This document shows positions 1 through 64,000 of a stretch of 64,000 nt of DNA, piece after piece (position 1 is the stretch's first letter; each line of letters starts with the position of its first letter). Below the pieces are notes generated by a model, which was not told where the DNA came from, ran no database searches, and saw nothing but the letters and a program-made list of their open reading frames with translations. The stretch comes from Fidelibacterota bacterium. Lineage in GTDB: Bacteria > Pseudomonadota > Alphaproteobacteria > Rhodospirillales > Rhodospirillaceae. The stretch spans positions 642 to 64,641 of the forward strand of contig CAMDOZ010000003.1 in the NCBI GenBank assembly GCA_945903705.1, written 5' to 3'. Both the position numbers and the translations under genes were made by a program.

Positions 1-597
1 GACTTTCACTGCTCGGTGCTCGATCTCGGCCGCTGGCTCCGGCCGCGGCTGTCGGCCTTTCCAAACCACGGCGCGGTGCTTCAGGCCGATCCCGGGCACC
101 GCGATGAATGCCGGCGCAAATACCTTGCCGCGGCGCCAGGCCGGCGCCTTGTCGGCCTCTCCTGGCGAAGCGTGACACCGGAGATGTCCCACCAGAAAGG
201 CCGACCCCTTGCCGCTTTCCACCCGCTGTTAGCCGCCGAAAAATTAACCTTTATTAATTTACAGTATGGGGATGTGCGCGCTGAAGTAGAGGCGCTCCCA
301 GTCGCGTATAAATCGAATATTATCATTGATTCTGAAATAGATAGCCTCAAAGACCTGGATGGCTTCGCAGCCCAGGTGGCCGCTCTGGATGCCGTCGTGA
401 CCATCAGCAACACGACGGCCCACTTTGCGGGTGCGCTCGGCGTGCCGACCTGCCTGTGTCTCGCGCAGGCCCATAAGCAGCTCTGGTATTGGTTTGCCCG
501 GGGTCAATACAGCCCCTGGTATCGGTCGATTCGGATTCATCGGCGAATCCCCGGAGAGGGATTCGCCGAGATCAAGGAGATCCTTGAGAATTGCTGA
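1..597 (+). CDS. C-terminal part of a glycosyltransferase family 9-like (heptosyltransferase-fold) protein; 5' end lies outside the window
   Basis: Frame 1 is open from base 1 to TGA 595-597. Motif ISNTTAHFAGALGVPTCL resembles the GT9 sugar-nucleotide binding motif (DSGPMHLAAALGxP). No start codon can be assigned in the window. Confidence 0.6.
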   Translation, partial: DFHCSVLDLGRWLRPRLSAFPNHGAVLQADPGHRDECRRKYLAAAPGRRLVGLSWRSVTPEMSHQKGRPLAAFHPLLAAEKLTFINLQYGDVRAEVEALPVAYKSNIIIDSEIDSLKDLDGFAAQVAALDAVVTISNTTAHFAGALGVPTCLCLAQAHKQLWYWFARGQYSPWYRSIRIHRRIPGEGFAEIKEILENC

Positions 598-774
598 CAT
601 CCCGGCCTCGCATAGCGCGTAGCCAATCGTCAGTTCCCGTCAGTAGAGGTTGAGCGGCGATCAGGATCACTGCTTACAATGGGGCGGCGTACACTTTTTT
701 TTTAACGCGTCCATGCAGGCCCCGGTTTGCGCTAAAAAATCGCGCCGAAGGGGCCTAAATCGAGGTTGAATGGC

Positions 775-803
775 TTGACATTAGGGCAGCGCCAGAGTGA
801 TAT
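775..803 (+). promoter_or_regulatory. Candidate sigma70-type promoter for the S/T-rich secreted protein gene
   Basis: Perfect -35 TTGACA at 775-780, then a 17-nt spacer, then a weak -10-like TGATAT at 798-803, about 95 nt upstream of ATG 897. Sequence match only. Confidence 0.3.
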
Positions 804-896
804 GGCGATGCGCTGACGGGCGCCAGAAGTTTGTGGCGGCTCTTTGCCGTTGCGAACTATGAACCAGATCTGAAACCTTAAGGGGATCCCAAAACT

Positions 897-2447
897 ATGA
901 ATAAACAACAGTTATACACCTTTGGCGGCGCACTGCTCGCGTCGACCGCGCTCACGGGAGCGGCGAACGCCCTCACGTGGGGCAAATCTGTCAGCGGGTC
1001 GCTGACCCTCAGCACCAGCGCAATCAGCATCACCAACACGCTGTTCTCGACGACTGCTTCGACGGCCAACACCGTCGTCATCTCGGCGAACGGTGCCAAC
1101 CGCGTCGCTGCGCGCTTCGCCAACGTCTACAACTCCACCACGGTGCCGAGCACCGGCTTCTCCATCGAAATGTCTCCGACGGGCGCCACGTTTGGCAACG
1201 CCAGCTTAGAGTCCGCCAAGTTCCTGATCGTCGGCTCGCATGGCACGACCTTCCAGGCGACGACTTCGGCGTCCACTATGTGCTCCAACGCGGTCGGTTT
1301 CGCCACGCAGTTCGTGCTCAACGGCTGCACCGCGGGTGACGTCACCTCCGGCGGCGGCCTCAACATGTCGATGGCCATCGGCGGCGTGCTGTTCAGCGGC
1401 GTGACTTTCTCCAACGCCTCGGGTCTCGCCACTGCCGGCAGCTCGATCCAGATGACCGGTCGTGTCTACAACACCGCGACCTCGGGCAACTTCGAAGCGG
1501 CCGCTACCGGCAACTCGATCACCTCCGCTGCTCCGCTCGCCATAACGGCGGGCGCTCGTGCGAACGTGACCGTGAGTGCGACCACGACTCCGCTGGCGTT
1601 CACCTCGCTATCGTCCACGAACACCGGGGTTACCACCGCGACGTTGACCATGGATCTCACTTTGATCGTGCTCACCGGCACGGGCACGTACCGCGACGAT
1701 CTGACCACGATCTCGACTGCGGCTAGCGAAATCTCGAGCACCCGCATCACGGTGACCAGCGCCATCCTCTCCAGCGGCGCTGTTCATAACGTGTTCGTGC
1801 AGCACAGTGCGACCTCGCGCGTTAACAGCTTGACGGCTGCTAACTTCTCGGGCGGCACGGTGACGTTCGTTGTCGACAGCGCTACGACCACCTCGTACAT
1901 GGTGTCGATCGCGTTCAACGGCACGACCGCCATCCCGGCCGCTGCCCAGGGCACGACCACCATCACGTTCGGTGTTGGAGCCGGCAACGCCCAGGCGGTC
2001 ACTGGGACCTCGACTGGTGCTGCCGGTACCGCTCAGGGTGGCTTCCGCGCCGAAGTGAATATGTTCGGTGCTTCGAACGCCGCTCCGTACAGTTCGTATC
2101 TGCGCATCCACAACAACGGCGGCGTCGCCGGTACTGTGAGCATCACGATCCGTAACGACGCTCATGACTCGGGCGCGCAGCTCGGTTCAGCGTTCTCCAC
2201 GGCCGCGATCCAGCCGGGTGGAACGATGCAGCTGTCGGCTGCGGAAATGGAAGGCTCTGCGACTTCGACGAAGCTGCCTTCTGGCGGTGCTAACATCGCT
2301 GCGGCGAGCCGCACGGGTGCTTACACCATCCAGGCGACCGGCCCGATCGTCGGTTACGTGCAGCACATCCTGTTCAACGGTTCGTCGGTTGCCGACCTGT
2401 CGGCGTTCCGTAACGGCGGCGTCACGACCAACAACGCGTCTCCGTAA
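897..2447 (+). CDS. Secreted Thr/Ser/Ala/Gly-rich protein of unknown family (S-layer-like or adhesin-like candidate)
   Basis: 516-aa ORF. N-terminal signal peptide MNKQQLYTFGGALLASTALTGAANA with an AxA cleavage site. Very few charged residues. GC3-biased codons. GGGGA purine tract (883-887) about 9 nt upstream of the ATG as a possible weak RBS. Strong terminator immediately downstream. Confidence 0.85.
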   Translation: MNKQQLYTFGGALLASTALTGAANALTWGKSVSGSLTLSTSAISITNTLFSTTASTANTVVISANGANRVAARFANVYNSTTVPSTGFSIEMSPTGATFGNASLESAKFLIVGSHGTTFQATTSASTMCSNAVGFATQFVLNGCTAGDVTSGGGLNMSMAIGGVLFSGVTFSNASGLATAGSSIQMTGRVYNTATSGNFEAAATGNSITSAAPLAITAGARANVTVSATTTPLAFTSLSSTNTGVTTATLTMDLTLIVLTGTGTYRDDLTTISTAASEISSTRITVTSAILSSGAVHNVFVQHSATSRVNSLTAANFSGGTVTFVVDSATTTSYMVSIAFNGTTAIPAAAQGTTTITFGVGAGNAQAVTGTSTGAAGTAQGGFRAEVNMFGASNAAPYSSYLRIHNNGGVAGTVSITIRNDAHDSGAQLGSAFSTAAIQPGGTMQLSAAEMEGSATSTKLPSGGANIAAASRTGAYTIQATGPIVGYVQHILFNGSSVADLSAFRNGGVTTNNASP

Positions 2448-2484
2448 TCGCTACACTAAACCGGTTCGCCGGTTTGGAGATCGA

Positions 2485-2517
2485 GGGAGGGTGAGCAATC
2501 ACCCTCCCTTTTTCTTT
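2485..2517 (+). terminator. Rho-independent terminator after the S/T-rich protein gene
   Basis: Perfect 10-bp stem GGGAGGGTGA (2485-2494) / TCACCCTCCC (2499-2508), GCAA loop, followed by TTTTTCTTT. Confidence 0.85.
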
Positions 2518-2645
2518 GCCGTTTCTTTCCCTGCCGGACCGGCCAGCGGCCAATCTGCGCCCGATTAAACTGACATTCATGTAAGCCGCCGCGCGGGCCG
2601 GTTCGGGCTATGTTCCGGCTGCCGAAGTGAGCGGCAGAGAGGCTT

Positions 2646-3860
2646 ATGCTTCAATCTTTTCAATACGAGGCGGTGGACGGCGCCGGACGCGTTCTGACCG
2701 GACGCCTAGACGCAGCGGGTGAGCGCGACGCGCAACGCGCCCTGGAAGGCCAGGGGCTAACCGTCGTCAGCCTCGCCGGCGCAAAGGCACAAGCCGCAAA
2801 GAGCGGCGTTTTCGGCTTCCAACGCGGGGTGAGCGCGCAGGACCGCATCTTGGCCTTGAAGCAGCTTGCACTGCTGCTAAAGGCGGGCGTCCCGCTTGTG
2901 CAAGGGATCGGCACTCTCAAGAATCAGGCCACCCACCCGATCCTTGCGGAAGCCTTCACCAGCATGGAAAAGCGCCTGCGGACCGGCGACACCTTTTCGA
3001 ACGCCCTTGCCTTAGCGCTGCCCTCGCTCCCCGCTTACGTAAACCAACTGGCCGCTTCCGGCGAAGCCATTGGCCACCTGGGTCAGGCCCTGGACGACGC
3101 CGCGACGCAAATGGCCTACGACCGCCAGGTGCGCCAGGACATTCGCAATGCCTTGACCTATCCGTCGATTCTCATTGTTGCCGGCGTCACCGCCGTCCTC
3201 TTTATCTTCATTGTCGTCGTCCCGCGATTTTCCGCCATGGTCGCGAATGCCAAGGAACCACTCCCGTGGATCTCGGCCGTCGTGATCAAGACAGGCATGT
3301 TCCTCAGCGCCAACAAGCTGCTCCTGTTTGCCGCCGTCGCGGGCGCCGTCTGGTTCGCCTGGTCGGTCTTTAAGAGCCCCAAGCGCCGAAGCCAGATGCA
3401 TGAGGTCCTGGGCGGCCTCCCGCTCATTGGACTCTGGCTGAACGAAGCTGAAGTCGCCCGCTGGGCGTCGATGCTCGGCACGATGCTCGCCAACGGCGTC
3501 GACCTGATCAAAGGCCTGCAGCTTGCCAGGGACGGTGTGAATCTTTCTGGCCTTCGCGACCGCCTCGATCAGGCGACGAAACTGGTCAGATCGGGACAAT
3601 CGCTGTCGTCGGCCATCGCGAGCCAACAGGCCTTCTCCGATACGGCCCTCAGCCTTATCCAGGTCGGAGAGGAATCGGGCGAATTGCCGACGATGCTAAA
3701 GTCGCTCGCCGCTCTCTACGAGGATACGGCGCGCCAGAGAATGAAGCAGTTCCTGCTGTTCCTCGAGCCATGCGCCATTCTGTTCATCGGAATCGTGGTC
3801 GGTGGTATCGTTGCAGCCATTATGTTAGCAATCACATCCGTCAATCAGGTGGCTCTCTAA
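2646..3860 (+). CDS. gspF: Type II secretion system inner-membrane platform protein GspF
   Basis: 404 aa with GspF/PilC-type duplicated domain architecture, three hydrophobic segments and the motif GEESGELPTML. First gene of the gsp operon. Confidence 0.9.
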   Translation: MLQSFQYEAVDGAGRVLTGRLDAAGERDAQRALEGQGLTVVSLAGAKAQAAKSGVFGFQRGVSAQDRILALKQLALLLKAGVPLVQGIGTLKNQATHPILAEAFTSMEKRLRTGDTFSNALALALPSLPAYVNQLAASGEAIGHLGQALDDAATQMAYDRQVRQDIRNALTYPSILIVAGVTAVLFIFIVVVPRFSAMVANAKEPLPWISAVVIKTGMFLSANKLLLFAAVAGAVWFAWSVFKSPKRRSQMHEVLGGLPLIGLWLNEAEVARWASMLGTMLANGVDLIKGLQLARDGVNLSGLRDRLDQATKLVRSGQSLSSAIASQQAFSDTALSLIQVGEESGELPTMLKSLAALYEDTARQRMKQFLLFLEPCAILFIGIVVGGIVAAIMLAITSVNQVAL

Positions 3861-4345
3861 TGCCGAACGCCGTTGAAATCCGCCGCGCCCCTGCGGTGGC
3901 GGCCGCCCTTCAGAAGGGCTTCACCCTCCTCGAAATGCTGGTGGTGCTTGTCATCATCGGCCTTCTGGCCGGCCTTGTCGGTCCTCAGCTGATGGGCCGG
4001 GTCGATACATCCCGCCAGACCGCCGCGGACACCCAGAGTCGAATGTTGAAGAGCGCCCTCGATACGATGCGGCTCGACATCGCCCGCTATCCCACCAAGG
4101 AAGAAGGCCTCGTCATGTTGGTGAACGCGCCCGCGGACGAGCGCGTGGCGCGGAAATGGCGCGGGCCCTATCTCTCCGAATCGTTGCCCGCGGACCCTTG
4201 GGGGAATCCGTACCAATACGAGCCGATTTCATCGACCGTGGTCGCCCTTTACAGCCTCGGCGCCGACGGAGAACCGGGCGGCGAGGACATCAACTCCGAT
4301 GTCGGCCTCCTGCCGAAGTCGGCAGCCGCCAATGCAGCGCCCTAA
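3860..4345 (+). CDS. gspG: Type II secretion major pseudopilin GspG
   Basis: ATG overlaps the gspF stop (TAATG). Prepilin motif KG/FTLLEMLVVLVIIGLLAGLV. GspG-like core: WRGPYL, DPWGNPYQY, LYSLGADGEPGGE. Confidence 0.9.
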   Translation: MPNAVEIRRAPAVAAALQKGFTLLEMLVVLVIIGLLAGLVGPQLMGRVDTSRQTAADTQSRMLKSALDTMRLDIARYPTKEEGLVMLVNAPADERVARKWRGPYLSESLPADPWGNPYQYEPISSTVVALYSLGADGEPGGEDINSDVGLLPKSAAANAAP

Positions 4346-4868
4346 GAAAGCGAGAAACCGGGCGACGGGAGAGCGTGGCTTCACGTTGCTTGAGATTGTC
4401 GTTGTCCTCGTCATCGTTGCGATGACCGGAGCGATCGTCTTTCCGCGACTGACGACGATGGCGGCCAGTTTTGAATTCGCCTCGCAGCGCGATAGTTTTG
4501 AACAGGCTCTGAACGGCTTGACGTATCGGGCCTACCGGGACAATGACGACAAGACCCTGCAAGGGTCTTACAGCGCCGCCGGCCGCGACATCGAGGCAAA
4601 GCAACCGCGTCGTGAGCCCGGCACGACGCTACCGCCGGAAATGCGTGTACGGTCGCTGGCCGCCAATTCGCGCGAGCATCTCCCCCCTGTCACGACAAGC
4701 TATGCGGTGCTTCCCCTGCCTCAAGGATGGGAAATGGTGATCCAAGACCCCATTTACTTCCGCGGATCGGGATATTGCAGCGGCGGTACCGTCGAACTTT
4801 TTGTCGGACGCCTTCAATATACCTACAGGCTGCAGCCACCGCTGTGCCGCGCCGAATTGGTGGAATGA
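4332..4868 (+). CDS. gspH: Minor pseudopilin, GspH-like by position and size
   Basis: Prepilin N-terminal cleavage/methylation motif RG/FTLLEIVVVLVIV. 178 aa. Overlaps the gspG 3' end. An alternative start at 4299 is possible. Confidence 0.7.
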   Translation: MQRPKKARNRATGERGFTLLEIVVVLVIVAMTGAIVFPRLTTMAASFEFASQRDSFEQALNGLTYRAYRDNDDKTLQGSYSAAGRDIEAKQPRREPGTTLPPEMRVRSLAANSREHLPPVTTSYAVLPLPQGWEMVIQDPIYFRGSGYCSGGTVELFVGRLQYTYRLQPPLCRAELVE

Positions 4869-4871
4869 GCG

Positions 4872-5369
4872 ATGGTCCGGAGGCCAACCGCTGGATTCAC
4901 TCTTCTCGAAGCGATCGTCGCACTGACGGTGATGGCGCTTGCTTTGATACCCTTGATCACATTCATCGCGCAGTCGGCCGACCAATTGACTCGCGCGGCG
5001 GAGGTCAACGAGCGCAGCCTGACCGCACAATCAGTGATTGCCCTGATGGAGCCGGTCAATCCCATGGCCGAGCCCGAAGGGAGCCTACCTCTCGACGATG
5101 AAGTCGAGGTGTCCTGGCGCGCCGAAGCGATTGCGCCGCCGTCCGAAGGGGCGATCCTTGGGACTCTGCTGAACGGCTACCGTATAGGATTCTACGGCGT
5201 AACAGTGGCGGTGAGCCGCAACCGAGAGCCGTGGTTCGACTTTACCATGCGTAAGGTAGGCTATCAGAATATGCGATCCGCTGGCGCGTTTTCAGGGGAC
5301 CCGTCAGGGGGCATGGGACCAGGAAGCATGGGACCAGGAGGCATGGGACCAGGAGGCATGGGACCATGA
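4872..5369 (+). CDS. gspI: Minor pseudopilin, GspI-like, with a C-terminal (G/S)MGPG repeat tail
   Basis: Motif AG/FTLLEAIVALTV. 165 aa. Starts 3 nt after the upstream stop. C-terminus is GGMGPGSMGPGGMGPGGMGP. Confidence 0.7.
   Translation: MVRRPTAGFTLLEAIVALTVMALALIPLITFIAQSADQLTRAAEVNERSLTAQSVIALMEPVNPMAEPEGSLPLDDEVEVSWRAEAIAPPSEGAILGTLLNGYRIGFYGVTVAVSRNREPWFDFTMRKVGYQNMRSAGAFSGDPSGGMGPGSMGPGGMGPGGMGP
5311..5366 (+). repeat. 15-bp in-frame tandem repeat (about 3.7 copies) at the 3' end of the GspI-like gene
   Basis: GCATGGGACCAGGA(A/G) repeated at 5311, 5326 and 5341, with a partial copy at 5356. The last copy carries the ATGA stop/start overlap with the next gene. Confidence 0.9.
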
Positions 5370-5977
5370 GCCGCGGCTTTACGCTCCTCGAAGCCCTAGT
5401 GGTGCTCGTCATCACTGCCCTCATCTCCGTCGTGCTCGTCCAGGGGCTGGGTCTTCTTCTGGGGGCGCGCACCAGCGTGCAGAACAGACTCGTCGAGGTC
5501 GACGAAGCCGTTATCGAGCAAAGTCTTTTTTTGGAGCCTTTGCGGGGCGTCGTTCCCGACTATAACGAGCGGCCGCATACTTTCGTAGGCGAAGTCAAAC
5601 GCCTGCATGGGATGACGACGCGCCCCCTGCAAGGGCGCTCGGGAACACCGGTGCCATTTACCCTGACGATCAGCTTCGATCCTTCGCGCGACCAGAGCAC
5701 TCTCATGTATCAGGAAGACAACGCCCCGCCTCTTCCGCTCGGATCTTGGCAAGGCGAGACGGGGACCTTCGCCTACCGCAACATGACGGGCGCGTGGCGG
5801 GAAGCCTGGCCGCCCGAAGACGATCCGCAGGCGCCGCAGACGCCATGGCTGATCCGGTTCGAGCGAGGAACAGGGTTTCCCAAAAACCTGGTCGCGAGCG
5901 TCAACGGCACCCATCAACGTCCCTTGCGCTTTCGCGATACGCCTTTTGGCGTCGACTCCTTTACGGCCCCCCGCTAG
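5366..5977 (+). CDS. gspJ: Minor pseudopilin, GspJ-like
   Basis: Motif MSRG/FTLLEALVVLVITAL. 203 aa. ATGA overlap with the upstream gene. Confidence 0.7.
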   Translation: MSRGFTLLEALVVLVITALISVVLVQGLGLLLGARTSVQNRLVEVDEAVIEQSLFLEPLRGVVPDYNERPHTFVGEVKRLHGMTTRPLQGRSGTPVPFTLTISFDPSRDQSTLMYQEDNAPPLPLGSWQGETGTFAYRNMTGAWREAWPPEDDPQAPQTPWLIRFERGTGFPKNLVASVNGTHQRPLRFRDTPFGVDSFTAPR

Positions 5978-6123
5978 CACGGCGCAAAAACGTCAGCTTA
6001 TTAAGCAATTACAAATGTTTGGCGCCTGGGTCTGACAATGATTTAACGCCCACTTCAATCCTGCGCCGATAGTATCTGCGGCGCTGCCACACAATTCTCT
6101 CGCTTTGGGCCTGCCGACATTCT

Positions 6124-7299
6124 TTGCCTGTCGGCGTGCCTTCGGGTTGGGATGAGGTTTCAGGCGTGTCTATTGAGTCCACACAGTCGAGCGGCTCGCC
6201 GCACGCGCAAGCACGAGGGTTCATCCTCGCGCTGACGCTGTGGGTGATTGCGCTGTTTGGAGTCGGTGTCGCTGCCATTAATAGCTGGGTCTCGATGGCA
6301 ACGGAGAACGCCCGCACCTTGCGCTCGCGCGTGGACGATGAAATCGCGCTTTCGAATGCCAAGAGTGAGATCATCTATGCGCTCGCCACGCGCCCCATGA
6401 CTCATCGCGGGCTGGAGGTCGGGTCGGACCTCAAGCGGCCGACCACCGACGACATGTTCATAAGTATGGCGCAGGCAGCCCAGGAAACGTCCGGCTTCAT
6501 TGCATTCGATCGCCGTCCTTATGTGATGGAAAGCAATCCCGACTATGCGATTCAAATTCAGGACGGCCGGGGCCTGGTCAACTTGAATCGGATCCAGCCG
6601 CCGCTCTTGCGCCGCCTATTTGCGTTTTACGATGCGCCGGAAGTCCTCCGGAACCAGCTGCCGGACACGCTACAGGATTGGATCGACGAAGATGACTTGA
6701 CGCGCATTGCCGGCGCGGAACGGTCCGACTATGAACGCCTTCGGCGGGTGCCCCCTAGCGACGCCCGGCTCGTGACGCCCATGGAGGCGCAGAACATCCT
6801 CGGATGGGACGAAATCCCGCAGATGTGGGAGGACGACTTTCGCGCGCCCATCTTCTCGACGTGCGCTGCAGCCGGATTCAATCCGAACACCGCGCCGGAA
6901 GCCTCGCTTCTCGCGCACATGCCGGGCCTTACAGAAGACGGCGCCAAGTTCGTCGTCGATCAGCGCCGGGTGAGTACCTTTCGCCACGCCCGCGAATTCA
7001 TGGACGCGGCGAACGTCACGGTCCCCAACGAAGCCTTCTTCTTCGGCACGTCGCCCGGCAGTTGCATGGTGATCGATTTCGTCAATCGCAATACCGCGGA
7101 ACGTACCCGCGTTTCTCTTACTCTTGTAGATCGCAGTGAAAATCAGCCCTGGCAGGTGGACTATGCTTTCCGAATCCCTTCGCAGTACAGCGGGGCGCTT
7201 GACGGGCTCGATCCGCAGCTCACTTTCCCAGCCCCCGAAACGCTTTATTCAGTCGACGACTCAGCTCTTGCACCTTCCGGGCTCCGACAGGCGCCCTAA
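6124..7299 (+). CDS. gspK: Type II secretion minor pseudopilin GspK
   Basis: N-terminal ARGFILALTLWVIALF (pseudopilin-like, lacking Glu5, as in GspK). GspK-type segments: ERSDYERL, LVTPMEAQNILGW, FNPNTAPEASLLAHMPGL (helix-hairpin-helix-like). The start (TTG 6124 or GTG near 6166) is uncertain. Confidence 0.8.
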   Translation: MPVGVPSGWDEVSGVSIESTQSSGSPHAQARGFILALTLWVIALFGVGVAAINSWVSMATENARTLRSRVDDEIALSNAKSEIIYALATRPMTHRGLEVGSDLKRPTTDDMFISMAQAAQETSGFIAFDRRPYVMESNPDYAIQIQDGRGLVNLNRIQPPLLRRLFAFYDAPEVLRNQLPDTLQDWIDEDDLTRIAGAERSDYERLRRVPPSDARLVTPMEAQNILGWDEIPQMWEDDFRAPIFSTCAAAGFNPNTAPEASLLAHMPGLTEDGAKFVVDQRRVSTFRHAREFMDAANVTVPNEAFFFGTSPGSCMVIDFVNRNTAERTRVSLTLVDRSENQPWQVDYAFRIPSQYSGALDGLDPQLTFPAPETLYSVDDSALAPSGLRQAP

Positions 7300-8281
7300 C
7301 TGGATCCTCAGCCGCCGCTTCGTGCGGCAGAACGTCTTTGAAGTTTCCGAGAGCCTGCCCGAATCGAAACGCAAGCTGGCGCTCTCCCTCTTGGTGCGCA
7401 AGTGGTCGCCGTTTGTGTCGAGCCAATTTGCCGCGCAATGGGTCGGACACCGTGCCTGCGTATATGCCTGGGACGGTGACGCGGTTGCCACAGCCATTAC
7501 AGCGGCCGGCGAAAGCCCCCAACGATGCACCATTTGGCCCGAAACATTTTTCCGCGCACCCCTGCAGGACGGCATCCGTCTTGCACAGATGTGCGATGGC
7601 GTCGAAGGGCAGGTCTGGAGAAGCGGCTTGCTGGTCGCCACGCGTTGGTGGCCGGCCTCTCCAGCACCGCGCGACTGGGCAGGGTTCTTGCGCGCGGCCG
7701 GGATTGACCTCAGCCAAGCTTCGTTCGACGTGCCCGCGGCCGTGGAAAGCGAAATCCTCGCGCTTCCTTGGACGGTCGTCAGCGCTCCCGTTACCGATTT
7801 ATGGAGCCTGCTTCAGAACGAACGCGCCGCCGCAATTGCCGCAACGGTGGTTGCCGTACCATTTCTCTATTACCTGACGCAGTCGGCCGTGCTCCTGGCG
7901 GGAACGATGCGCGTCGAGGCAGCTATTGCCGATCTAACCGCGGCGAACCAGACCATTCGTACCGACCGGACGGCCGCCTTTACCAATCTCGAAAATGTCG
8001 AAACCTACCTTGGCCTTGAAAACTTTCCGTCGCAGTTCGAGACCATGAACGTGATCACCGGCTTGCTTCGCGAAAGCAAAGTCTCGCTGGCGGAATGGAA
8101 CTTCGACACCGGAAATCTGCAACTTGTCATACAAGCCGACCGCCCGCTCGAAGCGCCCTTCTTCATCGAAATGTTCGAAAAGAGCGACCATTTCTCGAAT
8201 GTGAGCGCCACCGTTGGAAATCAACAGCGAGAACTTCGCTTGACCATGTCGGTCGAACCGCGGCAATGGCCGACGTCATGA
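7163..8281 (+). CDS. GspL-like T2SS assembly protein (bitopic: cytoplasmic domain, one TM segment, periplasmic domain)
   Basis: Position after gspK. About 230-aa N-terminal domain, TM segment AAAIAATVVAVPFLYYLTQSAVLLAG, about 120-aa C-terminal domain. AGGTGGA lies before ATG 7163. GTG 7136 and GTG 7322 are alternative starts. Confidence 0.55.
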   Translation: MLSESLRSTAGRLTGSIRSSLSQPPKRFIQSTTQLLHLPGSDRRPNWILSRRFVRQNVFEVSESLPESKRKLALSLLVRKWSPFVSSQFAAQWVGHRACVYAWDGDAVATAITAAGESPQRCTIWPETFFRAPLQDGIRLAQMCDGVEGQVWRSGLLVATRWWPASPAPRDWAGFLRAAGIDLSQASFDVPAAVESEILALPWTVVSAPVTDLWSLLQNERAAAIAATVVAVPFLYYLTQSAVLLAGTMRVEAAIADLTAANQTIRTDRTAAFTNLENVETYLGLENFPSQFETMNVITGLLRESKVSLAEWNFDTGNLQLVIQADRPLEAPFFIEMFEKSDHFSNVSATVGNQQRELRLTMSVEPRQWPTS

Positions 8282-8922
8282 TGAAATCTTTCCCGACGCT
8301 TCAGAAGTTGCTGGACCGCCTGCGCGCCGAGTCGCGCAGTAGGATCGGCCATGACATTGTGCTGACCGATCGCCTCAAGGCCATGCTGTCCGTTGCCGTC
8401 GCGCTCGTCGTGCTTGCGGCTCTGATCGGAATGCACCAGACGGTCTCGTCGTTCGAACGCGATTACGAACGCGTACAGATCGACAAGGCGCGTTTGGAGG
8501 CCCAGATCAAAGCTGGCGGCTGGCAAGAGCGAAAGCAGCAGAGCCAAGTCCTAAAATCTCTCTTGGAGGAACGGCTCTGGGCCGCGCAGACCCCGGGGCT
8601 TGCCGACGCAGGCTTCGAAAGGTGGCTGCGTGACCGCATGTCTCCGCATAAGCTGGAGCCGATCGCGCAGATTCAAGTTCGGCGCGTTCCGCTCGTGCGG
8701 CAGGTGCAACCGGGCGAACAGCCAACCCCGCTCTCAACCGTTCAGCGCATGACGGCGAAGCTGATCCTTCCGTTCGAGAGTGCGGGACTATCGCACTTCT
8801 TGGCAGACATCGCCGAGGCGGATAAGGCCGTGGTTGTCGATCGTTTGATCGTGCGCGCGGGACGAAATGCACGTATCGAGATGGACGTGTCCGCGTTCTA
8901 CCGTTCTTCCGAACGGAATTGA
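8278..8922 (+). CDS. GspM-like T2SS protein (N-terminal TM anchor, periplasmic domain)
   Basis: ATG overlaps the upstream stop (ATGATGA). TM segment LKAMLSVAVALVVLAALIG near the N-terminus. Size and position fit GspM. No strong sequence motif. Confidence 0.55.
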   Translation: MMKSFPTLQKLLDRLRAESRSRIGHDIVLTDRLKAMLSVAVALVVLAALIGMHQTVSSFERDYERVQIDKARLEAQIKAGGWQERKQQSQVLKSLLEERLWAAQTPGLADAGFERWLRDRMSPHKLEPIAQIQVRRVPLVRQVQPGEQPTPLSTVQRMTAKLILPFESAGLSHFLADIAEADKAVVVDRLIVRAGRNARIEMDVSAFYRSSERN

Positions 8923-8934
8923 GGAGCCTCGCGG

Positions 8935-9453
8935 GTGGATCGTATTCTGACGCAGATCTTGGAGAGGCTTGGCGCTCTTCGGCCCTACGCGACCCATCTC
9001 GGCGCGTTGGGAATCGCCATTCTTTTCGGTTTGATCGTCGCGGTATTTAAGGTTTCGGGCAGCCCTCCTGCCGTGGACACGGCTGACCGCTGGCCGTTTC
9101 CGCAATGGGCGCCATTCCGCGCGGGCCCGCAGCGGGAAGTGCTCGCGCGGAGCACCCTATGGGCAGAAGATCCGACAAAAGCAAAAGTGGTCGTCGAAAA
9201 GAAAGTGGAAGGGCCGCCTTGGCGCTTCATCGGTACTTTTCAGGAAGGCGATACACGCATGGCAGTCATCGAACTTGATCAGGGAAAGCGCATTCAGCGC
9301 GTTGGCCCCGGTCAACCGCTGCCGAACGGCGCGTTGATCAAGACGATCGACACGAGTGTCCTCACCTATGACGAGAATGGCATCGAAAAGGCCCTGAAGC
9401 TCTTCGGCCTGACAAAAACTGACAACCTAGCGGCTGGAACTGGAAAGAACTGA
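8935..9453 (+). CDS. GspC/PilP-like secretin-interacting protein (TM anchor plus HR-type beta domain)
   Basis: GTG start. TM segment LGALGIAILFGLIVAVF. C-terminal WRFIGTFQEGDTRMAVIELDQGKRIQRVGPGQPLPNGALIKTIDTSVLTY resembles the GspC HR / PilP fold pattern. Lies immediately upstream of the secretin. Confidence 0.55.
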   Translation: MDRILTQILERLGALRPYATHLGALGIAILFGLIVAVFKVSGSPPAVDTADRWPFPQWAPFRAGPQREVLARSTLWAEDPTKAKVVVEKKVEGPPWRFIGTFQEGDTRMAVIELDQGKRIQRVGPGQPLPNGALIKTIDTSVLTYDENGIEKALKLFGLTKTDNLAAGTGKN

Positions 9454-9457
9454 GCGT

Positions 9458-11593
9458 ATGAAAAAATCATCGCAGAAGCGTCAACTGCTTACCGCTTGCC
9501 TCGCGATCGGAGGAGCCATGGTAATTCTGGCGAGCTGCTCGTCCCGGGTACCTTCGAGAATACCGCCTCCGTTGCCCGTGCCAAAGGCCGCCGATAGGGC
9601 CGGATTTACTGTTGCTGAAGGATCGGGGGAAACCGCGGGCCCCACGGAGATGAAAGTGACGGCTGGGCCTACGGTTCCACTCGGCAAGGGGACGACCGAG
9701 CCACTACTTTCCTCGGCCCTCCCTCACCTCACGGGTGAACCGATCAGTGTCAACTTCGACGGCATTCGCCTGCCCGCCTTCATCAATACTGTATTCGGCG
9801 AACTCTTAAAGCTTACCTTCGAAATCGACAGCACCGTGGCGGCGCGCGATCAAATGGTGACTCTGCGTACGGCCGGACCGCCCCTGTCACGCGACGAATT
9901 CTTTGGTCTCGTAGCCGAAGTTCTCAAGAACTACGGCATCAGCATCGTTTATTCGAACAACGTGTATCGGATCGTGGAGTCCGCAACCGTCAAGAAACCA
10001 ATTCCGCGTATCGTACGCACGCGCACGGCGTCGAATGTGCCGGCTGACTTGCGCCCGATATTCTATTTCCAGACCGTGCGAGCCATTTCAACCCAAACGA
10101 TGATGAGCTGGCTAAACCTGATCATGGGCGATCGGGTTACGCCGATGCCCTTGCTGGGCGCCAGCGGAATTGTACTGCTGGGGAGCCCGTCGGACGTGGA
10201 GGCGGCGATAGAAGTCATGGAAACGCTCGATCAGCCGTTTCTGGCCGGCAGCCAAAGTCTCAAAATTTCGCCGGCGTTCTGGAGCGCGCAGAAACTTGCA
10301 GAGCAACTCGCGAGTATTTTGACGGCGGAGGGTTATAGCATCGCGTTGGGTGGGCAGGCGGCGAGCTCGATCAAGATGCTCCCCGTCGAGGCCTTGAACG
10401 TCATCATCGTCTTCGGAACGTCCTCTGAAAGCCTGCAACATCTCTTGCAGTGGGCCACCGAACTCGATCAGCCAAGTCAAAAAATCGGGACCCAAGGCGT
10501 CTACTATCACCAAGTCCTCAACACGAAGGCGTCGGAAATCGCGACCACGGTCGGCTCAGTCCTGGGCGTGGGCGGCATAGGCGGCGCCCAGCAGCCGGCC
10601 AGCGGCGGAGTGACCTTGGCGACTGACTTACCTGCGACCGCACAACCAACGACGGCCACAGGAGGCGCGCGGGGCTCGCAGCGCCTTATCGTCGATGAGC
10701 CTCGCAACGGGATCCTCTTCGTCGGTACCGCCGAAGAGTTCGCGCAGTTCAAGGCACTTGCCGTCCAAATGGATCGAGCGCCCTTGGAAGTCCTGATCGA
10801 AGCGACGATAGCCGAAGTGACGCTGAGAGACAGTGAAGATCTTGGCATCGTACTGGACTATGACGACGGAAGAGCCACAGCGCCGAATCGAACCGTCGTT
10901 CAAGCCGACGAAGGCGGCATATTCTTCAGCCTCATCCGCGACCGCGCGTCCATCCTGGCCCGCGTCAACGCCCTCGCCGACTTCAATCGCCTCCAGGTCC
11001 TGTCGAGCCCGCGCATCGTCACGAGTAGCGGCAAGCAAGCCGCCATCAACGTGGGAACGCAGGTCCCCATTATCACGGCCCAGGAATCCTCGAGTGGTAC
11101 GGTTGGCGGCAATACGTCGATTCTGCAGTCGATTCAGTACCGGACAACCGGCGTGTCCCTCAGTATCGAGCCCACCATCAATTCGAACCGGCGGGTCGAG
11201 CTGACGGTGCAGCAGGAGGTGAGCGCCGCGCAGGAAAACAACCTGTCGTCCGTCCAGAGTCCGGTGATCATCAACCGTTCGATCAGCACATCGTTATCGC
11301 TGAACGACGGTGAAACCGTCCTGCTGGGCGGCATGATTTCAGAGAACTTCAGCGCAGGCCATACAGGAGTTCCATATTTGAAGGACATCCCACTGCTCGG
11401 CAATCTGTTCAAGTCGGGTTCGGAATCTGTCAATCGAACGGAATTGATCGTTCTGATTACGCCTTATATTATCGACGGACCCGAAGGAGCGCGGCAAGTA
11501 CGCGACGCCTTCCGCGGCAAACTTGGTGAATGGGCGCAACCGCTGGCCGAACCGGCGCCGGCCGCGGTCCCCGTCGCTTCACCTCAACAATAG
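9458..11593 (+). CDS. gspD: Type II secretion secretin GspD with a lipoprotein signal peptide (liposecretin-like)
   Basis: 711 aa with N0/N1-type domains. Secretin signature: VPYLKDIPLLGNLFK, RTELIVLITPYII. N-terminal lipobox ILAS-C at about residues 23-27. Confidence 0.92.
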   Translation: MKKSSQKRQLLTACLAIGGAMVILASCSSRVPSRIPPPLPVPKAADRAGFTVAEGSGETAGPTEMKVTAGPTVPLGKGTTEPLLSSALPHLTGEPISVNFDGIRLPAFINTVFGELLKLTFEIDSTVAARDQMVTLRTAGPPLSRDEFFGLVAEVLKNYGISIVYSNNVYRIVESATVKKPIPRIVRTRTASNVPADLRPIFYFQTVRAISTQTMMSWLNLIMGDRVTPMPLLGASGIVLLGSPSDVEAAIEVMETLDQPFLAGSQSLKISPAFWSAQKLAEQLASILTAEGYSIALGGQAASSIKMLPVEALNVIIVFGTSSESLQHLLQWATELDQPSQKIGTQGVYYHQVLNTKASEIATTVGSVLGVGGIGGAQQPASGGVTLATDLPATAQPTTATGGARGSQRLIVDEPRNGILFVGTAEEFAQFKALAVQMDRAPLEVLIEATIAEVTLRDSEDLGIVLDYDDGRATAPNRTVVQADEGGIFFSLIRDRASILARVNALADFNRLQVLSSPRIVTSSGKQAAINVGTQVPIITAQESSSGTVGGNTSILQSIQYRTTGVSLSIEPTINSNRRVELTVQQEVSAAQENNLSSVQSPVIINRSISTSLSLNDGETVLLGGMISENFSAGHTGVPYLKDIPLLGNLFKSGSESVNRTELIVLITPYIIDGPEGARQVRDAFRGKLGEWAQPLAEPAPAAVPVASPQQ

Positions 11594-11600
11594 GTTACAG

Positions 11601-12686
11601 ATGTTGAATTTACTTTCTCGCACGCTTCTTGCATTCGCCTTGCTTGTCGTATCCGCGGCTCATGGAGCGGAAGTCGCCCCGTTGCCGCGATTTACGCCAG
11701 ACGATGTGGAACAACTCACCATCGCCCAGCTGGACACGCGCACCGCAACGGGAGATTTGAAGGCCCAAGCCGAGCTTGGAGCGCGCTACGCGCGCGGCGC
11801 CGGGGTCACGGTCGACCTAAAGAAGGCGGTGTCGCTGTTCGAAGCTGGCGCAAAGAGAAACGGAGCGAACGCGCAATACTATCTTGGCACGGCCTACTCT
11901 ATGGGCGTCGGCGTGAAGCAGGATCCGAAGCAAGCGGCACGGTGGTTTGGGAAAGCCGCCGCGCAAGGGCATGCCGGCGCGCAATACTCGCTCGGCGTCA
12001 TGATGGCTACGGGAGAAGGCGGCCTTAAGGCCGACCCCAAGAAAGCGGCTGATCACGTCCTGAAGTCCGCCGAACAGGGTTTCGTCCTGGCCGCCTTCAG
12101 GATGGCTCAGCTTCATATAGCGGGCTTGGGAGTCGCACGAGACACTGAACGAGCGGCCGATTGGTATCGGCGCATCCTCAAGACCCAAGACCACCCTCCC
12201 TCGACCGCCGGCCTCGTCGTCCTCATCGAAACGAGAGAGGCGACATGGCAGCCTGGGGATCCCATTAACCAGCCCCCACCCTTGGCTAAGGAGGAGGCTC
12301 CCGCACAGGTCGCCGAAATCGCGCCCCCCGTTATGACGGGGCCCATCACGGCGGCTGCCCCCGACACGACCTTAAGTCTCTTGCCCGACGAGCAGGAGAC
12401 CATGACGTCATTCAAGACAGAACAAGGGCCGACGATCGAGGCGAGGACGAGAGCGGGCGCCCTTACGCTTTTCAGCACCTCGGACAAACCGCTTTCTTGC
12501 CAGATCGGCGTCACGTTCAGTTACCTTGAGAAGGACGGCGTGAGAACGCCGGGCACTTTCCTCTGCTTTCAGGCGGCCATGCGGGTCGGCCAGAAGGTGC
12601 AGGTTTGCGACGTCGTGAATCGCAACTTCGTGCAAACAAAAGTCGAAAAGATTGAGCTCACGAAATGCAGCACGCTCACGCCGTAA
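11601..12686 (+). CDS. Secreted Sel1-repeat (TPR-like) protein with a C-terminal domain of unknown family
   Basis: Signal peptide MLNLLSRTLLAFALLVVSAAHGA. At least four Sel1-type repeats (AQAELGARYARGAGV, AQYYLGTAYSMGVGV, AQYSLGVMMATGEGG, AAFRMAQLHIAGLGV). Starts 8 nt after the gspD stop. Confidence 0.85.
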   Translation: MLNLLSRTLLAFALLVVSAAHGAEVAPLPRFTPDDVEQLTIAQLDTRTATGDLKAQAELGARYARGAGVTVDLKKAVSLFEAGAKRNGANAQYYLGTAYSMGVGVKQDPKQAARWFGKAAAQGHAGAQYSLGVMMATGEGGLKADPKKAADHVLKSAEQGFVLAAFRMAQLHIAGLGVARDTERAADWYRRILKTQDHPPSTAGLVVLIETREATWQPGDPINQPPPLAKEEAPAQVAEIAPPVMTGPITAAAPDTTLSLLPDEQETMTSFKTEQGPTIEARTRAGALTLFSTSDKPLSCQIGVTFSYLEKDGVRTPGTFLCFQAAMRVGQKVQVCDVVNRNFVQTKVEKIELTKCSTLTP

Positions 12687-12706
12687 CGACTTCTGCGATT
12701 TGACCG

Positions 12707-12937
12707 ATGTCCAACCAATTGATCATCACACTGCTGGTGCTCGCGGCCGAAGTCGGATTGTTCGTACTTTGCGTCATTGTTTCACGCAGGCCGATTGATC
12801 CGCTGAAACCGCGATTGATCCCCTACAACATCATCATGATCTTTCTCGCAGTCGCGATCTTCGCGACTGCGGCCCACGTCATCAGCCTCTTGACCGGTCA
12901 GCAGTTGATGCCGCGTCAGCGCAAAGGGATGCGTTAG
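12707..12937 (+). CDS. Small two-TM membrane protein, unknown function
   Basis: 76 aa with two hydrophobic helices and a basic C-terminus. Followed by a long hairpin. Confidence 0.55.
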   Translation: MSNQLIITLLVLAAEVGLFVLCVIVSRRPIDPLKPRLIPYNIIMIFLAVAIFATAAHVISLLTGQQLMPRQRKGMR

Positions 12938-12950
12938 CCGAGCGATTCCC

Positions 12951-12997
12951 GGCACACGATCGGATCGGATTGAATCAATCCGATCCGACCGTGTGCC
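12951..12997. terminator. Long near-perfect palindrome (22-nt arms, 1 mismatch); probable terminator of the gsp-side transcription unit
   Basis: GGCACACGATCGGATCGGATTG / AAT loop / CAATCCGATCCGACCGTGTGCC, followed by GTTTTAG. Confidence 0.55.
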
Positions 12998-13126
12998 GTT
13001 TTAGATAATTAGGGCGCGATTTAACGAAAAACCGCTGCACACTTCCCGCCTTCGCTAAAGCTTCGGCGGGCCTTGAGTACATAGGTCCTCCGAAGCCGCA
13101 AGGCGAAGGAGGATTGCTATCGCGCC

Positions 13127-13738
13127 CTATCGTACTGGGACATTGGGTTGGACGGATTTCGTAGCTGTGGTCCACCCCATGGCCGTATCGAGAATGGCGT
13201 GCAAGACGGCCTGGTGCCCGGTTTCGACAAAGCCGTAAACCGCCGAATTGACGAAGAAGTTCACATCACCCAGCCGGCGAAGATCATTGTCCGGAGAAAA
13301 GCCGCTGAGCGTGATCACTTCGCACTTGAGGTTCGCCGCGGCGCGAGCGGCGTTCAGGATGTTCTTCGATCCGCCGGAGCTCGAGATCGCGATGAGCACG
13401 TCGCCGGCGAAAGCCTGCATCTCAACCTGCTTGGCAAAGACCTGATCGTATCCCAGATCGTTGCCAAGGCACGTCAACGACGAGGCGTCGTTGAATGTCA
13501 CGGCGCGGACGCCGCCGTTCTTCGCAAAATCGATCGCAAGGTGTCCTGCTATCCCGGCCGAGCCGCCATTGCCCACGAACATCACCTTGCCCGTGCCCCT
13601 CGCGACACGTCGCATGGAGTCGTGCACGCGCACGATACCGGCGTCCACGGCAAGTGCCGCGCCCTGCCGATCGGTCACAGTGACGGACTTCAGCGTGTCG
13701 AAGAAAGTTTGTACGTAATCGGCATAAGAATTTGACAT
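13127..13738 (-). CDS. gmhA: SIS-domain sugar-phosphate isomerase, GmhA (sedoheptulose-7-phosphate isomerase) family
   Basis: Motifs KVMFVGNGGSAGIAGHLAIDF and DVLIAISSSGGSKNIL are typical of the GmhA/DiaA SIS family. About 203 aa. Confidence 0.8.
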   Translation of the reverse strand: MSNSYADYVQTFFDTLKSVTVTDRQGAALAVDAGIVRVHDSMRRVARGTGKVMFVGNGGSAGIAGHLAIDFAKNGGVRAVTFNDASSLTCLGNDLGYDQVFAKQVEMQAFAGDVLIAISSSGGSKNILNAARAAANLKCEVITLSGFSPDNDLRRLGDVNFFVNSAVYGFVETGHQAVLHAILDTAMGWTTATKSVQPNVPVR

Positions 13739-13953
13739 GTGATCATCGAGCCTTTGCAACCCAATATATAATCTTCACGTAGGCCGTTTAACAAGTTATG
13801 AGCGCGCCGATGCCCGGCCGACCACCGCAATATCGTGTGGGGCACGGGCTTGTGATAGGCACACCCTGCGCTCCCAGCGCCATCCATGGCCATTTGGCAA
13901 GGCTGGTTTTGGCGCGGTATAGTCCATTGGTAATAACGTAACTTCGATTGGCC

Positions 13954-14346
13954 ATGTACGAAAAAGTAACGCGCGACATTTCGGTATCGGTGAGGTCCTT
14001 CTACCTTGAGGAACAGTCCTCGCCTGACGAGGATCACTTTGTATGGGCCTACAAGGTCAATATCCAGAACCGCGGCAACGATACGGTCCAGCTACTGAAT
14101 CGTCACTGGCGGATTACCGATAAGCTCGGGCGCCTTCAGGAGGTGCGCGGCGCCGGTGTCGTAGGAGAACAGCCCGTTCTGAAACCAGGTGAATCCTTCG
14201 AATATACCAGTGGCTGCCCGCTCGAGACTCCCTCCGGCATCATGGCGGGCTCGTATCAAATGTCGACGGCCAGCGGCGAGCGTTTTGAGATTGAAATTCC
14301 TGCTTTTTCCCTCGACAGCCCCTATGATAACGCCGCGATAAATTAG
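13954..14346 (+). CDS. apaG: ApaG (DUF525) protein
   Basis: FVWAYKVNIQNRGNDTVQLLNRHWRITD...GEQPVLKPGESFEYTSGCPLETPSGIMAGSYQM matches the ApaG family pattern. Confidence 0.9.
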   Translation: MYEKVTRDISVSVRSFYLEEQSSPDEDHFVWAYKVNIQNRGNDTVQLLNRHWRITDKLGRLQEVRGAGVVGEQPVLKPGESFEYTSGCPLETPSGIMAGSYQMSTASGERFEIEIPAFSLDSPYDNAAIN

Positions 14347-14382
14347 AGCACTTGCTATCGTCGGCGGTGTAAGGATGCGGAA

Positions 14383-15009
14383 ATGACAAACCTACGTAAA
14401 TCGAGTGCCGGCGACGCCACCACCGTAAGCGGCAAGCAGGACCAACCCTCCCGCGCCGAAGCGGAAGCTGCCGTGCGCACGCTCATCCGCTGGGCCGGCG
14501 ATGACCCCACCCGCGAGGGTCTCCAAAAGACGCCGGAGCGAGTCGTGAAATCCTACGAGGAGTTTTTCGAAGGTTACCGGCAAGACCCCGAAGAAATCCT
14601 ACGCACGACATTCGAGGAAACCGAGGGCTACGACGAGATGGTCGTCCTCAAGGACATCGACTTCCACAGCCACTGCGAGCACCACATGGTGCCGATCGTC
14701 GGGAAGGCTTACGTCGCTTATCTACCGGACAAGCGCGTCATCGGCATTTCGAAGCTGGCACGCGTGGTGGAAGCTTACGCAAGGCGCCTGCAAATTCAGG
14801 AAAAGATGACGGCGCAGATCGCGAACGCGATCAATGACGTCTTGAAGCCGCGGGGCGTCGCCGTCATCGTCGAAGCGGAGCACCAGTGCATGACAACGCG
14901 GGGTGTACACAAGCCCGGCGTCTCGATGGTGACCTCGACGATGCTCGGCGCCTTCCGCGACGACGCGCTGACCCGGCGCGAGTTCCTGGCGATCGTGGGC
15001 CGGACCTAA
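14383..15009 (+). CDS. folE: GTP cyclohydrolase I
   Basis: Signature [44 protein letters not shown]. Confidence 0.95.
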
Positions 15010-15027
15010 CCCCTTCGGACCTGAGGC

Positions 15028-15612
15028 TCAGCCCCGGCCACGGACGATCGTCTGCTGAATCCGCGGTTGAAGCTCGCGGTCAAGATTGGCGAATGCCTTC
15101 TTGATCATTTCCAGAAACAGCGCCTGCTTCTCGGTATCGGTCGTACCTTCAGGCATGGTCGTCGAATGCATGGTCTTTGCTTCCGCGCTGCCCTGCTGCT
15201 GCCCATTCGCGTCGATGAGAGCAACCGAGATTTCGAGATTCGCCGTATATTCGGCCGACTGATCCTTGCGGAACCATCCGGCGATGCCCTTCTTCACGGG
15301 CAGAAGCATTTCGACGATGTCCGCTTCGCGGACAGTGACGCGGAGCGTGTTCTCGCCCGCGCCGGTCAGCACGAAGTGACTGCGCGCCCACATATTCACC
15401 GCTTGCTCGAAAGAAACCGGCGAGCGATGCGCCATGTGCGGGTATTCGCTCGGCGGCTGCCTTTGCATTTCGACCACCAATTTGTTGGCGTCGATCGTGG
15501 TCGGCGCGACATCTTGAAACAACGCCGGGCTTTCGGCCTGCGCAACTGCTGTCAGCGGTGCCACTGTCAGAAGGGCCGTGACGGCGATAGCGGACAAGAT
15601 CAACCGTTTCAT
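15028..15612 (-). CDS. Exported protein of unknown function
   Basis: Signal peptide [30 protein letters not shown] start/stop coupling to hslO upstream. Confidence 0.7.
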   Translation of the reverse strand: MKRLILSAIAVTALLTVAPLTAVAQAESPALFQDVAPTTIDANKLVVEMQRQPPSEYPHMAHRSPVSFEQAVNMWARSHFVLTGAGENTLRVTVREADIVEMLLPVKKGIAGWFRKDQSAEYTANLEISVALIDANGQQQGSAEAKTMHSTTMPEGTTDTEKQALFLEMIKKAFANLDRELQPRIQQTIVRGRG

Positions 15613-16586
15613 TCATTCACCGCGGGGGCTTGAGAGCGGTGCTGCCGAGACAGCGCCAGGAGCTCGTTTTCGGAGAACGCATAGTCGGTGCGACAGAACT
15701 CACAGACCATATGGACGATACCGTCCTGCGCGTAGGACCTCACTTCTTCTACCGGAAATGAGGCAAGAATACGGGCGCTGCGCTCGCGCGAGCAACGGCA
15801 CTTCGCGACCACGGGGCGCCGGTCCAGGAGACGGAGGCCGACGGTGGTGTAGAGCCGCTTAACCAATTGAGCGGGGGTCAGCGACAGGTCGAGGAGCTCG
15901 GAATCCTTAAGGCTCCCAAGGAGGATAACGGCCGTACGCCAGGCGTCTTCCGCCTCCTCGCGGTCGATGATCCGGCCACCGTCCTCCGGCATACGCTGGA
16001 TCAGCACCGCGCCGGCGGTCCAAGGGCCCCCGTTCCGGGGCGCGCCGACGGCAATCTTCAGGGCCGATTCGATCTGCTCCGACTGCCTGAAGTAGTTATG
16101 AATAGAGTCCGCAAGAGTTTCCCCCGTCAGTTCCACGATCCCTTGATAGCGCTCCGTGTCGGAACCCTGGTCGACCGTAAAGCCGAGATGGCCCGACGAT
16201 CCCAGGTACTGGGGCGCCGATCCCGCGGGCCGCGGCTTGGCCGTTTCCGCCGCCAGCTTGTCGGGATCGAACTTGGCCCACGCGCGCAGCTCACCGGTGC
16301 TGGTTACATCGGTCACCAGAGTATGAACGGGCCCGGCGCTTTGGACCTGCAGAGTGAAGATGCCGTCGTACTTGAGCCCGTTCGCAAGCGCGACGGCCGC
16401 AACCATTGCTTCAGCCAACAGTGTAGAGACTTCGGGCGGATCGCCGTGCCGGGTCAGTATCTCGGAGACGGAACCGGTGAGACGTACGAGGCGTCCGCGA
16501 AAAGCGCCGTCGTTGATGATGAACGGCAGGCAAATGTCTTCGGCGTCGGGCGCGACCGCACCCGCGGCTGTCACGTGAGACACCAC
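15609..16586 (-). CDS. hslO: Hsp33 family redox-regulated chaperone
   Basis: C-terminal zinc/redox switch CRCSRE...CEFCRTDY and overall Hsp33 length. GTG start assumed. Confidence 0.9.
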
Positions 16587-17476
16587 AAGAGAACGCCCTT
16601 TTGCGCGTGAAGCCTATTTTCGGCTTCGTCCCAGACGGCCGATTGAGGGCTTTCGAGAACGCCTGCGGTCACCTCTTCGCCGCGATGAGCCGGGAGGCAG
16701 TGCATGAAGATGGCGTCGGGCTTTGCCGCTTTCATCAGACCTTCGTTCACCTGGAACGGTGCGAGCACGGCATGGCGGCCGCCCGCGGCATCGCCCATAG
16801 AGACCCATGTGTCGGTGACGATGCAGTCGGCACCTCGAACGGCGGCAATAGGATCCGTCCCCACGCTCACGCGCGCGCCCTTCCCTTTCGCCCATGCCAA
16901 TGCCTGAGGCGACGGGGCTAGGGAGGCTGGGCACGCGAGACGCAGTTCGAAGTCGAATAGGCAAGCAGCGTGAATCCAACTTGTTGCGACGTTGTTGCCG
17001 TCGCCCGACCACGCCACGACGGCGTTCTTGATCGGCCCCTTGCGTTCTTCATAAGTCATGACGTCGGCCATGATCTGGCAGGGGTGAGACTCGTCCGTCA
17101 GGCCATTGATAACGGGCACCGTGGAATAGCGCGCGAGCTCATGCAGTTTTTCCGGGCCCGACGTGCGAATCATGATTGCATCGACATAACGCGAGAGAAC
17201 CCGAGCCGTATCGGCGATAGTTTCGCCGCGGCCGAGTTGCATACTCTCTGGTGACAGCACCACGACTTGGCCGCCTAACTGTTGCATTCCAACCTGGAAT
17301 GAAACGCGCGTACGGGTGGAAGGTTTCTCGAACAACATGGCCAGCGTCTTGCCGACAAGGGGCTGGCCCGCAGCGCCCGACTTGCCTTGCGCCGACTTGA
17401 GCTTGGCCGCGCTTGCGAGGATCGCGCGGAGCGTTTCTGAATTGAGAAGGTGAAGGTCGAGGAAGTGTTTCAGCAT
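16571..17476 (-). CDS. argF: Ornithine carbamoyltransferase
   Basis: Motifs [29 protein letters not shown]. Confidence 0.95.
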
Positions 17477-17497
17477 GGAGCCCTCCGGGCCGACGAC

Positions 17498-18676
17498 CTA
17501 GGCGGCGGCTAGTTCCGCGGCCGACTTTTCGAGAATGGCAGCCGCCGCGTTAACTTCGGCATCGCCGATGATGAGCGGCGGCACCAGACGAACCACGTTG
17601 TCGCCGGCCTGAACGGTCAGGAGTCCATTGGCCATCAAGCGCGCGGCGACTTCACCGTTGGGCGGCACGCACTTGAGTCCAATCATGAGTCCCTTCCCGC
17701 GAACCTCCGCGAACACGGCGGGGTACTTCGCGGCAATCGCTTCCGCGCGCGCCCACAGCTTGGCTGCAACAGCGTTCACCCCATCGAAGAAGCCAGCAGC
17801 AAGCATGATATCCAGCACCGCGTCGGCCGCCGCCATGGCGAGGGGATTCCCGCCGAATGTCGACCCGTGAGACCCGGGCGTCATGAACTGTGCGGCCCGT
17901 TCGGTCGCAAGGCAGGCGCCGACGGGAAAACCACCGCCGAGACCTTTCGCGAGCGCCATGATGTCCGGCTTCACACCGGACCATTCGTAGGCGAAGAGCT
18001 TGCCGGTGCGGCCCATGCCTGTCTGCACTTCGTCGAAGATGAGCAGGAGGCCGAATTCGTCGGCCATGGCGCGGAGGCCTCGGAGGTAGGCGGGATCGCA
18101 GGGCAGGATGCCGCCTTCGCCCTGGACCGGCTCGACCACAACAGCCGCGGTCTCAGGCGTGACGGCGGCGCGGGCTTCGTTGAGATTTCCTAAAGCAACT
18201 TGATCGAAACCTTCGACTTTGGGGGCGAAGCCTTCGAGGTGCTTCTCCTGTCCACCGGCCGCAATCGTGGCCAGCGTACGGCCGTGAAATGCCCCGCGGA
18301 CGGTAATAGTCCTGTGTTTCTCTTTCGCGCCCTGCGCTTGGTGGAAGCGGCGCGCCATCTTCAAGGCGCACTCCATCGCCTCGGCGCCCGAGTTGCAGAA
18401 GAAGACGGTGTCGGCAAAGGAGTTTGCAACGAGTCGCGCGGCCACCTTCTCCTGGCCGGCTACGCGGTAAAGGTTCGAACAGTGCCAGAGCTTGTCGGCC
18501 TGAGCCTTGAGGCTGGCGACCAAGTGAGGGTGGAGATGGCCGAGGCTGTTCACCGCGACGCCGGCGGCGAAATCGAGGAAGCGGCGGCCGTCGGCCGCGA
18601 TGAGCCAGGCGCCTTCGCCGCGCTCGAAAACAATGTCGGTCCGGGCGAACACCGGCATCACTGCGGAAATAGCCAT
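17498..18676 (-). CDS. argD: Acetylornithine aminotransferase (class III PLP aminotransferase)
   Basis: FCNSGAEAMECALKMAR, LIFDEVQTGMGRTGKLFAYEW, synteny with argF. The start is taken at MAISAVMPVF rather than the longer track ORF. Confidence 0.92.
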   Translation of the reverse strand: MAISAVMPVFARTDIVFERGEGAWLIAADGRRFLDFAAGVAVNSLGHLHPHLVASLKAQADKLWHCSNLYRVAGQEKVAARLVANSFADTVFFCNSGAEAMECALKMARRFHQAQGAKEKHRTITVRGAFHGRTLATIAAGGQEKHLEGFAPKVEGFDQVALGNLNEARAAVTPETAAVVVEPVQGEGGILPCDPAYLRGLRAMADEFGLLLIFDEVQTGMGRTGKLFAYEWSGVKPDIMALAKGLGGGFPVGACLATERAAQFMTPGSHGSTFGGNPLAMAAADAVLDIMLAAGFFDGVNAVAAKLWARAEAIAAKYPAVFAEVRGKGLMIGLKCVPPNGEVAARLMANGLLTVQAGDNVVRLVPPLIIGDAEVNAAAAILEKSAAELAAA

Positions 18677-18832
18677 ACGTCGCCCTTTCCCCGGCGATAT
18701 GCGGCCGAGAGAACCTTCCTCCGGCCTAAAAACAAAACGGAAAAAAATAGGGGCGGCCCGAAGACCGCCCGCGCCTTGATTCATACGCCAAACTTCCGGT
18801 TTGTCAACGACTGGACGCGCCCAGGAAAGCGC

Positions 18833-19657
18833 CTAGGCCTTCAATTTGTAGCCGCTGCGGATGACGGCGTAAGTACATACGAGGCCGACAGCGCTGAGCG
18901 CCGCCAAGACGACGACACCGATCATCGGATTGGTCGACGGGTGCCCGAGAAAGCCGTACCGGAAGCCGTCGATATTGTAGAAAAACGGATTGTAGTGGGC
19001 GATGAACTGCGCCCAACCCGGCAACCGCTCGATCGTATAGAAGGTGCCGGATAGAAAAGTCAGCGGCGTGACAACAAAGTTCGTGACCACCGCCATATGA
19101 TCGAACTTGTCCGCCCAAATCCCGGCGAGAACTCCGATCACCGACATGAGCAGACAGCCGGCAACGGCGTGGAAGGCGATCAGCCAGGCATTGTGAATAT
19201 GGATGTCGGCGAAGACGGCCATCACGGCGCCGCAGACGAGGCCAACCGCGAGGCCGCGTGTAATTCCGCCCAGGGTCCAGGCGACCGTCAGTTCGATGGC
19301 GCTCAAGGGCGGCATCAGAACGTCGACGATATTGCCCTGAACCTTTGAAACGAGGATGGACGATGAGGTATTGGCGAAGGCGTTCTGGATCATGGTCATG
19401 ATGACAAGCCCGGGAACCAGGAAATCGCCGAACGGATAGCCGTGCACCAAGCCGCCGTTCCCAAAGGCGAACACCATCACCAGGAGGAACATCAAGCTGG
19501 TGATCACGGGCGCCGCGACGGTCTGAAATACGACCTTCCAGAAGCGCCGGACTTCCTTGAGGTAGAGCTCCCACATGCCGCGCCAGTTGATCGTGCCCAT
19601 GGCGCGCGGCATGGGCGCCGTGAAGGCGCGGGGCTTTTGGGCTAGCTGATCACTCAT
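18833..19657 (-). CDS. ABC-2 type transporter permease (YadH-like), no adjacent ATPase
   Basis: Six hydrophobic segments. Clear paralogue of the permease at 41848-42636 (both end in GY(K/R)LK). The start could be 19669. Confidence 0.85.
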   Translation of the reverse strand: MSDQLAQKPRAFTAPMPRAMGTINWRGMWELYLKEVRRFWKVVFQTVAAPVITSLMFLLVMVFAFGNGGLVHGYPFGDFLVPGLVIMTMIQNAFANTSSSILVSKVQGNIVDVLMPPLSAIELTVAWTLGGITRGLAVGLVCGAVMAVFADIHIHNAWLIAFHAVAGCLLMSVIGVLAGIWADKFDHMAVVTNFVVTPLTFLSGTFYTIERLPGWAQFIAHYNPFFYNIDGFRYGFLGHPSTNPMIGVVVLAALSAVGLVCTYAVIRSGYKLKA

Positions 19658-19695
19658 TGCCGTCCTCATTCGTTCAGCGCCATGATGCCTTGCCT

Positions 19696-20268
19696 ATGAC
19701 GGAACCACAACGCCCCGCTCGAAAGCGCCCCGCTGGCCCGCGCAAGATGACGCTCTCGCGCTTGGAGAACATTGCGCGCTACTACATCGAGCGCTTTGCC
19801 ACGACGTCGGCTCACCTGCGCAGGGTCCTTGTGCGGCGGGCCGAACGCGCACGGCGCGTGCATGGCGGCGACCTCTCGGAGATCGCCGGATGGATCGATC
19901 AGGTGGTCGAGCGCCTTGTGCGTCTAAGTCTGGTCGACGATGCAAGGTATGCGGCGGACCGCGTGGCCTCGTTGCGGCGGCTTGGGCGAGGCCCCGGTCG
20001 CATCCGCGCACTCCTCGCGGCGAAAGGCGTACCGCGCGCCATGATCGAGCGCATTTTGCAGGAAACGTCCGAAGACTCATCCGGCGAAGATGCGAGCCTC
20101 GCCGCGGCCGTGGCCTACGTCAAACGCCGACGCTTCGGGGCGTTCGGGAAACCGCCCGCCGACAAGCTCGAGCGCGCTAAGAAGCAGGCACGGGAACTCG
20201 GCGCTCTCGGCCGAGCGGGCTTTTCCTTCGCTGTTGCGCGCCGCGCGCTCGCGAGCGAGCCCGACTAG
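19696..20268 (+). CDS. recX: RecX family regulatory protein
   Basis: Helical repeats with LENIARYYIERFATTSAHLRRVL and VDDARYAADRVASLRRLGRGPGRIRALLAAKGV. Start uncertain (19657 or 19696). Confidence 0.8.
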   Translation: MTEPQRPARKRPAGPRKMTLSRLENIARYYIERFATTSAHLRRVLVRRAERARRVHGGDLSEIAGWIDQVVERLVRLSLVDDARYAADRVASLRRLGRGPGRIRALLAAKGVPRAMIERILQETSEDSSGEDASLAAAVAYVKRRRFGAFGKPPADKLERAKKQARELGALGRAGFSFAVARRALASEPD

Positions 20269-20270
20269 AT

Positions 20271-20792
20271 TCAGCGACGCAAGGCGAGGACCTCGTTCTC
20301 CGAACGCACGCGCACATAGAGAGCGGCCGCGTTCAAGATCGAAAAAAGTGCTGCGACCGTCCAGGCACCGAAGACAAGCGGCAACACCGCGATCTCCAGC
20401 ACGACAACGAGATAGTTCGGGTGACGGAGGAAGCGGTACGGACCGCGCCGAATGAGGGGAGCATCAGGCAGCGTGATGATCCGCGTCGTCCAATACGGCC
20501 CCAAGGCCCACAGGATCCAGAGTCGCGCAGCCTGAAGACCTACGAATACCATAAGAAGCGGAAGACTGATGCGCAGCGCATGCATCGCCACCCACGCCGT
20601 CAGGGCGATCAGCCAGCCGGCATGGAGCAGAACGATAAAGGGATAGTGTGACGCTCCCACCTCGACCGCGCCCCGGGCTTTGAGCTCGCGCGTATTACGA
20701 TTGGCGATCACCAACTCCCCGAGGCGCTGACCTGCGACCAGGCCGAGGATGGCATAGGCAAACCAATGCGGAACGGCGATGGTTCCCATCAT
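20271..20792 (-). CDS. Isoprenylcysteine carboxyl methyltransferase (ICMT)-family membrane methyltransferase
   Basis: Multi-TM. Motif RRGPYRFLRHPNYLVVVLEIAVLPLVFGAW. Starts 4 nt after the type III PKS stop. Confidence 0.85.
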   Translation of the reverse strand: MMGTIAVPHWFAYAILGLVAGQRLGELVIANRNTRELKARGAVEVGASHYPFIVLLHAGWLIALTAWVAMHALRISLPLLMVFVGLQAARLWILWALGPYWTTRIITLPDAPLIRRGPYRFLRHPNYLVVVLEIAVLPLVFGAWTVAALFSILNAAALYVRVRSENEVLALRR

Positions 20793-20796
20793 GGAC

Positions 20797-21915
20797 TCAG
20801 CCGAGGTCCAAAAGGCACATGGCCGCCGAAAAGCCGGGGCCCAGCGCCGTCATCATCTGCAAACCACGCTCCTTCGCCGCAAGTGTGCGTTCGAGCACGG
20901 CGAGGACCGTGACAGCCGACATATTGCCCCGTTCCGCAAGAACCGCGCGCGCATGGCCCAGGCTTCCGGGCGCGAGATCGTAAGCACCTTCGAGCGCTTC
21001 AAGCACCTTCTCCCCGCCCGGGTGAACGATGAGTCCACGAAGATCCTTCTGCGCGAGGCCGCATCTGCCGAGGAACGCGTCAGTGACCGGCCGAAGCTGG
21101 GTGCGCACGAGGTGCGGGATGCTGCGCGAAAAGATGACGCCAAGGCCGTCGTCTTCCACCCGCCAGCCCATGATGTCGCGGGTTTCCGGCCATGTGTATT
21201 CGCCCCACGCGCAGACGCGCGCCAGCGAGGGCGCATCGTCACCGGCGCCGTCCGCACGCAGCAGAACGGCCGCGGCCCCGTCGCCGAAGATCGCCGTGGC
21301 GACGATGTTCTGCTTGCTGTCATCGGCTGACCGAAAGGTGAGTCCGCACAGCTCGACGCAAAGGAAGAGAATCCAGCGGCCGGGCATCGCCCGCGCCAAA
21401 GCCGATGCGCGCGCGAGGCCGATCACGCCGCCGGCGCAACCGAGCCCGAAGACCGGGAGCCTTTCGACCGTGGGCGAAAGCCCAAGGGGCCCTTGCAGGA
21501 GCGAATCAAGGCTGGGTGTGGCGATGCCTGTCGAGGAGACGGTGACCGTCGCAGCGATATCCTTCCCGGAAACTCCGGCCGCACGCAGAACGTCCCGCCC
21601 CGCCCCCGTCAGCAGGCGAAGCGCGTGCTCTTCATAGAGCCGGGTGCGTTCCGGCCAACCGTGCGGTTCGCTGTACCATGAGAGTGGAACGCAGGAATAA
21701 CGCGTGCGAACACCTGCGTTTCCGTAGGCCGAGGCCATACGCTGCATGAGATCCGGGTTATGGCCGAAAATGCGCCCTGCCGCCTCGAGGGCATCCTGCT
21801 GCGTGAAGCAGTAGGGCGGGTAGGCCGTGGCCACGGCGGCGACATGCACGGGCGGCTGGCCGGCCTGCGTGGTCGGGCGGCTCAGGGGAAGCGTCGTGTT
21901 CGATGCGATGAGCAT
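20797..21915 (-). CDS. Type III polyketide synthase (chalcone synthase superfamily)
   Basis: Cys-His-Asn triad contexts: FGLGCAGGV, IVHPGGEKVLEAL, RGNMSAVTVL. C-terminal GPGFSA. Confidence 0.92.
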   Translation of the reverse strand: MLIASNTTLPLSRPTTQAGQPPVHVAAVATAYPPYCFTQQDALEAAGRIFGHNPDLMQRMASAYGNAGVRTRYSCVPLSWYSEPHGWPERTRLYEEHALRLLTGAGRDVLRAAGVSGKDIAATVTVSSTGIATPSLDSLLQGPLGLSPTVERLPVFGLGCAGGVIGLARASALARAMPGRWILFLCVELCGLTFRSADDSKQNIVATAIFGDGAAAVLLRADGAGDDAPSLARVCAWGEYTWPETRDIMGWRVEDDGLGVIFSRSIPHLVRTQLRPVTDAFLGRCGLAQKDLRGLIVHPGGEKVLEALEGAYDLAPGSLGHARAVLAERGNMSAVTVLAVLERTLAAKERGLQMMTALGPGFSAAMCLLDLG

Positions 21916-21921
21916 AGGTGT

Positions 21922-22386
21922 TCAATGCTTCGAGATATCTTTGGTTCCGGCGGGCAAGGCACAGGGCACAGCGGGCACGGCCGGATCGATCGGAAGATCA
22001 CATGCAAGGGCTTGATGTTGCAGGACGGGCTTTAGGCGCCCGGTCAGAAAATTCACGAGACCCGACGCGCCTTCGGTAGCGCAAAAGCTCCAGCTTAGAA
22101 ACGGTCCGTCGTTCGGGGCGAAATCCACGATCTCGGGCGTGGCCGCCAAAAGACGCACCGCGGCGCCCAGGTCGGTTGAAAAGCCTGCCCGCAGCCATTG
22201 CGGACGCACGCCGAGATGCCACAGCAGATACAGACCGGGCTGTCTTGCAAGCTCGCGGGAATCGAAGTGCATCAGGCGCGGATAGTTTCCGCCCGCGGGG
22301 CTCCAAACCATCGCCGTGCCTTTGTCCCGCGCGGGTGCGAGCGCGCCGGCGAACCGCTTGAAGACGCCCGGCACTTTGTCCTTCAT
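21922..22386 (-). CDS. Hypothetical 154-aa protein, translationally coupled within the PKS operon
   Basis: ATGA overlap with the upstream PAP2 stop. Stops 6 nt before the PKS start. No motif I can name with confidence. Confidence 0.6.
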   Translation of the reverse strand: MKDKVPGVFKRFAGALAPARDKGTAMVWSPAGGNYPRLMHFDSRELARQPGLYLLWHLGVRPQWLRAGFSTDLGAAVRLLAATPEIVDFAPNDGPFLSWSFCATEGASGLVNFLTGRLKPVLQHQALACDLPIDPAVPAVPCALPAGTKDISKH

Positions 22387-23069
22387 GGGGTGCGAGCCTC
22401 CGCGGGCCGCAGCAGAAGCCGCGCCAGCAGCGTATTCACGATCAGGATGAAAGCGCCTGCGAATACGACATCGCTGAGGAAATGCGCACCTTGTATGACG
22501 CGCACGAGACCCACAGCACCTCCGCACACAAGACCCGCCAAGACACCGCGCCGGCGCCATTCGGGCGGGAGCAGGAAGCCATAAGCGGTCATCCAGAAGG
22601 CAAGAGCGGCGTGGCCGGAAACGAATGCGCAATTGTGCGAGCATTCCTGCGCGATCCACCCCGGCGGCGTAAAGGCGGCCTCTCCGCCGAAGAAAACCGT
22701 GTCGTTCGGACGCGCACGTCCCCAATGGGACTTGAGGAACGTCTCGACGAGGAGGCCGGGCCCGACGACGAGGGTGGCGAGGAGATAGGCCATGTTCCGG
22801 GTCGTCATCTCGAGGAAGGACTGCCGGAACAGCAGGCCCGCGATCCACAGGAGAAGGCAGAATGCGAACGTGCCGATGATGATGACGGGCACCGCTTCGC
22901 GCACGAAGCCGAGGAATATGCCCCGGTCCCAGAAGAAGCCGTCACCCTCGGCGTAAAACAATCGGCTGAAGGCCAGGTCGAGGCCTGGGACAAACATCAA
23001 GAGGCAGAGCGCGGCCATCGCCCAGCGCTCCGGGTGCTCGCGCACGTCGCGCGCTATGCGTTCCACCAT
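22383..23069 (-). CDS. PAP2-family membrane phosphatase (lipid phosphatase type)
   Basis: PAP2 motifs KSHWGRARP, SGHAA, VIQGAHFLSDVV. Multiple TM segments. Start taken at MVERIARD. Confidence 0.85.
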   Translation of the reverse strand: MVERIARDVREHPERWAMAALCLLMFVPGLDLAFSRLFYAEGDGFFWDRGIFLGFVREAVPVIIIGTFAFCLLLWIAGLLFRQSFLEMTTRNMAYLLATLVVGPGLLVETFLKSHWGRARPNDTVFFGGEAAFTPPGWIAQECSHNCAFVSGHAALAFWMTAYGFLLPPEWRRRGVLAGLVCGGAVGLVRVIQGAHFLSDVVFAGAFILIVNTLLARLLLRPAEARTP

Positions 23070-23071
23070 CG

Positions 23072-24178
23072 TCAGCCGTCCTCGCGATGGAAGAGATAGG
23101 CAAGCCCCAGCAGCCCGGCGACAGCCGTCGGCGCCCAGGCGGCAAGCCCCAACGGCAGCGTCGCGGAGAGACCGAGCGCGTAGGTGAAGCGGCTGAAGAA
23201 GTAGAACAAGAACCCCGTGGCCACGCCGGCAATTCCTCGCGCCGTCCATCCGGCGAGCCGTGCATTGGAGGTGAGAAAAAACACCGAGGCGACCAGCACC
23301 ATCGCGCAAAGGAGGAAGGGCGTGGCCAGAAGCGAATGCCAGTAAAGCCGATGCGGCAGAGCCGAAAAGCCGGAGCTGCGCGAGAAGCGAATGAATTCCG
23401 GCAGCTCCCAGAACGAAAGCGTTTCCGGAGGTGCAAAACTGCTCTCCACCTGTTCAAAGGTCAGCGCCGTCGGGAGATCCAGCGAATCGCGAAACACGGA
23501 CGGACGGCCCGGTTCCATATCCCAGACATTCTGCAGATGGAATTGGCCGCCGACGAGCTGACCACCCTCTGCATTGTACCGGCCCTCCAGTTTCTCGCTG
23601 GTGTCCGTTCTGAAGATCGAGACATCCGTGAGATGCAGCGTTCCGCCGTCCTGACGTACCGTGGCCGAGTGCACGACAATGCCGCGGTTGTCGCGCTCCT
23701 CCCGCAGCCACAGGCCCGCTTTCCCAATATTGAGGCTCGCCGCGTTCTTACGCAGCAGGCTCTGGTCCATGCGCTGGTAGCTCTCGTACATGGTCGCCGC
23801 CAGGGGATCGACGGCGGTGAGGTTTACGACACCAAGGAGGCCGGCCAAAACGAGAGCCGGCGCCAGGAACTGCCAGACCGACACTCCTGCCGACCGCATG
23901 ACGACCAGCTCGTGGCTGCGCGACAATCGGAACAGGGCAAACATCATCGCGATCATGACGGTGAAGGGCAGCACCGCCTGCACGGTATGGGGCATCTTCA
24001 GGAGCGCCATGCCGATGACCGTGCTGAAGGCGAGATTTTCGTCGCCGACGGCACGGCGCATCAGCTCGATAGTGTCGAATAAGAGAATGAGCCCCGAGAT
24101 CACGGCCAACAGGCCGAGAAAGGACAGGATGAAATGCTGGCCGAGATATAAGGAGAGCGTGGGCGCGACGCGGTTCAC
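23072..24178 (-). CDS. lptG: LptF/LptG (YjgP/YjgQ) family permease
   Basis: 368 aa. N-terminal LSLYLGQHFILSFLGLLAVISGLILLFD, a central periplasmic beta-jellyroll-size domain and C-terminal TM segments. No partner lptF is adjacent. The F versus G assignment is tentative. Confidence 0.8.
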   Translation of the reverse strand: MNRVAPTLSLYLGQHFILSFLGLLAVISGLILLFDTIELMRRAVGDENLAFSTVIGMALLKMPHTVQAVLPFTVMIAMMFALFRLSRSHELVVMRSAGVSVWQFLAPALVLAGLLGVVNLTAVDPLAATMYESYQRMDQSLLRKNAASLNIGKAGLWLREERDNRGIVVHSATVRQDGGTLHLTDVSIFRTDTSEKLEGRYNAEGGQLVGGQFHLQNVWDMEPGRPSVFRDSLDLPTALTFEQVESSFAPPETLSFWELPEFIRFSRSSGFSALPHRLYWHSLLATPFLLCAMVLVASVFFLTSNARLAGWTARGIAGVATGFLFYFFSRFTYALGLSATLPLGLAAWAPTAVAGLLGLAYLFHREDG

Positions 24179-24265
24179 GGCCTATGCCTATTTGGGTTGC
24201 GCGCCTTCGCGCGCTAGCTTTTTCCGAGGCGCGGAGCGTAACATCGGGCACTTCATGGGGGAACC

Positions 24266-24841
24266 GTGGTCAAGCTGACAAAGATCTACACCCGTGGCGG
24301 CGACAAGGGCGAAACCTCTCTTGGGGACGGCTCGCGTGTGAAGAAACACGATCCGAGGGTAGCGACCTACGGCACCGTCGATGAAGCCAACGCCGCGCTG
24401 GGCGTGGCGCGGCTTCATTGTGTCCAGCAGGCCGATATCGACGCAATGCTGTCCCGCATCCAGAACGACCTGTTCGATCTTGGCGCCGATCTCTGTACGC
24501 CGCTCGTGAAAGATGAGGCCCCAGGCAAGGCGCTGCGGATCGTGCAGGCGCAGGTTGACCGGCTCGAGCGCGAGATCGACGCCATGAACGCAAACCTTGC
24601 GCCGCTCACGTCATTTGTCCTGCCGGGCGGAGCGCCCGCGGCAGCGGCGCTGCATGTGGCGCGCACGATCGTGCGCCGCGCCGAGCGCGACATCACCGCG
24701 CTTGCGGTGCATGAGGCGGTCAATCCGATGGCCCTCATGTATACCAATCGTCTGTCTGACCATCTGTTCGTGCTGTCGCGCCGTATCAACGCCCGGGAGG
24801 GCGGCGACGTCCTATGGGTGCCCGGCGCAAACCGGGGCTAG
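24266..24841 (+). CDS. PduO-type ATP:cob(I)alamin adenosyltransferase
   Basis: N-terminal KIYTRGGDKGETSL and TYGTVDEANAALGVAR. GTG start. Confidence 0.9.
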   Translation: MVKLTKIYTRGGDKGETSLGDGSRVKKHDPRVATYGTVDEANAALGVARLHCVQQADIDAMLSRIQNDLFDLGADLCTPLVKDEAPGKALRIVQAQVDRLEREIDAMNANLAPLTSFVLPGGAPAAAALHVARTIVRRAERDITALAVHEAVNPMALMYTNRLSDHLFVLSRRINAREGGDVLWVPGANRG

Positions 24842-25032
24842 GCGCGCGCACGGCGGCGCATTTGATGATGCTGCGGTGCAGCATAAATTCGTTTGACAGC
24901 TCGCAGGCCACGAACTAGTTGTGTTGCCCTTTCCAAACTGAAAAAACATGTAAGCCGGCCTAATAGAGCGCCCGCTGAACACCATTCGAACGCTTTCCGG
25001 GCCAGAGATTTTCGGGGGAATAGGTTCAAACC

Positions 25033-25785
25033 ATGAAGATACTCGTCGCTATCAAACGTGTGGTCGATTTCAACGTCAAAGTCCGGGTCAAGGCGGACAA
25101 GACGGGTGTCGAGTTGGCCAACGTCAAAATGTCGATGAACCCTTTCGACGAAATCGCCGTCGAAGAAGCCGTGCGCCTCAAGGAGGCCGGTAAGGCCACC
25201 GAAATCATCATTGTCAGCATTGGACCAGCCGCCGCGCAGGAAACCATCCGGACGGCGCTGGCGATGGGCGGGGACCGCGGCATCCTGGTGCAAACCGACG
25301 CCGAGGTTCAGCCTTTGGCCGTCGCGAAAGTGTTGAAGGCGCTTGCCGCCAAAGAAAATCCCAATCTTATCGTGCTCGGCAAACAAGCCATCGACGACGA
25401 TTCTAATCAGGTCGGGCAGATGCTCGCAGCACTCCTCGGCTGGCCGCAGGGGACCTTCGCCTCGAAAGTCGTCGTTGAAGGCGATGGCGTCGCCGTCACG
25501 CGTGAAGTGGATGGCGGCCTCGAGACCATCAGCCTCAAACTTCCCGCGGTGGTCACGACGGACTTGCGCCTCAATGAGCCGCGTTATGCCTCGTTGCCGA
25601 ACATCATGAAGGCAAAGAAGAAGACCATCGATACGATGGCGCCCGATGCACTTGGCGTCGATGTCGCCCCGCGCCTGGCTACTCTCAAGGTGGAGGAGCC
25701 ACCGAAACGCCAAGGCGGCGTGAAAGTCGCCGACGTGGCGGCTCTCGTCGACAAACTCCGTAATGAAGCGAAGGTGATCGGATGA
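25033..25785 (+). CDS. etfB: Electron transfer flavoprotein subunit beta
   Basis: [20 protein letters not shown]...[16 protein letters not shown]. Confidence 0.95.
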
Positions 25786-26711
25786 CCTCCCTCGTTCTTG
25801 CCGACCACGACAATGCCAGCCTCAAGGCGGCGACCTTAAGCGCCGTCACGGCCGCGCAGCAGATGGGCGGCGATATACATATCCTGGTGGCAGGCCAGGG
25901 GTGCGGCGCTGTGGCCCAGGCCGCTTCAAAGATTCCGGGGGTAGCGAAGGTGCTCATCGCCGATGCGGCGCCGTACGCGCACGCGCTGGCCGAGCCGCTT
26001 GCTGCGCTGATCGTGAGCCTCGCGGGCCCGTACAGCCATCTCGTCGCGCCGGCGACGAGTTCGGGCAAGAACGTCATGCCTCGCGTCGCCGCTCTCCTGG
26101 ACGTGGCGCAGATTTCTGACATCTCGGCGGTTACATCGGCCGACACGTTTGTGCGCCCGATCTACGCCGGCAATGCGCTGGCGACCGTGCAGTCCAAGGA
26201 CGCCAAGAAGGTCGTAACCGTCCGCGGCTCGACCTTCGACAAAGCCAAGGCCGAGGGTGGTTCAGCCGCCATCGAAAATGCGAATCCGGCCGCCGATCCC
26301 GGCATCTCCTCCTTCGTCAGTCAGGCGCTTTCTAAGTCCGAACGTCCGGAACTGACGTCGGCGCGCATCGTCGTCTCCGGCGGCCGCGGCATGGGCTCGG
26401 GCGAGAACTTCAAGATCATCGAAGCGCTGGCCGACACGCTGGGCGCCGGCGTGGGCGCCTCGCGCGCCGCAGTCGATGCAGGCTACGTTCCCAACGACTA
26501 TCAGGTGGGCCAGACCGGCAAGATCGTGGCGCCCGAGCTTTACATTGCCGTCGGCATTTCCGGAGCAATCCAACATCTGGCGGGCATGAAAGATTCCAAG
26601 GTGATCGTCGCGATCAACAAGGATCCTGAAGCGCCGATTTTCCAGGTCGCGGACTACGGCCTCGTGGGTGATCTGTTCCAGATCATGCCTGAGCTGACCA
26701 AGTCGATCTAG
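25782..26711 (+). CDS. etfA: Electron transfer flavoprotein subunit alpha
   Basis: ATGA overlap with etfB. FAD-binding C-terminal region: [28 protein letters not shown]. Confidence 0.95.
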
Positions 26712-26772
26712 CCGCACGCGGACCTCCACGAGGCTGCGCGTCCTTTTTTAGTTGGGTTGCAGGACGGATACG

Positions 26773-27675
26773 ATGACTCAAGCTGCCGCGAAGACTTCTA
26801 TTACCATCGCCACCGTCGGCATTATCGGCGCGGGACAGATGGGCGCTGGCATTGCCCATGTCTGCGCGCTGGGAGGCTTCGAGGTCCTCCTGTCGGACAT
26901 CAATCCCGAACAGCTGAAGAAGTGCGTCGCGAATATTGAGAAGAACATTGCGCGTCAGGTGAACAAGGGATTTGTCAGCGAGGCCGACCGCGCGGCAGCC
27001 CTCAACCGGATCAAGACGGCAGCCGATCATAGTGCGCTGGGCAATTGCGACTTGGTCATCGAGGCGGCGACCGAGAACGAAGAGGTCAAGAAGAAGATCT
27101 TCCGCGACCTATGTCCTTCGATGAAGAAGGACGCCATCCTTTGCTCGAACACGTCGTCGATTTCGATCACGCGCCTCGCGGCGGTCACGGACCGGCCGGA
27201 AAGGTTCATGGGTCTTCACTTCATGAACCCCGTACCGGTGATGAAGCTGGTCGAACTCATTCGCGGTATTGCGACCGAAGAACCCACCTTCGCCTCCGTG
27301 CGGGTCTTTGCCGAGAAGCTGGGCAAGCATGTGGTGTCGTCGGAAGATTTCCCCGCTTTCATCGTCAACCGCATCCTGATTCCGATGATCAACGAAGCGG
27401 CCTATACGCTCTATGAGGGCGTCGGCACGGTGAAGGCCATCGACAGCGCCATGAAACTGGGCGCGAACCACCCGATGGGACCGCTCGAGCTTGCCGACTT
27501 TATCGGTTTGGACACATGTCTTGCCATCATGTCCGTCCTGCATGACGGGCTCGCCGATACGAAATACCGCCCCTGCCCGCTGCTCGCAAAATACGTGGAA
27601 GCCGGGTGGCTGGGACGCAAGACCGGAAAAGGGTTCTACGACTATCGTGGGCCCGAACCGGTTCCCACGCGATAG
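26773..27675 (+). CDS. hbd: 3-hydroxybutyryl-CoA (3-hydroxyacyl-CoA) dehydrogenase
   Basis: NAD fold VGIIGAGQMGAGIA. FMGLHFMNPVPVMKLVELI. PMGPLELADFIGLD. Confidence 0.92.
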   Translation: MTQAAAKTSITIATVGIIGAGQMGAGIAHVCALGGFEVLLSDINPEQLKKCVANIEKNIARQVNKGFVSEADRAAALNRIKTAADHSALGNCDLVIEAATENEEVKKKIFRDLCPSMKKDAILCSNTSSISITRLAAVTDRPERFMGLHFMNPVPVMKLVELIRGIATEEPTFASVRVFAEKLGKHVVSSEDFPAFIVNRILIPMINEAAYTLYEGVGTVKAIDSAMKLGANHPMGPLELADFIGLDTCLAIMSVLHDGLADTKYRPCPLLAKYVEAGWLGRKTGKGFYDYRGPEPVPTR

Positions 27676-27688
27676 CCCCTCGTCCTAA

Positions 27689-29392
27689 GTGTCCGCGCCT
27701 CTCTCATCGATCGACAGTGCGGATTCCCGGACGGACTCTTTGCTCAGTGCAATGATTTCGGGAAGTAGCCTTCGGGCCTACACGATCCTGACCTTGCTGT
27801 GCGCGCTTCTGTACCTGCCTGGCCTCACATCGATCCCGCCCACGGACCGCGACGAAGCGCGCTTCATGCAGGCCACGAAACAGATGATTGAAACCGGCGA
27901 CTACATCAACATTCATTTCCAGGACGAGCCGCGCAACAAGAAACCCGCCGGGATTCATTGGCTGCAATCGGCCGCCGTCAAAATCGCCGGCCAGGACCTC
28001 ATCACGTATTGGCCTTATCGTCTTCCCTCTGTCCTTGCAGCGTGGTTCGCGGTGCTCTTGTGCTGTGCCGTAGGAACACGGCTGTTCGACCGAAAAACCG
28101 GTTTCATTGCCGGCCTGGTCCTTGCCACCAGTTTCATGGTGGTGATCGAGGCGCATATCGCCAAGACGGATGCAATGTTGCTCGCGGCCACGACCGCCGC
28201 CATGGGCGCGCTCGCCATCATGTACAACACGCTACAAGGTCAGCGCGTGGGCATTGGCTTCGCGCTTCTGTTCTGGATCAGCCTTGCTGTGGGAACACTT
28301 GTAAAGGGCCCGGTGTCACTAGCCGTCGTGATCGTGACGGTCGTAACCCTCGCGATTACCGACAAACGAATCGCGTGGCTAAAGCAGACACGTCCTCTGT
28401 TGGGATTCCCTCTCGCGCTCGCGCTCACGCTACCGTGGCTGCTTGCGACTTCGGCAAGCGAAGGCGGGAACAACTTCATCGTCGAAGCAGTCCGCGGCGA
28501 TCTCATCCCGAAGCTCATCGGCGGCCAGGAAAGCCATGGCGCTCCGCCGGGCGCCCACCTCGCCGCGAGTCTCATCACGGCCTGGCCTTGGTCTCTGTTG
28601 GTTCCCTTCGTCCTCGTCTTCGGCTGGCGCGGGCGCGCGGTGCCTGTGGTTCGCTTCTGCCTCGCATGGCTCATCGGCACCTGGGTGTTGTTCGAAGTCG
28701 TGCCTACCAAGCTGCCTCACTACACCCTGCCGGCGTTTCCGGCCCTTGCGCTGCTGATCGCCCTCGCGGTGCAGAGCGAGAGTCTGCACACACTCATGCA
28801 AACAGTGTCAGGCCGGATCTATCGCGGGCTCTGGGGCTTGATCACCCTTGCGCTCGGAGGCGGAATCATTTTCGCCAGCCGGACCTATGGCGCGGACGAT
28901 TTGGCCGCCGCCGGCCTCACGGCGGCCGTACTCACCGCCAGCGCCGCCGTTGCGTTGGTGGAGTGGCGTAGCACGAGACCTCTCGCCTTCATGGCCGCCG
29001 CGGCGGTCGCGTTCACGGCGCTCCTTTCGGCGGGCGTGATACCGCGCCTGAACGATCTCGCCGTGAGCACCCGCCTCGCCGCGGCCATCGCGCCCTACAA
29101 GATCGCGTCCGGCCAACCGGTGGCGATGGCCGGCTATAGCGAGCCGTCGGCAGTCTTCCTTCTGGGAACAGATACGATCCTAACCAGCACCGCCAGCGTC
29201 GTGGACTACCTGCTCACGCATCCCGGGGCCGTCGGAGTGATTGAAGCCGCTCAGGTCGAAGAGGTCACACGCGCTGTCGCGGGAACCGGTGGACTTCGCA
29301 AGCTCGCGGATATCGAAGGCTATAATTATTCGCGCGGGGATCCCGTGGCCTTGAGCGTCGTCACCATCGCGCCGCCGGAAGCACAGCCATGA
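27689..29392 (+). CDS. ArnT-like glycosyltransferase (GT39/GT83 fold, undecaprenyl-phosphate-sugar dependent)
   Basis: About 12 TM segments. N-terminal loop motif PTDRDEARFMQATKQMIETGDY. GTG start. Confidence 0.85.
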   Translation: MSAPLSSIDSADSRTDSLLSAMISGSSLRAYTILTLLCALLYLPGLTSIPPTDRDEARFMQATKQMIETGDYINIHFQDEPRNKKPAGIHWLQSAAVKIAGQDLITYWPYRLPSVLAAWFAVLLCCAVGTRLFDRKTGFIAGLVLATSFMVVIEAHIAKTDAMLLAATTAAMGALAIMYNTLQGQRVGIGFALLFWISLAVGTLVKGPVSLAVVIVTVVTLAITDKRIAWLKQTRPLLGFPLALALTLPWLLATSASEGGNNFIVEAVRGDLIPKLIGGQESHGAPPGAHLAASLITAWPWSLLVPFVLVFGWRGRAVPVVRFCLAWLIGTWVLFEVVPTKLPHYTLPAFPALALLIALAVQSESLHTLMQTVSGRIYRGLWGLITLALGGGIIFASRTYGADDLAAAGLTAAVLTASAAVALVEWRSTRPLAFMAAAAVAFTALLSAGVIPRLNDLAVSTRLAAAIAPYKIASGQPVAMAGYSEPSAVFLLGTDTILTSTASVVDYLLTHPGAVGVIEAAQVEEVTRAVAGTGGLRKLADIEGYNYSRGDPVALSVVTIAPPEAQP

Positions 29393-30075
29393 CGTCCGAT
29401 CCGCTTCACCGCACTCTCGCGCTCTGGGGCGTTGCGACCGCGGTGATCATTGTCGCACTTATTCAGTGGATCGATCTTCCGATCGCATCCTTCTTTTACG
29501 CGCACCGCGAAACGACGTGGGTTGCCTTCTTCGCGGCCATCACCGACTTCGCGAACGGCGCCATCTGGTATTCCGTGGCCCTTATCGGCGTCGGCACGGC
29601 GGCATTCCGGCACTCGGCGCGCACAAAGAATCCGAACCCTGCGCGTCTGCGTCAGGAAGTCCGGGCCTGGCTTTTCATGGCCGTGTCCATGCTGAGCTCC
29701 GGTATTCTCATCAATGCCATGAAATTCGCCATCGGCAGGCAACGGCCGCGCTTCCTCTTTGCCGAGGAAAGCACGTCCGGTTTTTACCCCTTTGCGTTGG
29801 CGATCGCCGACAGCAGTTTCCCGTCAGGTCACACGCAGTCGATCTGGACGGCGATGCTGGCGCTGTCCTTTCTCTTCCCGCCGTTGCGGCCGGTGTTCCT
29901 GGCGATTGCAGCCACGATCGCGCTTAGCCGGATCGTCGTCGGCGCTCACTTTCTTGCCGATGTCGTCGTAAGCGTCTTCATCGCGTTTGCTACGGTGCTC
30001 TTGTGGCGGCGATGGTTCACGCGCGAGGGGGTTTCGCTCGCCCTGATCGAACAGCGCCCGATCAAGGCTTCTTGA
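29389..30075 (+). CDS. PAP2-family membrane phosphatase (lipid A phosphatase-like)
   Basis: ATGA overlap with the ArnT-like gene. Motifs KFAIGRQRP, PSGHT, SRIVVGAHFLADVV. Confidence 0.85.
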   Translation: MTSDPLHRTLALWGVATAVIIVALIQWIDLPIASFFYAHRETTWVAFFAAITDFANGAIWYSVALIGVGTAAFRHSARTKNPNPARLRQEVRAWLFMAVSMLSSGILINAMKFAIGRQRPRFLFAEESTSGFYPFALAIADSSFPSGHTQSIWTAMLALSFLFPPLRPVFLAIAATIALSRIVVGAHFLADVVVSVFIAFATVLLWRRWFTREGVSLALIEQRPIKAS

Positions 30076-30652
30076 TCAGGTCCTGCACCATCTTCTCGAC
30101 GGCGGGGCTATCCCACACCACCTCGCCCGCGATCCGGCCCAATTCCTTACCGTCCTTGCCGATGATGAGTGATGTCGGCAGGCCGCCCAGCTTGGCATCC
30201 TTGTAAAATCCGGTGGCGGGATCGAGATACAGGGGCAGCTTCCAGCCCTGCTTCTCCACAAAGGGCTTTGCGATCTTGGGACCGTTGCGCTCCTGGTTGA
30301 TGGCGATGACCTGGAAGTCCTTGCCGCCGAGCTTCGCGTTCAGGCGGTCGAGCGCCGGCATCTCCTTGACGCACGGGGCGCACCAGGTGGCCCAGAAATT
30401 CACAATTAAGACCTTGCCCCCGAAGTCCTTGAGGGTCTTGTTCATATCGCTCGCGTCCTTGAACACGGTCGCTGGAGCGTCGACGGGCTTGTCGTGCCAG
30501 GTGAAGTCCTTTGGTTCCACGGTTTCGGAGGCGGCCTGCGCCGGACCGGCCGGGGCCTGGCCCAGGCCGCTTGCAACCACGGCCAAGGCGATGATAATCA
30601 CCGCCAAACCCAGGGTCGGCAGCGCGAAACCGATACGTCTTACACTACTCAT
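30062..30652 (-). CDS. tlpA: TlpA/ResA-family periplasmic thiol:disulfide oxidoreductase
   Basis: Thioredoxin motif FWATWCAPCVKEMP with an N-terminal membrane anchor. Confidence 0.88.
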   Translation of the reverse strand: MSSVRRIGFALPTLGLAVIIIALAVVASGLGQAPAGPAQAASETVEPKDFTWHDKPVDAPATVFKDASDMNKTLKDFGGKVLIVNFWATWCAPCVKEMPALDRLNAKLGGKDFQVIAINQERNGPKIAKPFVEKQGWKLPLYLDPATGFYKDAKLGGLPTSLIIGKDGKELGRIAGEVVWDSPAVEKMVQDLIKKP

Positions 30653-30719
30653 GTCGTCTCCCACCGGTGGCGGCGCCCAGGTCACGGGCAGCGGCCCAAG
30701 AATGAGCCAAGGTTAACAT

Positions 30720-32111
30720 ATGCCGAGCAAGATGTGGGGAGGGCGATTTGGCGCCGGACCTACTGCAATCATGGAGGAAATCAACACCTCCGTAGGATTT
30801 GATCAGCGCCTGGCCAAGCAGGATGTGCGTGGCAGCCGGGCACACTGCGCCATGCTCGTGGCGCAGGGGATCATTTCCAAGGCTGACGGCGAAGCGATCC
30901 AGGAAGGTCTGACCCGGATCGAGAAAGACATTGCCGCAGGCGCGTTCGTCTTCAAGCGCAGTCTCGAAGACGTGCACATGAATGTCGAAAGCCGCCTCGC
31001 CGACCTGATCGGAGCGCCCGCCGGCAGGCTGCATACTGCGCGGTCGCGCAACGATCAGGTGGCGACCGACTTCCGCATGTGGGTGCGCGCGGCGATCGAG
31101 ACCCTGGGCGACGAGATCCGGAAGCTGCAAAGCGTGCTCATCGACAAGGCCGAGCTGGAAGCTGCGACTATCATGCCCGGCTTCACCCACCTCCAAGCGG
31201 CCCAGCCCGTCACTTTCGGCCACCATCTGCTGGCCTACGTCGAGATGTTCGGCCGCGACCGCGGCCGCCTCGCCGACGCTCGCAAGAGGCTGAACGAATG
31301 CCCGCTGGGCGCCGGAGCGATCGCCGGGACGTCTTTTCCCATCGACCGAACCCTGTCCGCCGAAAAGCTGGATTTCGACCGGCCCATGGCAAATTCCATG
31401 GACGCCGTCTCGGACCGGGACTTCGCCCTCGAGTTCCTCGCGGCGGCGGCCATCCTCGCCACCCACATGTCCCGCTTTGCCGAAGAGATGGTGATCTGGG
31501 CCAGCGCTCAGTTCGGCTTCATCAAATTCAGCGACGCCTTCTCGACCGGCAGCTCGATGATGCCGCAGAAGCGCAATCCCGATGCCGCCGAGCTGGTGCG
31601 TGCAAAGGCCGGCCGCGTGTTCGGCAATCTCTTTTCGCTGCTGACGGTGATGAAGGGCTTGCCGCTGACCTATTCCAAGGACATGCAAGAGGACAAGGAG
31701 GCGGTTTTCGGCGCGTTCGATACACTCGAGCTCTGTCTTGCCGCCATGACCGGTATGGTCGTGGACATGAAGCCGGACGCGGCGCGCATGAAGGCGAGTG
31801 CCAGCGCCGGCTTCACGACTGCGACCGACCTTGCCGACTGGGTGACGCAGAAGTTGAATATTCCGTTCCGGGACGCTCACCACATCACCGGACGTATCGT
31901 GAAGTTCGCGGAAGGCAAGGGATGCGACCTCGCCGAGCTAACGCTCGCCGACATGCAGATGGCGGAGCCGCGCATCACTCAAGATATATTCAGCGTTCTG
32001 ACCGTCGAAGCCTCGGCGGCCAGCCGGACCAGCTTCGGCGGCACGTCTCCAGCCAACGTGCGGGCACAAGTCGAAGCCGCGCGCAAACGATTTTTGGGGC
32101 ATGCACTATGA
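30720..32111 (+). CDS. argH: Argininosuccinate lyase
   Basis: MWGGRFG N-terminus. Fumarate-lyase signature [12 protein letters not shown]. Confidence 0.96.
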
Positions 32112-32236
32112 TCAAACGCTGCGCGTTCGCCGTCGCCATTCTCCTGGCACTCACCAGCCTTTCAGCCTGCGGAAAGAAAGGTCTCCTTGGCGCGCCTGAG
32201 GGCGCCACCTATCCGCAACCGTATCCGCGACCGTAA
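32108..32236 (+). CDS. Small lipoprotein (42 aa) between argH and lysA
   Basis: ATGA overlap with argH. Lipobox LSAC in [25 protein letters not shown]. Small lipoprotein genes are commonly found upstream of lysA/dapF in proteobacteria. Confidence 0.6.
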
Positions 32237-32249
32237 GAAAACCAGAGCT

Positions 32250-33518
32250 ATGCACCATTTCACCTATACCAACGGCGTCCTTCACGCTGAAGAAGTGCCG
32301 CTACCGCGGATCGCCTCGGAAGTCGGCACGCCCTTCTACTGCTACTCGCATGCCACCATGGCGCGCCACTACGTCGTATTCCGCGATGCCTTCGGCAAGC
32401 TCGATGTGAGCGTCTGTTTCGCGATGAAGGCCAACAGCAACCTTGCCGTCGTCCGTACGCTCGGACAACTCGGCGCGGGCGCAGACGTCGTCTCCGGCGG
32501 CGAGCTGCAGATCGCGCTGAAGGCAGGGATTCCGGCGAGCAAGATCGTTTTCTCCGGCGTCGGCAAGACCGACGCGGAAATCCGCTTGGCGCTCGCTTGC
32601 AATGTCGGCCAGATGAACGTCGAGTCCGAGGACGAACTCGTGCGCATCAGCGCCGCGGCGGCGCAGCTGGGCAAGAAGGTGCGCATCGCGCTGCGCGTCA
32701 ACCCGGACGTCGCGGCAGGCACGCACGACAAGATCTCCACCGGCCGCAAGGATGACAAGTTCGGCATCGACTGGACGCTTGCGCCGGGCCTTTACCGCAA
32801 GGCCCGCGAACTGCCCGGCCTCGTTCCGTCGTCGATCGCGGTCCACATCGGTTCGCAGATCACGAATCTCGTACCCTTCGAGGCCGCGTTCTCGCGCGTG
32901 CGCGAACTTGCCTTGCTGCTGCGCGCCGAAGGCATCCCGATCGATCACTTGGACTTGGGCGGCGGTTTGGGCGTTCCTTACGATCACAGCGCCGAGCCTC
33001 CACCCACGCCGGCGGACTATGCGGCGATGGTCAAGCGGACCTTGGGCGAGCTCAACTGCAAGTTCACGTTCGAGCCGGGCCGCCTCATCGTCGGCAACGC
33101 CGGCGTGATGGTCGCCCGTGTCATTGCAACGAAGGCCGGCGCCTCGCGAAGCTTCTTGATTCTCGACGCGGCCATGAACGATCTGATCCGGCCGGCGATG
33201 TATGGGGCGCGCCACGAGATCCTACCAGTCAAGGAGCGGCCGATGGCAGCCACCGTGAGGCCAGTCGACGTCGTCGGCCCGGTGTGCGAAAGCGCCGACC
33301 GCTTTGCTCAAGACTACCGGCTGCCGCATTTGGAGCCGAACGATCTCGTGGCTTTTATGACCGCGGGCGCCTATGGCGCGGTCATGTCGTCGAGCTATAA
33401 CGCAAGGCCCCTCATCCCCGAAGTCTTGGTCAAGGGAAGCAGTTACGCGGTGGTTCGCCGCCGGCCCACCTTCGAGCAGATGATGGCTCTCGAGCAACTT
33501 CCACCGTGGCTGGTGTAA
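32250..33518 (+). CDS. lysA: Diaminopimelate decarboxylase
   Basis: GTPFYCYS, FAMKANSN (PLP lysine), DLGGGLGVPY, CESAD. Confidence 0.95.
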   Translation: MHHFTYTNGVLHAEEVPLPRIASEVGTPFYCYSHATMARHYVVFRDAFGKLDVSVCFAMKANSNLAVVRTLGQLGAGADVVSGGELQIALKAGIPASKIVFSGVGKTDAEIRLALACNVGQMNVESEDELVRISAAAAQLGKKVRIALRVNPDVAAGTHDKISTGRKDDKFGIDWTLAPGLYRKARELPGLVPSSIAVHIGSQITNLVPFEAAFSRVRELALLLRAEGIPIDHLDLGGGLGVPYDHSAEPPPTPADYAAMVKRTLGELNCKFTFEPGRLIVGNAGVMVARVIATKAGASRSFLILDAAMNDLIRPAMYGARHEILPVKERPMAATVRPVDVVGPVCESADRFAQDYRLPHLEPNDLVAFMTAGAYGAVMSSSYNARPLIPEVLVKGSSYAVVRRRPTFEQMMALEQLPPWLV

Positions 33519-33590
33519 GTCGCCAAAAAGGGCCCCTTTCGTTGCAGGGGTTTCATTGAACGGCCGTCCTCAAACCCATAGACTGACCAG

Positions 33591-36101
33591 ATGCAGTCCG
33601 ATGGGCCCGAAAATACCTCTCTCTCCGTCCGCGAGGACCTGACGATCCGCCGACGCCTCGTGCTCGCCTGGCTCGCTTTAGCGTGGGAGCGGCTGTGGGC
33701 GCGCCTGTGGGCGACCGCTGCACTCGTCGGCGTCTTCGTCGCGATCGTACTCACAGACCTCCTTCCCGCCCTTCCGCTTGCCCTGCATATCGCGCTTCTG
33801 CTGATCGCGGCCGGCGCCATCGCTTTCGTAGCCACGCGCCACCTCAAGGACTTCGCCTGGCCGACCCGCGGCGAAGCCCGCGTGCGCCTCGAGACGCTGT
33901 CACCGGTGACGCATCGCCCGCTCACGACCGTTGAAGACGCGCTGGCACCCGGATCGAATCCGCTTCAGCAGCTCCTGTGGCGCCTGCACCAACGCCGCGC
34001 CAAGGACGATCTCAATCGCCTGCGCACCGCGCCGCCTGCGCCGGGCATCGCGGCACGGGATTACTTTGCCACCCGCGCGGTCGTCGTGCTCGCCCTGTTC
34101 GTCGCACTCGTCAGCGCCTGGGGGCACGTGGGCGATCGCCTCTTGCGCGGGTTTCTTCCCATCTTCGGCGACGACGCCGGACTTGCCGCGGTGAAACTCT
34201 GGATCACGCCGCCGTCCTACACAAACCGTTCGCCGCTCTATATCGAGCTTCCGGCCCCGGCCGGCACGGACGTTCCCGACACGCTGGAGATTCCCGCCGG
34301 AAGCAAGGCATTGGTGATGGTCACCGGTGCGACGCGCGACGCCTCGCTCGCGCTCGACGATACCAAGTTTCCGCTCGACCGCCTCGCCGACCAGAGTCAG
34401 CGCGGCGAGATGGAGCTGGTAGAGACTTCGCGCCTTGAAATTCGCAGCGGCTCGCGTGCCGTCGCAGGCTGGGACGTAAACTGGATCGCCGACAAGCCGC
34501 CCACGGTCGCCTTCACTGCGGAGCCCACTCAGGGTGTGCGCTGGCGCTTCCGTATCGACTACAGCGCCAAGGACGATTACGGCGTGGCCGCCTTGAAGGC
34601 GGTCATTCGCCGCAGTCCGAGCGGCGAGAAAGCTCCCGCCATCGAAGTCCCCATCACCCTGCCGCCGTTCTCTCCGAAGGATATCCAGCAAAACTCTCTC
34701 AACGACCTGACGGCGTTGCCATGGGCCGGCATGCGCGTGAGCGTGCAACTCGCGGCCTCCGACGTGGCCGGGCTGGTGGGCATGAGCGACGTCTATGAAG
34801 CCACGCTGCCCGAACGCATCTTTACGCACCCGGTGGCACGCGAACTTGCCCGCGTGCGCAAGGGCCTCTTCGTCAATCCCGGCGAAGCCGTGCCGGTCGC
34901 GCGCGAAGCGGTGACCAAGATTCTCGGTGATCCCGGAAGCTTCGGCGCCGATCCGCTCGTTCACCTCGCGCTTTCCACCACGAAGTTCCGCTTCACCGAG
35001 GAGACCGCCGATCAGGCCGCGCAATCGACGCCCGACCTCCTCTGGAATTCGGCCGTGCGCATCGAGGATGGAAACATTGCCGTCGCCGAGCAGCGCCTGC
35101 GCACCGCCGAGGAGGCCTTGCGCCGGGCTATCGAACGGGGCGCCTCGCAAGAGGAAATCGACAAGCTGGTGAGCGAGCTGCAGCAGGCGGTCGAAGAATA
35201 TCAGCAGGCGATGAACGAAAACGGCAATCAGCAGTCGAGTTTCAGCGCCAAGGAAGACAACGCCCAGCGCTCGGCGGAAATCGCCCAACTTGCCGAGCAG
35301 CTCCGCCAGCTTTCGCAGATGGGCTCCAGCGACGACGCCAAGAAGGCTTTCGCCGAGCTGCAAGCGGAACTCGACGATCTGCGTAATAACGCGGCCGGCG
35401 GCCAGCAGAACAGCCAGCAGGTTCAGCAAGCGGAGAAGATGCTCGAGGAAATGCGCGCGATCGCGAAAAAACAGTCCGAACTTCTGGACAAGAATTTCAA
35501 GCAGGCCCAGCAGCAAGGGCAACAGGATCAGCGCCAGGCTCAGAACCAGGCGAAGCCGCAGGGCAATCAGCAGAACAGCCAGCAACAGCAGCAATCCCAG
35601 AATGGCGAGGCCGCCGCCAAGGAAGCCGCGGCGAGTCAGGAGCAGATCCGCCAAGAACTCGAGAGCCTGATGAAGCAAATGGAAGCGATGACGGGGCAAA
35701 ACGCCGAAGGCCTGCAGGACGCTCAGGCGGCCATGCGGCAGGCGGAAGGCGCCTTGCGCGCCGGAGCTTGGAAGCAAGGCGTCGATCAGCAGGGCAAGGC
35801 GCTCTCATCGCTCGAGGAAGGCATGTCGGAAGCCGCGCGCCAGATGGCTGAGGCGTTATTCGACGAAGGTCTCGGCGGGCTCGCGCAGCTGGAAATGGGC
35901 CAGATCCGCTATAAGCAGCAGGGCGGCCAGGGCCGCTCGGGCGGCGATGAAGTGGAGGGCGGCGTCCCGCGGGATCCGGACACGGCCGGGATGGCTGAGC
36001 GCGTGCGTGCCATCCTCGGCGAGATCCGCAACCGCGCCAGCGACCGGACACGTCCCGCCATGGAGCAGGACTATCTTCGCCGGCTGATGAAGCAATTCTA
36101 A
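33591..36101 (+). CDS. Large membrane-anchored low-complexity protein, TIGR02302/DUF4175-like (alphaproteobacterial conserved hypothetical)
   Basis: 836 aa with N-terminal TM segments and a long Gln/Ala/Glu-rich coiled-coil region (QQQGQQDQRQAQNQAKPQGNQQNSQQQQQSQ). The position after lysA is typical of this family. Family assignment is from memory, not a search. Confidence 0.7.
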   Translation: MQSDGPENTSLSVREDLTIRRRLVLAWLALAWERLWARLWATAALVGVFVAIVLTDLLPALPLALHIALLLIAAGAIAFVATRHLKDFAWPTRGEARVRLETLSPVTHRPLTTVEDALAPGSNPLQQLLWRLHQRRAKDDLNRLRTAPPAPGIAARDYFATRAVVVLALFVALVSAWGHVGDRLLRGFLPIFGDDAGLAAVKLWITPPSYTNRSPLYIELPAPAGTDVPDTLEIPAGSKALVMVTGATRDASLALDDTKFPLDRLADQSQRGEMELVETSRLEIRSGSRAVAGWDVNWIADKPPTVAFTAEPTQGVRWRFRIDYSAKDDYGVAALKAVIRRSPSGEKAPAIEVPITLPPFSPKDIQQNSLNDLTALPWAGMRVSVQLAASDVAGLVGMSDVYEATLPERIFTHPVARELARVRKGLFVNPGEAVPVAREAVTKILGDPGSFGADPLVHLALSTTKFRFTEETADQAAQSTPDLLWNSAVRIEDGNIAVAEQRLRTAEEALRRAIERGASQEEIDKLVSELQQAVEEYQQAMNENGNQQSSFSAKEDNAQRSAEIAQLAEQLRQLSQMGSSDDAKKAFAELQAELDDLRNNAAGGQQNSQQVQQAEKMLEEMRAIAKKQSELLDKNFKQAQQQGQQDQRQAQNQAKPQGNQQNSQQQQQSQNGEAAAKEAAASQEQIRQELESLMKQMEAMTGQNAEGLQDAQAAMRQAEGALRAGAWKQGVDQQGKALSSLEEGMSEAARQMAEALFDEGLGGLAQLEMGQIRYKQQGGQGRSGGDEVEGGVPRDPDTAGMAERVRAILGEIRNRASDRTRPAMEQDYLRRLMKQF

Positions 36102-36104
36102 ATT

Positions 36105-38486
36105 CTACTCCTCGATGTCCCAGACGACCGCGTACCCGCCCTTGGCGAGATTGAGCTGCGGCAGTTCGAGCCTGATCTCGAAGGACGCCGAGGCGGCCGG
36201 ATCGAGCAGGGCCGCCGGAGCAAGCGCGGTCTCCATTTGAATGACTTCTTTCTTCTCGTTGTAGAGCTCAAGTCGGATGCCCGGCACGGTGCGCGGGATT
36301 TCACCGATGTTCGAGATGTAACCTTGCACGACGAGCGTCTCGACGCCGCCGATGCGTTGCAGGCGTTTTGAGGACTCTGCAATGCTGAGGCCGTCGCCCG
36401 GGCGCGGCGCTTCAACGCCGACGCGATTGTAGAGGCTCTGGAACTGCGGGAGCATTTTGGAGATCTCGGCACGGCCAAACCACAACACCGCGACGATCGA
36501 CGCCACGACGCCGCCCATCATCATCGCCGTCGCATAGGCGGGGTTCATCGGCTTGCGCGCCTTGTAGGGCTTCGCCGCCGCCTTTCCACCGCCCGCGCGC
36601 GACGCGACCTGGGCAAATCCTTCGTCGGCTGAAGCCTCCTCGTCTTCGCCGGCCTCGGCCTCATCGTCGGCGGAGCCGAAGTTCGGACGATCCGCGTCCG
36701 GATCTACGAGCTCGTCTTCGTCGTCCTTCCCGAGGGCTGCCGCGGCCGCAGCCGCGCTCTTGGCGCCCGGACCGGCGGACGAGCCTGCCTCGGGCTTCTT
36801 GCTACCGTCGCTCTTGAGTTCGCCTGCGGCCTTAGGTCCGCCCGCAGCGCCCGCGACCAATTCAGCTTCAGCTTTCTTCGCTCCAGGCCCGCCGCTGGGA
36901 CCGCCACTTGAGCCTGCGGCGCCGGCTTCACCCGGGCCCTGAGCGCCAGGGGCACCGGCCGCGCCTGGCTCCATCATGGATTGGCCAGGAACCGGGGCGC
37001 CTGGGGCGCCGGATGCGCCTGGAGCTCCTGGACCGCCGGCCGCGCCGGCATTGTCGAGCATGGACTGGCCGGGAGCGCCTGGGCCCGCCTGAGCGCCATC
37101 GAGCAAGGACCGAGAACCTTGCCCGGGGGCAACAATCGCATTGGTGAGCTGCGAGACCGCGGCCCCGCCGGGTCCGGCCGGCATCCCTTGGTTCATCACG
37201 GATTGGCCAGGGCCGCCGGCAGCGCCTTGAGCGTCCGGCTTCATCCACGAAACGGCTTCCTCGCCCGGTGCAACTTGAGCGCCGGGCTGACGCATGGATT
37301 GGCCTGGAGCCCCCGGGGCGCCGGGAGCGCCCGGAGCGCCGGGCTGCATCCAGGAAACAGAGCCTTGGCCGGGAGCGGCGGCTGCCCCGGCTTGGCCACG
37401 CATCGACTGGCCCGGAAGAGCGGCGGCCTGCGCCTGGGCCGGAGAGGTTGGAGCACCGAGGGCGCCCGCCTGGACTTGAGGACGGCCGCCGGGACCACCC
37501 GCGGCCCCCTGAGCTCCCGGGGGCATTTGGCCCCCTGGCGGTGCCGAGCCGGGCCCTCCGGCTGCACCCATCGGGCCGCCGGGAGCGCCAGGAGCACCCG
37601 GAGCGCCTTGTGCGCCGGGCTGTTGCATCCACGAGACCGCACCCTGGCCGGGGGCGCCGGGTGCGGCCGCCCCTGCTTGGCCGCGCATGGATTGGCCTGG
37701 AAGCGGAGCGGCGCCAGGAGCGGCATTTGCCCCCGGCACACCCAGTGGCGCCATCCCCGGCATCTGCGGGGCGCCTTGGTTGTCCATCCAGGAAACGGCC
37801 CCCTCGCCGGGGGCGCCTGGGGCGGCTTGCTGGCCGCGGCCGGCCTGGGCCCCGAGCACGGCGGCCGCCTGCGGCGCGCCGCCAGGGCCTCCAGCCGCAC
37901 CGGGTTGAGGTGGCTGTTGCGCGTTTTGGCCCCTGGGGGTGCCCGCGAACCACGATTGAGCGGTGGACGCCGGCGCCGGCTGGGCGCCTGGGGCGCCCGG
38001 CTGTTGGATCGGACGCTGCTGCTGCGCAGCTTGATTACGGCGTGACATCATCGAGACCGCGCCGGGCGGAACGGGCGGTGCTCCCGCCGGCGGTACCGGC
38101 GGCTGGCGCATTGGCGCGGCCTGCACGTTGCGGCCCGGTTCGCGCGGCGCGCCGAGCGCCGCCGCTTGGACATGGCGTTGATTGTCGACCACACCGATCG
38201 CGCCTGCGCGCGCGCCCTGCTGGGCCGCGCCGCGCTGCTGTTGCGCGCGCTGTTGTTGCGCTGCTTGCTGCGCGGCTGGAGCGCCCGCGGCTTGGCCGCC
38301 GCCGGCCGCGGCCGCTTTCTGCGCGTAGTCCTCGCCCATGATTGCCGCGAGGTCGAGCGATTCCACCTGCGCCGCCTGATACCAGGCATGCTGGCAGGTG
38401 GCGCATTTCAGCGCGCGGCCCTTCTTCCCAAGGAGCTCACTGGGCAGCTCGAAGTGTGAAGCGCAGCTCGGACAGGTAATCCGCAT
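36105..38486 (-). CDS. MJ0042-type zinc-ribbon protein with a giant Gly/Ala/Pro/Gln repeat linker, a TM segment and a DUF3426-like C-terminal domain
   Basis: N-terminal MRITCPSCASHFELPSELLGKKGRALKCATCQHAWY. About 560 aa of low-complexity repeats. TM segment AYATAMMMGGVVASIVAVLWF. C-terminal beta-rich domain ending GGYAVVWDIEE. Confidence 0.8.
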   Translation of the reverse strand: MRITCPSCASHFELPSELLGKKGRALKCATCQHAWYQAAQVESLDLAAIMGEDYAQKAAAAGGGQAAGAPAAQQAAQQQRAQQQRGAAQQGARAGAIGVVDNQRHVQAAALGAPREPGRNVQAAPMRQPPVPPAGAPPVPPGAVSMMSRRNQAAQQQRPIQQPGAPGAQPAPASTAQSWFAGTPRGQNAQQPPQPGAAGGPGGAPQAAAVLGAQAGRGQQAAPGAPGEGAVSWMDNQGAPQMPGMAPLGVPGANAAPGAAPLPGQSMRGQAGAAAPGAPGQGAVSWMQQPGAQGAPGAPGAPGGPMGAAGGPGSAPPGGQMPPGAQGAAGGPGGRPQVQAGALGAPTSPAQAQAAALPGQSMRGQAGAAAAPGQGSVSWMQPGAPGAPGAPGAPGQSMRQPGAQVAPGEEAVSWMKPDAQGAAGGPGQSVMNQGMPAGPGGAAVSQLTNAIVAPGQGSRSLLDGAQAGPGAPGQSMLDNAGAAGGPGAPGASGAPGAPVPGQSMMEPGAAGAPGAQGPGEAGAAGSSGGPSGGPGAKKAEAELVAGAAGGPKAAGELKSDGSKKPEAGSSAGPGAKSAAAAAAALGKDDEDELVDPDADRPNFGSADDEAEAGEDEEASADEGFAQVASRAGGGKAAAKPYKARKPMNPAYATAMMMGGVVASIVAVLWFGRAEISKMLPQFQSLYNRVGVEAPRPGDGLSIAESSKRLQRIGGVETLVVQGYISNIGEIPRTVPGIRLELYNEKKEVIQMETALAPAALLDPAASASFEIRLELPQLNLAKGGYAVVWDIEE

Positions 38487-38602
38487 CGTCAACCACTTAC
38501 ACGGACGTCAATCTTCTATAGTACAAATGCTCATGTTAATGGGAGCTAAACGCTCCCGCCGGCGGTTACCAAGGTCTTAATATTAGTAGCGAATCACTCC
38601 GA

Positions 38603-39322
38603 ATGGCGCAGCTCCGCAAGAAGTCCGATTTCGTCGGCGACACCGTTCAACTGGAGGATGTTGGATTGCGCTATGCGGACGGGCCGGAAATCTTCTCCAA
38701 CGTCTCCCTTGCCATCCCCCAGAGCTCTTTCTACTTCCTGACCGGCCCCTCCGGCGCAGGCAAGACCTCGCTCCTCAGCCTGATGTACCTGGCCAAAAGA
38801 CCGACCCGGGGCCGCCTCAAGCTCTTCGGCGACGACGTCACGGACGCTAAACGCAGCCGCCTGCCGGCGATCCGGCGGCGCCTCGGCGTCGTCTTTCAGG
38901 ACTTCCGCCTTCTCGAACATATGACGGCCTTCGACAATGTCGCGTTACCGCTACGCATCGCAAAAGTGAGCGAAGCCACGGTCGAAAAAAATGTCACTGA
39001 ACTTCTGAAGTGGGTCGGCCTCGAAGAATTCATGCAGGCGCGTCCGTCCGTTCTTTCCGGCGGGCAACAGCAACGCATCGCCATTGCAAGAGCCGTGGTG
39101 CATCGGCCCAAATTGATCCTCGCCGACGAGCCCACCGGCAACGTCGATGACACCATCGCGTTCCGGCTCATGCAGCTCTTTGTCGAACTGCACAAACTTG
39201 GCACGAGCGTCATCATCGCCACCCACAATGAGCACTTGGTCTCGCGGTTTGCGTTTCCGCGCCTTCATCTGAAGGCCGGTACGCTGACGGCGATGCCTCC
39301 CGCGACAGGGGCGGAGTCATGA
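38603..39322 (+). CDS. ftsE: Cell division ABC ATPase FtsE
   Basis: Walker [10 protein letters not shown], signature LSGGQQQR, Walker [10 protein letters not shown]. Followed by ftsX. Confidence 0.92.
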
Positions 39323-40206
39323 TCGCGCTGCGCTCAGAGCTTCCACTCAAAGGTGACACGTCCAGCCGCTTCGTCGTCTGGCTGGTGATGGTGCTGGTGT
39401 TCATGGCATCGATCGCCCTCACGACGAATGCCTATATCGGTGCGCTACTTTTTCACTGGAATCAGAGCGTGACCGGCACGCTCACGATTCAGATCCCAGT
39501 CATGCTTGATGCCAAGGACCCGGCGTCCACGGCAACGACCGAACGTGTGCTCGACGTGCTGAACCGTCATCCGGCCGTCGAGCGCGCGACAGCGGTGCCC
39601 CGCGAAAAAGTGACCGAACTCCTGAAGCCCTGGTTCGGCGCGGGCGAGGCGGTCGCCGACCTGCCGCTGCCCGTGCTTGTCGACGTCCGGCTTTCCACCA
39701 GCGAACCGTCGGCAATCAACGCCGTATCGAATTCCGTCCAGAGCACAGCGCCCGGCGCGGTCATCGACGACCACCGCGCGTGGCTGAACCGCGTGATCGG
39801 GCTCGCCGAAGGGCTGGGCGCCATCGCGATCACCGCCATGGCGCTCGTGACCATTGCGCTCGGACTCACCATCGTGTTCGCCACCCGGGCGAGCCTCGCG
39901 GAGTTCGCGCAAGTGATCGATGTGCTGCACGTGGTGGGCGCGAAAGACGGATACATCGCCGGCCAATTTGCGCGGCGTGCGCTTGTGCAAAGTTTGATCG
40001 GCGGCGGCGCCGGCCTCTTGCTCTATGCGCCGACGCTCGGCTTCATCGCGTGGCTCGCCAGCCGGATTGAACCCGGCATCCTTCCCGACATCAGCTTCCC
40101 GGCAAGCCACTGGGTCGTGCTCGCCGCCCTGCCGTTCCTCGCTGGATTGATCGCTACGATCACCGCTAATGTAACGGTGCGCCGCGCACTTAGCGCGAAA
40201 GTCTAG
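39319..40206 (+). CDS. ftsX: Cell division permease-like protein FtsX
   Basis: ATGA overlap with ftsE. Four TM segments with a large first periplasmic loop. Confidence 0.85.
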   Translation: MIALRSELPLKGDTSSRFVVWLVMVLVFMASIALTTNAYIGALLFHWNQSVTGTLTIQIPVMLDAKDPASTATTERVLDVLNRHPAVERATAVPREKVTELLKPWFGAGEAVADLPLPVLVDVRLSTSEPSAINAVSNSVQSTAPGAVIDDHRAWLNRVIGLAEGLGAIAITAMALVTIALGLTIVFATRASLAEFAQVIDVLHVVGAKDGYIAGQFARRALVQSLIGGGAGLLLYAPTLGFIAWLASRIEPGILPDISFPASHWVVLAALPFLAGLIATITANVTVRRALSAKV

Positions 40207-40258
40207 GCGCGAAGTCTAAGTATCTGTTTTGCGGTCCGAGTTAGGGTAGCATCGCGCC

Positions 40259-40879
40259 ATGAAGGGCGTTTTGTGGAAATTCATGTGGGTCGTGGTCGGA
40301 GGTCTCACCGTCGCATGGGCGGCGGGCCTTCTATGGTTTGCGTCGACCATCCCCAAGGACGTGACCGACACGTCCACCCACACGGACGCCATCGTCGCGC
40401 TCACGGGCGGGGCGGAGCGGATCGAAACCGGCGTCAAACTTCTCTCGGACGGCCTTGCGGAGCGCTTGTTTGTCTCCGGCGCGGGCGAGCAGGTGCAGAC
40501 CTCCGACATCCTCGGCCGTACGACGACCGCCAGCCCCGAACTGGCGGCCAACATCACCATCGGCAAAGCGGCCGTGGATACGCCCGGCAATGCGATCGAA
40601 ACCGCCGAGTGGGTGCGCCGCCAGAACATGCGCTCCATCAGGCTCGTGACTGCGGCCTATCATATGCGCCGCAGCCTCCTCGAATTTCATGCCGCCATGC
40701 CGGAAGTCGAAATCGTACCGCACGCGGTGTTTCCCCCGCACGTCAAACAGGACTGGTGGCGCTGGCCGGGGACCGCGAGCCTGATTGCGCGGGAGTACAC
40801 AAAATTTCTTCTGACCTGGGCCCGCCAGAGCATCGAGGGAACGGACGGAACTCTGCCCCAACCGGGCGCGGCGGCGTAA
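40259..40879 (+). CDS. YdcF/ElyC family DUF218 protein
   Basis: N-terminal TM segment, DAIVALTGGAERIETG, LVTAAYHMRRS. Confidence 0.85.
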   Translation: MKGVLWKFMWVVVGGLTVAWAAGLLWFASTIPKDVTDTSTHTDAIVALTGGAERIETGVKLLSDGLAERLFVSGAGEQVQTSDILGRTTTASPELAANITIGKAAVDTPGNAIETAEWVRRQNMRSIRLVTAAYHMRRSLLEFHAAMPEVEIVPHAVFPPHVKQDWWRWPGTASLIAREYTKFLLTWARQSIEGTDGTLPQPGAAA

Positions 40880-40883
40880 CGCT

Positions 40884-41597
40884 TTGATCCCGATCTCCGT
40901 ACATATCCGGTCCTGGATCTATCTGTTCGCGTTCGTGGCGTGGACGGTCTGCGCCTCACTCGCGTTCCTGCCGTTCCTTGTTTCGCGGCGCACGACCGTC
41001 GGAGCGATTCGTCTGTGGGTTCGCGGCGTGCAGACCCTCGCGCGGGTGATCACCCACATCACGTTCCGCTCGGAGGGGCGCGAGAACATTCCGCACGGCC
41101 CTTGTATCGTCGCGGCCCAGCACCAAGCGTCATTCGAGACCTATGCGATGTTTCTCGAGTTCGCTCGACCCATCTTCGTGCTGAAACGTGAGCTCATCTA
41201 CATCCCGGTCATAGGCTGGTACATGCAGAGGGCGGGCCTCGTGCACATCGACCGCGGCGCGGGCGCCAGCGCGATGCGCAAGATGATGCGTGAAGCTCAA
41301 GCCGCGCTGGAGGCGGGCCACCAGGTGATCATCTTCCCCGAAGGCACGCGCGTTAAGCCCGGCGCATCCGTTCCCTACAAGCCCGGCATTGCGGCCCTCT
41401 CCACGCATTGTGATGCGCCGGTGATACCCATGGCGCTCAACAGCGGTTATTTCTGGGGAAAGACCCGCATCCTGAAGAGGCCCGGCGAGATCGTCTTCCG
41501 CTATCTCCCGGCGTTGCCGAGAGGGCTGCCGCGCGACGAACTGCTGGCCGAGCTTCGCCGGCGCATCGACGCGGAATCCGCCGACCTCAGCCGCTGA
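40884..41597 (+). CDS. plsC: Lysophospholipid (1-acyl-sn-glycerol-3-phosphate) acyltransferase
   Basis: Acyltransferase blocks AAQHQASFE (HX4D/E-like), FVLKREL, IFPEGTR. TTG start assumed. Confidence 0.85.
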   Translation: MIPISVHIRSWIYLFAFVAWTVCASLAFLPFLVSRRTTVGAIRLWVRGVQTLARVITHITFRSEGRENIPHGPCIVAAQHQASFETYAMFLEFARPIFVLKRELIYIPVIGWYMQRAGLVHIDRGAGASAMRKMMREAQAALEAGHQVIIFPEGTRVKPGASVPYKPGIAALSTHCDAPVIPMALNSGYFWGKTRILKRPGEIVFRYLPALPRGLPRDELLAELRRRIDAESADLSR

Positions 41598-41637
41598 CCC
41601 GGAACACTGCGAGCGCTCCCGCATTATGTGGTGAGTT

Positions 41638-41841
41638 TTGTCTCGGAGGCGTCACATGTTCATTCGTAGAAAGCGCGGTCTTCTCTCCAGGGTAGTGCCA
41701 ATCCTGGCCATTGCAGGCGTGGCGCAATCCTTCATGAAGCGCCGCGGACGGCAGGGAAAACTCAGCAAGCTGATCGGGACGGCGAGCATCGCCGCCCTCG
41801 CCTTCCAGAAGAGCGACGCCTTCAGATCCCGCCGCCGGTAA
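41638..41841 (+). CDS. Possible small basic membrane-associated protein
   Basis: 67-aa ORF (or 61 aa from ATG 41656), very Arg/Lys-rich with one hydrophobic stretch. No other support. Confidence 0.3.
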   Translation: MSRRRHMFIRRKRGLLSRVVPILAIAGVAQSFMKRRGRQGKLSKLIGTASIAALAFQKSDAFRSRRR

Positions 41842-41847
41842 AGGCGG

Positions 41848-42636
41848 CTAGTTCTTCAACCGGTATCCGGTCTTAAAGATCCAGCTCACGGCTGCGAGGC
41901 CGGCGATGAAGAAGGTCGCCGTCATCAACATGCTTACTTCGATACCCACGTCCGAGGTTCCGTAGAAACACCAGCGGAACGCGCTGATGATGTAGACGAT
42001 CGGGTTGAAGAGCGTGAGCGTGCGCCAGATCCCCGGCAGGATGTCGATGGAGTAGAAGGCGCCGCCCAGGAAGGTAAGCGGCGTGACAACCAGCATCGGA
42101 ATGAAGCTGAGTTGCTCGAAGGACCGCGCCCAGATGCCGGTGATAAATCCGAGCAAACTGAAGGTCGCCGCGGTCAGCACCAGAAACGCGACCATGGCGA
42201 CCGGATGCAGGATGTGCAGGTCGACGAAGAAGGTCGATGTGGCGAGGATGATCAGGCCAAGGATCACCGACTTGGTGGCGGCCGCGCCGACGTAGCCGAG
42301 CACGGTTTCCACCGGCGAGATCGGCGCGGACAAGAGTTCATAGATCGTACCCGTGAACTTCGGAAAGTAGATGCCGAAAGACCCGTTTGAGATGCTCTCG
42401 CCGAGGATCGTCAGCATGATCATGCCCGGAACGATGAAAGCGCCGTAAGGAACGCCGTCCACTTCCGCCATCCGCCCGCCGATGGCCGATCCGAACACCA
42501 CGAAATAGAGCGAAGTGGTCAAGACCGGCGTCAGGATGCTCTGCCCCGCGGTGCGCAAAAAGCGCGCCATCTCGAAGCGGTAAATCGCCCAGACGCCATA
42601 TCGGTTAAAAGCGCGGATGTTCGGTTCGCTGCTCAT
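41848..42636 (-). CDS. ABC-2 type transporter permease (YadH-like)
   Basis: ATGA overlap with the upstream ATPase gene. Six TM segments. Paralogue of 18833-19657. Confidence 0.88.
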
Positions 42637-43559
42637 TGGCGCTCGCTCACCAGGCTCACGAAAATGTCCTCGAGCGAGCTCTGGTGCGTGTTGAGATCTT
42701 TGAAAAGAATGCCGATGTCGGTCATGCGGCGAAGAAGCGACGGAATGCCCGTGCGCTCTGCCTTGCCGTCGTAGGTATATTCGAGAACGTAGCCGTCGCC
42801 CTTGAGTTCGAGTTTCCACTCGGAGAGCTCGGACGGCAGGGCTTTCAGCGGCTCCTGGAGCTGCAACGTGAGTTGCTTCTTGCCGAGCTTGTGCATGAGG
42901 GCGCTTTTGTTCTCAACGAGGATCAGCTCGCCTTTGTGGATGACCCCGACGCGGTCGGCCATTTCCTCGGCTTCTTCGATGTAATGGGTGGTGAGGATGA
43001 TGGTGACTCCTTGCGCGCGCAGTTCACGCACGAGGTTCCACATGTCGCGGCGCAGCTCGACATCGACACCCGCGGTGGGTTCATCGAGAAAAAGGATTGT
43101 CGGCTCGTGCGCCAGCGCCTTTGCGATCATCACGCGGCGTTTCATGCCGCCGGAGAGGGTCATGATCTTGTCGCCGCGCCTTTCCCAGAGGGTGAGCGAG
43201 CGCAGAACTTTTTCGATTTGGTTCGGATCGGTCCGCCGGCCGAAAAGGCCGCGAGAGAGCCGGACCGAGGTTTCAACCGTTTCGAAGGCGTCGGTCGCGA
43301 GCTCCTGCGGCACGAGGCCGATCTTGAAACGCGCCTGGCGGTAGTCCTTCATGATATCGTGGCCGTCGGCCACCACGGTGCCTGTGCTCGGCGTTACGAT
43401 CCCGCAAACGATGTTGATGAGCGTGGACTTGCCCGCGCCGTTGGGCCCGAGGAGGGCGAAGATTTCGCCCTTATTGATCTCGAGGTCGATACGCTTCAAG
43501 GCCTGAAGACCGGACGCGTAGGTCTTGCTGACGTTCGAAATCGAGATGATGGGAGACAT
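42633..43559 (-). CDS. ABC transporter ATP-binding protein (YadG-like)
   Basis: Walker [10 protein letters not shown], signature LSGGMKRR, Walker [11 protein letters not shown]. Start taken at [10 protein letters not shown]. Confidence 0.92.
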
Positions 43560-43758
43560 AGAGAACCGGGGCGGGATGACGCGCTCCACGGTATGCGGAA
43601 GATCGCGGCTTAGCAAGGACTTGCGCGCGTGTTGCGGCGCACCGCCGGGAAAAGGCTTCGGCGCAAAAATCAAGTCCGCATTCGCCCCGCATTCGCATTG
43701 AAATAGCCCTCGGAAGTTTTCTATTTTCGGCCCCCGCTTTAGTCAGTTCAGGAATTTC

Positions 43759-46092
43759 ATGGTCCCCGATATCGTTCGTTACGCCGGTCTCATCGCACCC
43801 GAGATCAACGCCAAACCCGTTCAGGCCGCCGCGGCCATAACGCTGCTCGACGAAGGTGCTACGGTTCCGTTCATTGCCCGTTACCGAAAAGAGGTCACCG
43901 GAGGCCTGGACGACACCCAATTGCGCCTTCTCGCGGAGCGGTTGGTCTACCTGCGCGAGCTGGACACACGCCGCGAAGCCATCCTCGCGTCGATCCGCGA
44001 ACAAGGAAAACTAACGGACGAGCTGGAAGCCAAGCTTGCCGCTGCGACCACCAAGGCGGAGCTCGAAGATATCTATCTTCCCTTCAAACCGAAGCGGCGC
44101 ACCAAGGCCGAGATTGCCAAGGAGAACGGGCTCGGGCCCCTCGCGGACGCGATCTTCGCCGACCGCGCCGCTGTCCCGGCCGAACTCGCTGCCCCGTACG
44201 TGAACGACAAGGTCTTAGACGTTAAGGCGGCGCTCGAAGGCGCGCGGGATATCCTCTCGGAGCAGTTCGCCGAAAACGCCGACCTGGTGGGGCGTCTGCG
44301 CACCTACATGAAGGACCGTGCGATGCTGCGCTCGAAGGTCAGCGAGGGCAAGCAAGACGCGGGTGCGAAGTTCTCCGACTACTTCGATCACGCCGAACGC
44401 TGGTCCGCTGTTGCCGGCCATCGCGCTTTGGCCATGCTGCGCGGACGCAACGAGGAGTTTCTCACCCTCGACCTCGAAGTGGATGCGGACGATCCCTCGC
44501 CCGTCAAACCGGCTGAGCAAATGATCGCCGAGGCCTATGCCGTCGGCAAAAAACATCCCGGCGACCAGTGGCTCGCGACCGTAGTGAACTGGACGTGGAA
44601 GATCAAACTGCTGACGCGGCTTTCCATCGACCTCATGACCGATCTTCGGACCCGGGCGGAGGAAGAGGCCATCGGCGTCTTCGCGCGCAACCTCAAGGAC
44701 CTCTTGCTTGCGGCGCCGGCCGGCTCGCGCGCGACCATGGGGCTTGATCCCGGTATCCGCACCGGCGTGAAGGTCGCAGTGGTCGACGGCACCGGCAAGG
44801 TGCTCGCGACCACGACGGTCTATCCCTTCCCGCCGCGCAACGACGTACGCGGCACGCAGCTGGAGCTCGCGAGCCTCGTTCGCAAGCATGGCGTCGAGCT
44901 GATCTCCATCGGCAACGGCACCGGCAGTCGCGAGACGGAAAAGCTGGTGGCCGACATGTTGTCCCACCTTCCCGCGACGCCCTCTGGTTCGAAGCCGCTC
45001 AAGGTGATCGTCAGCGAGGCGGGTGCTTCGGTGTATTCGGCCTCGGAAACCGCGGCGAAGGAATTCCCCGACCTTGACGTCACGCTGCGCGGCGCGGTGT
45101 CCATCGCCCGCCGTCTGCAGGATCCGTTGGCCGAATTGGTGAAGATCGAACCCAAGTCCATTGGCGTCGGGCAGTACCAGCACGACCTGGATCAATACAA
45201 ACTCGGCCGCTCGCTCGAGGCTGTTGTGGAAGATGCCGTGAACGCGGTGGGTGTCGATCTCAATACCGCCTCGGCTTCCCTTCTCGCGCGCGTCTCGGGG
45301 CTCAGCGCGTCCCTCGCGGACGCCATCGTCGCTCATCGCGATTCCGTCGGCGCCTTCAAGGCCCGCAAGGAGCTTCTCAAGGTGACCCGCCTTGGACCCC
45401 GCGCCTTCGAGCAATGCGCGGGCTTCCTGCGCATCCCGAACGGCACGGAGCCGCTGGACGCCTCGTCCGTACACCCGGAAGCGTACGACATCGCCAAAAA
45501 GATCGTGGCCGCCTGCGGGCGCGACGTGCGCGCCCTGATGGGTGACAGCGCCGCCCTGAAGGCGCTCGACCCGAAAGTGTTCGTAAACGAGAAGTTCGGT
45601 CTACCGACGGTGCGCGACATCATCGCCGAGTTGGAAAAGCCCGGCCGCGATCCGCGCCCCTCCTTCAAGACCGCCACCTTCGCCGACGGAATCGAGGAGA
45701 TGAAGGATCTTGCTCCCGGCATGATGCTCGAAGGCACCGTCACGAACGTCGCCGCCTTCGGCGCCTTTGTCGACATCGGTGTCCATCAGGACGGGTTGGT
45801 TCATGTCTCGCAACTCACCGACCGATTCGTGAAAGACGCGCACGAGATCGTCAAGGCCGGCGACGTCGTGAAGGTGCGTGTGCTGGAGGTCGATATGGCG
45901 AGGAAGCGCATCAGCCTCTCGATGAAAAAGAATCCGGGCGATACCCCGCCGCCACGTATGGAAAAGCGGGGCCCGGAAAAGCGTGATACCGGCCCGCGCG
46001 CGCCGATGCCAAAACGCGAGAGTAAGCCTGCGCCTTCCGAAGGGGCATTCGGCGCGGCCTTCGCGGAAGCGCTGAAGCGGAAGTCGACGTAG
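43759..46092 (+). CDS. tex: Tex family transcription accessory protein (YqgF-like, HhH and S1 domains)
   Basis: N-terminal [19 protein letters not shown]-terminal S1 domain [28 protein letters not shown]. Confidence 0.95.
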
Positions 46093-46096
46093 CGAC

Positions 46097-46618
46097 TTAC
46101 TTCAAATTTCCCGGATAGATCTGCGTGAAGCCGTCGCGGTTGGGCATCTTCACGCGCGGGAGGCTCTTCGCGTTCATCACGTCCTTGTCGCCGATGATCC
46201 CGTTCAGCTTCAGGATGTAGGCGGTGAGCGCATAGACTTCGTCGTTGGTGAGGGTCTGCGGGTTGTTGAGCGGCATGGCGCGGCGGGTGTAGTCGAAGAT
46301 GATCGTCGCGTAGGGCCAATAGCTGCCGACGGTCTTCACACCCTTTGGCGTTGCCAAAAGTTTTTGGTCGCCGACAAGGGCGTCGGCCGGCGTGCCGACG
46401 CCGTCGAAGCCGTGACAAACCGCGCACTTCTCCGTGTAGATCGCTTCGCCTTGCGCGGCTGCCCCGCGTCCGGCCGGAAGACCGGCGCCGTCAGGCGCGA
46501 TGTCGAGATTCCACGACGCGATATCGGCTTCGGTGATCGGCTCGCCGAGATGCGGGCTTTCCGCAGCCGCGGCCGGAAGCGCGAGCAGAAGTGCCGCGAT
46601 GAGGCTACGCGTAGACAT
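46097..46618 (-). CDS. Monoheme cytochrome c subunit partnered with the molybdoenzyme (SoxD/SorB-like)
   Basis: Signal peptide. Heme motif CAVCHG. 14-nt overlap with the upstream gene. Confidence 0.82.
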   Translation of the reverse strand: MSTRSLIAALLLALPAAAAESPHLGEPITEADIASWNLDIAPDGAGLPAGRGAAAQGEAIYTEKCAVCHGFDGVGTPADALVGDQKLLATPKGVKTVGSYWPYATIIFDYTRRAMPLNNPQTLTNDEVYALTAYILKLNGIIGDKDVMNAKSLPRVKMPNRDGFTQIYPGNLK

Positions 46619-47882
46619 GGCTCACCTCGCCGCCGGCCGCGACCTGGAAGGTCGTGATGCCGTTGAAGTGGTACTGCGCCTTCGCGCCGCGCGCGAGCAG
46701 CAGCGCATCACGCGTCGGCTGCACGTAGCCGGTATCGTCGGTGACGCGGCTTTGCAGAACGGCGGGCCCGCCATCCCACTTCCACGGCGCCCGGAAGCGC
46801 GTGAGCATTTTTGGCAGCACCGGCCCGGAGAGTGCTGCGAGCGCCCAACTCTTGCCGCCATCGGCGGAGACCTCCACCTGCTTCACCGTTCCATTGCCTG
46901 ACCAGGCGAGGCCGGAGATCTCGTAGAGACCGGCGCCTTGCATCTGATAGCCGGGCGACGGGCGAGTGATGAATGACTTGGCGTCGAGCTGCAGTTTGTA
47001 CTGCGCGGCCTTTCCATCGGCGAGCAGCAACGAATACCGCGAGGTTTCGTAGCGCGTCTGCATCGGCCCTTCCGTGAGACGAATGCGGCGCAGCCACTTG
47101 ATGTTCATGTTGCCCTGGAAACCCGGAACGAGCAGGCGCATCGGATAGCCGTTGTTCGGACGGATGCGCTCGCCGTTCTGGTAGAGCGCGATCATCACGT
47201 CATCCATTGCTTTTGCGAGCGGAATGGACCGGGTGAGGCCGGTGGCGTCGCCGCCTTCGGCGAGGAGCCACTGTGCCTTGGGATCGATGCCGGCTTCGTC
47301 AAGCAGCGTCGAGAGCATCACGCCGGTCCACTCGGCGCCGGAGAGAAGTCCGTGCAGCTGCTGAACGGTGCCTTTCACCGGGTTAGCGCCGTAGAGCGCG
47401 CCGCTGTTTCCCGCACACTCGACGAAGTGAAATCGCGACGTCAGTGGATAGCGCAGGAGCGAATTGACGGTGAACTTGAGCGGACGCTTTACAAGACCAT
47501 GAATGACAAGCAGGTGCTTGTCGGGATCGATGTCCGGCACGCCGTTGTGCGTGACTTCGAAGTGAAGACCGTTCGGTGTCACCATACCTTCGAGGAACTG
47601 GTGCGGCGTACGGCCCGCAGCGGAGCCCGGTTCATAAAGCGGATTCTGATCGGGGATGGTGCGCTGAACCTTGCCCTCGAACGGCGACGGTTGCGTATAG
47701 GGGAGCGGGCGCTTGCCCGGTTTGGTCACCCATTCGGGAACGGTGAGCGGTTCGGCGTGCGCCATGCCGGCAGCGCCGAGCACCCCGGCCATCGCTCCGG
47801 CGCCAAGGAAGACGCGCCGGTGGAGAAGACCGTTTCCGGCCGCGGGCTCCAGATCGGTTCCTGGTTCCTTACGATTTGCCAT
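46605..47882 (-). CDS. Sulfite-oxidase-family molybdopterin oxidoreductase (SoxC/SorA-like sulfite or sulfane dehydrogenase)
   Basis: Tat signal HRRVFLGAGAMAGVLGAAGMAHA. FHFVECAGNS (Mo-ligand Cys context). Dimerisation domain in the C-terminal third. Confidence 0.88.
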   Translation of the reverse strand: MANRKEPGTDLEPAAGNGLLHRRVFLGAGAMAGVLGAAGMAHAEPLTVPEWVTKPGKRPLPYTQPSPFEGKVQRTIPDQNPLYEPGSAAGRTPHQFLEGMVTPNGLHFEVTHNGVPDIDPDKHLLVIHGLVKRPLKFTVNSLLRYPLTSRFHFVECAGNSGALYGANPVKGTVQQLHGLLSGAEWTGVMLSTLLDEAGIDPKAQWLLAEGGDATGLTRSIPLAKAMDDVMIALYQNGERIRPNNGYPMRLLVPGFQGNMNIKWLRRIRLTEGPMQTRYETSRYSLLLADGKAAQYKLQLDAKSFITRPSPGYQMQGAGLYEISGLAWSGNGTVKQVEVSADGGKSWALAALSGPVLPKMLTRFRAPWKWDGGPAVLQSRVTDDTGYVQPTRDALLLARGAKAQYHFNGITTFQVAAGGEVSHVYA

Positions 47883-48017
47883 CGAAGCCCTCCCCGGCTG
47901 TGACGCTACGACTCGAGCTTAGCACTCTAAATCAATGACTTATAGGATACCCCGAAAGAATCGTGTGGGCCTCCTGCGCGTTGCTAATTAAAATTCAAGC
48001 ACCTACGTGTATTGGGC

Positions 48018-50303
48018 ATGCCCGTGACCGCACCTTCTTCCATCGCCCAGCAGATCTGGGACATGAAATACCGCTTCAAGTCGGCCGATGGCTCCGCCAT
48101 CGACCGGACGGTGGTGGACACGTGGGCGCGCGTCGCCAAGGCCCTGGCCGCGCAAGAGAAGGATCCGGCGGTCTGGGCGCCCCGCTTCGCACGCGCCATG
48201 ACCGATTTCGCCTTCCTGCCCGCCGGCCGCATCCTCGCGGGTGCCGGCACCGGCCGCAAAGTGACGCTGCACAACTGCTTCGTCATGGGAACGATCGAAG
48301 ACGACATGACGTCGATCTTCACCCACCTGAAGGAAGCGGCCCTGACCATGCAGCAGGGCGGGGGCATCGGTTACGACTTCTCGACCCTGCGCCCCAAAGG
48401 CGCACCGGTGAAGGGCGTCGGGGCCGACGCGTCCGGTCCGCTCTCCTTCATGGACGTCTGGGATTCGATGTGCCGGACGATCATGAGCGCGGGCTCGCGG
48501 CGCGGGGCGATGATGGCGACCTTGCGATGCGACCATCCGGACATCGAAGAGTTCATCACGGCGAAACAAACGCCGGGGCGCCTGACCATGTTCAATCTTT
48601 CGGTGCTGGTCACCGACGCCTTCATGAACGCGGTGAAGGAAGACAAAGAGTGGCAGCTTGCGTTCGGCGGCGAGGTTACGCGCACGCTGAAAGCCAGGGC
48701 TCTCTGGGACAAGATCATTCGCGCGACCTATGACTTCGCCGAGCCCGGCGTGATTTTCATCGACCGCATCAATGCGCGGAACAACCTCGCCTACTGCGAG
48801 ACCATCTCGGCGACCAACCCCTGCGGTGAGCAACCGCTGCCGCCCTACGGCACGTGCCTCCTCGGCTCGATCAATCTCGCATGGTTCGTCGAGAGCCCCT
48901 TTGCGGCCGAGGCGCGCCTTGACGAAGCACGCCTCGCCGACACCATCGCGGTCGCCGTGCGCATGATGGACAATGTGGTCGAGGCTTCGAACTATCCCAT
49001 CGCGGCCCAGCGCGGCGAAGCGGAACAGAAGCGCCGTATCGGCCTTGGCGTCACGGGCCTTGCCGACGCGCTGATCATGTGCGGCCTGCGCTACGGCAAC
49101 GCACAAGGCGTCGCGACGACACGCCGTTGGATGGAGCTTTTCCGCGACACCGCTTATGGCGCCTCAATCGACCTAGCGGCCGAGAAAGGCCCCTTCCCGC
49201 TGTTCGATGCCGAAGCCTATCTGGCCGGCGAGACCATCCGGAGTTTGCCGGCTGGCTTACGTGACCGGATCGGCAGGCACGGGATCCGCAATGCGCTGGT
49301 TACGTCGATCGCGCCGACGGGCACCATCTCGCTCTTCGCCGACAATGTGTCCTCGGGTATCGAACCCGTATTCAGTTTTGTTCATAAACGCCATGTGCTG
49401 ATGCCTGACGGCACGCGCAAGGAAGAAGAGGTTAGCGACTACGCCTATCGCCTCTTCCGTGAGCGTCACGGCGCAGCCGCAGCGCTGCCCGAATATTTCG
49501 TCGACGCGCAAGTCCTGGCGCCGGAAGACCACCTGGCGATGCAGGCCGCGGTGCAGGATTACATCGACAGCTCGATCTCCAAGACCATCAATGTACCCGA
49601 GGACTTTCCGTTCGAGCGCTTCGCCGACGTGTACATGCGCGCCTACGATATGGGGTGCAAAGGCTGCACCACCTATCGCCCGAGCGCCGTGCGCGGGGCG
49701 GTGCTCGAGGTGAAGCGCGAGGAAAAACCGGTGACGGCGTTTGCCGTCACCGAAGAGCCGGAAGCGCGGCCGGAGACACTGCCCGGACGCACATACAAGC
49801 TACGTTGGCCCGAGAGCGACCACGCCATCTACATCACCGTGAACGATATTCTTTCGTCTGACAGCCGCGGCCGAAACGTCAGGCGCCCGTTCGAAGTGTT
49901 CATCAATTCGAAGAACATGGAGCACTACGCCTGGACGGTTGCCCTCACCCGCATGATCTCGGCGGTGTTCCGGCGCGGCGGCGACGTCGGCTTCGTGGTC
50001 GAGGAATTGAAGGCCGTGTTCGATCCGCGCGGCGGCCAGTGGATGAACGGACGCTATGTGCCCTCGCTGCTCGCCGCCATCGGCGACGTCATCGAGAAGC
50101 ATATGATCGACACCGGCTTCCTCGCGCAGGAGCGCTTAGCGCGGCAGAAAAGCGAGACTCCGAAAGTCGTGAACCTGAAAAACGCGGCGGCTGCTGGCCG
50201 GGACCGGCGCTTCAGGGCTTGCCCGAAGTGCGGCAACAACGCCCTTCTTCGGCAAGAAGATTGCGATACCTGCACGAGTTGCGGGTATTCAAAGTGCAGC
50301 TAG
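48018..50303 (+). CDS. nrdJ: Adenosylcobalamin-dependent (class II) ribonucleotide reductase
   Basis: LPAGRILAGAGT, LHNCFV, QQGGGIGYDFSTLRPKGA, NPCGEQPLPPYGTC, C-terminal Cys-rich tail CPKCGN..CDTCTSCGYSKC. TTG 48012 is an alternative start. Confidence 0.92.
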   Translation: MPVTAPSSIAQQIWDMKYRFKSADGSAIDRTVVDTWARVAKALAAQEKDPAVWAPRFARAMTDFAFLPAGRILAGAGTGRKVTLHNCFVMGTIEDDMTSIFTHLKEAALTMQQGGGIGYDFSTLRPKGAPVKGVGADASGPLSFMDVWDSMCRTIMSAGSRRGAMMATLRCDHPDIEEFITAKQTPGRLTMFNLSVLVTDAFMNAVKEDKEWQLAFGGEVTRTLKARALWDKIIRATYDFAEPGVIFIDRINARNNLAYCETISATNPCGEQPLPPYGTCLLGSINLAWFVESPFAAEARLDEARLADTIAVAVRMMDNVVEASNYPIAAQRGEAEQKRRIGLGVTGLADALIMCGLRYGNAQGVATTRRWMELFRDTAYGASIDLAAEKGPFPLFDAEAYLAGETIRSLPAGLRDRIGRHGIRNALVTSIAPTGTISLFADNVSSGIEPVFSFVHKRHVLMPDGTRKEEEVSDYAYRLFRERHGAAAALPEYFVDAQVLAPEDHLAMQAAVQDYIDSSISKTINVPEDFPFERFADVYMRAYDMGCKGCTTYRPSAVRGAVLEVKREEKPVTAFAVTEEPEARPETLPGRTYKLRWPESDHAIYITVNDILSSDSRGRNVRRPFEVFINSKNMEHYAWTVALTRMISAVFRRGGDVGFVVEELKAVFDPRGGQWMNGRYVPSLLAAIGDVIEKHMIDTGFLAQERLARQKSETPKVVNLKNAAAAGRDRRFRACPKCGNNALLRQEDCDTCTSCGYSKCS

Positions 50304-50319
50304 ACAGCTCTCTTTAGGG

Positions 50320-50351
50320 TTATCCACAGGTTCCCCCCGGATTTATCCACA
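50320..50351 (+). promoter_or_regulatory. Two direct consensus DnaA boxes (TTATCCACA)
   Basis: Exact 9-mers at 50320-50328 and 50343-50351, same orientation, 23 bp start to start. They lie 17 nt after the nrdJ stop and about 155 nt upstream of the CHAD gene. Confidence 0.6.
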
Positions 50352-50504
50352 GACTGCCTTGCAAGCCATTAAGAAGGTGCAACATTACCGTTCTATGACA
50401 CTGTCATAAAACTGCTGCGTTACGCTGCGGACTTTGCAAGAGTACCCCGGGACGAAAATCAAAAACCGGGGATTCCGATTAGCACGCAGACGCATATCGG
50501 TGAT

Positions 50505-51479
50505 GTGCAAGCGCCGCGTCAGGCGCGTACGTCGCGTGCTGCGCCGAGAAAGCGCCGGTTCGCCCGCCCGGGACGTGCGCCGCGGTGGAGCAAAGCCGCT
50601 CCAGTCACGTTCAAAGCCAAGTCGAGCCTCGACGATGCCATCGCTGCAGTGGTGAAGAGCTGCCGCGACCACTGGCAAGCCAACCTGCCGGCGGCGTTGG
50701 ACGGACGCAATCCCGAAGGCGTGCATCAGGTGCGCGTGGGCTTGCGCCGCTTCCGCTCGGCGCTCTCGCTGTTTCGAAAGTTCGTGCCCGAGAATCAGCG
50801 CGACTGGCTAAATCAAGAAGCCAAGTGGCTCGCGAGCCAGCTTGGCCCCGTGCGCGACCTTGATGTCTTTCTCGCCGATCTCGACGACCGTGCAGAAAAA
50901 GGCGTAGACGAAAGCGTCACCGCTCTCGCTGCTGCCGTACGCAAAGCGCATGCCAAAGCGAAGACAGCGGCGGTGAGCGCCCTGCGCGGAGCGCGCCTGC
51001 GGCGCTTCACGGCCCGCCTCGAAACGTGGCTCGACGGCCGCGGCTGGTACGCCGACGACGCCGAGATTCCCGATGTGAGCACTTTCGCGCGCGAAGTCCT
51101 GAACAAGCGCATGCGCAAAATCCGCGAGGTGGCCGCACGGGCCGACGAACTGACCGTTCCCGAGCGCCATGAACTCCGCATCGCCGTGAAAAAGTTACGC
51201 TATGGCCTGGAGTTCCTGTTCGGCGTACTGCCGCAAAAACGTGCGCAACGCACAAGCGGTATCCTCAAGCGCTTGCAGGACAGTCTTGGCCACCTCAACG
51301 ACCTGGACGTGGCTGAACGCACGATTGCGATCGCGTCGGCGGGCGCTACGACCGCGGAACGCCGTCTGATCAAGAAGGCGGGCGATGCCCTGAAAGCCGC
51401 CCATAGAAAAGCGGCGGCCAAGGCCGAACCGGAAACCGAGCGGCTCTGCTCCAAACTCGTGAAACTTCCGGCGTTTTAA
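50505..51479 (+). CDS. CHAD domain-containing protein
   Basis: CHAD helical repeats: GVHQVRVGLRRFRSALSLF, HELRIAVKKLRYGLEFL, LQDSLGHLNDLDV. No CYTH domain. Start (GTG 50505) uncertain. Confidence 0.82.
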   Translation: MQAPRQARTSRAAPRKRRFARPGRAPRWSKAAPVTFKAKSSLDDAIAAVVKSCRDHWQANLPAALDGRNPEGVHQVRVGLRRFRSALSLFRKFVPENQRDWLNQEAKWLASQLGPVRDLDVFLADLDDRAEKGVDESVTALAAAVRKAHAKAKTAAVSALRGARLRRFTARLETWLDGRGWYADDAEIPDVSTFAREVLNKRMRKIREVAARADELTVPERHELRIAVKKLRYGLEFLFGVLPQKRAQRTSGILKRLQDSLGHLNDLDVAERTIAIASAGATTAERRLIKKAGDALKAAHRKAAAKAEPETERLCSKLVKLPAF

Positions 51480-51486
51480 GCCCGCT

Positions 51487-51588
51487 TAATCCGCATCGAT
51501 CCGCATTGAGCTGCGCATGAGGAATCGCGCGCAGGGCCTTAACGCTATTCGCTTTTCCGTACGTCCGCATAATCCGCATGATCCGCAC
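51487..51588. repeat. Array of direct (A/G)ATCCGCAT repeats in two phased triplets
   Basis: TCCGCAT at 51490, 51500, 51564 and 51573. Variants TGCGCAT at 51512 and TCCGCAC at 51582. Spacing within the triplets is 10, 12, 9 and 9 bp. A degenerate extra copy GATCCGCG lies at 51723-51730. Confidence 0.75.
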
Positions 51589-51749
51589 GACGTTTTTTTG
51601 TGCGCGGCGCATTATGCAATAAAATCAACGCGCGCACCTTCGGCGGCGCAAGACAAGAGACGAGTGAGATTTCGGGAGGCACCCTGAGGTCAAGGTACAT
51701 TTAAGAGTGTGCACTAAAATGCGATCCGCGTCTGCAAAAATCGCCGGAA

Positions 51750-52610
51750 TCAACCCACCAGCTTCAACATCATCTGCTCGATGTCGGGCGCAACCTTGTA
51801 CATGTGCCGATACTGGAGCACCTGCTTGGCGATGAGCTTTAGGCGCTGGTCGAACGGCAAGAAAGTTGCCGCTTTGAGGAGCGGCGGATTCATCGGCGGG
51901 ACATCGCTGCGCTGAAACTCAACGGCCATGCTCACACGCGATTCCTTTCCCTGAGCGGCGCTCTTGCTGCCCCAATGGAGCACGGCCTGATTCCAGATGA
52001 GAACGTCGCCGGGCTTTGCCGGCAGCGCGCGGATGCTGGGGAGATCGAACCGCCACTCGCCCTCGCGGTTGGTTCCATACGTCGGATCGTGCCGCGCGGG
52101 CACGATGTACATGCAGCTATTGAGCGGCGTTGCGTCCGTCAGCGGTATCCATACGGTAATGGAGTTGGGCATGCCGTCGGGGCGCAGTGTGGCCGCACCT
52201 TTGTCGCGATGGGGCGCCCAGCCGGCGTCGCCCTTGTGAGGATCCACGTTCCAAACCCAGAAATCAGGCAGCATGGCGTAGGCGCCTAGGATTTCGCGGA
52301 GGAGGGCGTCGAGCTGGCAGAAGGGCAGCCAGAACTCGTCAAAGAGAAATGCGAAGACCGGTGAGAGCCCTTCACGCGACAGCGCGCGCACCGTTTTCGC
52401 CAGTAGTGCGAGATCGACGCTGAAGGAGAGCCCGGTTTCCTGGAGGTATCCGTCGAGCAGCAACTGTTCGCGCGCGGCGATGGCGCGCGCTACCTCGACA
52501 CCAAGCGGCGCGGCCGCGCGCTGGAGTGCCTGATCCTCGATGTGCAAACCCGGCCCGAGAGAACGCCATGTCTCACGCGTCGTGATGTCTGCGAGGGAGA
52601 ATGTTGCCAT
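51750..52610 (-). CDS. Phytanoyl-CoA dioxygenase (PhyH) family Fe(II)/2-oxoglutarate oxygenase
   Basis: HxD in WAPHRDKG, distal His in VLHWGS, WIPLTDATPLNSCMYIVP. Confidence 0.82.
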   Translation of the reverse strand: MATFSLADITTRETWRSLGPGLHIEDQALQRAAAPLGVEVARAIAAREQLLLDGYLQETGLSFSVDLALLAKTVRALSREGLSPVFAFLFDEFWLPFCQLDALLREILGAYAMLPDFWVWNVDPHKGDAGWAPHRDKGAATLRPDGMPNSITVWIPLTDATPLNSCMYIVPARHDPTYGTNREGEWRFDLPSIRALPAKPGDVLIWNQAVLHWGSKSAAQGKESRVSMAVEFQRSDVPPMNPPLLKAATFLPFDQRLKLIAKQVLQYRHMYKVAPDIEQMMLKLVG

Positions 52611-52705
52611 GGGAATGATCGGACGTGATGATGGGTCTCGTGTTTCAGCTTCTCATGGCCCCGCAAAAATGCAATGCAGTTGGTGAGAGCGGGGACGACA
52701 TCGCG

Positions 52706-53596
52706 ATGCCCAACGATAACGATCAAGTGCTGCGCAGCCTCAATTCATTGATCGCGGACGGCTATGACCGCGTGCCGTACGATCCGCCGGCGAGCCCGGG
52801 GCTGGATCCCGAACAGGTGTTCGCCCTCGCCGCGACCTACGGTCACGGGCGGGATCACCGGGGCATCGACGTTTTGGATCTCGGCTGTGGAACCGGAGCG
52901 CAGCTTGAGCGCGCCGCGGGACTGACGACGGGAAAACTGGTCGGAACGGACCTTTCGCGGGCGGCCTATGCCAAGGCTGCGGCCCGAACGGCGCGTTTCG
53001 GTTCGCGGCTTCGCATGATGTGCGCTGATTTCATGGACCTGGACGCCGATCAGCTCGGCCGGTTCGACCTCATCTATCATATCGGCGTTCTCTATGTGAC
53101 GCCGCCCGCCGTCCAGCGCCGTCTTTTGGAGCTGATCGCGGACTGTCTCAAACCCGGCGGCGTTGCGGTCATCAGCTACTACGCGGGCACGGTCCCGCTG
53201 TTGATGGCCGGCCTGCACAAGGTGCTACGCGCGAGCGCCGACCCGAACGAAGGCGCTTCAGACCAGATCCGCGCCGCGAAGGCGCAAGTCCAGACCATGC
53301 TGGCAACCATCGCGAAGGTCGGCGGCGAACGCCTGATGAGCGCGGTGCTGCAGCAGGTCTACGCCACGGAAGACACTATTTTTTACCACGAGATGCTGAA
53401 CCAGAGCTTCGCAGCCCTGTCGACCTCGGCGCTTGAAACGGCGCTGGGCGCACGCGGCGTACACTTCCTCAATTGGATGCAGCCGGCGCCCTTTGAGAAA
53501 GACGCCCCGCCGCGCATGCGGGCCTTGATGGCCGACGCCTACACCTTCGCGGGCGGCGGCTACTTCTATGGCGTCTTTTGTAAGACCGGTCAGTGA
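52706..53596 (+). CDS. Class I SAM-dependent methyltransferase
   Basis: SAM motif I VLDLGCGTGAQL. Divergent from the PhyH gene. ATG 52706 is preferred over GTG 52625 because it leaves a 95-bp divergent promoter region. Confidence 0.78.
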   Translation: MPNDNDQVLRSLNSLIADGYDRVPYDPPASPGLDPEQVFALAATYGHGRDHRGIDVLDLGCGTGAQLERAAGLTTGKLVGTDLSRAAYAKAAARTARFGSRLRMMCADFMDLDADQLGRFDLIYHIGVLYVTPPAVQRRLLELIADCLKPGGVAVISYYAGTVPLLMAGLHKVLRASADPNEGASDQIRAAKAQVQTMLATIAKVGGERLMSAVLQQVYATEDTIFYHEMLNQSFAALSTSALETALGARGVHFLNWMQPAPFEKDAPPRMRALMADAYTFAGGGYFYGVFCKTGQ

Positions 53597-53655
53597 TTAG
53601 CCGCCGCCCCTTTATTTAGGTGTGGCTACTTCTACGGTGTTTTTTGTAAGACGGG

Positions 53656-54147
53656 TTAAATTCCTGCGGCAGCCGGCACGACCGGCGTCGAAAGCTCGAG
53701 CGGCAACGCCGTCGTATATTTGATCTCTTCCATCACGAATGTGGAGCTGACGTCGCTCAATGCAACGCGCTTGATGAGACGCTTATAGAACGAGTCATAG
53801 GCGTCCATGTCCTTCACCACGACGCGCAGGAGGTAGTCGATGTCGCCGGCCATGCGCCAGATGGCGGTGATCTCCGGCATTTCCTTCACAGCGCGCGCAA
53901 ACTTCTGCAGCCAGACGTCGTCATGCTGATTGGTGCGGATGATGACGAAGACCGTAAGGCCCAGATTGAGGCGCTTGGCGTCGAGCAATGCGACGCGCGC
54001 CTTGATAATGCCGGCCTGCTCCATCTTCTGAATGCGCTTCCAGCAGGGCGTCTGCGATAGACCCACCTTCTGCGCGATCTCGGCGATCGAGAGGCCGGCG
54101 TTGTTCTGCAGAAGGGCAAGAATCTTGCGGTCGATGGGATCCAGCAT
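53656..54147 (-). CDS. Lrp/AsnC family transcriptional regulator
   Basis: MLDPIDRKILALLQNNAGLSIAEIAQKVGLSQTPCWKRIQKMEQAGII (HTH) plus a C-terminal RAM-type domain. Confidence 0.9.
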   Translation of the reverse strand: MLDPIDRKILALLQNNAGLSIAEIAQKVGLSQTPCWKRIQKMEQAGIIKARVALLDAKRLNLGLTVFVIIRTNQHDDVWLQKFARAVKEMPEITAIWRMAGDIDYLLRVVVKDMDAYDSFYKRLIKRVALSDVSSTFVMEEIKYTTALPLELSTPVVPAAAGI

Positions 54148-54392
54148 AGGGGGACTCCAGGAAGGTTTGGGGGCGCTGTTCGCCCGCAACATCTGCGCGC
54201 CGGGTAGCCGAGGGGAACAGACCATGGTTGGCGCGCAGGGGAATATTCATCTCTTTTTGAGAGGATTGTCCAGGCTAGGAAGATATTTCTTTCCCTCTTT
54301 TCGGGAATTCTGCTATCCGGCAGGGGACTCGCAATACGCCCGGCTGCGCCCTATGTGGAGCGCCTGGGCTTGGGATGAGGTGGAGTTAGGTT

Positions 54393-55133
54393 ATGGCCGG
54401 TGGCCTTCGTTCGATGTTGCAATCCATAAAGGAGCGCGACCCCGCGGCGCGTTCGCTGCTCGAGATCGCCCTTCTGTACCCGGGCGTTCGCGTGCTCGCG
54501 TTCCATCGCCTGGCCCATGCCTTTTGGCAGATCCGCCTGACCTTTCTGGCGCGCCTCATCTCCGAGGTCGGACGCTGGCTGTCGGGCATCGAGATTCACC
54601 CCGGCGCGGTCATCGGCAAGCGCTTGTTCATCGACCACGGCACCGGCGTTGTGATCGGTGAAACCGCGATCATCGGCGACGATGTGACCATGTATCACGG
54701 CGTGACCTTGGGCGGTGTTTCCACGGCCCAAACCGGAGAGCGCCGGCATCCCATCGTCGAGGACAAAGTGATCATCGGCGCAGGCGCGCAAGTGCTTGGC
54801 CCAATCACCGTCGGCTACGGCGCGCGCGTCGGCGCCAATGCCGTCGCCGTACGCGATGTCCCGCCCGGTGTGACGGTCGTCGGCATTCCGGCACAGGAAG
54901 CTTTGCCCCGCGGCGCGGTAAAATCCGAAGCTTTCGTTCCCTACGGATCGCCCTGCGACGATCTGCCGGACCCTACGTCCCGCGCCATCTGCGGCCTCTT
55001 AAACGAAGTAGAGGCGCTGCGCCGCCGGATCACTCAGGTAGAGGGCGAGTTCCGCGAACCGTCCACGGCGTCCTCGTGGCAATCGGGCGAACCGCGCCTC
55101 AAGAAGGTTCACGACTCCGACGCGAGCGGCTGA
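54393..55133 (+). CDS. cysE: Serine O-acetyltransferase
   Basis: [44 protein letters not shown] hexapeptide repeats. Confidence 0.92.
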
Positions 55134-55270
55134 TCCGTCTGCGCCCTGCGGGCTTCGGCGCGCCGGGCCCCACCCCGCCTACATTGAAACCCCGCTGCTT
55201 GCGGATTGCGGAGCGCCTCGGGATATACTGCTGCTCATCTCTTCGGCGGCGTGGCAAATAGGACTCTTCC

Positions 55271-64000: not shown

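What the first reader, a model, noticed from the sequence alone, without database searches (positions are those of the whole stretch)
1..13738. Candidate self-contained surface-protein export module: GT9-like enzyme, S/T-rich cargo, T2SS without an ATPase, Sel1 protein, GmhA-like isomerase
Seen in the sequence: a 516-aa signal-peptide protein made largely of Thr/Ser/Ala/Gly (897-2447) sits directly upstream of a ten-gene T2SS operon (2646-11593), on the same strand. One flank carries a GT9 (heptosyltransferase-fold) C-terminal domain (1-597). The other flank carries a GmhA-family sedoheptulose-7-phosphate isomerase (13127-13738). Established knowledge: T2SS loci often sit beside their substrates. 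Aeromonas S-layer subunits need dedicated PulD/GspE-type components. Autotransporter heptosyltransferases (AAH/TibC) decorate Ser residues of adhesins with heptose made through GmhA. Inference: the block may synthesise, glycosylate and export a surface-array or adhesin protein. The sequence does not prove the functional link between the four parts.
Basis: partly seen in the sequence, partly recalled or inferred. Interest (0 to 1): 0.75.

Follow-up and report, generated by a model that had tools for sequence, protein, structure and literature searches.

The report
Surface-protein glycosylation and secretion island
An uncultured group of Rhodospirillaceae-like bacteria carries a conserved gene island that pairs a fast-evolving, apparently abundant surface protein with its own type II secretion machine and a battery of probable protein-glycosylating enzymes; it resembles the Aeromonas S-layer export cluster but has new parts and no local motor ATPase.

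Summary
Window 1-13738 carries the end of a TPR+GT9-fold glycosyltransferase, a 516-aa signal-peptide protein rich in Thr/Ser/Ala/Gly, ten T2SS genes (gspF-G-H-I-J-K-L-M-N/C-D), a Sel1 protein and a GmhA-like SIS gene on the minus strand.

The parts are linked. In 13 other lineages that cover the junction, all metagenome-assembled and mostly labelled Rhodospirillaceae, the cargo homologue (31-53% identity) sits directly upstream of gspF. Five or six TPR-GT9-like paralogues and a GT8-like protein lie upstream. In five lineages with downstream sequence, Sel1, the small membrane protein and the SIS gene follow.

The cargo is a separate transcription unit with a conserved TTGACA promoter and a conserved terminator. 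It is predicted all-beta. It evolves far faster than the machinery (dN/dS about 0.5 against 0.04-0.13), and assemblies break at it.

The module is not self-contained. No GspE ATPase, prepilin peptidase or further heptose-pathway genes lie in the window or in any fetched locus. The island starts upstream of the window.

Best reading: a dedicated Xps/Sps-type T2SS exports a probably O-glycosylated, S-layer-like protein. The closest precedent is Aeromonas spsEFGHIJKLM-orf2-spsD-vapA. I rate it a new variant of a known kind. Function is inferred.

The parts
1..597 (+). 3' end (last 198 codons) of a 571-aa cytoplasmic TPR + GT9-fold glycosyltransferase. It is the cargo-proximal member of an array of at least 6 such domains that continues upstream of the window.
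   Evidence: L034 6237-7952 is the full gene. The AF2 model of a homologue's domain best matches GT9 structures 3tov, 1psw, WaaC and TibC. There is a weak PF01075 hit in a paralogue. There is no signal peptide. 5-6 GT-domain copies lie upstream in every locus.
775..891 (+). Conserved promoter and 5' leader of the cargo gene: invariant TTGACA (775-780), 17-nt spacer, TGATAT (798-803), invariant GCGCTGACGGGCGC (810-823), conserved leader with SD AAGGGGA (880-886).
   Evidence: Alignment of 8 loci. Coordinates.
897..2447 (+). Cargo: a 516-aa Sec-signal protein, all-beta (about four Ig-like or beta-sandwich domains), T/S/A/G-rich, nearly uncharged, with 2 conserved Cys. It is the fastest-evolving gene of the island.
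   Evidence: GC3 is 0.81, among the highest in the window and above every gsp gene.
2483..2510 (+). Intrinsic terminator hairpin (12-bp stem plus T-run) between the cargo gene and gspF.
   Evidence: Conserved in 12 of 12 loci, with compensatory changes.
2646..3860 (+). GspF platform protein (404 aa).
   Evidence: PF00482 E 3e-51. TIGR02120 287 bits, below the 424 cut-off.
3860..4345 (+). GspG major pseudopilin (161 aa), with a G|FTLLE motif.
   Evidence: PF08334 E 4e-32. Motif shown.
4299..5977 (+). Minor pseudopilins GspH-like (4299-4868), GspI-like (4872-5369) and GspJ-like (5366-5977), all with G|FTLLE.
   Evidence: N_methyl hits. Weak GspH and XpsI hits. Motifs shown.
6166..7299 (+). GspK (377 aa).
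   Evidence: PF21687 and PF03934. NF037980 E 2e-10.
7268..8281 (+). GspL-like protein (337 aa; cytoplasmic domain, one TM, periplasmic domain). Assigned by position and topology only.
   Evidence: No family or PDB hit. Conserved at 31-77% identity in all loci. dN/dS 0.04.
8266..8922 (+). GspM-like protein (218 aa).
   Evidence: NF040576 GspM/XpsM E 1.7e-4. PF10741 weak in orthologues.
8935..9453 (+). 172-aa GspC/XpsN-like protein: one TM plus a short periplasmic domain, no PDZ.
   Evidence: Position between M and D. Weak HofP (PilP-like) hits at E 0.004-0.007. The best PDB profile hit is GspC 7oio at E 0.33, which is not significant.
9458..11593 (+). GspD secretin (711 aa from the ATG at 9458), with a lipoprotein signal peptide (ILAS|C): a predicted liposecretin.
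   Evidence: PF00263 E 2e-46. TIGR02517 293 bits, best among the secretin models. The lipobox is conserved in 5 loci.
11601..12686 (+). Periplasmic Sel1-repeat protein (361 aa: signal peptide, four Sel1 repeats, and a C-terminal Cys-containing extension that only the closest relatives have).
   Evidence: PF08238 E 7e-28. Follows gspD in all loci.
12707..12937 (+). Conserved 76-aa protein with two predicted TM helices, function unknown.
   Evidence: Present beside the SIS gene in L020, L022, L023, L026 and L027, and after Sel1 in L004.
13127..13738 (-). GmhA-like SIS-domain sugar-phosphate isomerase (203 aa) at the island border, convergent with the island.
   Evidence: SIS_2. TIGR00441 92 bits, below the 209 cut-off. 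Best PDB hits are all GmhA, 5by2 at E 1e-20. It keeps its place beside the island in 5 other lineages.

Best explanation
This is the right-hand two thirds of a conserved chromosomal island of at least 21 kb, found in an uncultured Rhodospirillaceae-like clade. The island makes, probably decorates, and exports one abundant, hypervariable cell-surface protein.

Proposed mechanism, step by step:
1. The 516-aa cargo is transcribed on its own from a strong, conserved sigma-70-type promoter and ends at a strong terminator. The features are shown in the sequence; the expression level is inferred.
2. In the cytoplasm, a set of TPR + GT9-fold enzymes binds the nascent cargo through their TPR domains. 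They have the same architecture as the flagellin O-glycosyltransferase FlmG and the same fold as the adhesin heptosyltransferases TibC/AAH. Together with a small GT8-like enzyme they add sugars to some of the cargo's many Ser/Thr residues. The border GmhA-like isomerase possibly supplies a heptose precursor. This step is inferred.
3. The cargo crosses the inner membrane by Sec, folds in the periplasm into beta-sandwich domains, and forms one disulfide. The signal peptide and the two conserved Cys are shown; the rest is inferred.
4. A dedicated Xps/Sps-order T2SS pushes the cargo through the outer membrane. It consists of the GspF platform, GspG-K pseudopilins, GspL/M, a short GspC/N and a self-piloting lipoprotein secretin, helped by a periplasmic Sel1 protein. 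The ATPase and the prepilin peptidase are encoded elsewhere in the genome. This step is inferred from synteny and from the Aeromonas precedent.
5. Outside the cell the cargo stays on the surface as an S-layer-like coat or a major surface antigen. This would explain its diversifying evolution. This step is inferred.
For: Linkage:
- The cargo homologue lies directly upstream of gspF in all 13 other lineages that cover the junction, down to 31% identity (35% over a partial match in the most distant locus).
- 5-6 GT9-like domains plus a 224-aa GT8-like protein lie upstream in every locus with upstream sequence.
- Sel1, the 76-aa protein and the SIS gene lie downstream in 5 of 5 other lineages with downstream sequence.

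Machinery under selection:
- dN/dS is 0.04-0.13 for gspF/G/J/K/L/M/N/D.
- T2SS identity comes from Pfam and NCBIfam hits.

Cargo as a surface protein:
- Sec signal peptide, about 28% Ser+Thr, about 6% charged residues.
- AF2 model with pLDDT 83.5, all-beta. Its best PDB matches are Ig-like adhesin and pilin domains.
- dN/dS is 0.53. dS is low, which fits strong codon bias. GC3 is 0.81.
- It is 47% identical where GspF is 81% identical.
- Assemblies break at or inside the gene: L017-L019, and 1.6-kb contigs that hold only this gene.

Own transcription unit:
- Invariant TTGACA-17-TGATAT promoter and conserved leader.
- Terminator conserved in 12 of 12 loci with compensatory changes.

Glycosyltransferases:
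- GT9 fold.
- TPR N-terminal domains and no signal peptides.
- FlmG precedent for a TPR + GT-B protein O-glycosyltransferase (PMC7591256).

Precedent for a dedicated T2SS next to an S-layer gene with the same gene order and similar gene sizes: Aeromonas hydrophila AH-1 spsE-F-G-H-I-J-K-L-M-orf2(166 aa)-spsD-vapA(469 aa) (PMC4413209).
Against: - No experiment exists and no cultured carrier was found. All 12 genome hits are MAGs.
- No GspE-type ATPase or prepilin peptidase lies in the window or in about 540 kb of fetched loci. Energy coupling is therefore unexplained, and I could not show that these genes exist elsewhere in the genome.
- The cargo matches no known S-layer family. Its structural hits are generic (TM about 0.2).
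- Ser/Thr are spread evenly through beta-strand domains rather than in mucin-like tracts. The composition alone therefore does not indicate glycosylation.
- GT9 enzymes are classically LPS-core enzymes.
- The GT domain and the SIS protein both score below curated family cut-offs.
- No kinase, phosphatase or nucleotidyltransferase of a heptose pathway is nearby.
- The SIS gene sits at the island/housekeeping border. I found no genome lacking the island against which to test which side it belongs to.
Confidence: 0.5

Rival explanations
1. The T2SS exports the cargo, but the TPR-GT9-like array, the GT8-like protein and the GmhA-like isomerase do not glycosylate it. Instead they build or modify a cell-envelope glycan, such as LPS core, O-antigen or capsule, that anchors the surface protein. 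In Aeromonas the S-layer genes sit inside the O-antigen cluster.
For: - GT9 structures that match best are LPS heptosyltransferases.
- GmhA is classically an LPS-core enzyme.
- The Aeromonas sps/vapA genes are embedded in the O11-antigen cluster (PMC4413209).
- The cargo's Ser/Thr are not in obvious glycosylation tracts.
Against: - Every GT9-like domain is fused to a long TPR protein-binding domain. This is the FlmG/OGT design for protein substrates.
- There are 5-7 paralogues per island.
- No polysaccharide polymerase, flippase or ABC exporter, lipid-carrier transferase or nucleotide-sugar pathway genes lie in the island.
- The cargo-proximal GT is always directly beside the cargo.
Confidence: 0.2
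2. The cargo is not a lattice-forming S-layer protein. It is a released or loosely attached T2SS substrate, for example an adhesin or a binding protein, or a monomeric major surface antigen.
For: - There is no similarity to known S-layer families.
- Structural matches are to adhesin or pilin Ig-like domains.
- Its C-terminal ~105-aa domain recurs as four tandem copies in large secreted enzymes. This suggests a binding or anchoring module rather than a lattice domain.
Against: The single dedicated gene, the strong promoter and terminator, the codon bias, the extreme lack of charge, the hypervariability and the Aeromonas parallel all fit an abundant coat protein. None of these proves a lattice.
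Confidence: 0.25
3. The gsp cluster is a decaying or non-functional remnant, because it lost gspE. Its adjacency to the cargo has no functional meaning.
For: No ATPase gene lies in the window or in any related locus.
Against: - All ten genes are intact in every lineage.
- dN/dS is 0.04-0.13.
- GspF is 46-90% identical across lineages whose cargo has diverged to 31-53%.
- Scattered T2SS genes are known elsewhere, for example Legionella lsp loci (my own knowledge, not tested here).
Confidence: 0.04
4. The GmhA-like SIS gene is a housekeeping neighbour, part of the apaG-folE-argF block or of LPS synthesis, and is not part of the module.
For: - It is on the opposite strand, at the border with housekeeping genes.
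- It is as conserved as ApaG and FolE (63-82% against 80-89%).
- No other heptose genes are nearby.
Against: It stays next to the island side even when a Cys/Met-PLP gene separates it from apaG, and when an extra TPR-GT gene separates it from Sel1. It always neighbours the conserved 76-81-aa island gene.
Confidence: 0.4

Closest known systems
Aeromonas S-layer secretion cluster (spsE-F-G-H-I-J-K-L-M-orf2-spsD) with vapA/ahsA
   Same: A dedicated T2SS gene set sits next to the structural gene of a ~470-520-aa surface-array protein. The gene order is the same (F..M, a ~170-aa orf, then D) and the gene sizes are similar (PMC4413209; window).
   Different: Here there is no spsE/gspE. The cargo lies upstream, where gspE would be, rather than downstream of D. 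The secretin is a predicted lipoprotein. A Sel1 protein, a 76-aa membrane protein and an array of TPR-GT9-like genes are attached. I could not test sequence similarity to the Sps proteins, because no Aeromonas sequences were available.
Xanthomonas Xps-type T2SS (xpsE-F-G-H-I-J-K-L-M-N-D)
   Same: The gene order has N (a GspC homologue) and D at the end. The best weak NCBIfam hits for I and M are the Xps models.
   Different: E is absent. All components score below the equivalog cut-offs. The Xps gene order is from my own knowledge.
TibC/TibA and AAH/AIDA-I (GT9 protein heptosyltransferases of autotransporter adhesins)
   Same: GT9-fold enzymes encoded beside a Sec-exported Ser/Thr-rich surface protein. 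TibC is among the structural matches (E 4e-5). A GmhA-like gene is nearby.
   Different: The enzymes here carry long N-terminal TPR domains and come in 5-7 paralogues. The substrate is a T2SS candidate, not an autotransporter. The iron-binding, dodecameric features of TibC were not examined, and the sugar is unknown.
FlmG (Caulobacter flagellin O-glycosyltransferase)
   Same: Modular cytoplasmic enzyme of about 570-600 aa: an N-terminal TPR substrate-binding domain plus a C-terminal GT-B domain (PMC7591256).
   Different: FlmG modifies flagellins exported by the flagellar T3SS and uses pseudaminic acid. Here there are no flagellar or nonulosonic-acid genes, and the presumed substrate has a Sec signal peptide. 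Homology to FlmG was not tested.
HxcQ-type liposecretins
   Same: The secretin has a lipoprotein signal peptide and no separate pilotin gene.
   Different: Lipidation is predicted from the lipobox only. The role of the Sel1 protein as a possible assembly factor is unknown.
GmhA (sedoheptulose-7-phosphate isomerase)
   Same: All the best PDB matches are GmhA (E 1e-20). The GNGGS, GND and SSSGxS motifs align.
   Different: It scores 92 bits against a 209-bit equivalog cut-off. In the alignment, the position where Neisseria GmhA (5i01) has the Glu of HFAAE is Asp, and the Gln of the C-terminal 'iQE' motif in 5by2 is Glu. Which of these positions are catalytic or metal-binding is from my own knowledge of GmhA. 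NCBI names the orthologues only 'SIS domain-containing protein'.

Membership tests
Type II secretion system (T2SS) | GspF-family inner-membrane platform protein | tested here: met
   PF00482 E 3e-51. The best NCBIfam hit is TIGR02120 GspF at 287 bits, below the equivalog cut-off of 424.
Type II secretion system (T2SS) | GspD secretin with N0 and secretin domains | tested here: met
   PF00263, PF03958 and PF21305. TIGR02517 gspD scores 293 bits, ahead of PilQ, MshL and SctC.
Type II secretion system (T2SS) | Major pseudopilin GspG plus minor pseudopilins H, I, J and K with a prepilin motif | tested here: met
   PF08334 E 4e-32 for G. G|FTLLE is present in G, H, I and J. K has PF21687/PF03934 and lacks E5.
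Type II secretion system (T2SS) | GspE secretion ATPase | tested here: not met
   There is no TFF-type Walker A motif in the 64-kb window or in 36 fetched loci. The gene calls of all loci show none. Presence elsewhere in the genome could not be tested.
Type II secretion system (T2SS) | Prepilin peptidase (GspO/PilD) | tested here: not met
   None was found in the window's Pfam annotation or by the motif scan. The G|FTLLE motifs require one, so it must be encoded elsewhere.
Type II secretion system (T2SS) | GspL, GspM and GspC assembly-platform partners | tested here: inconclusive
   M gives a weak NF040576 hit at E 1.7e-4. The C/N-like protein gives weak HofP hits and GspC 7oio at E 0.33. L has no hit and is assigned by position and topology only.
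Glycosyltransferase family 9 (heptosyltransferase-like, GT-B) | GT-B fold most similar to GT9 structures | tested here: met
   The AF2 model (pLDDT 92) matches 3tov at E 2e-9 and TM 0.62. 1psw, WaaC and TibC follow.
Glycosyltransferase family 9 (heptosyltransferase-like, GT-B) | Sequence match above the Pfam PF01075 gathering score | tested here: not met
   The window fragment gives no hit. One paralogue scores 19.9 bits against a cut-off of 22. The profile search of PDB gives only 1psw at E 0.24.
Glycosyltransferase family 9 (heptosyltransferase-like, GT-B) | Uses ADP-heptose as donor | not testable with these tools
   This needs enzymology or glycan MS.
FlmG/OGT-like modular protein O-glycosyltransferases | Cytoplasmic protein with an N-terminal TPR domain and a C-terminal GT-B domain | tested here: met
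   TPR Pfam hits and OGT/SPINDLY TPR matches. GT-B model. No signal peptides.
FlmG/OGT-like modular protein O-glycosyltransferases | Binds and glycosylates a protein substrate | not testable with these tools
   Inferred only from adjacency to the cargo in every locus.
S-layer (surface array) protein | Abundant exported protein encoded by a single strongly expressed gene | tested here: inconclusive
   Conserved consensus -35 element, conserved terminator, GC3 of 0.81 and low dS are indirect indicators. No expression data were available.
S-layer (surface array) protein | Forms a two-dimensional lattice on the cell surface | not testable with these tools
   This needs EM of a cultured or enriched carrier.
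GmhA (TIGR00441 equivalog) | Score above the equivalog cut-off | tested here: not met
   91.7 bits against 209.45.
GmhA (TIGR00441 equivalog) | SIS fold with GmhA as the closest solved relatives | tested here: met
   The 13 best PDB hits are all phosphoheptose isomerases, at E 1e-20 to 7e-16. DiaA follows at 1e-13.
Sel1-repeat proteins | Sel1 repeats above the Pfam threshold | tested here: met
   PF08238, 96 bits, 4 repeats.

The most novel reading that the evidence does not exclude
A previously undescribed envelope system: a family of FlmG-like TPR-GT9 protein glycosyltransferases, 5-7 paralogues per genome, multiply O-glycosylates a Sec-dependent surface-layer protein in the cytoplasm. The protein is then exported by a dedicated T2SS that has permanently lost its own ATPase gene. 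The T2SS either borrows the ATPase and prepilin peptidase of another type IV filament system or is energised in some other way. Sel1 and a 76-aa membrane protein act as new accessory factors.
Probability: 0.25. Interest if true: 0.8.

Novelty: new variant of a known kind. Interest (0 to 1): 0.6.

Why it matters
If the inferred function is right, three things follow.

- It would be the second lineage, after Aeromonas, with a T2SS dedicated to a surface-array protein, and the first in Alphaproteobacteria.
- It would link a T2SS substrate to a large battery of cytoplasmic TPR-GT9 protein glycosyltransferases. That would extend the TibC/AAH and FlmG paradigms to a new export route.
- The consistent absence of gspE and gspO from a strongly conserved ten-gene T2SS cluster offers a natural test case. 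It could show how far T2SS components can be shared in trans between type IV filament machines.

The hypervariable cargo is also a plausible phage-receptor or strain-typing locus for an uncultured, apparently widespread group of bacteria. All of this is inference from sequence. No carrier has been cultured.

Tried and rejected
Searches that gave little or nothing:
- Pfam and NCBIfam on the 198-aa GT fragment and on the cargo gave nothing.
- A profile of the GT domain against PDB sequences gave only TPR hits and WaaF at E 0.24. The fold comparison was needed to place the domain.
- Profiles of the GspL-like and 172-aa proteins against PDB gave nothing significant.
- A profile of the 224-aa protein against PDB gave nothing. 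Only weak GT8 Pfam hits were found.
- The first related-loci run, with the 42-sequence cargo alignment, failed for lack of conserved stretches. It worked with 13 closer sequences.
- The metagenome scan with the Sel1 profile returned only 6 loci, two of them unrelated Sel1 proteins (L024, L025).
- Rfam and tRNA scans of the window found nothing.
- A literature search for S-layer + T2SS + alphaproteobacteria + glycosyltransferase found no paper.
- The listing of cluster members gave no organism names for the four-copy-domain proteins.

Ideas considered and rejected:
- The cargo as an outer-membrane beta-barrel or porin. The model is made of beta-sandwich domains, and the protein ends in ...NNASP rather than an aromatic residue.
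- The cargo's S/T-richness as low-complexity or mucin-like sequence. The family aligns end to end, and S/T are evenly spread.
- The ~1.6-kb cargo-only contigs as transcripts. They start 35-43 nt before the ATG and end 3 nt after the stop codon, inside the conserved flanks, before the terminator about 35 nt downstream that a transcript would reach. They are better explained as assembly breaks around a strain-variable gene.

Full report
**1. What is in the window**

- 1-597 is an open reading frame that is cut by the window start.
- 897-2447 encodes a 516-aa protein with an N-terminal signal peptide (MNKQQLYTFGGALLASTALTGAANA). Its composition is unusual: T 15.9%, S 12.6%, A 15.5%, G 11.4%, and only about 6% charged residues.
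- 2646-11593 holds ten co-directional genes:
  - GspF (PF00482, E 3e-51).
  - GspG (PF08334, E 4e-32).
  - Three further pseudopilins with G|FTLLE motifs (H-, I- and J-like).
  - GspK.
  - A 337-aa protein with GspL-like topology.
  - A weak GspM match (NF040576, E 1.7e-4).
  - A 172-aa single-TM protein with only faint PilP/GspC-like signals.
  - The secretin GspD (PF00263, E 2e-46; the best NCBIfam model is TIGR02517).
- 11601-12686 is a signal-peptide Sel1-repeat protein.
- 13127-13738, on the minus strand, is a SIS-domain protein whose closest solved relatives are all GmhA.

Every T2SS component scores below NCBIfam's equivalog cut-offs, so this is a divergent T2SS.

The rest of the window (14-64 kb) is housekeeping: apaG, folE, hslO, argF, argD, lptF/G, etfAB, argH, lysA, ftsEX, nrd and others. 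It holds no secretion ATPase, no prepilin peptidase and no heptose-pathway genes. A six-frame motif scan found no TFF-type Walker A box in the 64 kb.

**2. The left flank**

The window is part of a 111.5-kb metagenome contig. Locus L034, from that contig, is 99.99% identical to the window and reaches 7355 bp further upstream. It shows that ORF 1-597 is the end of a 571-aa protein. Before it lie TPR proteins of 690, 544 and 576 aa, then a 224-aa protein, then a 1019-aa TPR protein.

Each of these TPR proteins has N-terminal TPR repeats and a C-terminal domain of about 300 aa. In the orthologous 1014-aa protein of L001, two copies of the C-terminal domain were counted.

The sequence evidence for GT9 is weak:
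- The window fragment gives no hit.
- One paralogue scores PF01075 at E 5e-4.
- The profile search of PDB gives WaaF at E 0.24.
- JGI names some homologues 'ADP-heptose:LPS heptosyltransferase'.

The structural evidence is clear. An AlphaFold model of the full domain of a 58%-identical homologue (pLDDT 92, pTM 0.91) best matches GT9 enzymes: 3tov (E 2e-9, TM 0.62), WaaF, WaaC and then TibC.

The proteins have no signal peptides, so they are cytoplasmic. This architecture, TPR plus GT-B in about 570-600 aa, is that of FlmG. FlmG binds flagellins through its TPR domain and O-glycosylates them (PMC7591256).

The 224-aa protein is the best-conserved gene of the array (70-92% identity). It gives weak GT8 hits around a DCD motif in 9 of 10 orthologues.

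**3. Are the parts linked?**

The cargo belongs to a family of full-length proteins of about 475-525 aa. There are 80 hits in the word-indexed search, and 1051 in the exhaustive representative search including domain-only matches. All are unnamed.

Twelve hits in species-representative genomes are all MAGs. Most are labelled Rhodospirillaceae bacterium, one only Proteobacteria. Two are labelled Marinimicrobia and are probably mis-binned.

In all 13 other lineages that cover the junction, the cargo gene lies directly upstream of gspF. This includes the most distant homologue (E 4e-9). The same ten gsp genes and Sel1 follow. In one lineage (L003) gspK-D are inverted to the other side but remain in the island.

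Every locus with upstream sequence has five or six GT9-like domains plus the 224-aa gene within 10 kb.

Five other lineages with sequence beyond Sel1 show this downstream order:
- Sel1.
- An optional extra TPR-GT gene.
- The 76-81-aa gene.
- The convergent SIS gene.
- Then the housekeeping genes: an optional Cys/Met-PLP gene, apaG and folE.

For the SIS gene the result is suggestive but not decisive. It always sits at the island border. I found no genome lacking the island that could show which side it belongs to.

**4. Nature of the cargo**

The AlphaFold model (pLDDT 83.5, pTM 0.72) is all-beta, with roughly four sandwich domains. PDB matches are generic Ig-like adhesin and pilin domains with low TM-scores. 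It is not a beta-barrel.

Two Cys residues (C129 and C144) are conserved in most family members. This fits periplasmic folding before T2SS transport.

Several features point to an abundant, exposed, diversifying protein.
- The gene has its own conserved promoter (invariant TTGACA, 17 nt, TGATAT). An invariant 14-mer and a conserved leader with a strong SD follow it.
- A 12-bp-stem terminator lies 36 nt after the stop codon. A terminator hairpin with a T-run is present in 12 of 12 loci, with compensatory changes in the stem.
- GC3 is 0.81, against 0.65-0.75 for the gsp genes.
- In the comparison of the window with L006, the cargo has dN/dS of about 0.53 with low dS. The gsp genes have 0.04-0.13.
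- Across lineages the cargo is 31-53% identical where GspF is 46-90% identical.
- Assemblies often break at the gene. Three MAG contigs end inside it. Many family members are known only from ~1.6-kb contigs that start 35-43 nt before the ATG and end at the stop codon, that is, at the conserved flanks.

Ser/Thr are spread evenly (18-36% per 30-residue block) rather than in tracts. The composition is therefore compatible with glycosylation but is not evidence for it.

**5. The secretion machine**

The gene order F-G-H-I-J-K-L-M-(small C/N-like)-D is the Xps order (my own knowledge). It is also exactly the order of the Aeromonas hydrophila S-layer secretion cluster, spsE-F-G-H-I-J-K-L-M-orf2(166 aa)-spsD. 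That cluster lies next to the S-layer gene vapA (469 aa) (PMC4413209). Gene sizes are also similar.

The differences are:
- There is no E gene. The cargo unit sits where gspE would be.
- The secretin has a lipoprotein signal peptide whose lipobox is conserved in five lineages. It resembles liposecretins such as HxcQ.
- The Sel1 and 76-aa genes are additions.

No ATPase motif occurs in the window or in about 540 kb of related loci.

The four pseudopilins carry classical prepilin-peptidase sites, and no peptidase gene is local. At least one essential factor must therefore be supplied in trans, which makes a trans-encoded ATPase the simplest assumption. The strong purifying selection on all ten genes argues against a decaying relic. 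I could not search the rest of these genomes, so the location of the ATPase remains open.

**6. Best explanation and rivals**

I think the island encodes production and export of a hypervariable surface (S-layer-like) protein through a dedicated T2SS (confidence about 0.8 for the cargo-T2SS link and about 0.6 for 'surface coat'). The TPR-GT9-like enzymes probably O-glycosylate the cargo in the cytoplasm before Sec export, as TibC/AAH and FlmG do for their substrates (about 0.55). Heptose as the sugar is possible but weakly supported (about 0.3). Overall confidence in the combined statement is 0.5.

The main rival is that the glycosyltransferases and the isomerase build an envelope glycan that anchors the protein. 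The embedding of the Aeromonas cluster in O-antigen genes suggests this. The TPR fusions and the absence of any polysaccharide polymerisation or export genes argue against it.

Other rivals:
- The cargo is a non-lattice adhesin or a released protein.
- The SIS gene is a mere neighbour.
- The T2SS is defunct (unlikely).

**7. Novelty and verdict**

The kind of system, a dedicated T2SS beside its surface-array substrate, is known from Aeromonas. Protein-modifying GT9 enzymes and TPR-GT-B enzymes are also known. The new elements are:
- Their combination in one conserved island.
- The multiplicity of TPR-GT9 paralogues.
- The consistent lack of gspE and gspO.
- The lipoprotein secretin with Sel1 and 76-aa partners.
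- The taxon, an uncultured alphaproteobacterial clade.

I found no paper describing it. I rate it a new variant of a known kind, with interest 0.6. Its interpretation is partly supported: the linkage holds, but 'self-contained' does not, and glycosylation, heptose and export are untested.

Noticed in passing
window 2085-2411 (cargo residues ~397-505): The cargo's conserved C-terminal ~105-aa domain has no Pfam name. It recurs as exactly four tandem copies in many large secreted multidomain proteins (FG-GAP, Vgb_lyase-type beta-propeller, GH113, reprolysin). Two such proteins lie on one 4.4-Mb contig. It may be a surface-anchoring or binding module.
   Followed up: partly
window 12707-12937 (+): A conserved 76-81-aa protein with two predicted TM helices lies between Sel1 and the SIS gene. 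It is present in every related locus that has this region, and it has no family hit.
   Followed up: partly
window 9458-9545: Starting GspD at the ATG at 9458 gives a lipoprotein signal peptide (…VILAS|C). A lipobox is conserved in four other lineages. The automatic gene calls start 20 codons later and miss it.
   Followed up: partly
window 810-823: An invariant 14-mer, GCGCTGACGGGCGC, lies immediately downstream of the cargo promoter's -10 element in all 8 aligned loci. It could be an operator or a 5'-end stabilising element.
   Followed up: no
L034 154-828 (upstream of the window); L001 3139-3813: A 224-aa protein inside the TPR-GT array is the most conserved gene of the island (70-92% identity). 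It has weak GT8 hits around a DCD motif in 9 of 10 orthologues.
   Followed up: partly
L012 and L015 (CANJEU010000031.1, CANISR010000125.1): Two MAGs labelled Candidatus Marinimicrobia carry this island with 70-86% (L012) and 49-77% (L015) protein identity of the gsp genes to the window's versions, in the range of the Rhodospirillaceae-labelled MAGs. These contigs are probably mis-binned.
   Followed up: no
window 12300-12686 (Sel1 C-terminal extension): The window's Sel1 protein has an extra C-terminal segment of about 130 aa, ending in a stretch with four Cys. The next-closest lineage (L006) shares it. The other lineages lack it, and their Sel1 proteins are about 230-250 aa.
   Followed up: no
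window 20271-21915 (-): A type III polyketide synthase (chalcone-synthase-like) lies next to an ICMT-family methyltransferase. The pair is conserved in the flank of related genomes (L026, L030), which suggests an alkylresorcinol- or pyrone-type lipid locus.
   Followed up: no
window 27689-30075 (+): A PMT_2-family (ArnT/PMT-like GT-C) membrane glycosyltransferase is followed by a PAP2 phosphatase. It is a possible lipid A or envelope modification pair, and it is unlinked to the island in the other loci.
   Followed up: no

What the first reader, a model, noticed from the sequence alone, without database searches (positions are those of the whole stretch)
897..2447. 516-aa secreted protein of extreme Thr/Ser/Ala/Gly composition with no recognisable domain
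By my manual count only about 31 of 516 residues are D/E/K/R. There is a single Cys pair spaced 15 residues apart (MCSNAVGFATQFVLNGC). I count nine N-x-S/T sequons. Many short beta-strand-like alternating stretches occur (TVSITIRND, TVTFVVDS, ITVTSAIL). The gene has a clean AxA signal peptidase site, its own about 300-bp upstream region with a consensus -35 box, strongly GC3-biased codons and a perfect 10-bp-stem terminator. That arrangement fits an abundantly expressed monocistronic structural gene. The composition is typical of S-layer, fimbrial or beta-helical adhesin proteins, but I cannot place it in a named family.
Basis: partly seen in the sequence, partly recalled or inferred. Interest (0 to 1): 0.7.

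Follow-up and report, generated by a model that had tools for sequence, protein, structure and literature searches.

The report
Likely surface-coat protein with own secretion system

Summary
ORF 897-2447 encodes a 516-aa protein with an A-N-A signal-peptidase site, 55% Thr/Ser/Ala/Gly and only 31 charged residues. It has one Cys pair, no Pfam, NCBIfam or PDB sequence match, a conserved promoter and a strong terminator. The nine N-x-S/T sequons are what its composition predicts by chance.

The context adds a great deal. In nine independent loci (31-53% identity) the gene lies directly upstream of a type II secretion cluster (gspF-G-H-I-J-K-L-M-C-D plus a Sel1 protein). It also lies directly downstream of several cytoplasmic TPR proteins with distant GT9-like (heptosyltransferase-like) domains; four fully annotated loci carry 4-6 such paralogues plus a GT8-like gene.

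It is nearly the fastest-evolving gene of the cluster, yet its promoter, 5' UTR and terminator are almost invariant. It has the strongest codon bias among the plausible genes of the window. AlphaFold2 predicts a string of beta-sandwich domains. The conserved C-terminal domain of about 105 aa is an unannotated module. It recurs in four copies in hundreds of secreted enzymes; all five with a source organism name come from MAGs labelled Rhodospirillaceae (one labelled Marinimicrobia).

Best reading: an S-layer-type surface protein exported by Sec and a dedicated T2SS, probably O-glycosylated. This resembles Aeromonas VapA, Slr4 and NpdA in function, but no homology to Slr4 or NpdA was detected. 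All function is inferred; every host is uncultured.

The parts
1..597 (+). 3' end of a TPR + GT9-like (GT-B) putative cytoplasmic protein glycosyltransferase, cut by the window edge. It is the last gene of a paralogue array; the four fully annotated loci carry 4-6 paralogues.
   Evidence: - In L006 the full protein carries N-terminal TPRs.
- The C-terminal domain profile's best PDB hit is heptosyltransferase II 1psw, weak at E=0.2, through two collinear motifs.
- JGI names several homologues 'ADP-heptose:LPS heptosyltransferase'.
- Six of nine homologues give sub-threshold Glyco_transf_9 hits in the same region.
- The paralogues have no signal peptide.
775..803 (+). Promoter: -35 TTGACA (775-780), 17-nt spacer, -10 TGATAT (798-803).
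   Evidence: Conserved in 12 loci whose proteins are only 31-53% identical. It is not called by the generic sigma-70 scan.
809..896 (+). 5' UTR of about 88 nt. It holds an invariant 5'-terminal hairpin GCGCUGACGGGCGC (810-823), a hairpin of variable sequence (828-858), and the invariant block GAACCAGATCTGAAACCTTAAGGGGATCCCA (861-891) that contains the Shine-Dalgarno AGGGGA (881-886).
   Evidence: Alignment and consensus fold. Single-sequence fold is -31.1 kcal/mol with z = -2.7. No Rfam family matches. The transcription start is inferred, not measured.
897..971 (+). Sec signal peptide of 25 aa, with cleavage after A-N-A.
   Evidence: Read from the sequence. It is the most conserved 20-aa stretch of the family (0.77). 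Conservation is at protein level, because synonymous sites vary.
972..2447 (+). Mature protein of about 491 aa (plus the stop codon): roughly four beta-sandwich domains, with a Cys129-Cys144 pair. The variable regions are residues 61-160, 241-280 and 361-380.
   Evidence: AF2 model with pLDDT 84.7 and pTM 0.74, all-beta. Foldseek gives only generic tandem Ig-like matches. Conservation profile.
2034..2411 (+). Conserved C-terminal beta-sandwich domain (residues ~380-505). Signature: S-x-L-R-[IF]-x-N-x-G ... G-[YF]-x-Q-H. It belongs to an unannotated domain family.
   Evidence: - It recurs as four copies in many secreted proteins of 470-1700 aa.
- It is absent from Pfam and NCBIfam.
- AF2 of the domain alone gives pLDDT 87.6.
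- The best PDB fold match is only TM1070/ASRT, E=5e-3 and TM ~0.5.
2458..2520 (+). Small hairpin (2458-2475) followed by an intrinsic terminator, GAGGGAGGGTGAGCAATCACCCTCCCTTTTTCTTTGCC (2483-2520).
   Evidence: Terminator scan. The terminator sequence is nearly identical in loci at 36-53% protein identity.
2567..2587 (+). Conserved box AAACTGACATTCATGTAAGCC ahead of gspF. It is a candidate control site for the T2SS operon; its function is unknown.
   Evidence: Conserved in the window and in L001, L007, L009, L010, L011 and L012.
2646..3860 (+). gspF (T2SS inner-membrane platform protein).
   Evidence: Pfam T2SSF, E=2.7e-51.
3860..5977 (+). gspG major pseudopilin (3860-4345) and three minor pseudopilins (4299-4868, 4872-5369, 5366-5977).
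   Evidence: Pfam T2SSG at 2.6e-32 and N_methyl motifs.
6124..9453 (+). gspK (about 6166-7299), an L-like gene (7268-8281), an M-like gene (8266-8922), and a short GspC/PilP-like protein with one transmembrane helix (8935-9453).
   Evidence: Pfam T2SSK_1st and T2SSK. The orthologue in L005 has a weak T2SSM_b hit. Weak HofP hit and translation. The L, M and C assignments rest on position and are inferred.
9458..11593 (+). gspD secretin.
   Evidence: Pfam Secretin at 2.1e-46, Secretin_N, and GspD N0.
11601..12686 (+). Periplasmic Sel1-repeat protein, the conserved last gene of the cluster. It may be a secretin accessory or pilotin-like factor (inferred).
   Evidence: Pfam Sel1 at 7.2e-28. It has a signal peptide. 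It is present in L001, L003, L005 and L006.

Best explanation
The gene encodes the dedicated cargo of the adjacent type II secretion system. Most likely it is the subunit of a glycosylated S-layer-type cell-surface coat in an uncultured Rhodospirillaceae lineage.

**Proposed path:**
1. A strong, conserved promoter drives a monocistronic mRNA. A 5'-terminal hairpin and a strong terminator probably stabilise it.
2. The Ser/Thr-rich precursor is O-glycosylated in the cytoplasm by the neighbouring TPR + GT9-like transferases and the GT8-like enzyme. The TPR part would bind the substrate, as in FlmG.
3. Sec exports the precursor, and the signal peptide is cut after A-N-A.
4. The beta-sandwich domains fold in the periplasm and Cys129-Cys144 forms a disulfide.
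5. The GspC-M/D machine pushes the folded protein through the secretin.
6. The conserved C-terminal domain holds it at the cell surface or docks it to partners, while the variable N-terminal and middle domains face outward.

**Shown:** gene anatomy, family, synteny, evolutionary rates, predicted fold and domain recurrence.

**Inferred:** secretion by this particular T2SS, glycosylation, surface retention and lattice formation.
For: **Synteny.** In the window/L006, L001, L002, L003, L005, L007, L009, L010 and L012 (31-53% identity) the gene sits directly upstream of gspF-G-H-I-J-K-L-M-C-D(-Sel1). It sits directly downstream of TPR-GT paralogues. This holds even for the weakest homologue found (E=4e-9).

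**Precedent.** The S-layer genes vapA, slr4 and npdA also adjoin T2SS clusters. NpdA likewise has a 25-aa signal peptide, a mature size of about 52 kDa and no known domains (PMC10765051).

**Expression signals.**
- Conserved promoter, structured UTR and terminator.
- Lowest Nc among the plausible genes of the window.
- AT-rich first codons.

**Surface-antigen-like evolution.**
- The target is 45-53% identical where gspF is 81-90% and gspD 63-72%. Its non-coding flanks are nearly invariant.
- MAG assemblies break inside the gene at the junction between variable and conserved parts (L013/L015 and L014/L016).

**Fold.** A string of beta-sandwich domains.

**Glycosylation.**
- TPR + GT9-like enzymes without signal peptides.
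- A GT8-like gene with a DxD-type motif.
- FlmG as a precedent for this architecture (PMC7591256).

**C-terminal domain.** It is shared with secreted enzymes. All five that carry a source organism name come from MAGs, four labelled Rhodospirillaceae and one Marinimicrobia.
Against: - There is no experimental datum of any kind; every host is an uncultured MAG.
- No sequence homology to Slr4 or NpdA was detected, and no specific structural match to any S-layer protein.
- No GspE ATPase gene lies in the 64-kb window or in the +/-10 kb of the other loci. The secretion system is therefore incomplete as seen.
- Every glycosyltransferase assignment is below curated thresholds.
- 6% charged residues is lower than in NpdA (10.9%) or Slr4 (15.9%), so the composition is not simply 'typical S-layer'.
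- Gene adjacency does not prove that this T2SS exports this protein.
Confidence: 0.55

Rival explanations
1. It is a soluble or loosely attached T2SS exoprotein, such as a biofilm-matrix protein or adhesin. It is released or coats surfaces but does not form a crystalline S-layer.
For: - The T2SS linkage is equally compatible with any dedicated cargo.
- Foldseek's best matches are adhesins and biofilm proteins built from tandem Ig-like domains: PrgB, Bap and antigen I/II.
Against: - Those structural matches are generic (TM <= 0.26).
- Strong expression signals, a single conserved gene per locus, a size near 50 kDa and a dedicated secretion cluster match the S-layer precedents more closely.
- There are no adhesin-type repeats and no Ca-binding motifs. 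D+E is only 15 residues.
Confidence: 0.25
2. It is an accessory or scaffold protein of a surface-display system. Its main role is to present or dock the family of secreted enzymes that carry four copies of the same C-terminal domain, rather than to form a protective coat.
For: The C-terminal domain recurs four times in secreted proteins with VCBS/FG-GAP, Vgb-lyase-like, reprolysin, GH114, DUF4185 and beta-helix heads. Four of the five with a source organism name come from MAGs labelled Rhodospirillaceae.
Against: - Co-occurrence in the same genomes was not shown.
- No cassette protein is encoded in the 64-kb window or in the fetched flanks.
- Nothing shows that the domain binds itself, rather than LPS or the secretion machine.
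Confidence: 0.12
3. The gene is not the cargo of the neighbouring T2SS and is not glycosylated. The gene order is only inherited linkage, and the protein is a periplasmic or outer-membrane-associated structural protein.
For: No gspE was seen nearby. All glycosyltransferase calls are sub-threshold.
Against: - The gene order is kept down to about 31-35% protein identity and through a rearrangement of the cluster in L002. That is hard to explain without functional coupling.
- There is no beta-barrel and no lipobox. The C-terminus (…NNASP) lacks the aromatic end typical of outer-membrane proteins (sequence).
Confidence: 0.08

Closest known systems
NpdA S-layer protein of Delftia / Paracidovorax (Beta- and Gammaproteobacteria), PMC10765051
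   Same: - A 25-aa Sec signal peptide and a mature size of about 50 kDa.
- No curated domains.
- T/S/A/G-rich, with few Cys.
- The gene adjoins a gsp (T2SS) cluster whose arrangement is conserved across genera.
   Different: - No detectable homology: hhalign aligns only the signal peptides (a weak test, since NpdA was a single sequence).
- NpdA has more charged residues (10.9% against 6%).
- No TPR-glycosyltransferase array is reported for npdA; the paper has no 'TPR' or 'glycosyl' term.
- The host class differs (Alphaproteobacteria here).
Slr4 S-layer protein of Pseudoalteromonas tunicata (Pfam PF19526), PMC7821379
   Same: - Sec signal peptide and a size of about 57 kDa.
- It lies next to a conserved T2SS cluster proposed to be dedicated to it.
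- Relatives are widespread in metagenomes, often on contigs barely longer than the gene.
   Different: - The target has no PF19526 hit.
- Profile-profile comparison with an Slr4 family alignment gives probability 0.2%.
- Slr4 has 15.9% charged residues.
- The slr4 gene lies downstream of its T2SS cluster, which includes gspE; here the gene lies upstream and gspE is absent.
Aeromonas VapA / AhsA A-layer proteins with dedicated T2SS components (as summarised in PMC10765051 and PMC7821379)
   Same: An S-layer subunit of about 50 kDa with a Sec signal peptide. Export needs a dedicated type II-like system encoded beside the gene.
   Different: Sequence and fold similarity were not tested because no VapA sequence was available. 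The host is a gammaproteobacterium.
FlmG, the TPR + GT-B flagellin O-glycosyltransferase of Caulobacter (PMC7591256); also autotransporter heptosyltransferases such as TibC and AAH (own knowledge)
   Same: - The neighbouring enzymes have the same two-part build: N-terminal TPR and C-terminal GT-B-like domain, both cytoplasmic.
- The heptosyltransferase family shows that GT9-like enzymes can O-glycosylate a Sec-exported beta-rich surface protein before export.
   Different: - The substrate here is a Sec/T2SS protein, not flagellin or an autotransporter.
- Four to six paralogues act, rather than one enzyme.
- Direct homology to FlmG or TibC was not tested, and the sugar is unknown.

Membership tests
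Slr4 family (Pfam PF19526) | Significant match to the PF19526 profile or to an Slr4 family alignment | tested here: not met
   No Pfam hit at E<=10. hhalign of A1 against the Slr4 family alignment A6 gives probability 0.2%, E=0.26.
Slr4 family (Pfam PF19526) | Gene adjacent to a conserved T2SS cluster | tested here: met
   This is a shared property, not evidence of homology.
NpdA family | Sequence homology to NpdA (WP_011797163) | tested here: not met
   hhalign of A1 against the NpdA sequence taken from the paper's supplement aligns only the signal peptide, E=0.11. The test is weak because NpdA was a single sequence.
Aeromonas VapA/AhsA A-layer proteins | Sequence or fold homology to VapA | not tested
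No Pfam family of any kind matched.
S-layer proteins (functional class) | Self-assembles into a two-dimensional paracrystalline lattice covering the cell | not testable with these tools
   Needs electron microscopy or in vitro assembly. No multimer prediction tool was available.
S-layer proteins (functional class) | Among the most abundant cell proteins, with strong expression signals | tested here: inconclusive
   Only indirect evidence: lowest Nc in the window, and a conserved promoter, stabilising-type UTR and terminator. There are no expression data.
Type II secretion substrates | N-terminal Sec or Tat signal peptide, and folding in the periplasm before export | tested here: met
   Signal peptide with an A-N-A site (sequence). 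Compact beta-sandwich domains and a Cys pair.
Type II secretion substrates | Export depends on the T2SS | not testable with these tools
   Only conserved adjacency is shown. gspE was not found nearby.
RsaA-type S-layer proteins (type I secreted, RTX) | No N-terminal signal peptide, a C-terminal T1SS signal, Ca-binding RTX repeats, and adjacent ABC transporter, MFP and OMP genes | tested here: not met
   The protein has a cleavable signal peptide. There is no RTX Pfam hit and D+E is only 15. The neighbours are T2SS genes.
Chaperone-usher fimbrial subunits | Pilin domain of about 15-20 kDa with donor-strand complementation, and adjacent chaperone and usher genes | tested here: not met
   The protein is 516 aa with multiple domains. 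No usher or chaperone was found among the neighbours. The CfaB and Saf Foldseek hits are generic (TM ~0.2).
GT9 glycosyltransferases (for the upstream TPR proteins) | Match to Glyco_transf_9 above threshold, with a GT-B fold | tested here: inconclusive
   - The window fragment has no Pfam hit.
- The family profile's best PDB hit is heptosyltransferase II at E=0.2, through two collinear motifs.
- Six of nine homologues hit Glyco_transf_9 at E 9e-4 to 0.48, all below the cut-off.
- JGI labels some of them heptosyltransferase.
- The fold was not modelled.

The most novel reading that the evidence does not exclude
A lineage-wide surface-display system in uncultured Rhodospirillaceae.

- A previously undescribed ~105-aa beta-sandwich domain (S-x-LR[IF]-x-N-x-G … G[YF]-x-QH) acts as a common cell-surface anchoring or docking module. 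One copy sits on a hypervariable, nearly uncharged coat protein. Four copies sit on dozens of secreted enzymes: proteases, glycosidases and propeller proteins.
- The coat protein is multiply O-glycosylated in the cytoplasm by an array of 4-6 specialised TPR-GT9-like transferases. It is then exported through Sec and its own T2SS.

This would be a Gram-negative functional counterpart of the SLH-domain / S-layer-associated-protein arrangement, built from unrelated parts.
Probability: 0.2. Interest if true: 0.8.

Novelty: new variant of a known kind. Interest (0 to 1): 0.58.

Why it matters
S-layers are major determinants of how bacteria meet phages, predators and surfaces. Very few Gram-negative S-layer families are known, and none is reported for this uncultured alphaproteobacterial group.

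If the reading is right, this locus adds three things:
- A fourth, unrelated family of S-layer proteins linked to a T2SS.
- A candidate multi-enzyme cytoplasmic glycosylation route for a Sec/T2SS cargo.
- An unannotated domain shared with hundreds of secreted enzymes. That domain could be the key to how these cells hold proteins on their surface.

The pattern of a hypervariable coding sequence between almost invariant control regions also gives a simple genomic signature for finding such coat genes in metagenomes. It may explain why assemblies break at them.

Tried and rejected
**Searches that found nothing:**
- Pfam, NCBIfam and PDB sequence searches of the protein and its family profile.
- Rfam on 600-2700; only chance-level hits.

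**Structural comparisons:**
- Foldseek of the full model gave only generic tandem Ig-like matches.
- Foldseek of the C-terminal domain gave no match below E=1e-3.

**Homology to known S-layer proteins:**
- NpdA rejected at the sensitivity available.
- Slr4 rejected at the sensitivity available. By eye, the motif around LRxxNxG resembles Slr4's ILRHTNAG, and hhalign picked the same spot, but without significance.

**Ideas dropped:**
- N-glycosylation inferred from the nine sequons. The count equals the chance expectation.
- Reading the many ~1.6-kb contigs as metatranscriptome transcripts. L017 starts exactly at the invariant UTR block. Both contigs examined end 3 nt after the stop codon rather than at the terminator. 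Assembly-graph breaks at k-mers shared by co-occurring strains are the likelier cause. The sample identifiers could not be traced in the literature.
- RNA-level constraint on the signal-peptide codons. Synonymous sites vary.

**Other negative results:**
- A GspE-type Walker A motif was sought in all six frames of the window and loci; none was found.
- The first genome scan, using the wide alignment, failed for lack of a conserved stretch. It worked with the narrower alignment.
Full report
**1. The observation**

The ORF at 897-2447 (+) is real and encodes 516 aa.
- Only 31 residues are D/E/K/R. The two Cys are at 129 and 144. There are nine N-x-S/T sequons, and GC3 is 0.81.
- The N-terminus, MNKQQLYTFGGALLASTALTGAANA|LT, has the build of a Sec signal peptide with A-N-A at -3/-1. 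This is read from the sequence.
- A 12-pair hairpin followed by a T-run lies at 2483-2520, and TTGACA lies at 775-780.
- Pfam gives nothing even at E<=10. NCBIfam gives only a chance-level hit. A family profile finds nothing in the PDB.

The sequon count needs correcting. With 33 Asn and 28.5% Ser+Thr, about nine sequons are expected by chance.

**2. The family**

A first search found 80 relatives, nearly all 470-525 aa (a few are partial). Those with a source name are called 'hypothetical', and none has a Pfam domain.
- A scan of species-representative genomes found ten loci. All are in uncultured MAGs, and eight are labelled Rhodospirillaceae.
- The extreme composition is a trait of the whole family: mean T/S/A/G 53.7% and D/E/K/R 6.4%. 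Housekeeping genes of the window show 26-46% and 13-29%.
- Conservation is uneven. The signal peptide, residues 161-180 (FSGVTFxNASGLATAG) and the last ~130 residues are conserved. Residues 61-160, 241-280 and 361-380 vary freely.

**3. Structure**

With a 51-sequence alignment, AlphaFold2 gives a confident all-beta model (pLDDT 84.7, pTM 0.74).
- Foldseek against the PDB returns only generic multi-domain Ig-like or beta-sandwich proteins, with TM <= 0.26. These include PrgB, CFA/I pilins, Bap, antigen I/II, integrin legs and, weakly, the S-layer protein SbsC.
- The protein is therefore a chain of roughly four beta-sandwich domains. It is not a beta-helix and not a beta-barrel.

**4. Genomic context**

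This is the main new finding. Directly downstream lie these genes:
- gspF and gspG
- three minor pseudopilins
- gspK
- L-like and M-like genes
- a short GspC/PilP-like protein
- the secretin gspD
- a periplasmic Sel1-repeat protein

Directly upstream is the end of a TPR protein. The same order is kept in every locus that could be examined: L001, L002, L003, L005, L006, L007, L009, L010 and L012.
- The order is an array of TPR proteins, then this gene, then the T2SS cluster. The four fully annotated loci (L001, L002, L003, L005) show 4-6 TPR paralogues of 530-1014 aa and one 224-227-aa protein.
- It holds even for the weakest homologue (E=4e-9).
- It survives a rearrangement in L002 that moved gspK-D to the other side.

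No GspE-type ATPase motif occurs anywhere in the 64-kb window or in the fetched flanks. The motor must be encoded elsewhere. The rest of the window is housekeeping.

**5. The upstream genes**

The TPR paralogues have no signal peptide. They share a conserved C-terminal domain of about 330 aa. Four lines of evidence bear on that domain:
- Its profile's best PDB match is ADP-heptose:LPS heptosyltransferase II (GT9). The match is weak (E=0.2) but runs through two collinear motifs.
- JGI labels several homologues as heptosyltransferase.
- Six of nine homologues give sub-threshold Glyco_transf_9 hits at the same profile positions.
- The 224-aa protein has a weak GT8 hit and a DxD-type motif.

The build of N-terminal TPR plus C-terminal GT-B matches FlmG, the cytoplasmic flagellin O-glycosyltransferase whose TPR part binds the substrate (PMC7591256). 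From my own knowledge, GT9-like autotransporter heptosyltransferases (TibC, AAH) glycosylate Sec-exported surface proteins before export. I therefore infer that the Ser/Thr-rich protein is O-glycosylated in the cytoplasm. No step of this is shown.

**6. Evolutionary pattern**

Against the same loci, the target is 45-53% identical where gspF is 81-90%, gspG 77-85% and gspD 63-72%. Only the Sel1 protein diverges comparably.

The non-coding flanks are almost invariant:
- the promoter, TTGACA-N17-TGATAT
- a 5'-terminal hairpin, GCGCUGACGGGCGC
- a second hairpin whose sequence varies
- a 31-nt block containing the Shine-Dalgarno sequence
- the terminator
- a box, AAACTGACATTCATGTAAGCC, ahead of gspF

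The window's UTR folds to -31 kcal/mol, z = -2.7. No Rfam family matches. The gene has the lowest effective number of codons among the plausible genes of the window: 35.6 against 39-48.

A fast-changing protein under rigidly kept, strong expression signals is what one expects of an abundant, exposed surface antigen. Two MAG assemblies break inside the gene at the junction of variable and conserved parts. That points to strain-level variation.

**7. The C-terminal domain**

An exhaustive profile search found 981 representative proteins at E<=1e-3.
- Besides full-length relatives, many are secreted proteins of 470-1700 aa with four copies of the last ~105 residues.
- The copies are combined with FG-GAP/VCBS, Vgb-lyase-like propellers, reprolysin-type proteases, InlB B-repeats, GH114, DUF4185 or beta-helix regions.
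- Some proteins are just a signal peptide plus four copies.
- Of the five that carry an organism name, four come from MAGs labelled Rhodospirillaceae and one from a MAG labelled Marinimicrobia.
- The domain is absent from Pfam and NCBIfam.
- Modelled alone, it is a confident eight-strand beta-sandwich (pLDDT 87.6) with no convincing PDB neighbour. The best is TM1070/ASRT at E=5e-3 and TM ~0.5.

I take it to be a shared surface-anchoring or docking module. This is inference.

**8. Comparison with known systems**

S-layer genes beside T2SS clusters are documented for Aeromonas vapA, P. tunicata slr4 and npdA (PMC10765051 and PMC7821379). NpdA also has a 25-aa signal peptide, a mature size of about 52 kDa and no known domains.

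Using sequences taken from the papers' supplements, I tested homology:
- Family profile against NpdA: nothing beyond the signal peptide.
- Against Slr4: E=0.46.
- Against a 24-member Slr4 family alignment: probability 0.2%.
- Slr4 relatives carry PF19526; the target does not.

The protein therefore works like these S-layer proteins in gene organisation and general properties. It is not a detectable member of either family. VapA was not tested.

**9. Verdict**

The most likely reading (about 0.55) is an S-layer-type surface protein exported by Sec and a dedicated T2SS, and probably glycosylated.
- The narrower claim, that it is the dedicated cargo of the adjacent T2SS, I would put near 0.8.
- The glycosylation step I would put near 0.5.
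- The rivals are a non-lattice matrix protein or adhesin, a scaffold for the cassette enzymes, and mere inherited linkage.

It is a new family and a new variant of a known arrangement. Three features are unusual: the conserved glycosyltransferase-like array, the near absence of charge, and the recurrent undescribed domain. Everything functional awaits experiment.

Noticed in passing
window 2567-2587 and about 2622-2629: An almost invariant box, AAACTGACATTCATGTAAGCC, lies between the terminator and gspF. A second conserved TATGTTCC lies about 23 nt after TGTAAG. The spacing does not fit a sigma-70 promoter. It may be a regulator site or an alternative-sigma promoter for the T2SS operon.
   Followed up: partly
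window 2034-2411; proteins P0251-P0340: The C-terminal ~105-aa domain is an unannotated module. In hundreds of secreted multi-domain proteins it occurs in four copies with an A-B-A-B pattern. A few proteins (P0289, P0302, P0308) consist only of a signal peptide plus the four copies.
   Followed up: partly
window 1-64000 and loci L001-L012: No GspE-type ATPase (Walker A G[PS]TGSGK[ST]T) is present in the window or in the fetched loci, although gspC-M and gspD are all present. A prepilin peptidase was not looked for. The motor of this T2SS must be encoded elsewhere or shared.
   Followed up: partly
L017 (1589 nt), L018 (1596 nt); contig lengths: About a quarter of the relatives sit on contigs only 30-140 nt longer than the gene. 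L017 starts exactly at the invariant UTR block, L018 starts in the first UTR hairpin, and both end exactly 3 nt after the stop codon. The 5' ends fit assembly breaks at shared k-mers. The identical 3' ends are unexplained. The Slr4 family shows the same excess of gene-sized contigs.
   Followed up: partly
L013/L015 and L014/L016: In two MAGs the gene is split across two contig ends, at about residue 385-420. This is where the variable part meets the conserved C-terminal domain. It suggests co-assembled strains with different variable regions.
   Followed up: no
L011 (CANJEU010000031.1): A contig binned as 'Candidatus Marinimicrobia' carries a 47%-identical orthologue with the same promoter, UTR and terminator as the Rhodospirillaceae loci. 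It is probably mis-binned.
   Followed up: no
window 27689-29392 (+): A 567-aa PMT_2/PMT (GT-C, ArnT-like) membrane glycosyltransferase lies 25 kb away. Such enzymes act on the periplasmic side, so it could offer an alternative route to glycosylating a Ser/Thr-rich exported protein, or it may simply modify lipid A.
   Followed up: no
window 897-971: The signal peptide, with core G-A-L-L-A-S-T-A-L, is the most conserved 20-aa stretch of the protein (0.77 identity to the window protein across 51 sequences). Synonymous sites vary freely. The constraint is therefore on the peptide, which is unusual for a signal sequence.
   Followed up: partly
P0078: One full-length relative comes from a eukaryote transcriptome assembly (a TRINITY contig in EukProt). 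It presumably derives from an associated bacterium, which hints at an abundant mRNA.
   Followed up: no

Follow-up and report, generated by a model that had tools for sequence, protein, structure and literature searches.

A glycosyltransferase-laden type II secretion locus of an uncultured Rhodospirillaceae genus that probably includes its own motor ATPase

Overview

The window, a 64,000-nucleotide stretch of contig C3, carries at positions 2646-11593 a type II secretion system (T2SS) gene cluster that is real and intact. We consider it very probable that this cluster provides an Xps-type T2SS with its membrane, pseudopilus and outer-membrane parts, that a dedicated ATPase gene heads the same locus of ∼35 kb, being found in this genome on a separate contig (C152), and that the prepilin peptidase comes from a further contig (C45). 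The cluster appears 'E-less' only through the limits of the window and the breaks in the assembly, and the system is not motor-less. What is new here is a T2SS locus laden with glycosyltransferase genes, not the claim that E is missing.

Gene content and layout of the cluster

Open reading frame calls and matches to Pfam and NCBIfam identify ten genes, all intact and closely spaced: gspF, G, H, I, J, K, L, M, one of GspC-like type and one for a secretin. This agrees with the first-pass annotation, which had described ten consecutive, close-packed genes from F to D with one gap of 146 nucleotides. All junctions other than this gap are overlaps or gaps of at most 12 nucleotides. The features of the cluster and its borders are as follows.

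2483..2510, + strand: hairpin resembling an intrinsic terminator (stem of 12 bp, then a T-run), between the candidate cargo gene and gspF
2646..3860, + strand: gspF, inner-membrane platform protein (Pfam T2SSF, E 2.7e-51)
3860..4345 (ORF open from 3770), + strand: gspG, major pseudopilin; probable ATG at 3860 overlapping the gspF stop codon
4332..4868 (ORF open from 4299), + strand: gspH-like minor pseudopilin (N_methyl motif RGFTLLE; weak GspH match)
4872..5369, + strand: gspI-like minor pseudopilin (XpsI and GspI N-terminal matches; motif AGFTLLE)
5366..5977, + strand: gspJ-like minor pseudopilin (N_methyl motif RGFTLLE; position kept in congeners)
5978..6123, no strand: 146-nucleotide gap between J and K, coinciding with the rearrangement breakpoint of congeners
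6124..7299, + strand: gspK-like minor pseudopilin (T2SSK_1st, T2SSK and NF037980 matches)
7268..8281 (ORF open from 7136, 381 aa), + strand: divergent GspL-type protein, by AF2 fold and topology
8263..8922 (ORF open from 8095), + strand: gspM-like protein (weak XpsM/GspM match NF040576, E 1.7e-4; position conserved)
8935..9453, + strand: bitopic GspC/XpsN-like protein (PilP/HR-type) of 172 aa, with an N-terminal transmembrane segment, at the XpsC position
9458..11593, + strand: gspD secretin (PF00263, E 2.1e-46; Secretin_N and N0 domains)
11601..12686 (ORF open from 11523), + strand: secreted Sel1-repeat protein (Sel1 repeats, E 7e-28), conserved as the final gene of the locus

The polytopic platform protein GspF has TIGR02120 as its top NCBIfam match, with 287 bits against an equivalog cut-off of 424, and the secretin likewise matches TIGR02517 best at 293 bits, below the cut-off of 351. 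GspG scores 165 bits with TIGR01710, above the cut-off of 88.85, and has the prepilin motif KGFTLLE with Glu at +5; the GspK-like protein (N-terminus RGFILALT) is without this Glu, as is GspK. The N-terminus of GspD (...VILASC/SS) is a lipobox within a lipoprotein-type signal peptide, as in a liposecretin. The start of the gspH-like gene was set by comparison with a congener (G004).

The L-like protein had no sequence-family match in Pfam, NCBIfam or a further sequence-level comparison. Its cytoplasmic domain is followed by a transmembrane helix and a ferredoxin-like domain in the periplasm, and its AF2 model (pLDDT 82.5) gave PilM, cyto-EpsL and the GspL of the GspE-GspL complex (PDB code 4pht) as top Foldseek matches in the PDB, together with matches to the periplasmic domains of PulL, XcpY and EpsL (overall E 1.9e-4 to 0.2). 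The cytoplasmic domain is only ∼145 residues long and the E-values are modest (1.9e-4 to 4e-3). The modelled product of 7268..8281 is a GspL/PilM fold with GspL topology, assigned to L by fold only. The 172-residue GspC-like protein displays just a faint match to HofP (PilP family) at E 0.0066, below the cut-off, and has no PDZ domain.

Scores of this kind, below the NCBIfam equivalog cut-offs for all but GspG, and L, M and C proteins that are barely recognizable by sequence, might be expected of a decaying, non-functional T2SS remnant that has lost gspE, an alternative that the first-pass annotation had itself raised. We regard it as extremely improbable and have set it aside: this genome and at least seven congeners have all ten ORFs intact, and the L-like gene was found in 22 of 24 members of the genus with identities down to 38%. 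The only apparent stop was in the gspH-like gene of G004 and falls upstream of the true start. The machine genes have dN/dS values of 0.05-0.15 with saturated synonymous sites (0.05 for gspF), which indicates strong purifying selection on all parts.

The motor ATPase and the broken assembly

A profile scan of the whole genome gave no match to T2SSE (PF00437) or Peptidase_A24 (PF01478) on C3, bearing out the first-pass report that the window holds neither a GspE-type ATPase nor a prepilin peptidase. Two further statements of that annotation also stand: gspF is preceded by a terminator, the hairpin listed above, and gspE is not the gene immediately before it, this place being taken by a gene for a 516-residue protein. 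Only 641 contig bases precede base 1 of the window, so that the window itself is no guide to whether anything lies upstream.

The genome-wide search for ATPases and peptidases that had been proposed with the first-pass annotation placed all T2SSE matches on C18, C152 and C30 and all Peptidase_A24 matches on C105, C45 and C220. Only two of the ATPases are full T2SSE proteins, one in a canonical cluster on C18 and one, an orphan, on C152.

C152 (a 7-kb contig) 3327-5075, - strand: GspE-family ATPase of 582 aa (best match TIGR02533 GspE, 569 bits)

This ATPase is flanked by TPR-GT and TPR-methyltransferase genes. Its score is below the TIGR02533 cut-off of 630 because an MshEN-type domain replaces the N1E region, which the canonical GspE of this genome carries. 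The N-domain aligns with MshE 1-145 (PDB code 5htl, E 1.7e-7), scores 50 bits with NF053729 (cut-off 38) and shows, at residues 21-73, a tandem 24-5-24 architecture; the motif tested was a tandem of the 24-residue RLGxx(L/V/I)(L/V/I)xxG(L/V/I)(L/V/I)xxxxLxxxLxxQ with a five-residue spacer. Position 1 of both motifs is Pro in place of the Arg that contacts c-di-GMP, and position 11 is Ala; in distant congeners motif II retains the Arg. With Walker A (GPTGSGKS) and the tetracysteine motif (CPHC...CTRC) intact and a dN/dS of 0.054, the ATPase looks functional from its sequence.

The assembly is broken by repeats of TPR-GT9 paralogues into C152, C143 and C3. The three (C152 in reverse complement) are colinear on single contigs of G004, G001 and G006, from which the probable tiling order is C152, a gap of ∼2.7 kb, C143 and C3. 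The end of C143 and the start of C3 overlap by 49 nucleotides, within sequence duplicated between paralogues, which leaves this junction open to mis-joining. The ends of C152 and C143 showed no overlap, and we infer their physical linkage in this genome from synteny. The ATPase gene would then lie about 13-15 kb from base 1 of the window and about 20 kb upstream of the cluster, with E and F separated by about 15 kb. A gspE-gspO pair just upstream of base 1 had been envisaged; by this tiling a gspE is upstream, but at this distance and with no gspO beside it.

Conservation of the locus among congeners

The comparison set comprised 24 congeners of one uncultured Rhodospirillaceae genus. Linkage of the ATPase with the L-like gene is seen in 12 better-assembled genomes (G001, G003, G004, G005, G006, G009, G013, G015, G016, G017, G020 and G023), where an ATPase orthologue, 72-87% identical, lies on one contig with the L-like gene, at a distance of 21-27 kb. 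Both genes are missing together from G021 and G024, and the lone apparent exception to their co-occurrence is G022, whose contig ends inside the TPR-GT array.

The conserved locus of ∼35 kb consists of the ATPase gene, 8-11 TPR-GT9 paralogues, the gene for the 516-residue protein, F-G-H-I-J-K-L-M-C-D and the Sel1 gene. The tblastn maps of G001, G004 and G006 give the ATPase, 7-8 TPR-GT genes, the cargo gene, the F-to-D block and Sel1 on one strand. Five more distant congeners (G013, G015, G016, G022 and G023) have the same gene set with cargo-F-G-H-I-J inverted relative to K-L-M-C-D and with TPR-GT genes between the two blocks. The Sel1 gene is 3' of gspD in every congener examined but G016, for which no match was reported.

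These data bear on the suggestion of the first-pass annotation that the ATPase is shared with another system or that the machine works differently, and on the related possibility that a cluster without a motor of its own borrows the canonical GspE of C18 or another pilus ATPase. The operon and the window do lack an ATPase, and C18 does encode a second, complete T2SS (C-D-E-F-G-H-I-J-K-L-M-N) with its own GspE. However, the dedicated ATPase co-localizes with the cluster in the 12 congeners and is missing from genomes without the cluster, whereas matches to the canonical GspE (∼50% identity) were confined to G000, G008, G014 and G021, most congeners having none. The canonical GspE is, moreover, paired with a canonical GspL (TIGR01709, 224 bits) that showed no similarity to the window's L-like protein in profile comparison. 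G006, G013, G015 and G023 have one T2SSE-family match each, and the matches in G001 are the locus ATPase and an MSHA-like ATPase only; judged by such matches, several congeners (these five) are without any other GspE-type ATPase. With a dedicated ATPase in the locus there is no need to borrow a motor or to work differently, and we consider a borrowed motor very unlikely.

The prepilin peptidase

That the peptidase would be supplied from another locus, as had been supposed, agrees with the whole-genome scan and is normal for Xps-type systems.

C45:7400-8149, - strand: PilD-type prepilin peptidase of 249 aa (Peptidase_A24, 52.8 bits)

The N-terminal region of the protein is rich in Cys (CPAC...CRTC), a GMGDAKL motif is present, and the gene is situated inside an MSHA-like pilus cluster, unlinked to the T2SS locus.

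The glycosyltransferase array and the candidate cargo

Upstream of the hairpin, the window contains two further genes of the locus.

1..597, + strand: 3' end of a TPR-GT9-like glycosyltransferase gene, the last of the array (frame open from the start of C3)
897..2447, + strand: 516-aa secreted protein, candidate cargo (signal-peptide-like N-terminus; rich in Thr, Ser, Ala and Gly)

The gene that ends at 597 begins on C143 and runs on through the 641 bases of C3 that precede the window. Seven further TPR-GT genes, on C152, C143 and C45, are its paralogues, and approximately eight such TPR-GT9 paralogues lie between the C152 ATPase and gspF in this genome. A Pfam search gave no match for the glycosyltransferase domain of the TPR proteins, and assignment to GT9 is marginal at the sequence level (RfaF, E 2.4e-4; 1psw, E 0.076). 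The AF2 model of the C-terminal domain (pLDDT 85, pTM 0.87) has a GT-B fold, for which Foldseek returned RfaF (PDB code 1psw; E 2.4e-9, TM 0.61) as the best match, followed by the GT9 structure 3tov, 2h1h and 4rap, with WaaC and TibC among the best folds. A GmhA-like SIS gene is located just beyond the locus.

The 516-residue protein, 55% of whose residues are Thr, Ser, Ala or Gly, had no match in a Pfam search. Its gene is always directly 5' of gspF in the congeners, in both arrangements of the locus, and is fast-evolving (dN/dS of ∼0.58 compared with 0.05-0.15 for the machine genes). On the basis of gene neighbourhood, this Ser/Thr-rich protein is most likely the cargo, and the same neighbourhood suggests its glycosylation.

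Alternatively, the same ATPase and machine might build a glycosylated surface fibre, a pilus-like use of the T2SS scaffold in which the TPR-GT9 enzymes modify the pseudopilins. The MshEN N-domain is typical of the pilus motors MshE, PilB and PilF, and a further TPR-GT paralogue adjoins the MSHA-like pilus cluster on C45. Against this, GspG has the score of a genuine T2SS major pseudopilin, the cluster encodes a GspK-type cap protein, there is no retraction ATPase within the locus and the invariable neighbour of gspF is a signal-peptide-bearing, Ser/Thr-rich protein that evolves like a surface antigen. A fibre is therefore unlikely in our estimation, and secretion of a cargo is the reading that we prefer.

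In such a secretion system, the TPR-GT9 enzymes would glycosylate the 516-residue protein in the cytoplasm, before its export by Sec. The MshEN-type N-domain would dock the ATPase onto the L-like protein at its shortened cytoplasmic domain. The ATPase would power assembly of a G/H-I-J-K pseudopilus, and the pseudopilus would push the cargo out through the liposecretin. Cyclic di-GMP may modulate the motor, with the Pro substitutions in the MshEN motifs making its binding uncertain.

Comparison with known systems

In the Xps system of Xanthomonas, xpsE forms an operon of its own ahead of xpsF, which is followed by xpsGHIJKLMCD, and GspO is encoded elsewhere (PMC11981180). The order F-G-H-I-J-K-L-M-C-D, described as non-canonical in the first-pass annotation, is identical to that of Xps, and the likeness extends to E as a separate transcription unit ahead of F, to a short, here putative, GspC homologue (formerly XpsN) with an HR region, to a prepilin peptidase outside the cluster and to the N-domain of XpsE, which belongs to the same T2SSE_N/MshEN superfamily as that of the C152 ATPase. 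The present locus differs in that ∼15 kb with 8-11 TPR-GT9 genes and the cargo gene separate E from F, that some members of the genus have cargo-F-G-H-I-J in the opposite orientation to K-L-M-C-D, that L, M and C have diverged beyond the reach of family models and that the secretin is a lipoprotein.

ATPases with MshEN domains include MshE of V. cholerae, PA14_29490 of P. aeruginosa and PilF of T. thermophilus, and also occur in gsp operons (PMC5013675). The C152 N-domain resembles them in its alignment with MshE and its tandem 24-5-24 architecture, but has Pro rather than the c-di-GMP-contacting Arg as the first residue of both.

T2SS clusters dedicated to S-layers have been described for npdA with gsp1 (Paracidovorax, Delftia), vapA (Aeromonas salmonicida) and slr4 (Pseudoalteromonas tunicata), and some NpdA-linked clusters are locally without gspE-I (PMC10765051). 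The resemblance is that a second T2SS, additional to a general one in the same genome, adjoins a candidate surface-protein gene; a TPR-GT9 array is not described at those loci but is present here.

The genes of the Lsp T2SS of Legionella pneumophila are scattered over several loci, and the system is functional without gspE and the peptidase gene in one operon. There the pieces are dispersed around the chromosome, whereas here all but the peptidase gene are found within one conserved locus.

Among heptosyltransferases, TibC and Aah act on proteins (BAHT family), and RfaF and WaaC act on LPS (GT9). For the C-terminal domain of the TPR proteins, the predicted fold is GT-B and closest to RfaF, WaaC and TibC, from which the array proteins differ in carrying N-terminal TPR arrays.

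Gene content and integrity of the T2SS cluster

An ORF list combined with Pfam and NCBIfam family scans confirms that ten consecutive T2SS genes occupy positions 2646-11593 on the plus strand, as the first-pass annotation had described. In order, these genes and the genes that follow them are:

2646-3860, plus strand, gspF, identified by family scans
ORF from 3770 with a probable ATG at 3860, plus strand, gspG, scoring above the NCBIfam equivalog cut-off
H, I and J positions, plus strand, three minor pseudopilins of prepilin type
Between the J position and the 381-aa ORF, plus strand, GspK-like protein, identified by family scans
After the GspK-like gene, plus strand, 381-aa ORF without a family match (product referred to here as the L-like protein)
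After the 381-aa ORF, plus strand, XpsM-like protein with a weak family match
Before the secretin, plus strand, 172-aa bitopic protein with a faint PilP/HofP-type match (GspC-like)
Last of the ten, ending at 11593, plus strand, GspD secretin, identified by family scans
Downstream of the Sel1 gene, housekeeping genes for a GmhA-like SIS protein, ApaG, FolE, Hsp33, ArgF and ArgD

Neighbouring genes overlap or are separated by gaps of 12 nt or less, with the exception of a 146-nt gap between J and K (5978-6123), and a strong terminator-like hairpin is present at 2483-2510, after the gene preceding gspF. The pseudopilins carry G|FTLLE motifs and K lacks Glu5. The N-terminus of the secretin (window 9458-9545) ends in a lipobox, VILASC, which is followed by a Pro-rich segment; this is the liposecretin architecture, as in self-piloting secretins.

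The possibility that the cluster is a decaying remnant was assessed against the congeneric genome G004. Synonymous sites were saturated throughout this comparison and dN/dS could not be computed for gspI and the GspC-like gene for that reason; the values for the machine genes where computable were 0.05-0.15. A single stop codon in the alignment of H lies upstream of the true start. We therefore reject decay on the basis of the low dN/dS values and the location of the sole apparent stop outside the H gene.

Location of the motor ATPase

Whole-genome profile scans detected T2SSE ATPases on contigs C18 and C152 only, together with a sub-threshold match on C30, and A24 peptidases on C105, C45 and C220 only. 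The absence of a GspE ATPase and of a prepilin peptidase from C3, the contig that contains the window, is thus real. A canonical T2SS is complete on C18 (C-D-E-F-G-H-I-J-K-L-M-N), where its GspE scores 657 bits and its GspL 224 bits. The second ATPase, a protein of 582 aa, is encoded on the 7-kb contig C152 and scores best against the GspE family (569 bits; the alignment begins at residue 175). It carries the Walker A motif GPTGSGKS and a tetracysteine motif (CPHC...CTRC), its dN/dS relative to G004 is 0.054 (with synonymous sites saturated) and its N-terminus matches a model of the MshE-related c-di-GMP motif (50 bits against a cut-off of 38). Its neighbours are TPR-methyltransferase and TPR-glycosyltransferase-like genes.

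The MAG comprises 240 contigs and the window begins 641 bases from the end of one of them. C3 opens within a gene of the same TPR-GT family (TPR proteins with a glycosyltransferase-like C-terminal domain), of which it encodes the 3' part; C143 is a tandem array of such genes and shares 49 nt of its end with the beginning of C3. This led us to suggest that C152, C143 and C3 are pieces of one locus that was split at paralogous repeats. When contig ends were compared, C152 overlapped no other contig, the C143-C3 overlap being the only one. In blastn comparisons, C152 (reverse complement), C143 and C3 tile colinearly on single contigs of the congeners G004, G001 and G006 (in G004 at 9793-14937, 17674-24875 and 24730-37461, respectively), with about 2.7 kb left uncovered between C152 and C143.

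Conservation of the locus in the genus

In tblastn maps of three better assemblies (G001, which has ten contigs, G004 and G006) the genes form one co-directional locus in the order TPR-methyltransferase, ATPase, seven or eight TPR-GT genes, a gene for a 516-aa protein, F-G-H-I-J-K-L-M-C-D and Sel1, the TPR-methyltransferase being undetected in G006. The L-like protein is present in 22 of the 24 other genomes of the genus (38-78% identity), and a search of 16 other families in the order did not detect it. Its homologues form 59 clusters, all of which except the most distant (P0059) are at least 47% identical, and every cluster that carries a source name derives from a Rhodospirillaceae-bacterium MAG.

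The C152 ATPase orthologue is consistently located with the TPR-GT/T2SS locus; in 12 genomes it is 72-87% identical and shares a contig with the L-like gene at a distance of 21-27 kb, and G021 and G024 lack both genes. G022 has the L-like gene and the cluster with no ATPase match and was considered as a counter-example, which is explained by its contig ending inside the TPR-GT array. The canonical GspE is absent from many congeners, which have no GspE-type motor other than the locus ATPase. The earlier proposal that the ATPase is supplied from elsewhere does not hold in the relatives, given the shared contigs, and the T2SS in the window has its own motor. Its apparent lack of E and O is an artefact of the window position and of assembly fragmentation, added to a normal Xps-type layout. 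Two copies of the locus-type ATPase are found in G016 (C4:5225-6943 and C9:1190-2881; 72 and 74% identical to the query).

Five more distant congeners (G013, G015, G016, G022 and G023) contain the same gene set with the block from the 516-aa gene through F-G-H-I-J inverted relative to K-L-M-C-D. TPR-GT genes flank the inverted block on both sides and hence also separate it from K-L-M-C-D. This arrangement identifies the 146-nt gap between J and K in the window as an old rearrangement breakpoint.

Prepilin peptidase and the MSHA-like cluster

C45 encodes the single PilD-type peptidase of full length, a protein of 249 aa that has a GMGDAKL motif and is Cys-rich in its N-terminal region. The gene lies within the following feature outside the window:

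C45:2774-13079 (locus L046), MSHA-like pilus cluster: MshL-like secretin, ExeA/MshM-like AAA ATPase, TPR protein, PilD-type peptidase, pilin and TPR-GT9 paralogue

No prepilin peptidase was found inside the 38-kb T2SS loci of six congeners. The peptidase is outside the cluster, as first described; Xps systems as a rule encode theirs at an unlinked site (PMC11981180).

Assignment of the C152 ATPase to the MSHA-like cluster was considered and rejected: in G001 this cluster continues with its own MshE-like ATPase, 35% identical, and a platform gene beside the pilin gene, and the orthologue of the C152 ATPase is invariably found at the TPR-GT/T2SS locus instead. Neither the MshE-like ATPase nor the platform gene was found in the present assembly, in which a PAS-domain gene comes after the pilin on C45; it is this cluster, not the T2SS, that is without a detectable motor in this MAG. 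In the region C105:4229-5992, a short A24 peptidase (174 aa) is CpaA/TadV-like in size and has a neighbour whose N-terminal sequence, judged by eye, resembles DegT/PseC-type sugar aminotransferases. A TadA/CpaF-type ATPase was not detected in this genome.

The L-like protein and the ATPase N-domain

The L-like protein is unrecognized by Pfam, NCBIfam, PDB profile search and hhalign comparison with the canonical GspL of the same genome. An AlphaFold2 model built from 26 homologues (mean pLDDT 82.5) comprises an alpha/beta domain of roughly 145 residues, then a long transmembrane/coiled helix and, at the C-terminus, a ferredoxin-like domain. The best PDB folds are PilM, cyto-EpsL, GspL of the GspE-GspL complex (4pht) and cyto-PulL, as well as the periplasmic domains of PulL, EpsM, XcpY and EpsL. 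Identified through fold comparison alone, the protein is modelled with GspL topology and a shortened cytoplasmic domain.

Residues 1-145 of Vibrio cholerae MshE align with the N-domain of the ATPase (5htl; E = 1.7e-7), as do the N-domains of PilF and PilB and, weakly, XpsE-N. The motifs of this domain follow the 24-5-24 layout that Wang et al. (PMC5013675) defined, with the first Arg of both motifs replaced by Pro in this genome; distant congeners retain the Arg in motif II. This domain might dock on the cytoplasmic domain of the L-like protein, and c-di-GMP may regulate the ATPase.

The TPR-GT array and the candidate cargo

The C-terminal domain of the TPR proteins is predicted to adopt a GT-B fold (pLDDT 85, pTM 0.87) and is closest to the GT9 heptosyltransferases RfaF, WaaC and TibC; it has no Pfam match and a PDB profile search was marginal. 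The TPR-GT proteins are probably cytoplasmic, as no signal peptide is visible in their N-termini. The 516-aa protein, the candidate cargo, possesses a signal peptide, Thr, Ser, Ala and Gly make up 55% of its residues and its dN/dS relative to G004 is about 0.58, with synonymous sites again saturated. Its gene's place beside the T2SS genes, its rapid evolution and the GT9-type enzymes encoded nearby are consistent with a putative role as a glycosylated surface-layer cargo.

The middle of the array also contains a conserved gene, about 225-370 aa long (C143:431-1540, corresponding to 16685-17820 of the G001 locus), with neither TPR repeats nor a Pfam match. Its DxD-like motif, CDSDML, suggests that it may encode a glycosyltransferase of a different type.

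Discussion and comparison with known systems

The apparently motor-less T2SS serves mostly as a caution: the impression arose from the window's boundary and from a MAG assembly that breaks at an array of paralogues, and the system can be powered without invoking a new mechanism. What remains of interest is a T2SS of Xps type, conserved throughout the genus, that is split by a large TPR-GT9 family and a fast-evolving candidate surface-protein gene, together with a GspL-type family for which no model exists and a motor with a variant c-di-GMP-sensor domain. We tentatively propose, at somewhat less than even likelihood, that the ~35-kb locus represents a class of protein glycosylation system, coupled to secretion, that has not been described before. 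Its Xps-type T2SS, in which the motor bears an MshEN sensor and the GspL-M-C platform is highly divergent, would have co-evolved across the genus with 8-11 TPR-GT9 enzymes that would glycosylate proteins in the cytoplasm; their target would be a hypervariable surface protein rich in Ser and Thr, which the T2SS would then export. If such coupling is true, it would add a Gram-negative route to heavily glycosylated surface proteins and provide a natural system for studying how an MshEN-domain GspE docks on a minimal GspL.

A literature search found no description of such a locus (TPR, heptosyltransferase, T2SS, S-layer). S-layer genes adjoin second T2SS clusters elsewhere, some of which lack gspE-I locally (NpdA paper; PMC10765051). 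A single distant homologue of the L-like protein (26% identity) occurs at locus L047 (Logan SRR6201700 contig, 5036-18907), in a T2SS-like cluster with G, H, K, L, M, C, D, a local A24 peptidase and a divergent F, mixed with sulfotransferase, GT2, GT4 and methyltransferase genes and with no gspE within 19 kb. This locus is a hint that glycan-linked variants of the T2SS form a wider family.

The gene order, initially regarded as non-canonical, is that of the Xanthomonas Xps system, organized as E / F / GHIJKLMCD with an external GspO (PMC11981180). The present locus differs from Xps in that about 15 kb of TPR-GT9 genes plus the candidate cargo gene lie between E and F, L, M and C are divergent, the secretin is a liposecretin and the ATPase bears a variant MshEN motif.

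Follow-up and report, generated by a model that had tools for sequence, protein, structure and literature searches.

A type III polyketide synthase-methyltransferase gene pair joined to an lptG-headed gene cluster in uncultured Alphaproteobacteria

The minus strand of the window, by which we mean the whole 64,000-nucleotide stretch of DNA analysed, carries five tightly packed genes between positions 24178 and 20271. In order, these encode the permease LptG, a PAP2 membrane phosphatase, a protein of 154 amino acids, a type III polyketide synthase (PKS) and an ICMT-family methyltransferase. The last two genes correspond to a known, BpsAB/SrsAB-type, cassette. What appears new, judged by gene content, is the joining of this cassette to an LPS operon. 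On balance, we think it slightly more probable than not that the genes form a lineage-specific envelope-lipid operon. A portable PKS-ICMT cassette would have been captured behind an LPS unit, in the ancestor of one uncultured aquatic and sludge 'Rhodospirillaceae' clade. The landing site would be downstream of lptG, the gene for an LpxF-like phosphatase, and that for the small 154-amino-acid protein.

Gene arrangement and the pduO-lptG spacer

The features of the locus are listed below.

23072..24178, minus strand: lptG, 368 amino acids; GTG start at 24178, TGA stop at 23074-23072
22383..23069, minus strand: PAP2 membrane phosphatase, LpxF-like, 228 amino acids; ATG start at 23069, after a 2-nt gap from lptG
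21922..22386, minus strand: conserved soluble protein of 154 amino acids; start overlaps the PAP2 stop (ATGA, 22386-22383), TGA stop at 21924-21922
20797..21915, minus strand: type III PKS of the alkylpyrone/alkylresorcinol synthase type, 372 amino acids; ATG start at 21915, after a 6-nt gap, TGA stop at 20799-20797
20271..20792, minus strand: ICMT-family integral-membrane methyltransferase (BpsB/SrsB/DquB-like), 173 amino acids; ATG start at 20792, after a 4-nt gap
24179..24265, no strand: pduO-lptG spacer, 87 nt, between divergent pduO (plus strand) and lptG (minus strand)

An earlier note on this DNA had proposed gene boundaries, and four gene identities, for a coupled operon. All of the boundaries were confirmed in the sequence and the identities proved correct, according to Pfam and NCBIfam profile matches. 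Note that, for the methyltransferase, an independent gene call starts at the next ATG (20789). The junctions, read directly from the sequence, are 2, -4, 6, and 4 nt. Such tight packing on one strand implies a single transcript, as the earlier note supposed. From this spacing, we infer that the five genes are co-transcribed and that their promoter lies between pduO and lptG.

The spacer, presumed to be the operon promoter region, separates lptG from a divergent gene for a PduO-type adenosyltransferase. Scans for promoters and terminators gave no useful signal, with no match to the sigma-70 consensus in this spacer. It shows partial conservation in the nearest clade and contains a GC palindrome (GCGCGCGAAGGCGCGC, positions 24199-24214), which is an insertion in the window. 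At the other end of the cluster, the 3' neighbour of the methyltransferase gene is recX. The two genes are convergent and their stop codons are 2 nt apart.

The permease and the phosphatase

The lptG product matches Pfam LptF_LptG over its full length (214 bits) and has about six hydrophobic segments. Against the NCBIfam LptG equivalog (TIGR04408) it scores 254.8 bits, where the cut-off is 240, and covers model positions 1-350 of 351. The LptF model gives 84.3 bits. Orthologues carry the NCBI name LptG and, in every member of the lineage, the gene keeps its slot beside pduO. Because of the equivalog-level score, and the constant syntenic slot, the permease looks like an ordinary housekeeping LptG that is unlinked from lptF. 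The earlier note had called it an orphan Lpt-type permease. This stands insofar as no lptF is adjacent: neither the 64-kb window nor a further 10 kb to the left on the source contig contains an LptF/LptG paralogue. Similarly, lptF is absent within about 10 kb either side of lptG in the 34 relatives described below. Adjacency of lptF and lptG is usual, but lies outside the LptG family definition. A special status for the permease is not supported, given its passing of the equivalog cut-off and its fixed position by pduO. As in the lptF-lptG operon of LptB2FG, there is an LptG, here encoded by the first gene, that scores at equivalog level and has the normal length and topology. Unlike that operon, a PAP2 phosphatase gene follows lptG and lptF is not adjacent.

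These data bear on the model put forward in the earlier note. Briefly, a specialised orphan Lpt protein, with the PAP2 enzyme, would export or remodel an envelope lipid made by the PKS and methyltransferase, perhaps during cyst or resting-cell formation. The lack of an lptF gene, both nearby and in the regions searched, fits such a model, as does conserved adjacency of the genes. Azotobacter cyst coats are also built of phenolic lipids (PMC9827899; PMC6274091). Even so, we regard the model as quite improbable. The permease matches the LptG equivalog from end to end and, among the best 120 homologues, there is a single LptG-like cluster per long-contig fingerprint. Furthermore, close relatives share 87-92% identity in the permease, against 55-61% in the 154-amino-acid protein, which is a housekeeping pattern. 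One locus, L050, has the PKS module without the permease. Finally, the lineage is uncultured, and neither cyst or resting-cell formation, nor Lpt export of a phenolic lipid, finds support in these loci.

The PAP2 product is a multi-pass membrane protein, with five hydrophobic segments, that matches Pfam PAP2 (56 bits). The three PAP2 motifs, KX6RP, SGH, and RX5HX3D, are present as K113SHWGRARP, S151GH, and R190VIQGAHFLSD. The best NCBIfam model is LpxF (NF045633), matched end to end with 122.7 bits. Since this is far below the 400-bit equivalog cut-off, we name the protein LpxF-like rather than LpxF, and consider it only a candidate lipid A 4'-phosphatase. In its best model and motifs, the phosphatase is like those of LpxE/LpxF and ArnT/Rgt-type pairs, and the surroundings are similar. 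Six relatives have an ArnT-like PMT_2 glycosyltransferase gene directly upstream, between lptG and the PAP2 gene. Another ArnT-like/PAP2 pair is found 3.5 kb away. The low LpxF score (123 bits against 400) sets the protein apart from such pairs. Together, the ArnT-like insert and the nearby pair suggest an LPS character for the upstream half of the operon. In the literature searched, we found no description of a lipid A phosphatase linked to lptG, and the two names occur together only in two reviews.

The PKS-ICMT pair and the 154-amino-acid protein

The PKS matches Pfam Chal_sti_synt_N (80.6 bits) and Chal_sti_synt_C (48 bits), and its homologues have the JGI name 'alkylresorcinol/alkylpyrone synthase'. 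The catalytic triad (Cys160, His298, and Asn331) aligns with that of Pks11 and is invariant in 12 lineage sequences. The methyltransferase is a small multi-pass membrane protein, with hydrophobic segments, that scores 99.2 bits against Pfam ICMT (PF04140, cut-off 24) and 30 bits against PEMT. Pairs of type III PKS and ICMT are responsible for O-methylated alkylpyrones or alkylresorcinols (PMC9827899; PMC6274091). Here, the product could be of either class, pyrone or resorcinol; a sequence-based cyclisation predictor failed for DquA (PMC9827899).

The arrangement of a PKS, with an intact Cys-His-Asn triad, followed by an ICMT-family methyltransferase, is like that of Bacillus subtilis bpsA-bpsB, Streptomyces griseus srsA-srsB(-srsC), and Sporomusaceae dquA-dquB. 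The likeness to BpsA, SrsA, and DquA is by their descriptions; among solved structures, that of M. tuberculosis Pks11 is nearest in sequence (E 4.6e-45). Unlike in the bps, srs, and dqu systems, the pair here comes last in an operon that begins with lptG and a lipid A-type phosphatase gene, and appears to be inherited vertically, as core genes are, within a Gram-negative lineage. A further comparison is with Azotobacter vinelandii arsABCD. That system has two PKSs, and its own type I fatty acid synthase, for cyst-specific alkylresorcinol/alkylpyrone synthesis. Here, there is one PKS, no fatty acid synthase, an ICMT methyltransferase, and a housekeeping gene at the operon head, and we found no link to cysts.

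We also considered PKS-ICMT pairs outside the lineage, and natural variants of the cluster. The next-closest PKSs (50-56% identity) are encoded in PKS-ICMT loci that have no lptG, PAP2, or 154-amino-acid protein gene nearby (62 of 62 loci). Instead, the neighbours are recG, mfd, MFS transporter, DUF502, or aminotransferase genes. The ICMT gene is directly 3' of the PKS gene in all 57 of the outgroup loci with room for it, as in the lineage. Three variant loci are informative. In L050, lptG is absent, the other four genes are present, and a PhyH dioxygenase gene lies between those for the PKS and methyltransferase. This is a variable tailoring enzyme, in the role that SrsC has in srs. In L025, only the PKS gene is missing from the five. 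Hence, strict dependence of the methyltransferase on the PKS is not certain. In L126, an IS110 transposase occupies the place expected for the pair. On the evidence of gene context, the PKS-ICMT pair is a self-contained portable module. The earlier claim, that the pair is functionally tied to the permease and phosphatase in one route, is weakened by the 62 outgroup loci, by these variants, and by synteny across the whole block (see below).

The 154-amino-acid protein has no Pfam or NCBIfam match and no hydrophobic segment. It has 49 full-length homologues, and its family comprises 224 clusters in a library of 1.84 billion proteins, including distant members. The signature is WHLGVRPQW. Across 20 diverse family members only W28, W56, G59, W99, and P145 are invariant, and Tyr53 is conserved among close homologues only. 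The AlphaFold model is confident (pLDDT 83.8) and its best Foldseek matches are to the UvrC GIY-YIG domain (probability 0.97, but a weak E-value of 0.056; TM-score 0.66 by target and 0.41 by query). The modelled fold may thus be GIY-YIG-like. With these homologues and this model, the ORF counts as a genuine gene, as the other four do by their profile matches. Assignment as a GIY-YIG nuclease failed when catalytic residues were considered: there is no Pfam GIY-YIG match, and neither the catalytic arginine of helix 1 nor the glutamate is conserved in the family.

One could imagine that this GIY-YIG-like protein serves as a bridge, coupling the PKS module to PAP2 or LptG as, say, an adaptor or regulator, so that the operon would encode a single pathway. 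In favour of this idea, the start of its gene overlaps the PAP2 stop, the gene sits between both halves in every lineage locus, and none of the 62 outgroup PKS-ICMT loci has it. However, neither catalytic residues nor a known domain can be recognised in the protein. Furthermore, its gene is directly after that for PAP2 in every lineage locus, and it stays with PAP2, rather than the PKS, in loci with hydrolase gene insertions or without the PKS. We consider the bridge very improbable.

Conservation of the cluster and its interpretation

A genome-collection scan, with the 154-amino-acid protein as the query, recovered 34 related species genomes, all of them uncultured "Rhodospirillaceae" MAGs. 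The order and strand of the five genes are kept in all 34. The same order is found in every metagenome contig with a PKS at least 62% identical, and look-ups anchored on such PKSs, or on LptG, agree on the context. Hence, the adjacency on which the earlier note remarked is kept in relatives, and the outcome that the note named as refuting its idea, with adjacency lost in relatives, was not seen. In seven of the nine nearest loci the junctions are identical (2, -4, 6-7, and 3 nt); L011, L013, and L014 differ at one junction each and L015 leaves its contig. A second clade has start/stop overlaps. In other clades, the gap between the genes for the 154-amino-acid protein and PKS is 40-304 nt, or contains two alpha/beta-hydrolase genes, making an internal promoter possible there.

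Conservation extends beyond the cluster. In relatives, a syntenic block of about 15 genes runs pap2b-arnT-hbd-etfAB-pduO, then lptG to the methyltransferase gene, then recX and abc2-argD-argF. Because the whole neighbourhood is syntenic, conserved adjacency is weak, non-specific, evidence that the genes are functionally linked. Within the lineage, the PKS has a mean pairwise identity of 0.72, compared with 0.71 for pduO, 0.75 for abc2, and 0.61 for LptG. Divergence of the PKS tracks that of etfAB and hbd (Spearman 0.72), indicating vertical inheritance under purifying selection. The PKS of the lineage therefore appears, from these comparisons, to be vertically inherited and core-gene-like.

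The same data permit a second explanation, which we find possible but rather doubtful: the juxtaposition may be incidental. In this view, the cassette landed once behind lptG and the next two genes, and strong regional synteny has kept it there. Read-through could occur, with no physiological link between LPS handling and phenolic lipid. This agrees with collinearity of the block, from pap2b/arnT to argF, in all relatives, unrelated housekeeping genes included. It also agrees with the unrelated neighbours of the cassette in the 62 outgroup loci, and with its occurrence in Gram-positive bacteria that have no Lpt system (PMC9827899). The parts are separable, as insertions (of hydrolase, PhyH dioxygenase, and glycosyltransferase genes) and losses (L025, L050, and L126) attest. 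Conversely, overlaps or gaps of 2-7 nt, in two clades, are hard to maintain without selection for co-expression. Nearly every member has kept the PKS, which is conserved to the degree of core genes, and the upstream partners are all envelope-lipid genes rather than a random set.

If the favoured reading of a captured envelope-lipid cassette is correct, the five genes would be transcribed together from the spacer. The cytoplasmic PKS would use malonyl-CoA to lengthen a long-chain fatty acyl starter into an alkylpyrone or alkylresorcinol, as expected from its family. This product would be O-methylated by the membrane methyltransferase and partition into the membrane. Independently of these steps, the PAP2 enzyme may strip lipid A of a phosphate on the periplasmic side, and LptG would act with unlinked LptF and LptB to extract LPS for transport. 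Hence, the two halves of the operon would act on different lipids and be linked by co-expression. Given the housekeeping nature of lptG, the cell would make the phenolic lipid constitutively, as a standing component of the envelope rather than one restricted to a resting stage. The data suggest a permanent envelope role for phenolic lipids in this lineage; they do not show a new export route. A bolder reading, which we think unlikely, is that methylated phenolic lipids in this lineage are constitutive structural lipids of the Gram-negative envelope whose supply is tied to the dephosphorylation and export of LPS. Taken furthest, the phenolic lipid, or LPS modified with it, would reach the outer membrane via Lpt, with the GIY-YIG-like protein as coupling factor.

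The usual view of type III PKS-ICMT pairs is that they are accessory and stage-specific, with roles in spores, cysts, or antibiotic tolerance. By comparison, lptG is an essential LPS-export gene. The literature that we searched contains no text naming both a type III polyketide synthase and LptG, in keeping with the earlier view that the combination was undescribed. In this widespread, uncultured, alphaproteobacterial lineage the pair is conserved at a housekeeping level, behind lptG and a lipid A-type (LpxF-like) phosphatase gene. The analysis also flags an uncharacterised family of small proteins as the constant companion of that phosphatase. If the genes are expressed as they are arranged, the diderm envelope would have phenolic lipids as a standing component, alongside under-phosphorylated lipid A. 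The operon would thus offer a concrete, testable, handle on the role of phenolic lipids in Gram-negative membranes.

Gene layout in the window

The earlier note had described five minus-strand open reading frames between 24178 and 20271. On reading the sequence, these frames and their junctions were an exact match. The genes are as follows.

23072-24178, minus strand: lptG, encoding a permease; stop codon at 23074-23072
22383-23069, minus strand: PAP2 phosphatase gene (pap2); ATGA at 22386-22383 forms its stop and the start of the next gene
21922-22386, minus strand: unknown gene (unk) encoding 154 amino acids; stop codon at 21924-21922
[quoted passage not shown]
20271-20792, minus strand: ICMT methyltransferase gene; start at 20792

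When genes were called independently on public contigs with an identical PKS, the same five were obtained, the sole difference being a methyltransferase start one codon later. Upstream, 87 nucleotides from the operon, is a divergent gene for a PduO-type adenosyltransferase. Downstream, the convergent recX gene has its stop 2 nucleotides from that of the methyltransferase gene (20268-20271). Hence, there is no space for a terminator hairpin, and the 3' ends of the two genes must overlap in transcripts. A scan of positions 19500-25000 found no sigma-70 match. In the same interval, terminator-like matches were about as frequent as expected from shuffling, with none at gene junctions. No RNA families were matched in an Rfam scan of the whole window. 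The pduO-lptG spacer contains a GC-rich palindrome, GCGCGCGAAGGCGCGC, at 24199-24214. This is inserted with respect to the nearest relatives, yet a near-identical copy occupies the same spacer of related locus L030. Candidate explanations are a small repeat element and an operator.

Products of the five genes

The first gene product matches the Pfam LptF_LptG model end to end. Its score with the NCBIfam LptG equivalog is 254.8 bits (cut-off 240), and with the LptF model 84 bits. Homologues down to 56% identity carry the NCBI name LptG. No lptF, or second lptG, was found by tblastn in the window. Flanks in relatives encode one LptG each, with no second copy or lptF, and a further 10 kb of the source contig encodes TPR and type II secretion proteins only, again with no lptF or second lptG. 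Among the homologues listed, which extend to 56% identity and so leave LptF outside their reach, there is one LptG cluster per long-contig fingerprint. Judged on sequence, the upstream permease has every mark of an ordinary LptG. Note that type II secretion genes (T2SSF, T2SSG, secretin) also form a cluster in the left part of the window (approximately 2646-13000) and in the contig beyond (L129). Five large TPR-repeat proteins, encoded one after another, precede this cluster.

Of the NCBIfam models, the second gene product best fits that of LpxF, a lipid A 4'-phosphatase, matched over its full length at 122.7 bits, where the cut-off is 400 bits. None of the three PAP2 motifs is disrupted, and there are five hydrophobic segments. 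In six loci from other clades, a PMT_2/ArnT-like glycosyltransferase gene lies between lptG and pap2. With LptG, an LpxF-like phosphatase and, in some relatives, an ArnT-like glycosyltransferase, the upstream half of the operon is LPS-related. Two further genes are located 3.5 kb from lptG.

27689-29392, plus strand: ArnT-like PMT_2 glycosyltransferase gene (arnT); NCBIfam match highest with lipid IV(A) L-Ara4N transferase, whose cut-off is not reached (114 bits)
29389-30075, plus strand: second PAP2 phosphatase gene (pap2b), overlapping the ArnT-like gene by 4 nucleotides

This pair, kept in nearly all loci of the lineage (uncultured "Rhodospirillaceae" MAGs sharing the operon), resembles another pair for lipid A-type modification.

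The 154-amino-acid protein has no Pfam or NCBIfam match, and Pfam searches with distant family members were also empty. It is soluble and conserved, with the signature WHLGVRPQW. We found 49 full-length homologues and, in a library of 1.84 billion proteins, 224 clusters at 50% identity. The AlphaFold model is confident (pLDDT 83.8) and its closest structural matches are to the UvrC GIY-YIG domain (probability 0.97, E value only 0.056). The arginine and glutamate needed for GIY-YIG catalysis are not conserved, and we therefore rejected a role as a nuclease of this type. The family (P0290-P0436) is undescribed. Its core, W...GVYxIWHxGxxPxWVxVGxG...FVTWA, corresponds to a GIY-YIG-like fold without catalytic residues. 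Some members are approximately 116 amino acids long and one, P0406 (351 amino acids), has an N-terminal MshEN domain.

The fourth gene encodes a type III PKS whose nearest solved relative is the alkylpyrone synthase Pks11 of M. tuberculosis (E value 4.6e-45). Residues Cys160, His298 and Asn331, which align with the Pks11 triad, are invariant across the lineage. An NCBIfam suggestion of DpgA was rejected, since the score was 143 bits and the cut-off is 425. The fifth gene encodes a membrane methyltransferase of the ICMT family (99 bits). Together, the two correspond to a known type of module, that of BpsAB, SrsAB or DquAB. The long-chain alkylpyrones or alkylresorcinols generated by such modules are O-methylated and change the properties of membranes (PMC9827899; PMC6274091). 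By analogy, the product here is predicted to be one of these two lipid types. We make no call between pyrone and resorcinol, because the Trp/Gly predictor of this choice was wrong for DquA (PMC9827899).

Conservation and natural variants

We surveyed related loci using three anchors. For the first, the signature of the unknown protein was scanned against one genome per GTDB species, returning 34 loci; being chosen on unk, these cannot test the association of that gene itself, a gap partly filled by the other two anchors. All 34 belong to MAGs of uncultured bacteria with the label Rhodospirillaceae, which in a few cases is evidently wrong. In every case, as far as the contig extends, the order lptG, pap2-unk, pks-icmt is kept on one strand. 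Flanking genes are also collinear, with pap2b-arnT-hbd-etfA-etfB-pduO on one side and recX, abc2, argD and argF on the other. Junctions of 2, -4, 6-7 and 3 nucleotides recur in seven of the nine nearest loci. Among the nearest loci, a single junction is different in each of L011, L013 and L014, and L015 is cut off by the end of its contig. A second clade has -4 overlaps at junctions.

The second anchor, a PKS profile scanned against metagenome contigs, gave 80 loci. The operon context was the same in the 18 with a PKS 62-69% identical. In the outgroup, where PKS identity is 50-56%, lptG, the PAP2 gene and unk were absent from all 62 loci (in 27 of them, the sequence extends 3 kb or more upstream). 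Here, the ICMT gene lies directly downstream of the PKS gene wherever there is room (57 of 57), and neighbours include recG, mfd, and genes for an MFS transporter, a DUF502 protein, an aminotransferase and an SLT-domain (lytic transglycosylase family) protein. For the third anchor, LptG, all three homologues looked up sit in the same slot adjoining pduO. Across these anchors, the adjacency is kept among relatives.

Some loci carry additional genes. Nine have two alpha/beta-hydrolase genes between unk and the PKS gene. This tandem, of approximately 265 amino acids each and no specific family, is at 10592-12178 of L026, in one sub-clade, and likewise in L028, L031, L034, L035, L039, L041 and L125. 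In the marine (TARA) locus L043, at 5595-14098, genes for an MFS transporter and an MMPL/RND-type transporter with a TP_0789/DUF1329-like partner, plus proteins without a Pfam match, separate the ICMT gene from abc2. Such genes, which the window lacks, may serve in lipid export.

Three variants indicate that parts of the operon are separable. In L050, pduO is followed directly by pap2-unk-pks, a PhyH dioxygenase gene and icmt, with no lptG. The inserted gene (9132-10337) encodes a 401-amino-acid PhyH-family Fe(II)/2-oxoglutarate dioxygenase, plausibly a tailoring hydroxylase for the phenolic lipid. In L029, L045 and L046 an unannotated PKS-ICMT gap of approximately 1.4 kb is similar in size to this insert. 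In L025 (9971-11035), the order is lptG-pap2-unk-icmt, with the ICMT gene directly after unk and no PKS. Finally, L126 (11383-14584) has lptG, a glycosyltransferase gene, pap2, unk and a hydrolase gene, then an IS110 transposase in the place expected for PKS-ICMT, and no PKS. The PAP2 gene and unk are the most constant pair.

In a model built on the earlier note, the permease would be a specialised orphan of the Lpt family that exports or remodels the PKS-derived lipid, perhaps in connection with cysts or resting cells. We consider this very improbable, given the ordinary character of the LptG and a PKS module that dispenses with lptG in L050. Furthermore, no gene or datum found concerns cysts; in an Azospirillum cyst transcriptome paper, type III PKS occurs in the reference list only.

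Inheritance of the PKS and origin of the arrangement

In 27 lineage loci, the mean pairwise identity of the PKS is 0.72 (minimum 0.60). Values for PduO (0.71), Abc2 (0.75) and ArgF (0.76) are near this, and those for LptG (0.61), PAP2 (0.56) and ICMT (0.59) are below it. PKS divergence correlates with that of etfAB plus hbd (Spearman 0.72). At the sequence level, the pattern is that of vertical inheritance under purifying selection, unlike a patchy secondary-metabolite gene. Note that the whole region is strongly syntenic. Hence, the juxtaposition might persist for that reason and have no physiological meaning, an explanation that we regard as a serious, if less probable, one.

In the account we lean towards, as the simplest, a portable cassette for phenolic lipids was acquired on one occasion, downstream of lptG-pap2-unk. 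The cassette would since have been passed on vertically, with translational-coupling-type junctions in many members. As the earlier note supposed, the combination appears not to have been described: in the literature searched, no paper names 'type III polyketide synthase' together with 'LptG', and LpxF and LptG were named together only in two reviews. The components are of known kinds; the arrangement is new, as is the core-gene behaviour of a PKS in a Gram-negative lineage. If the cassette is co-transcribed with lptG, a housekeeping gene, the phenolic lipid would be present in the envelope constitutively.
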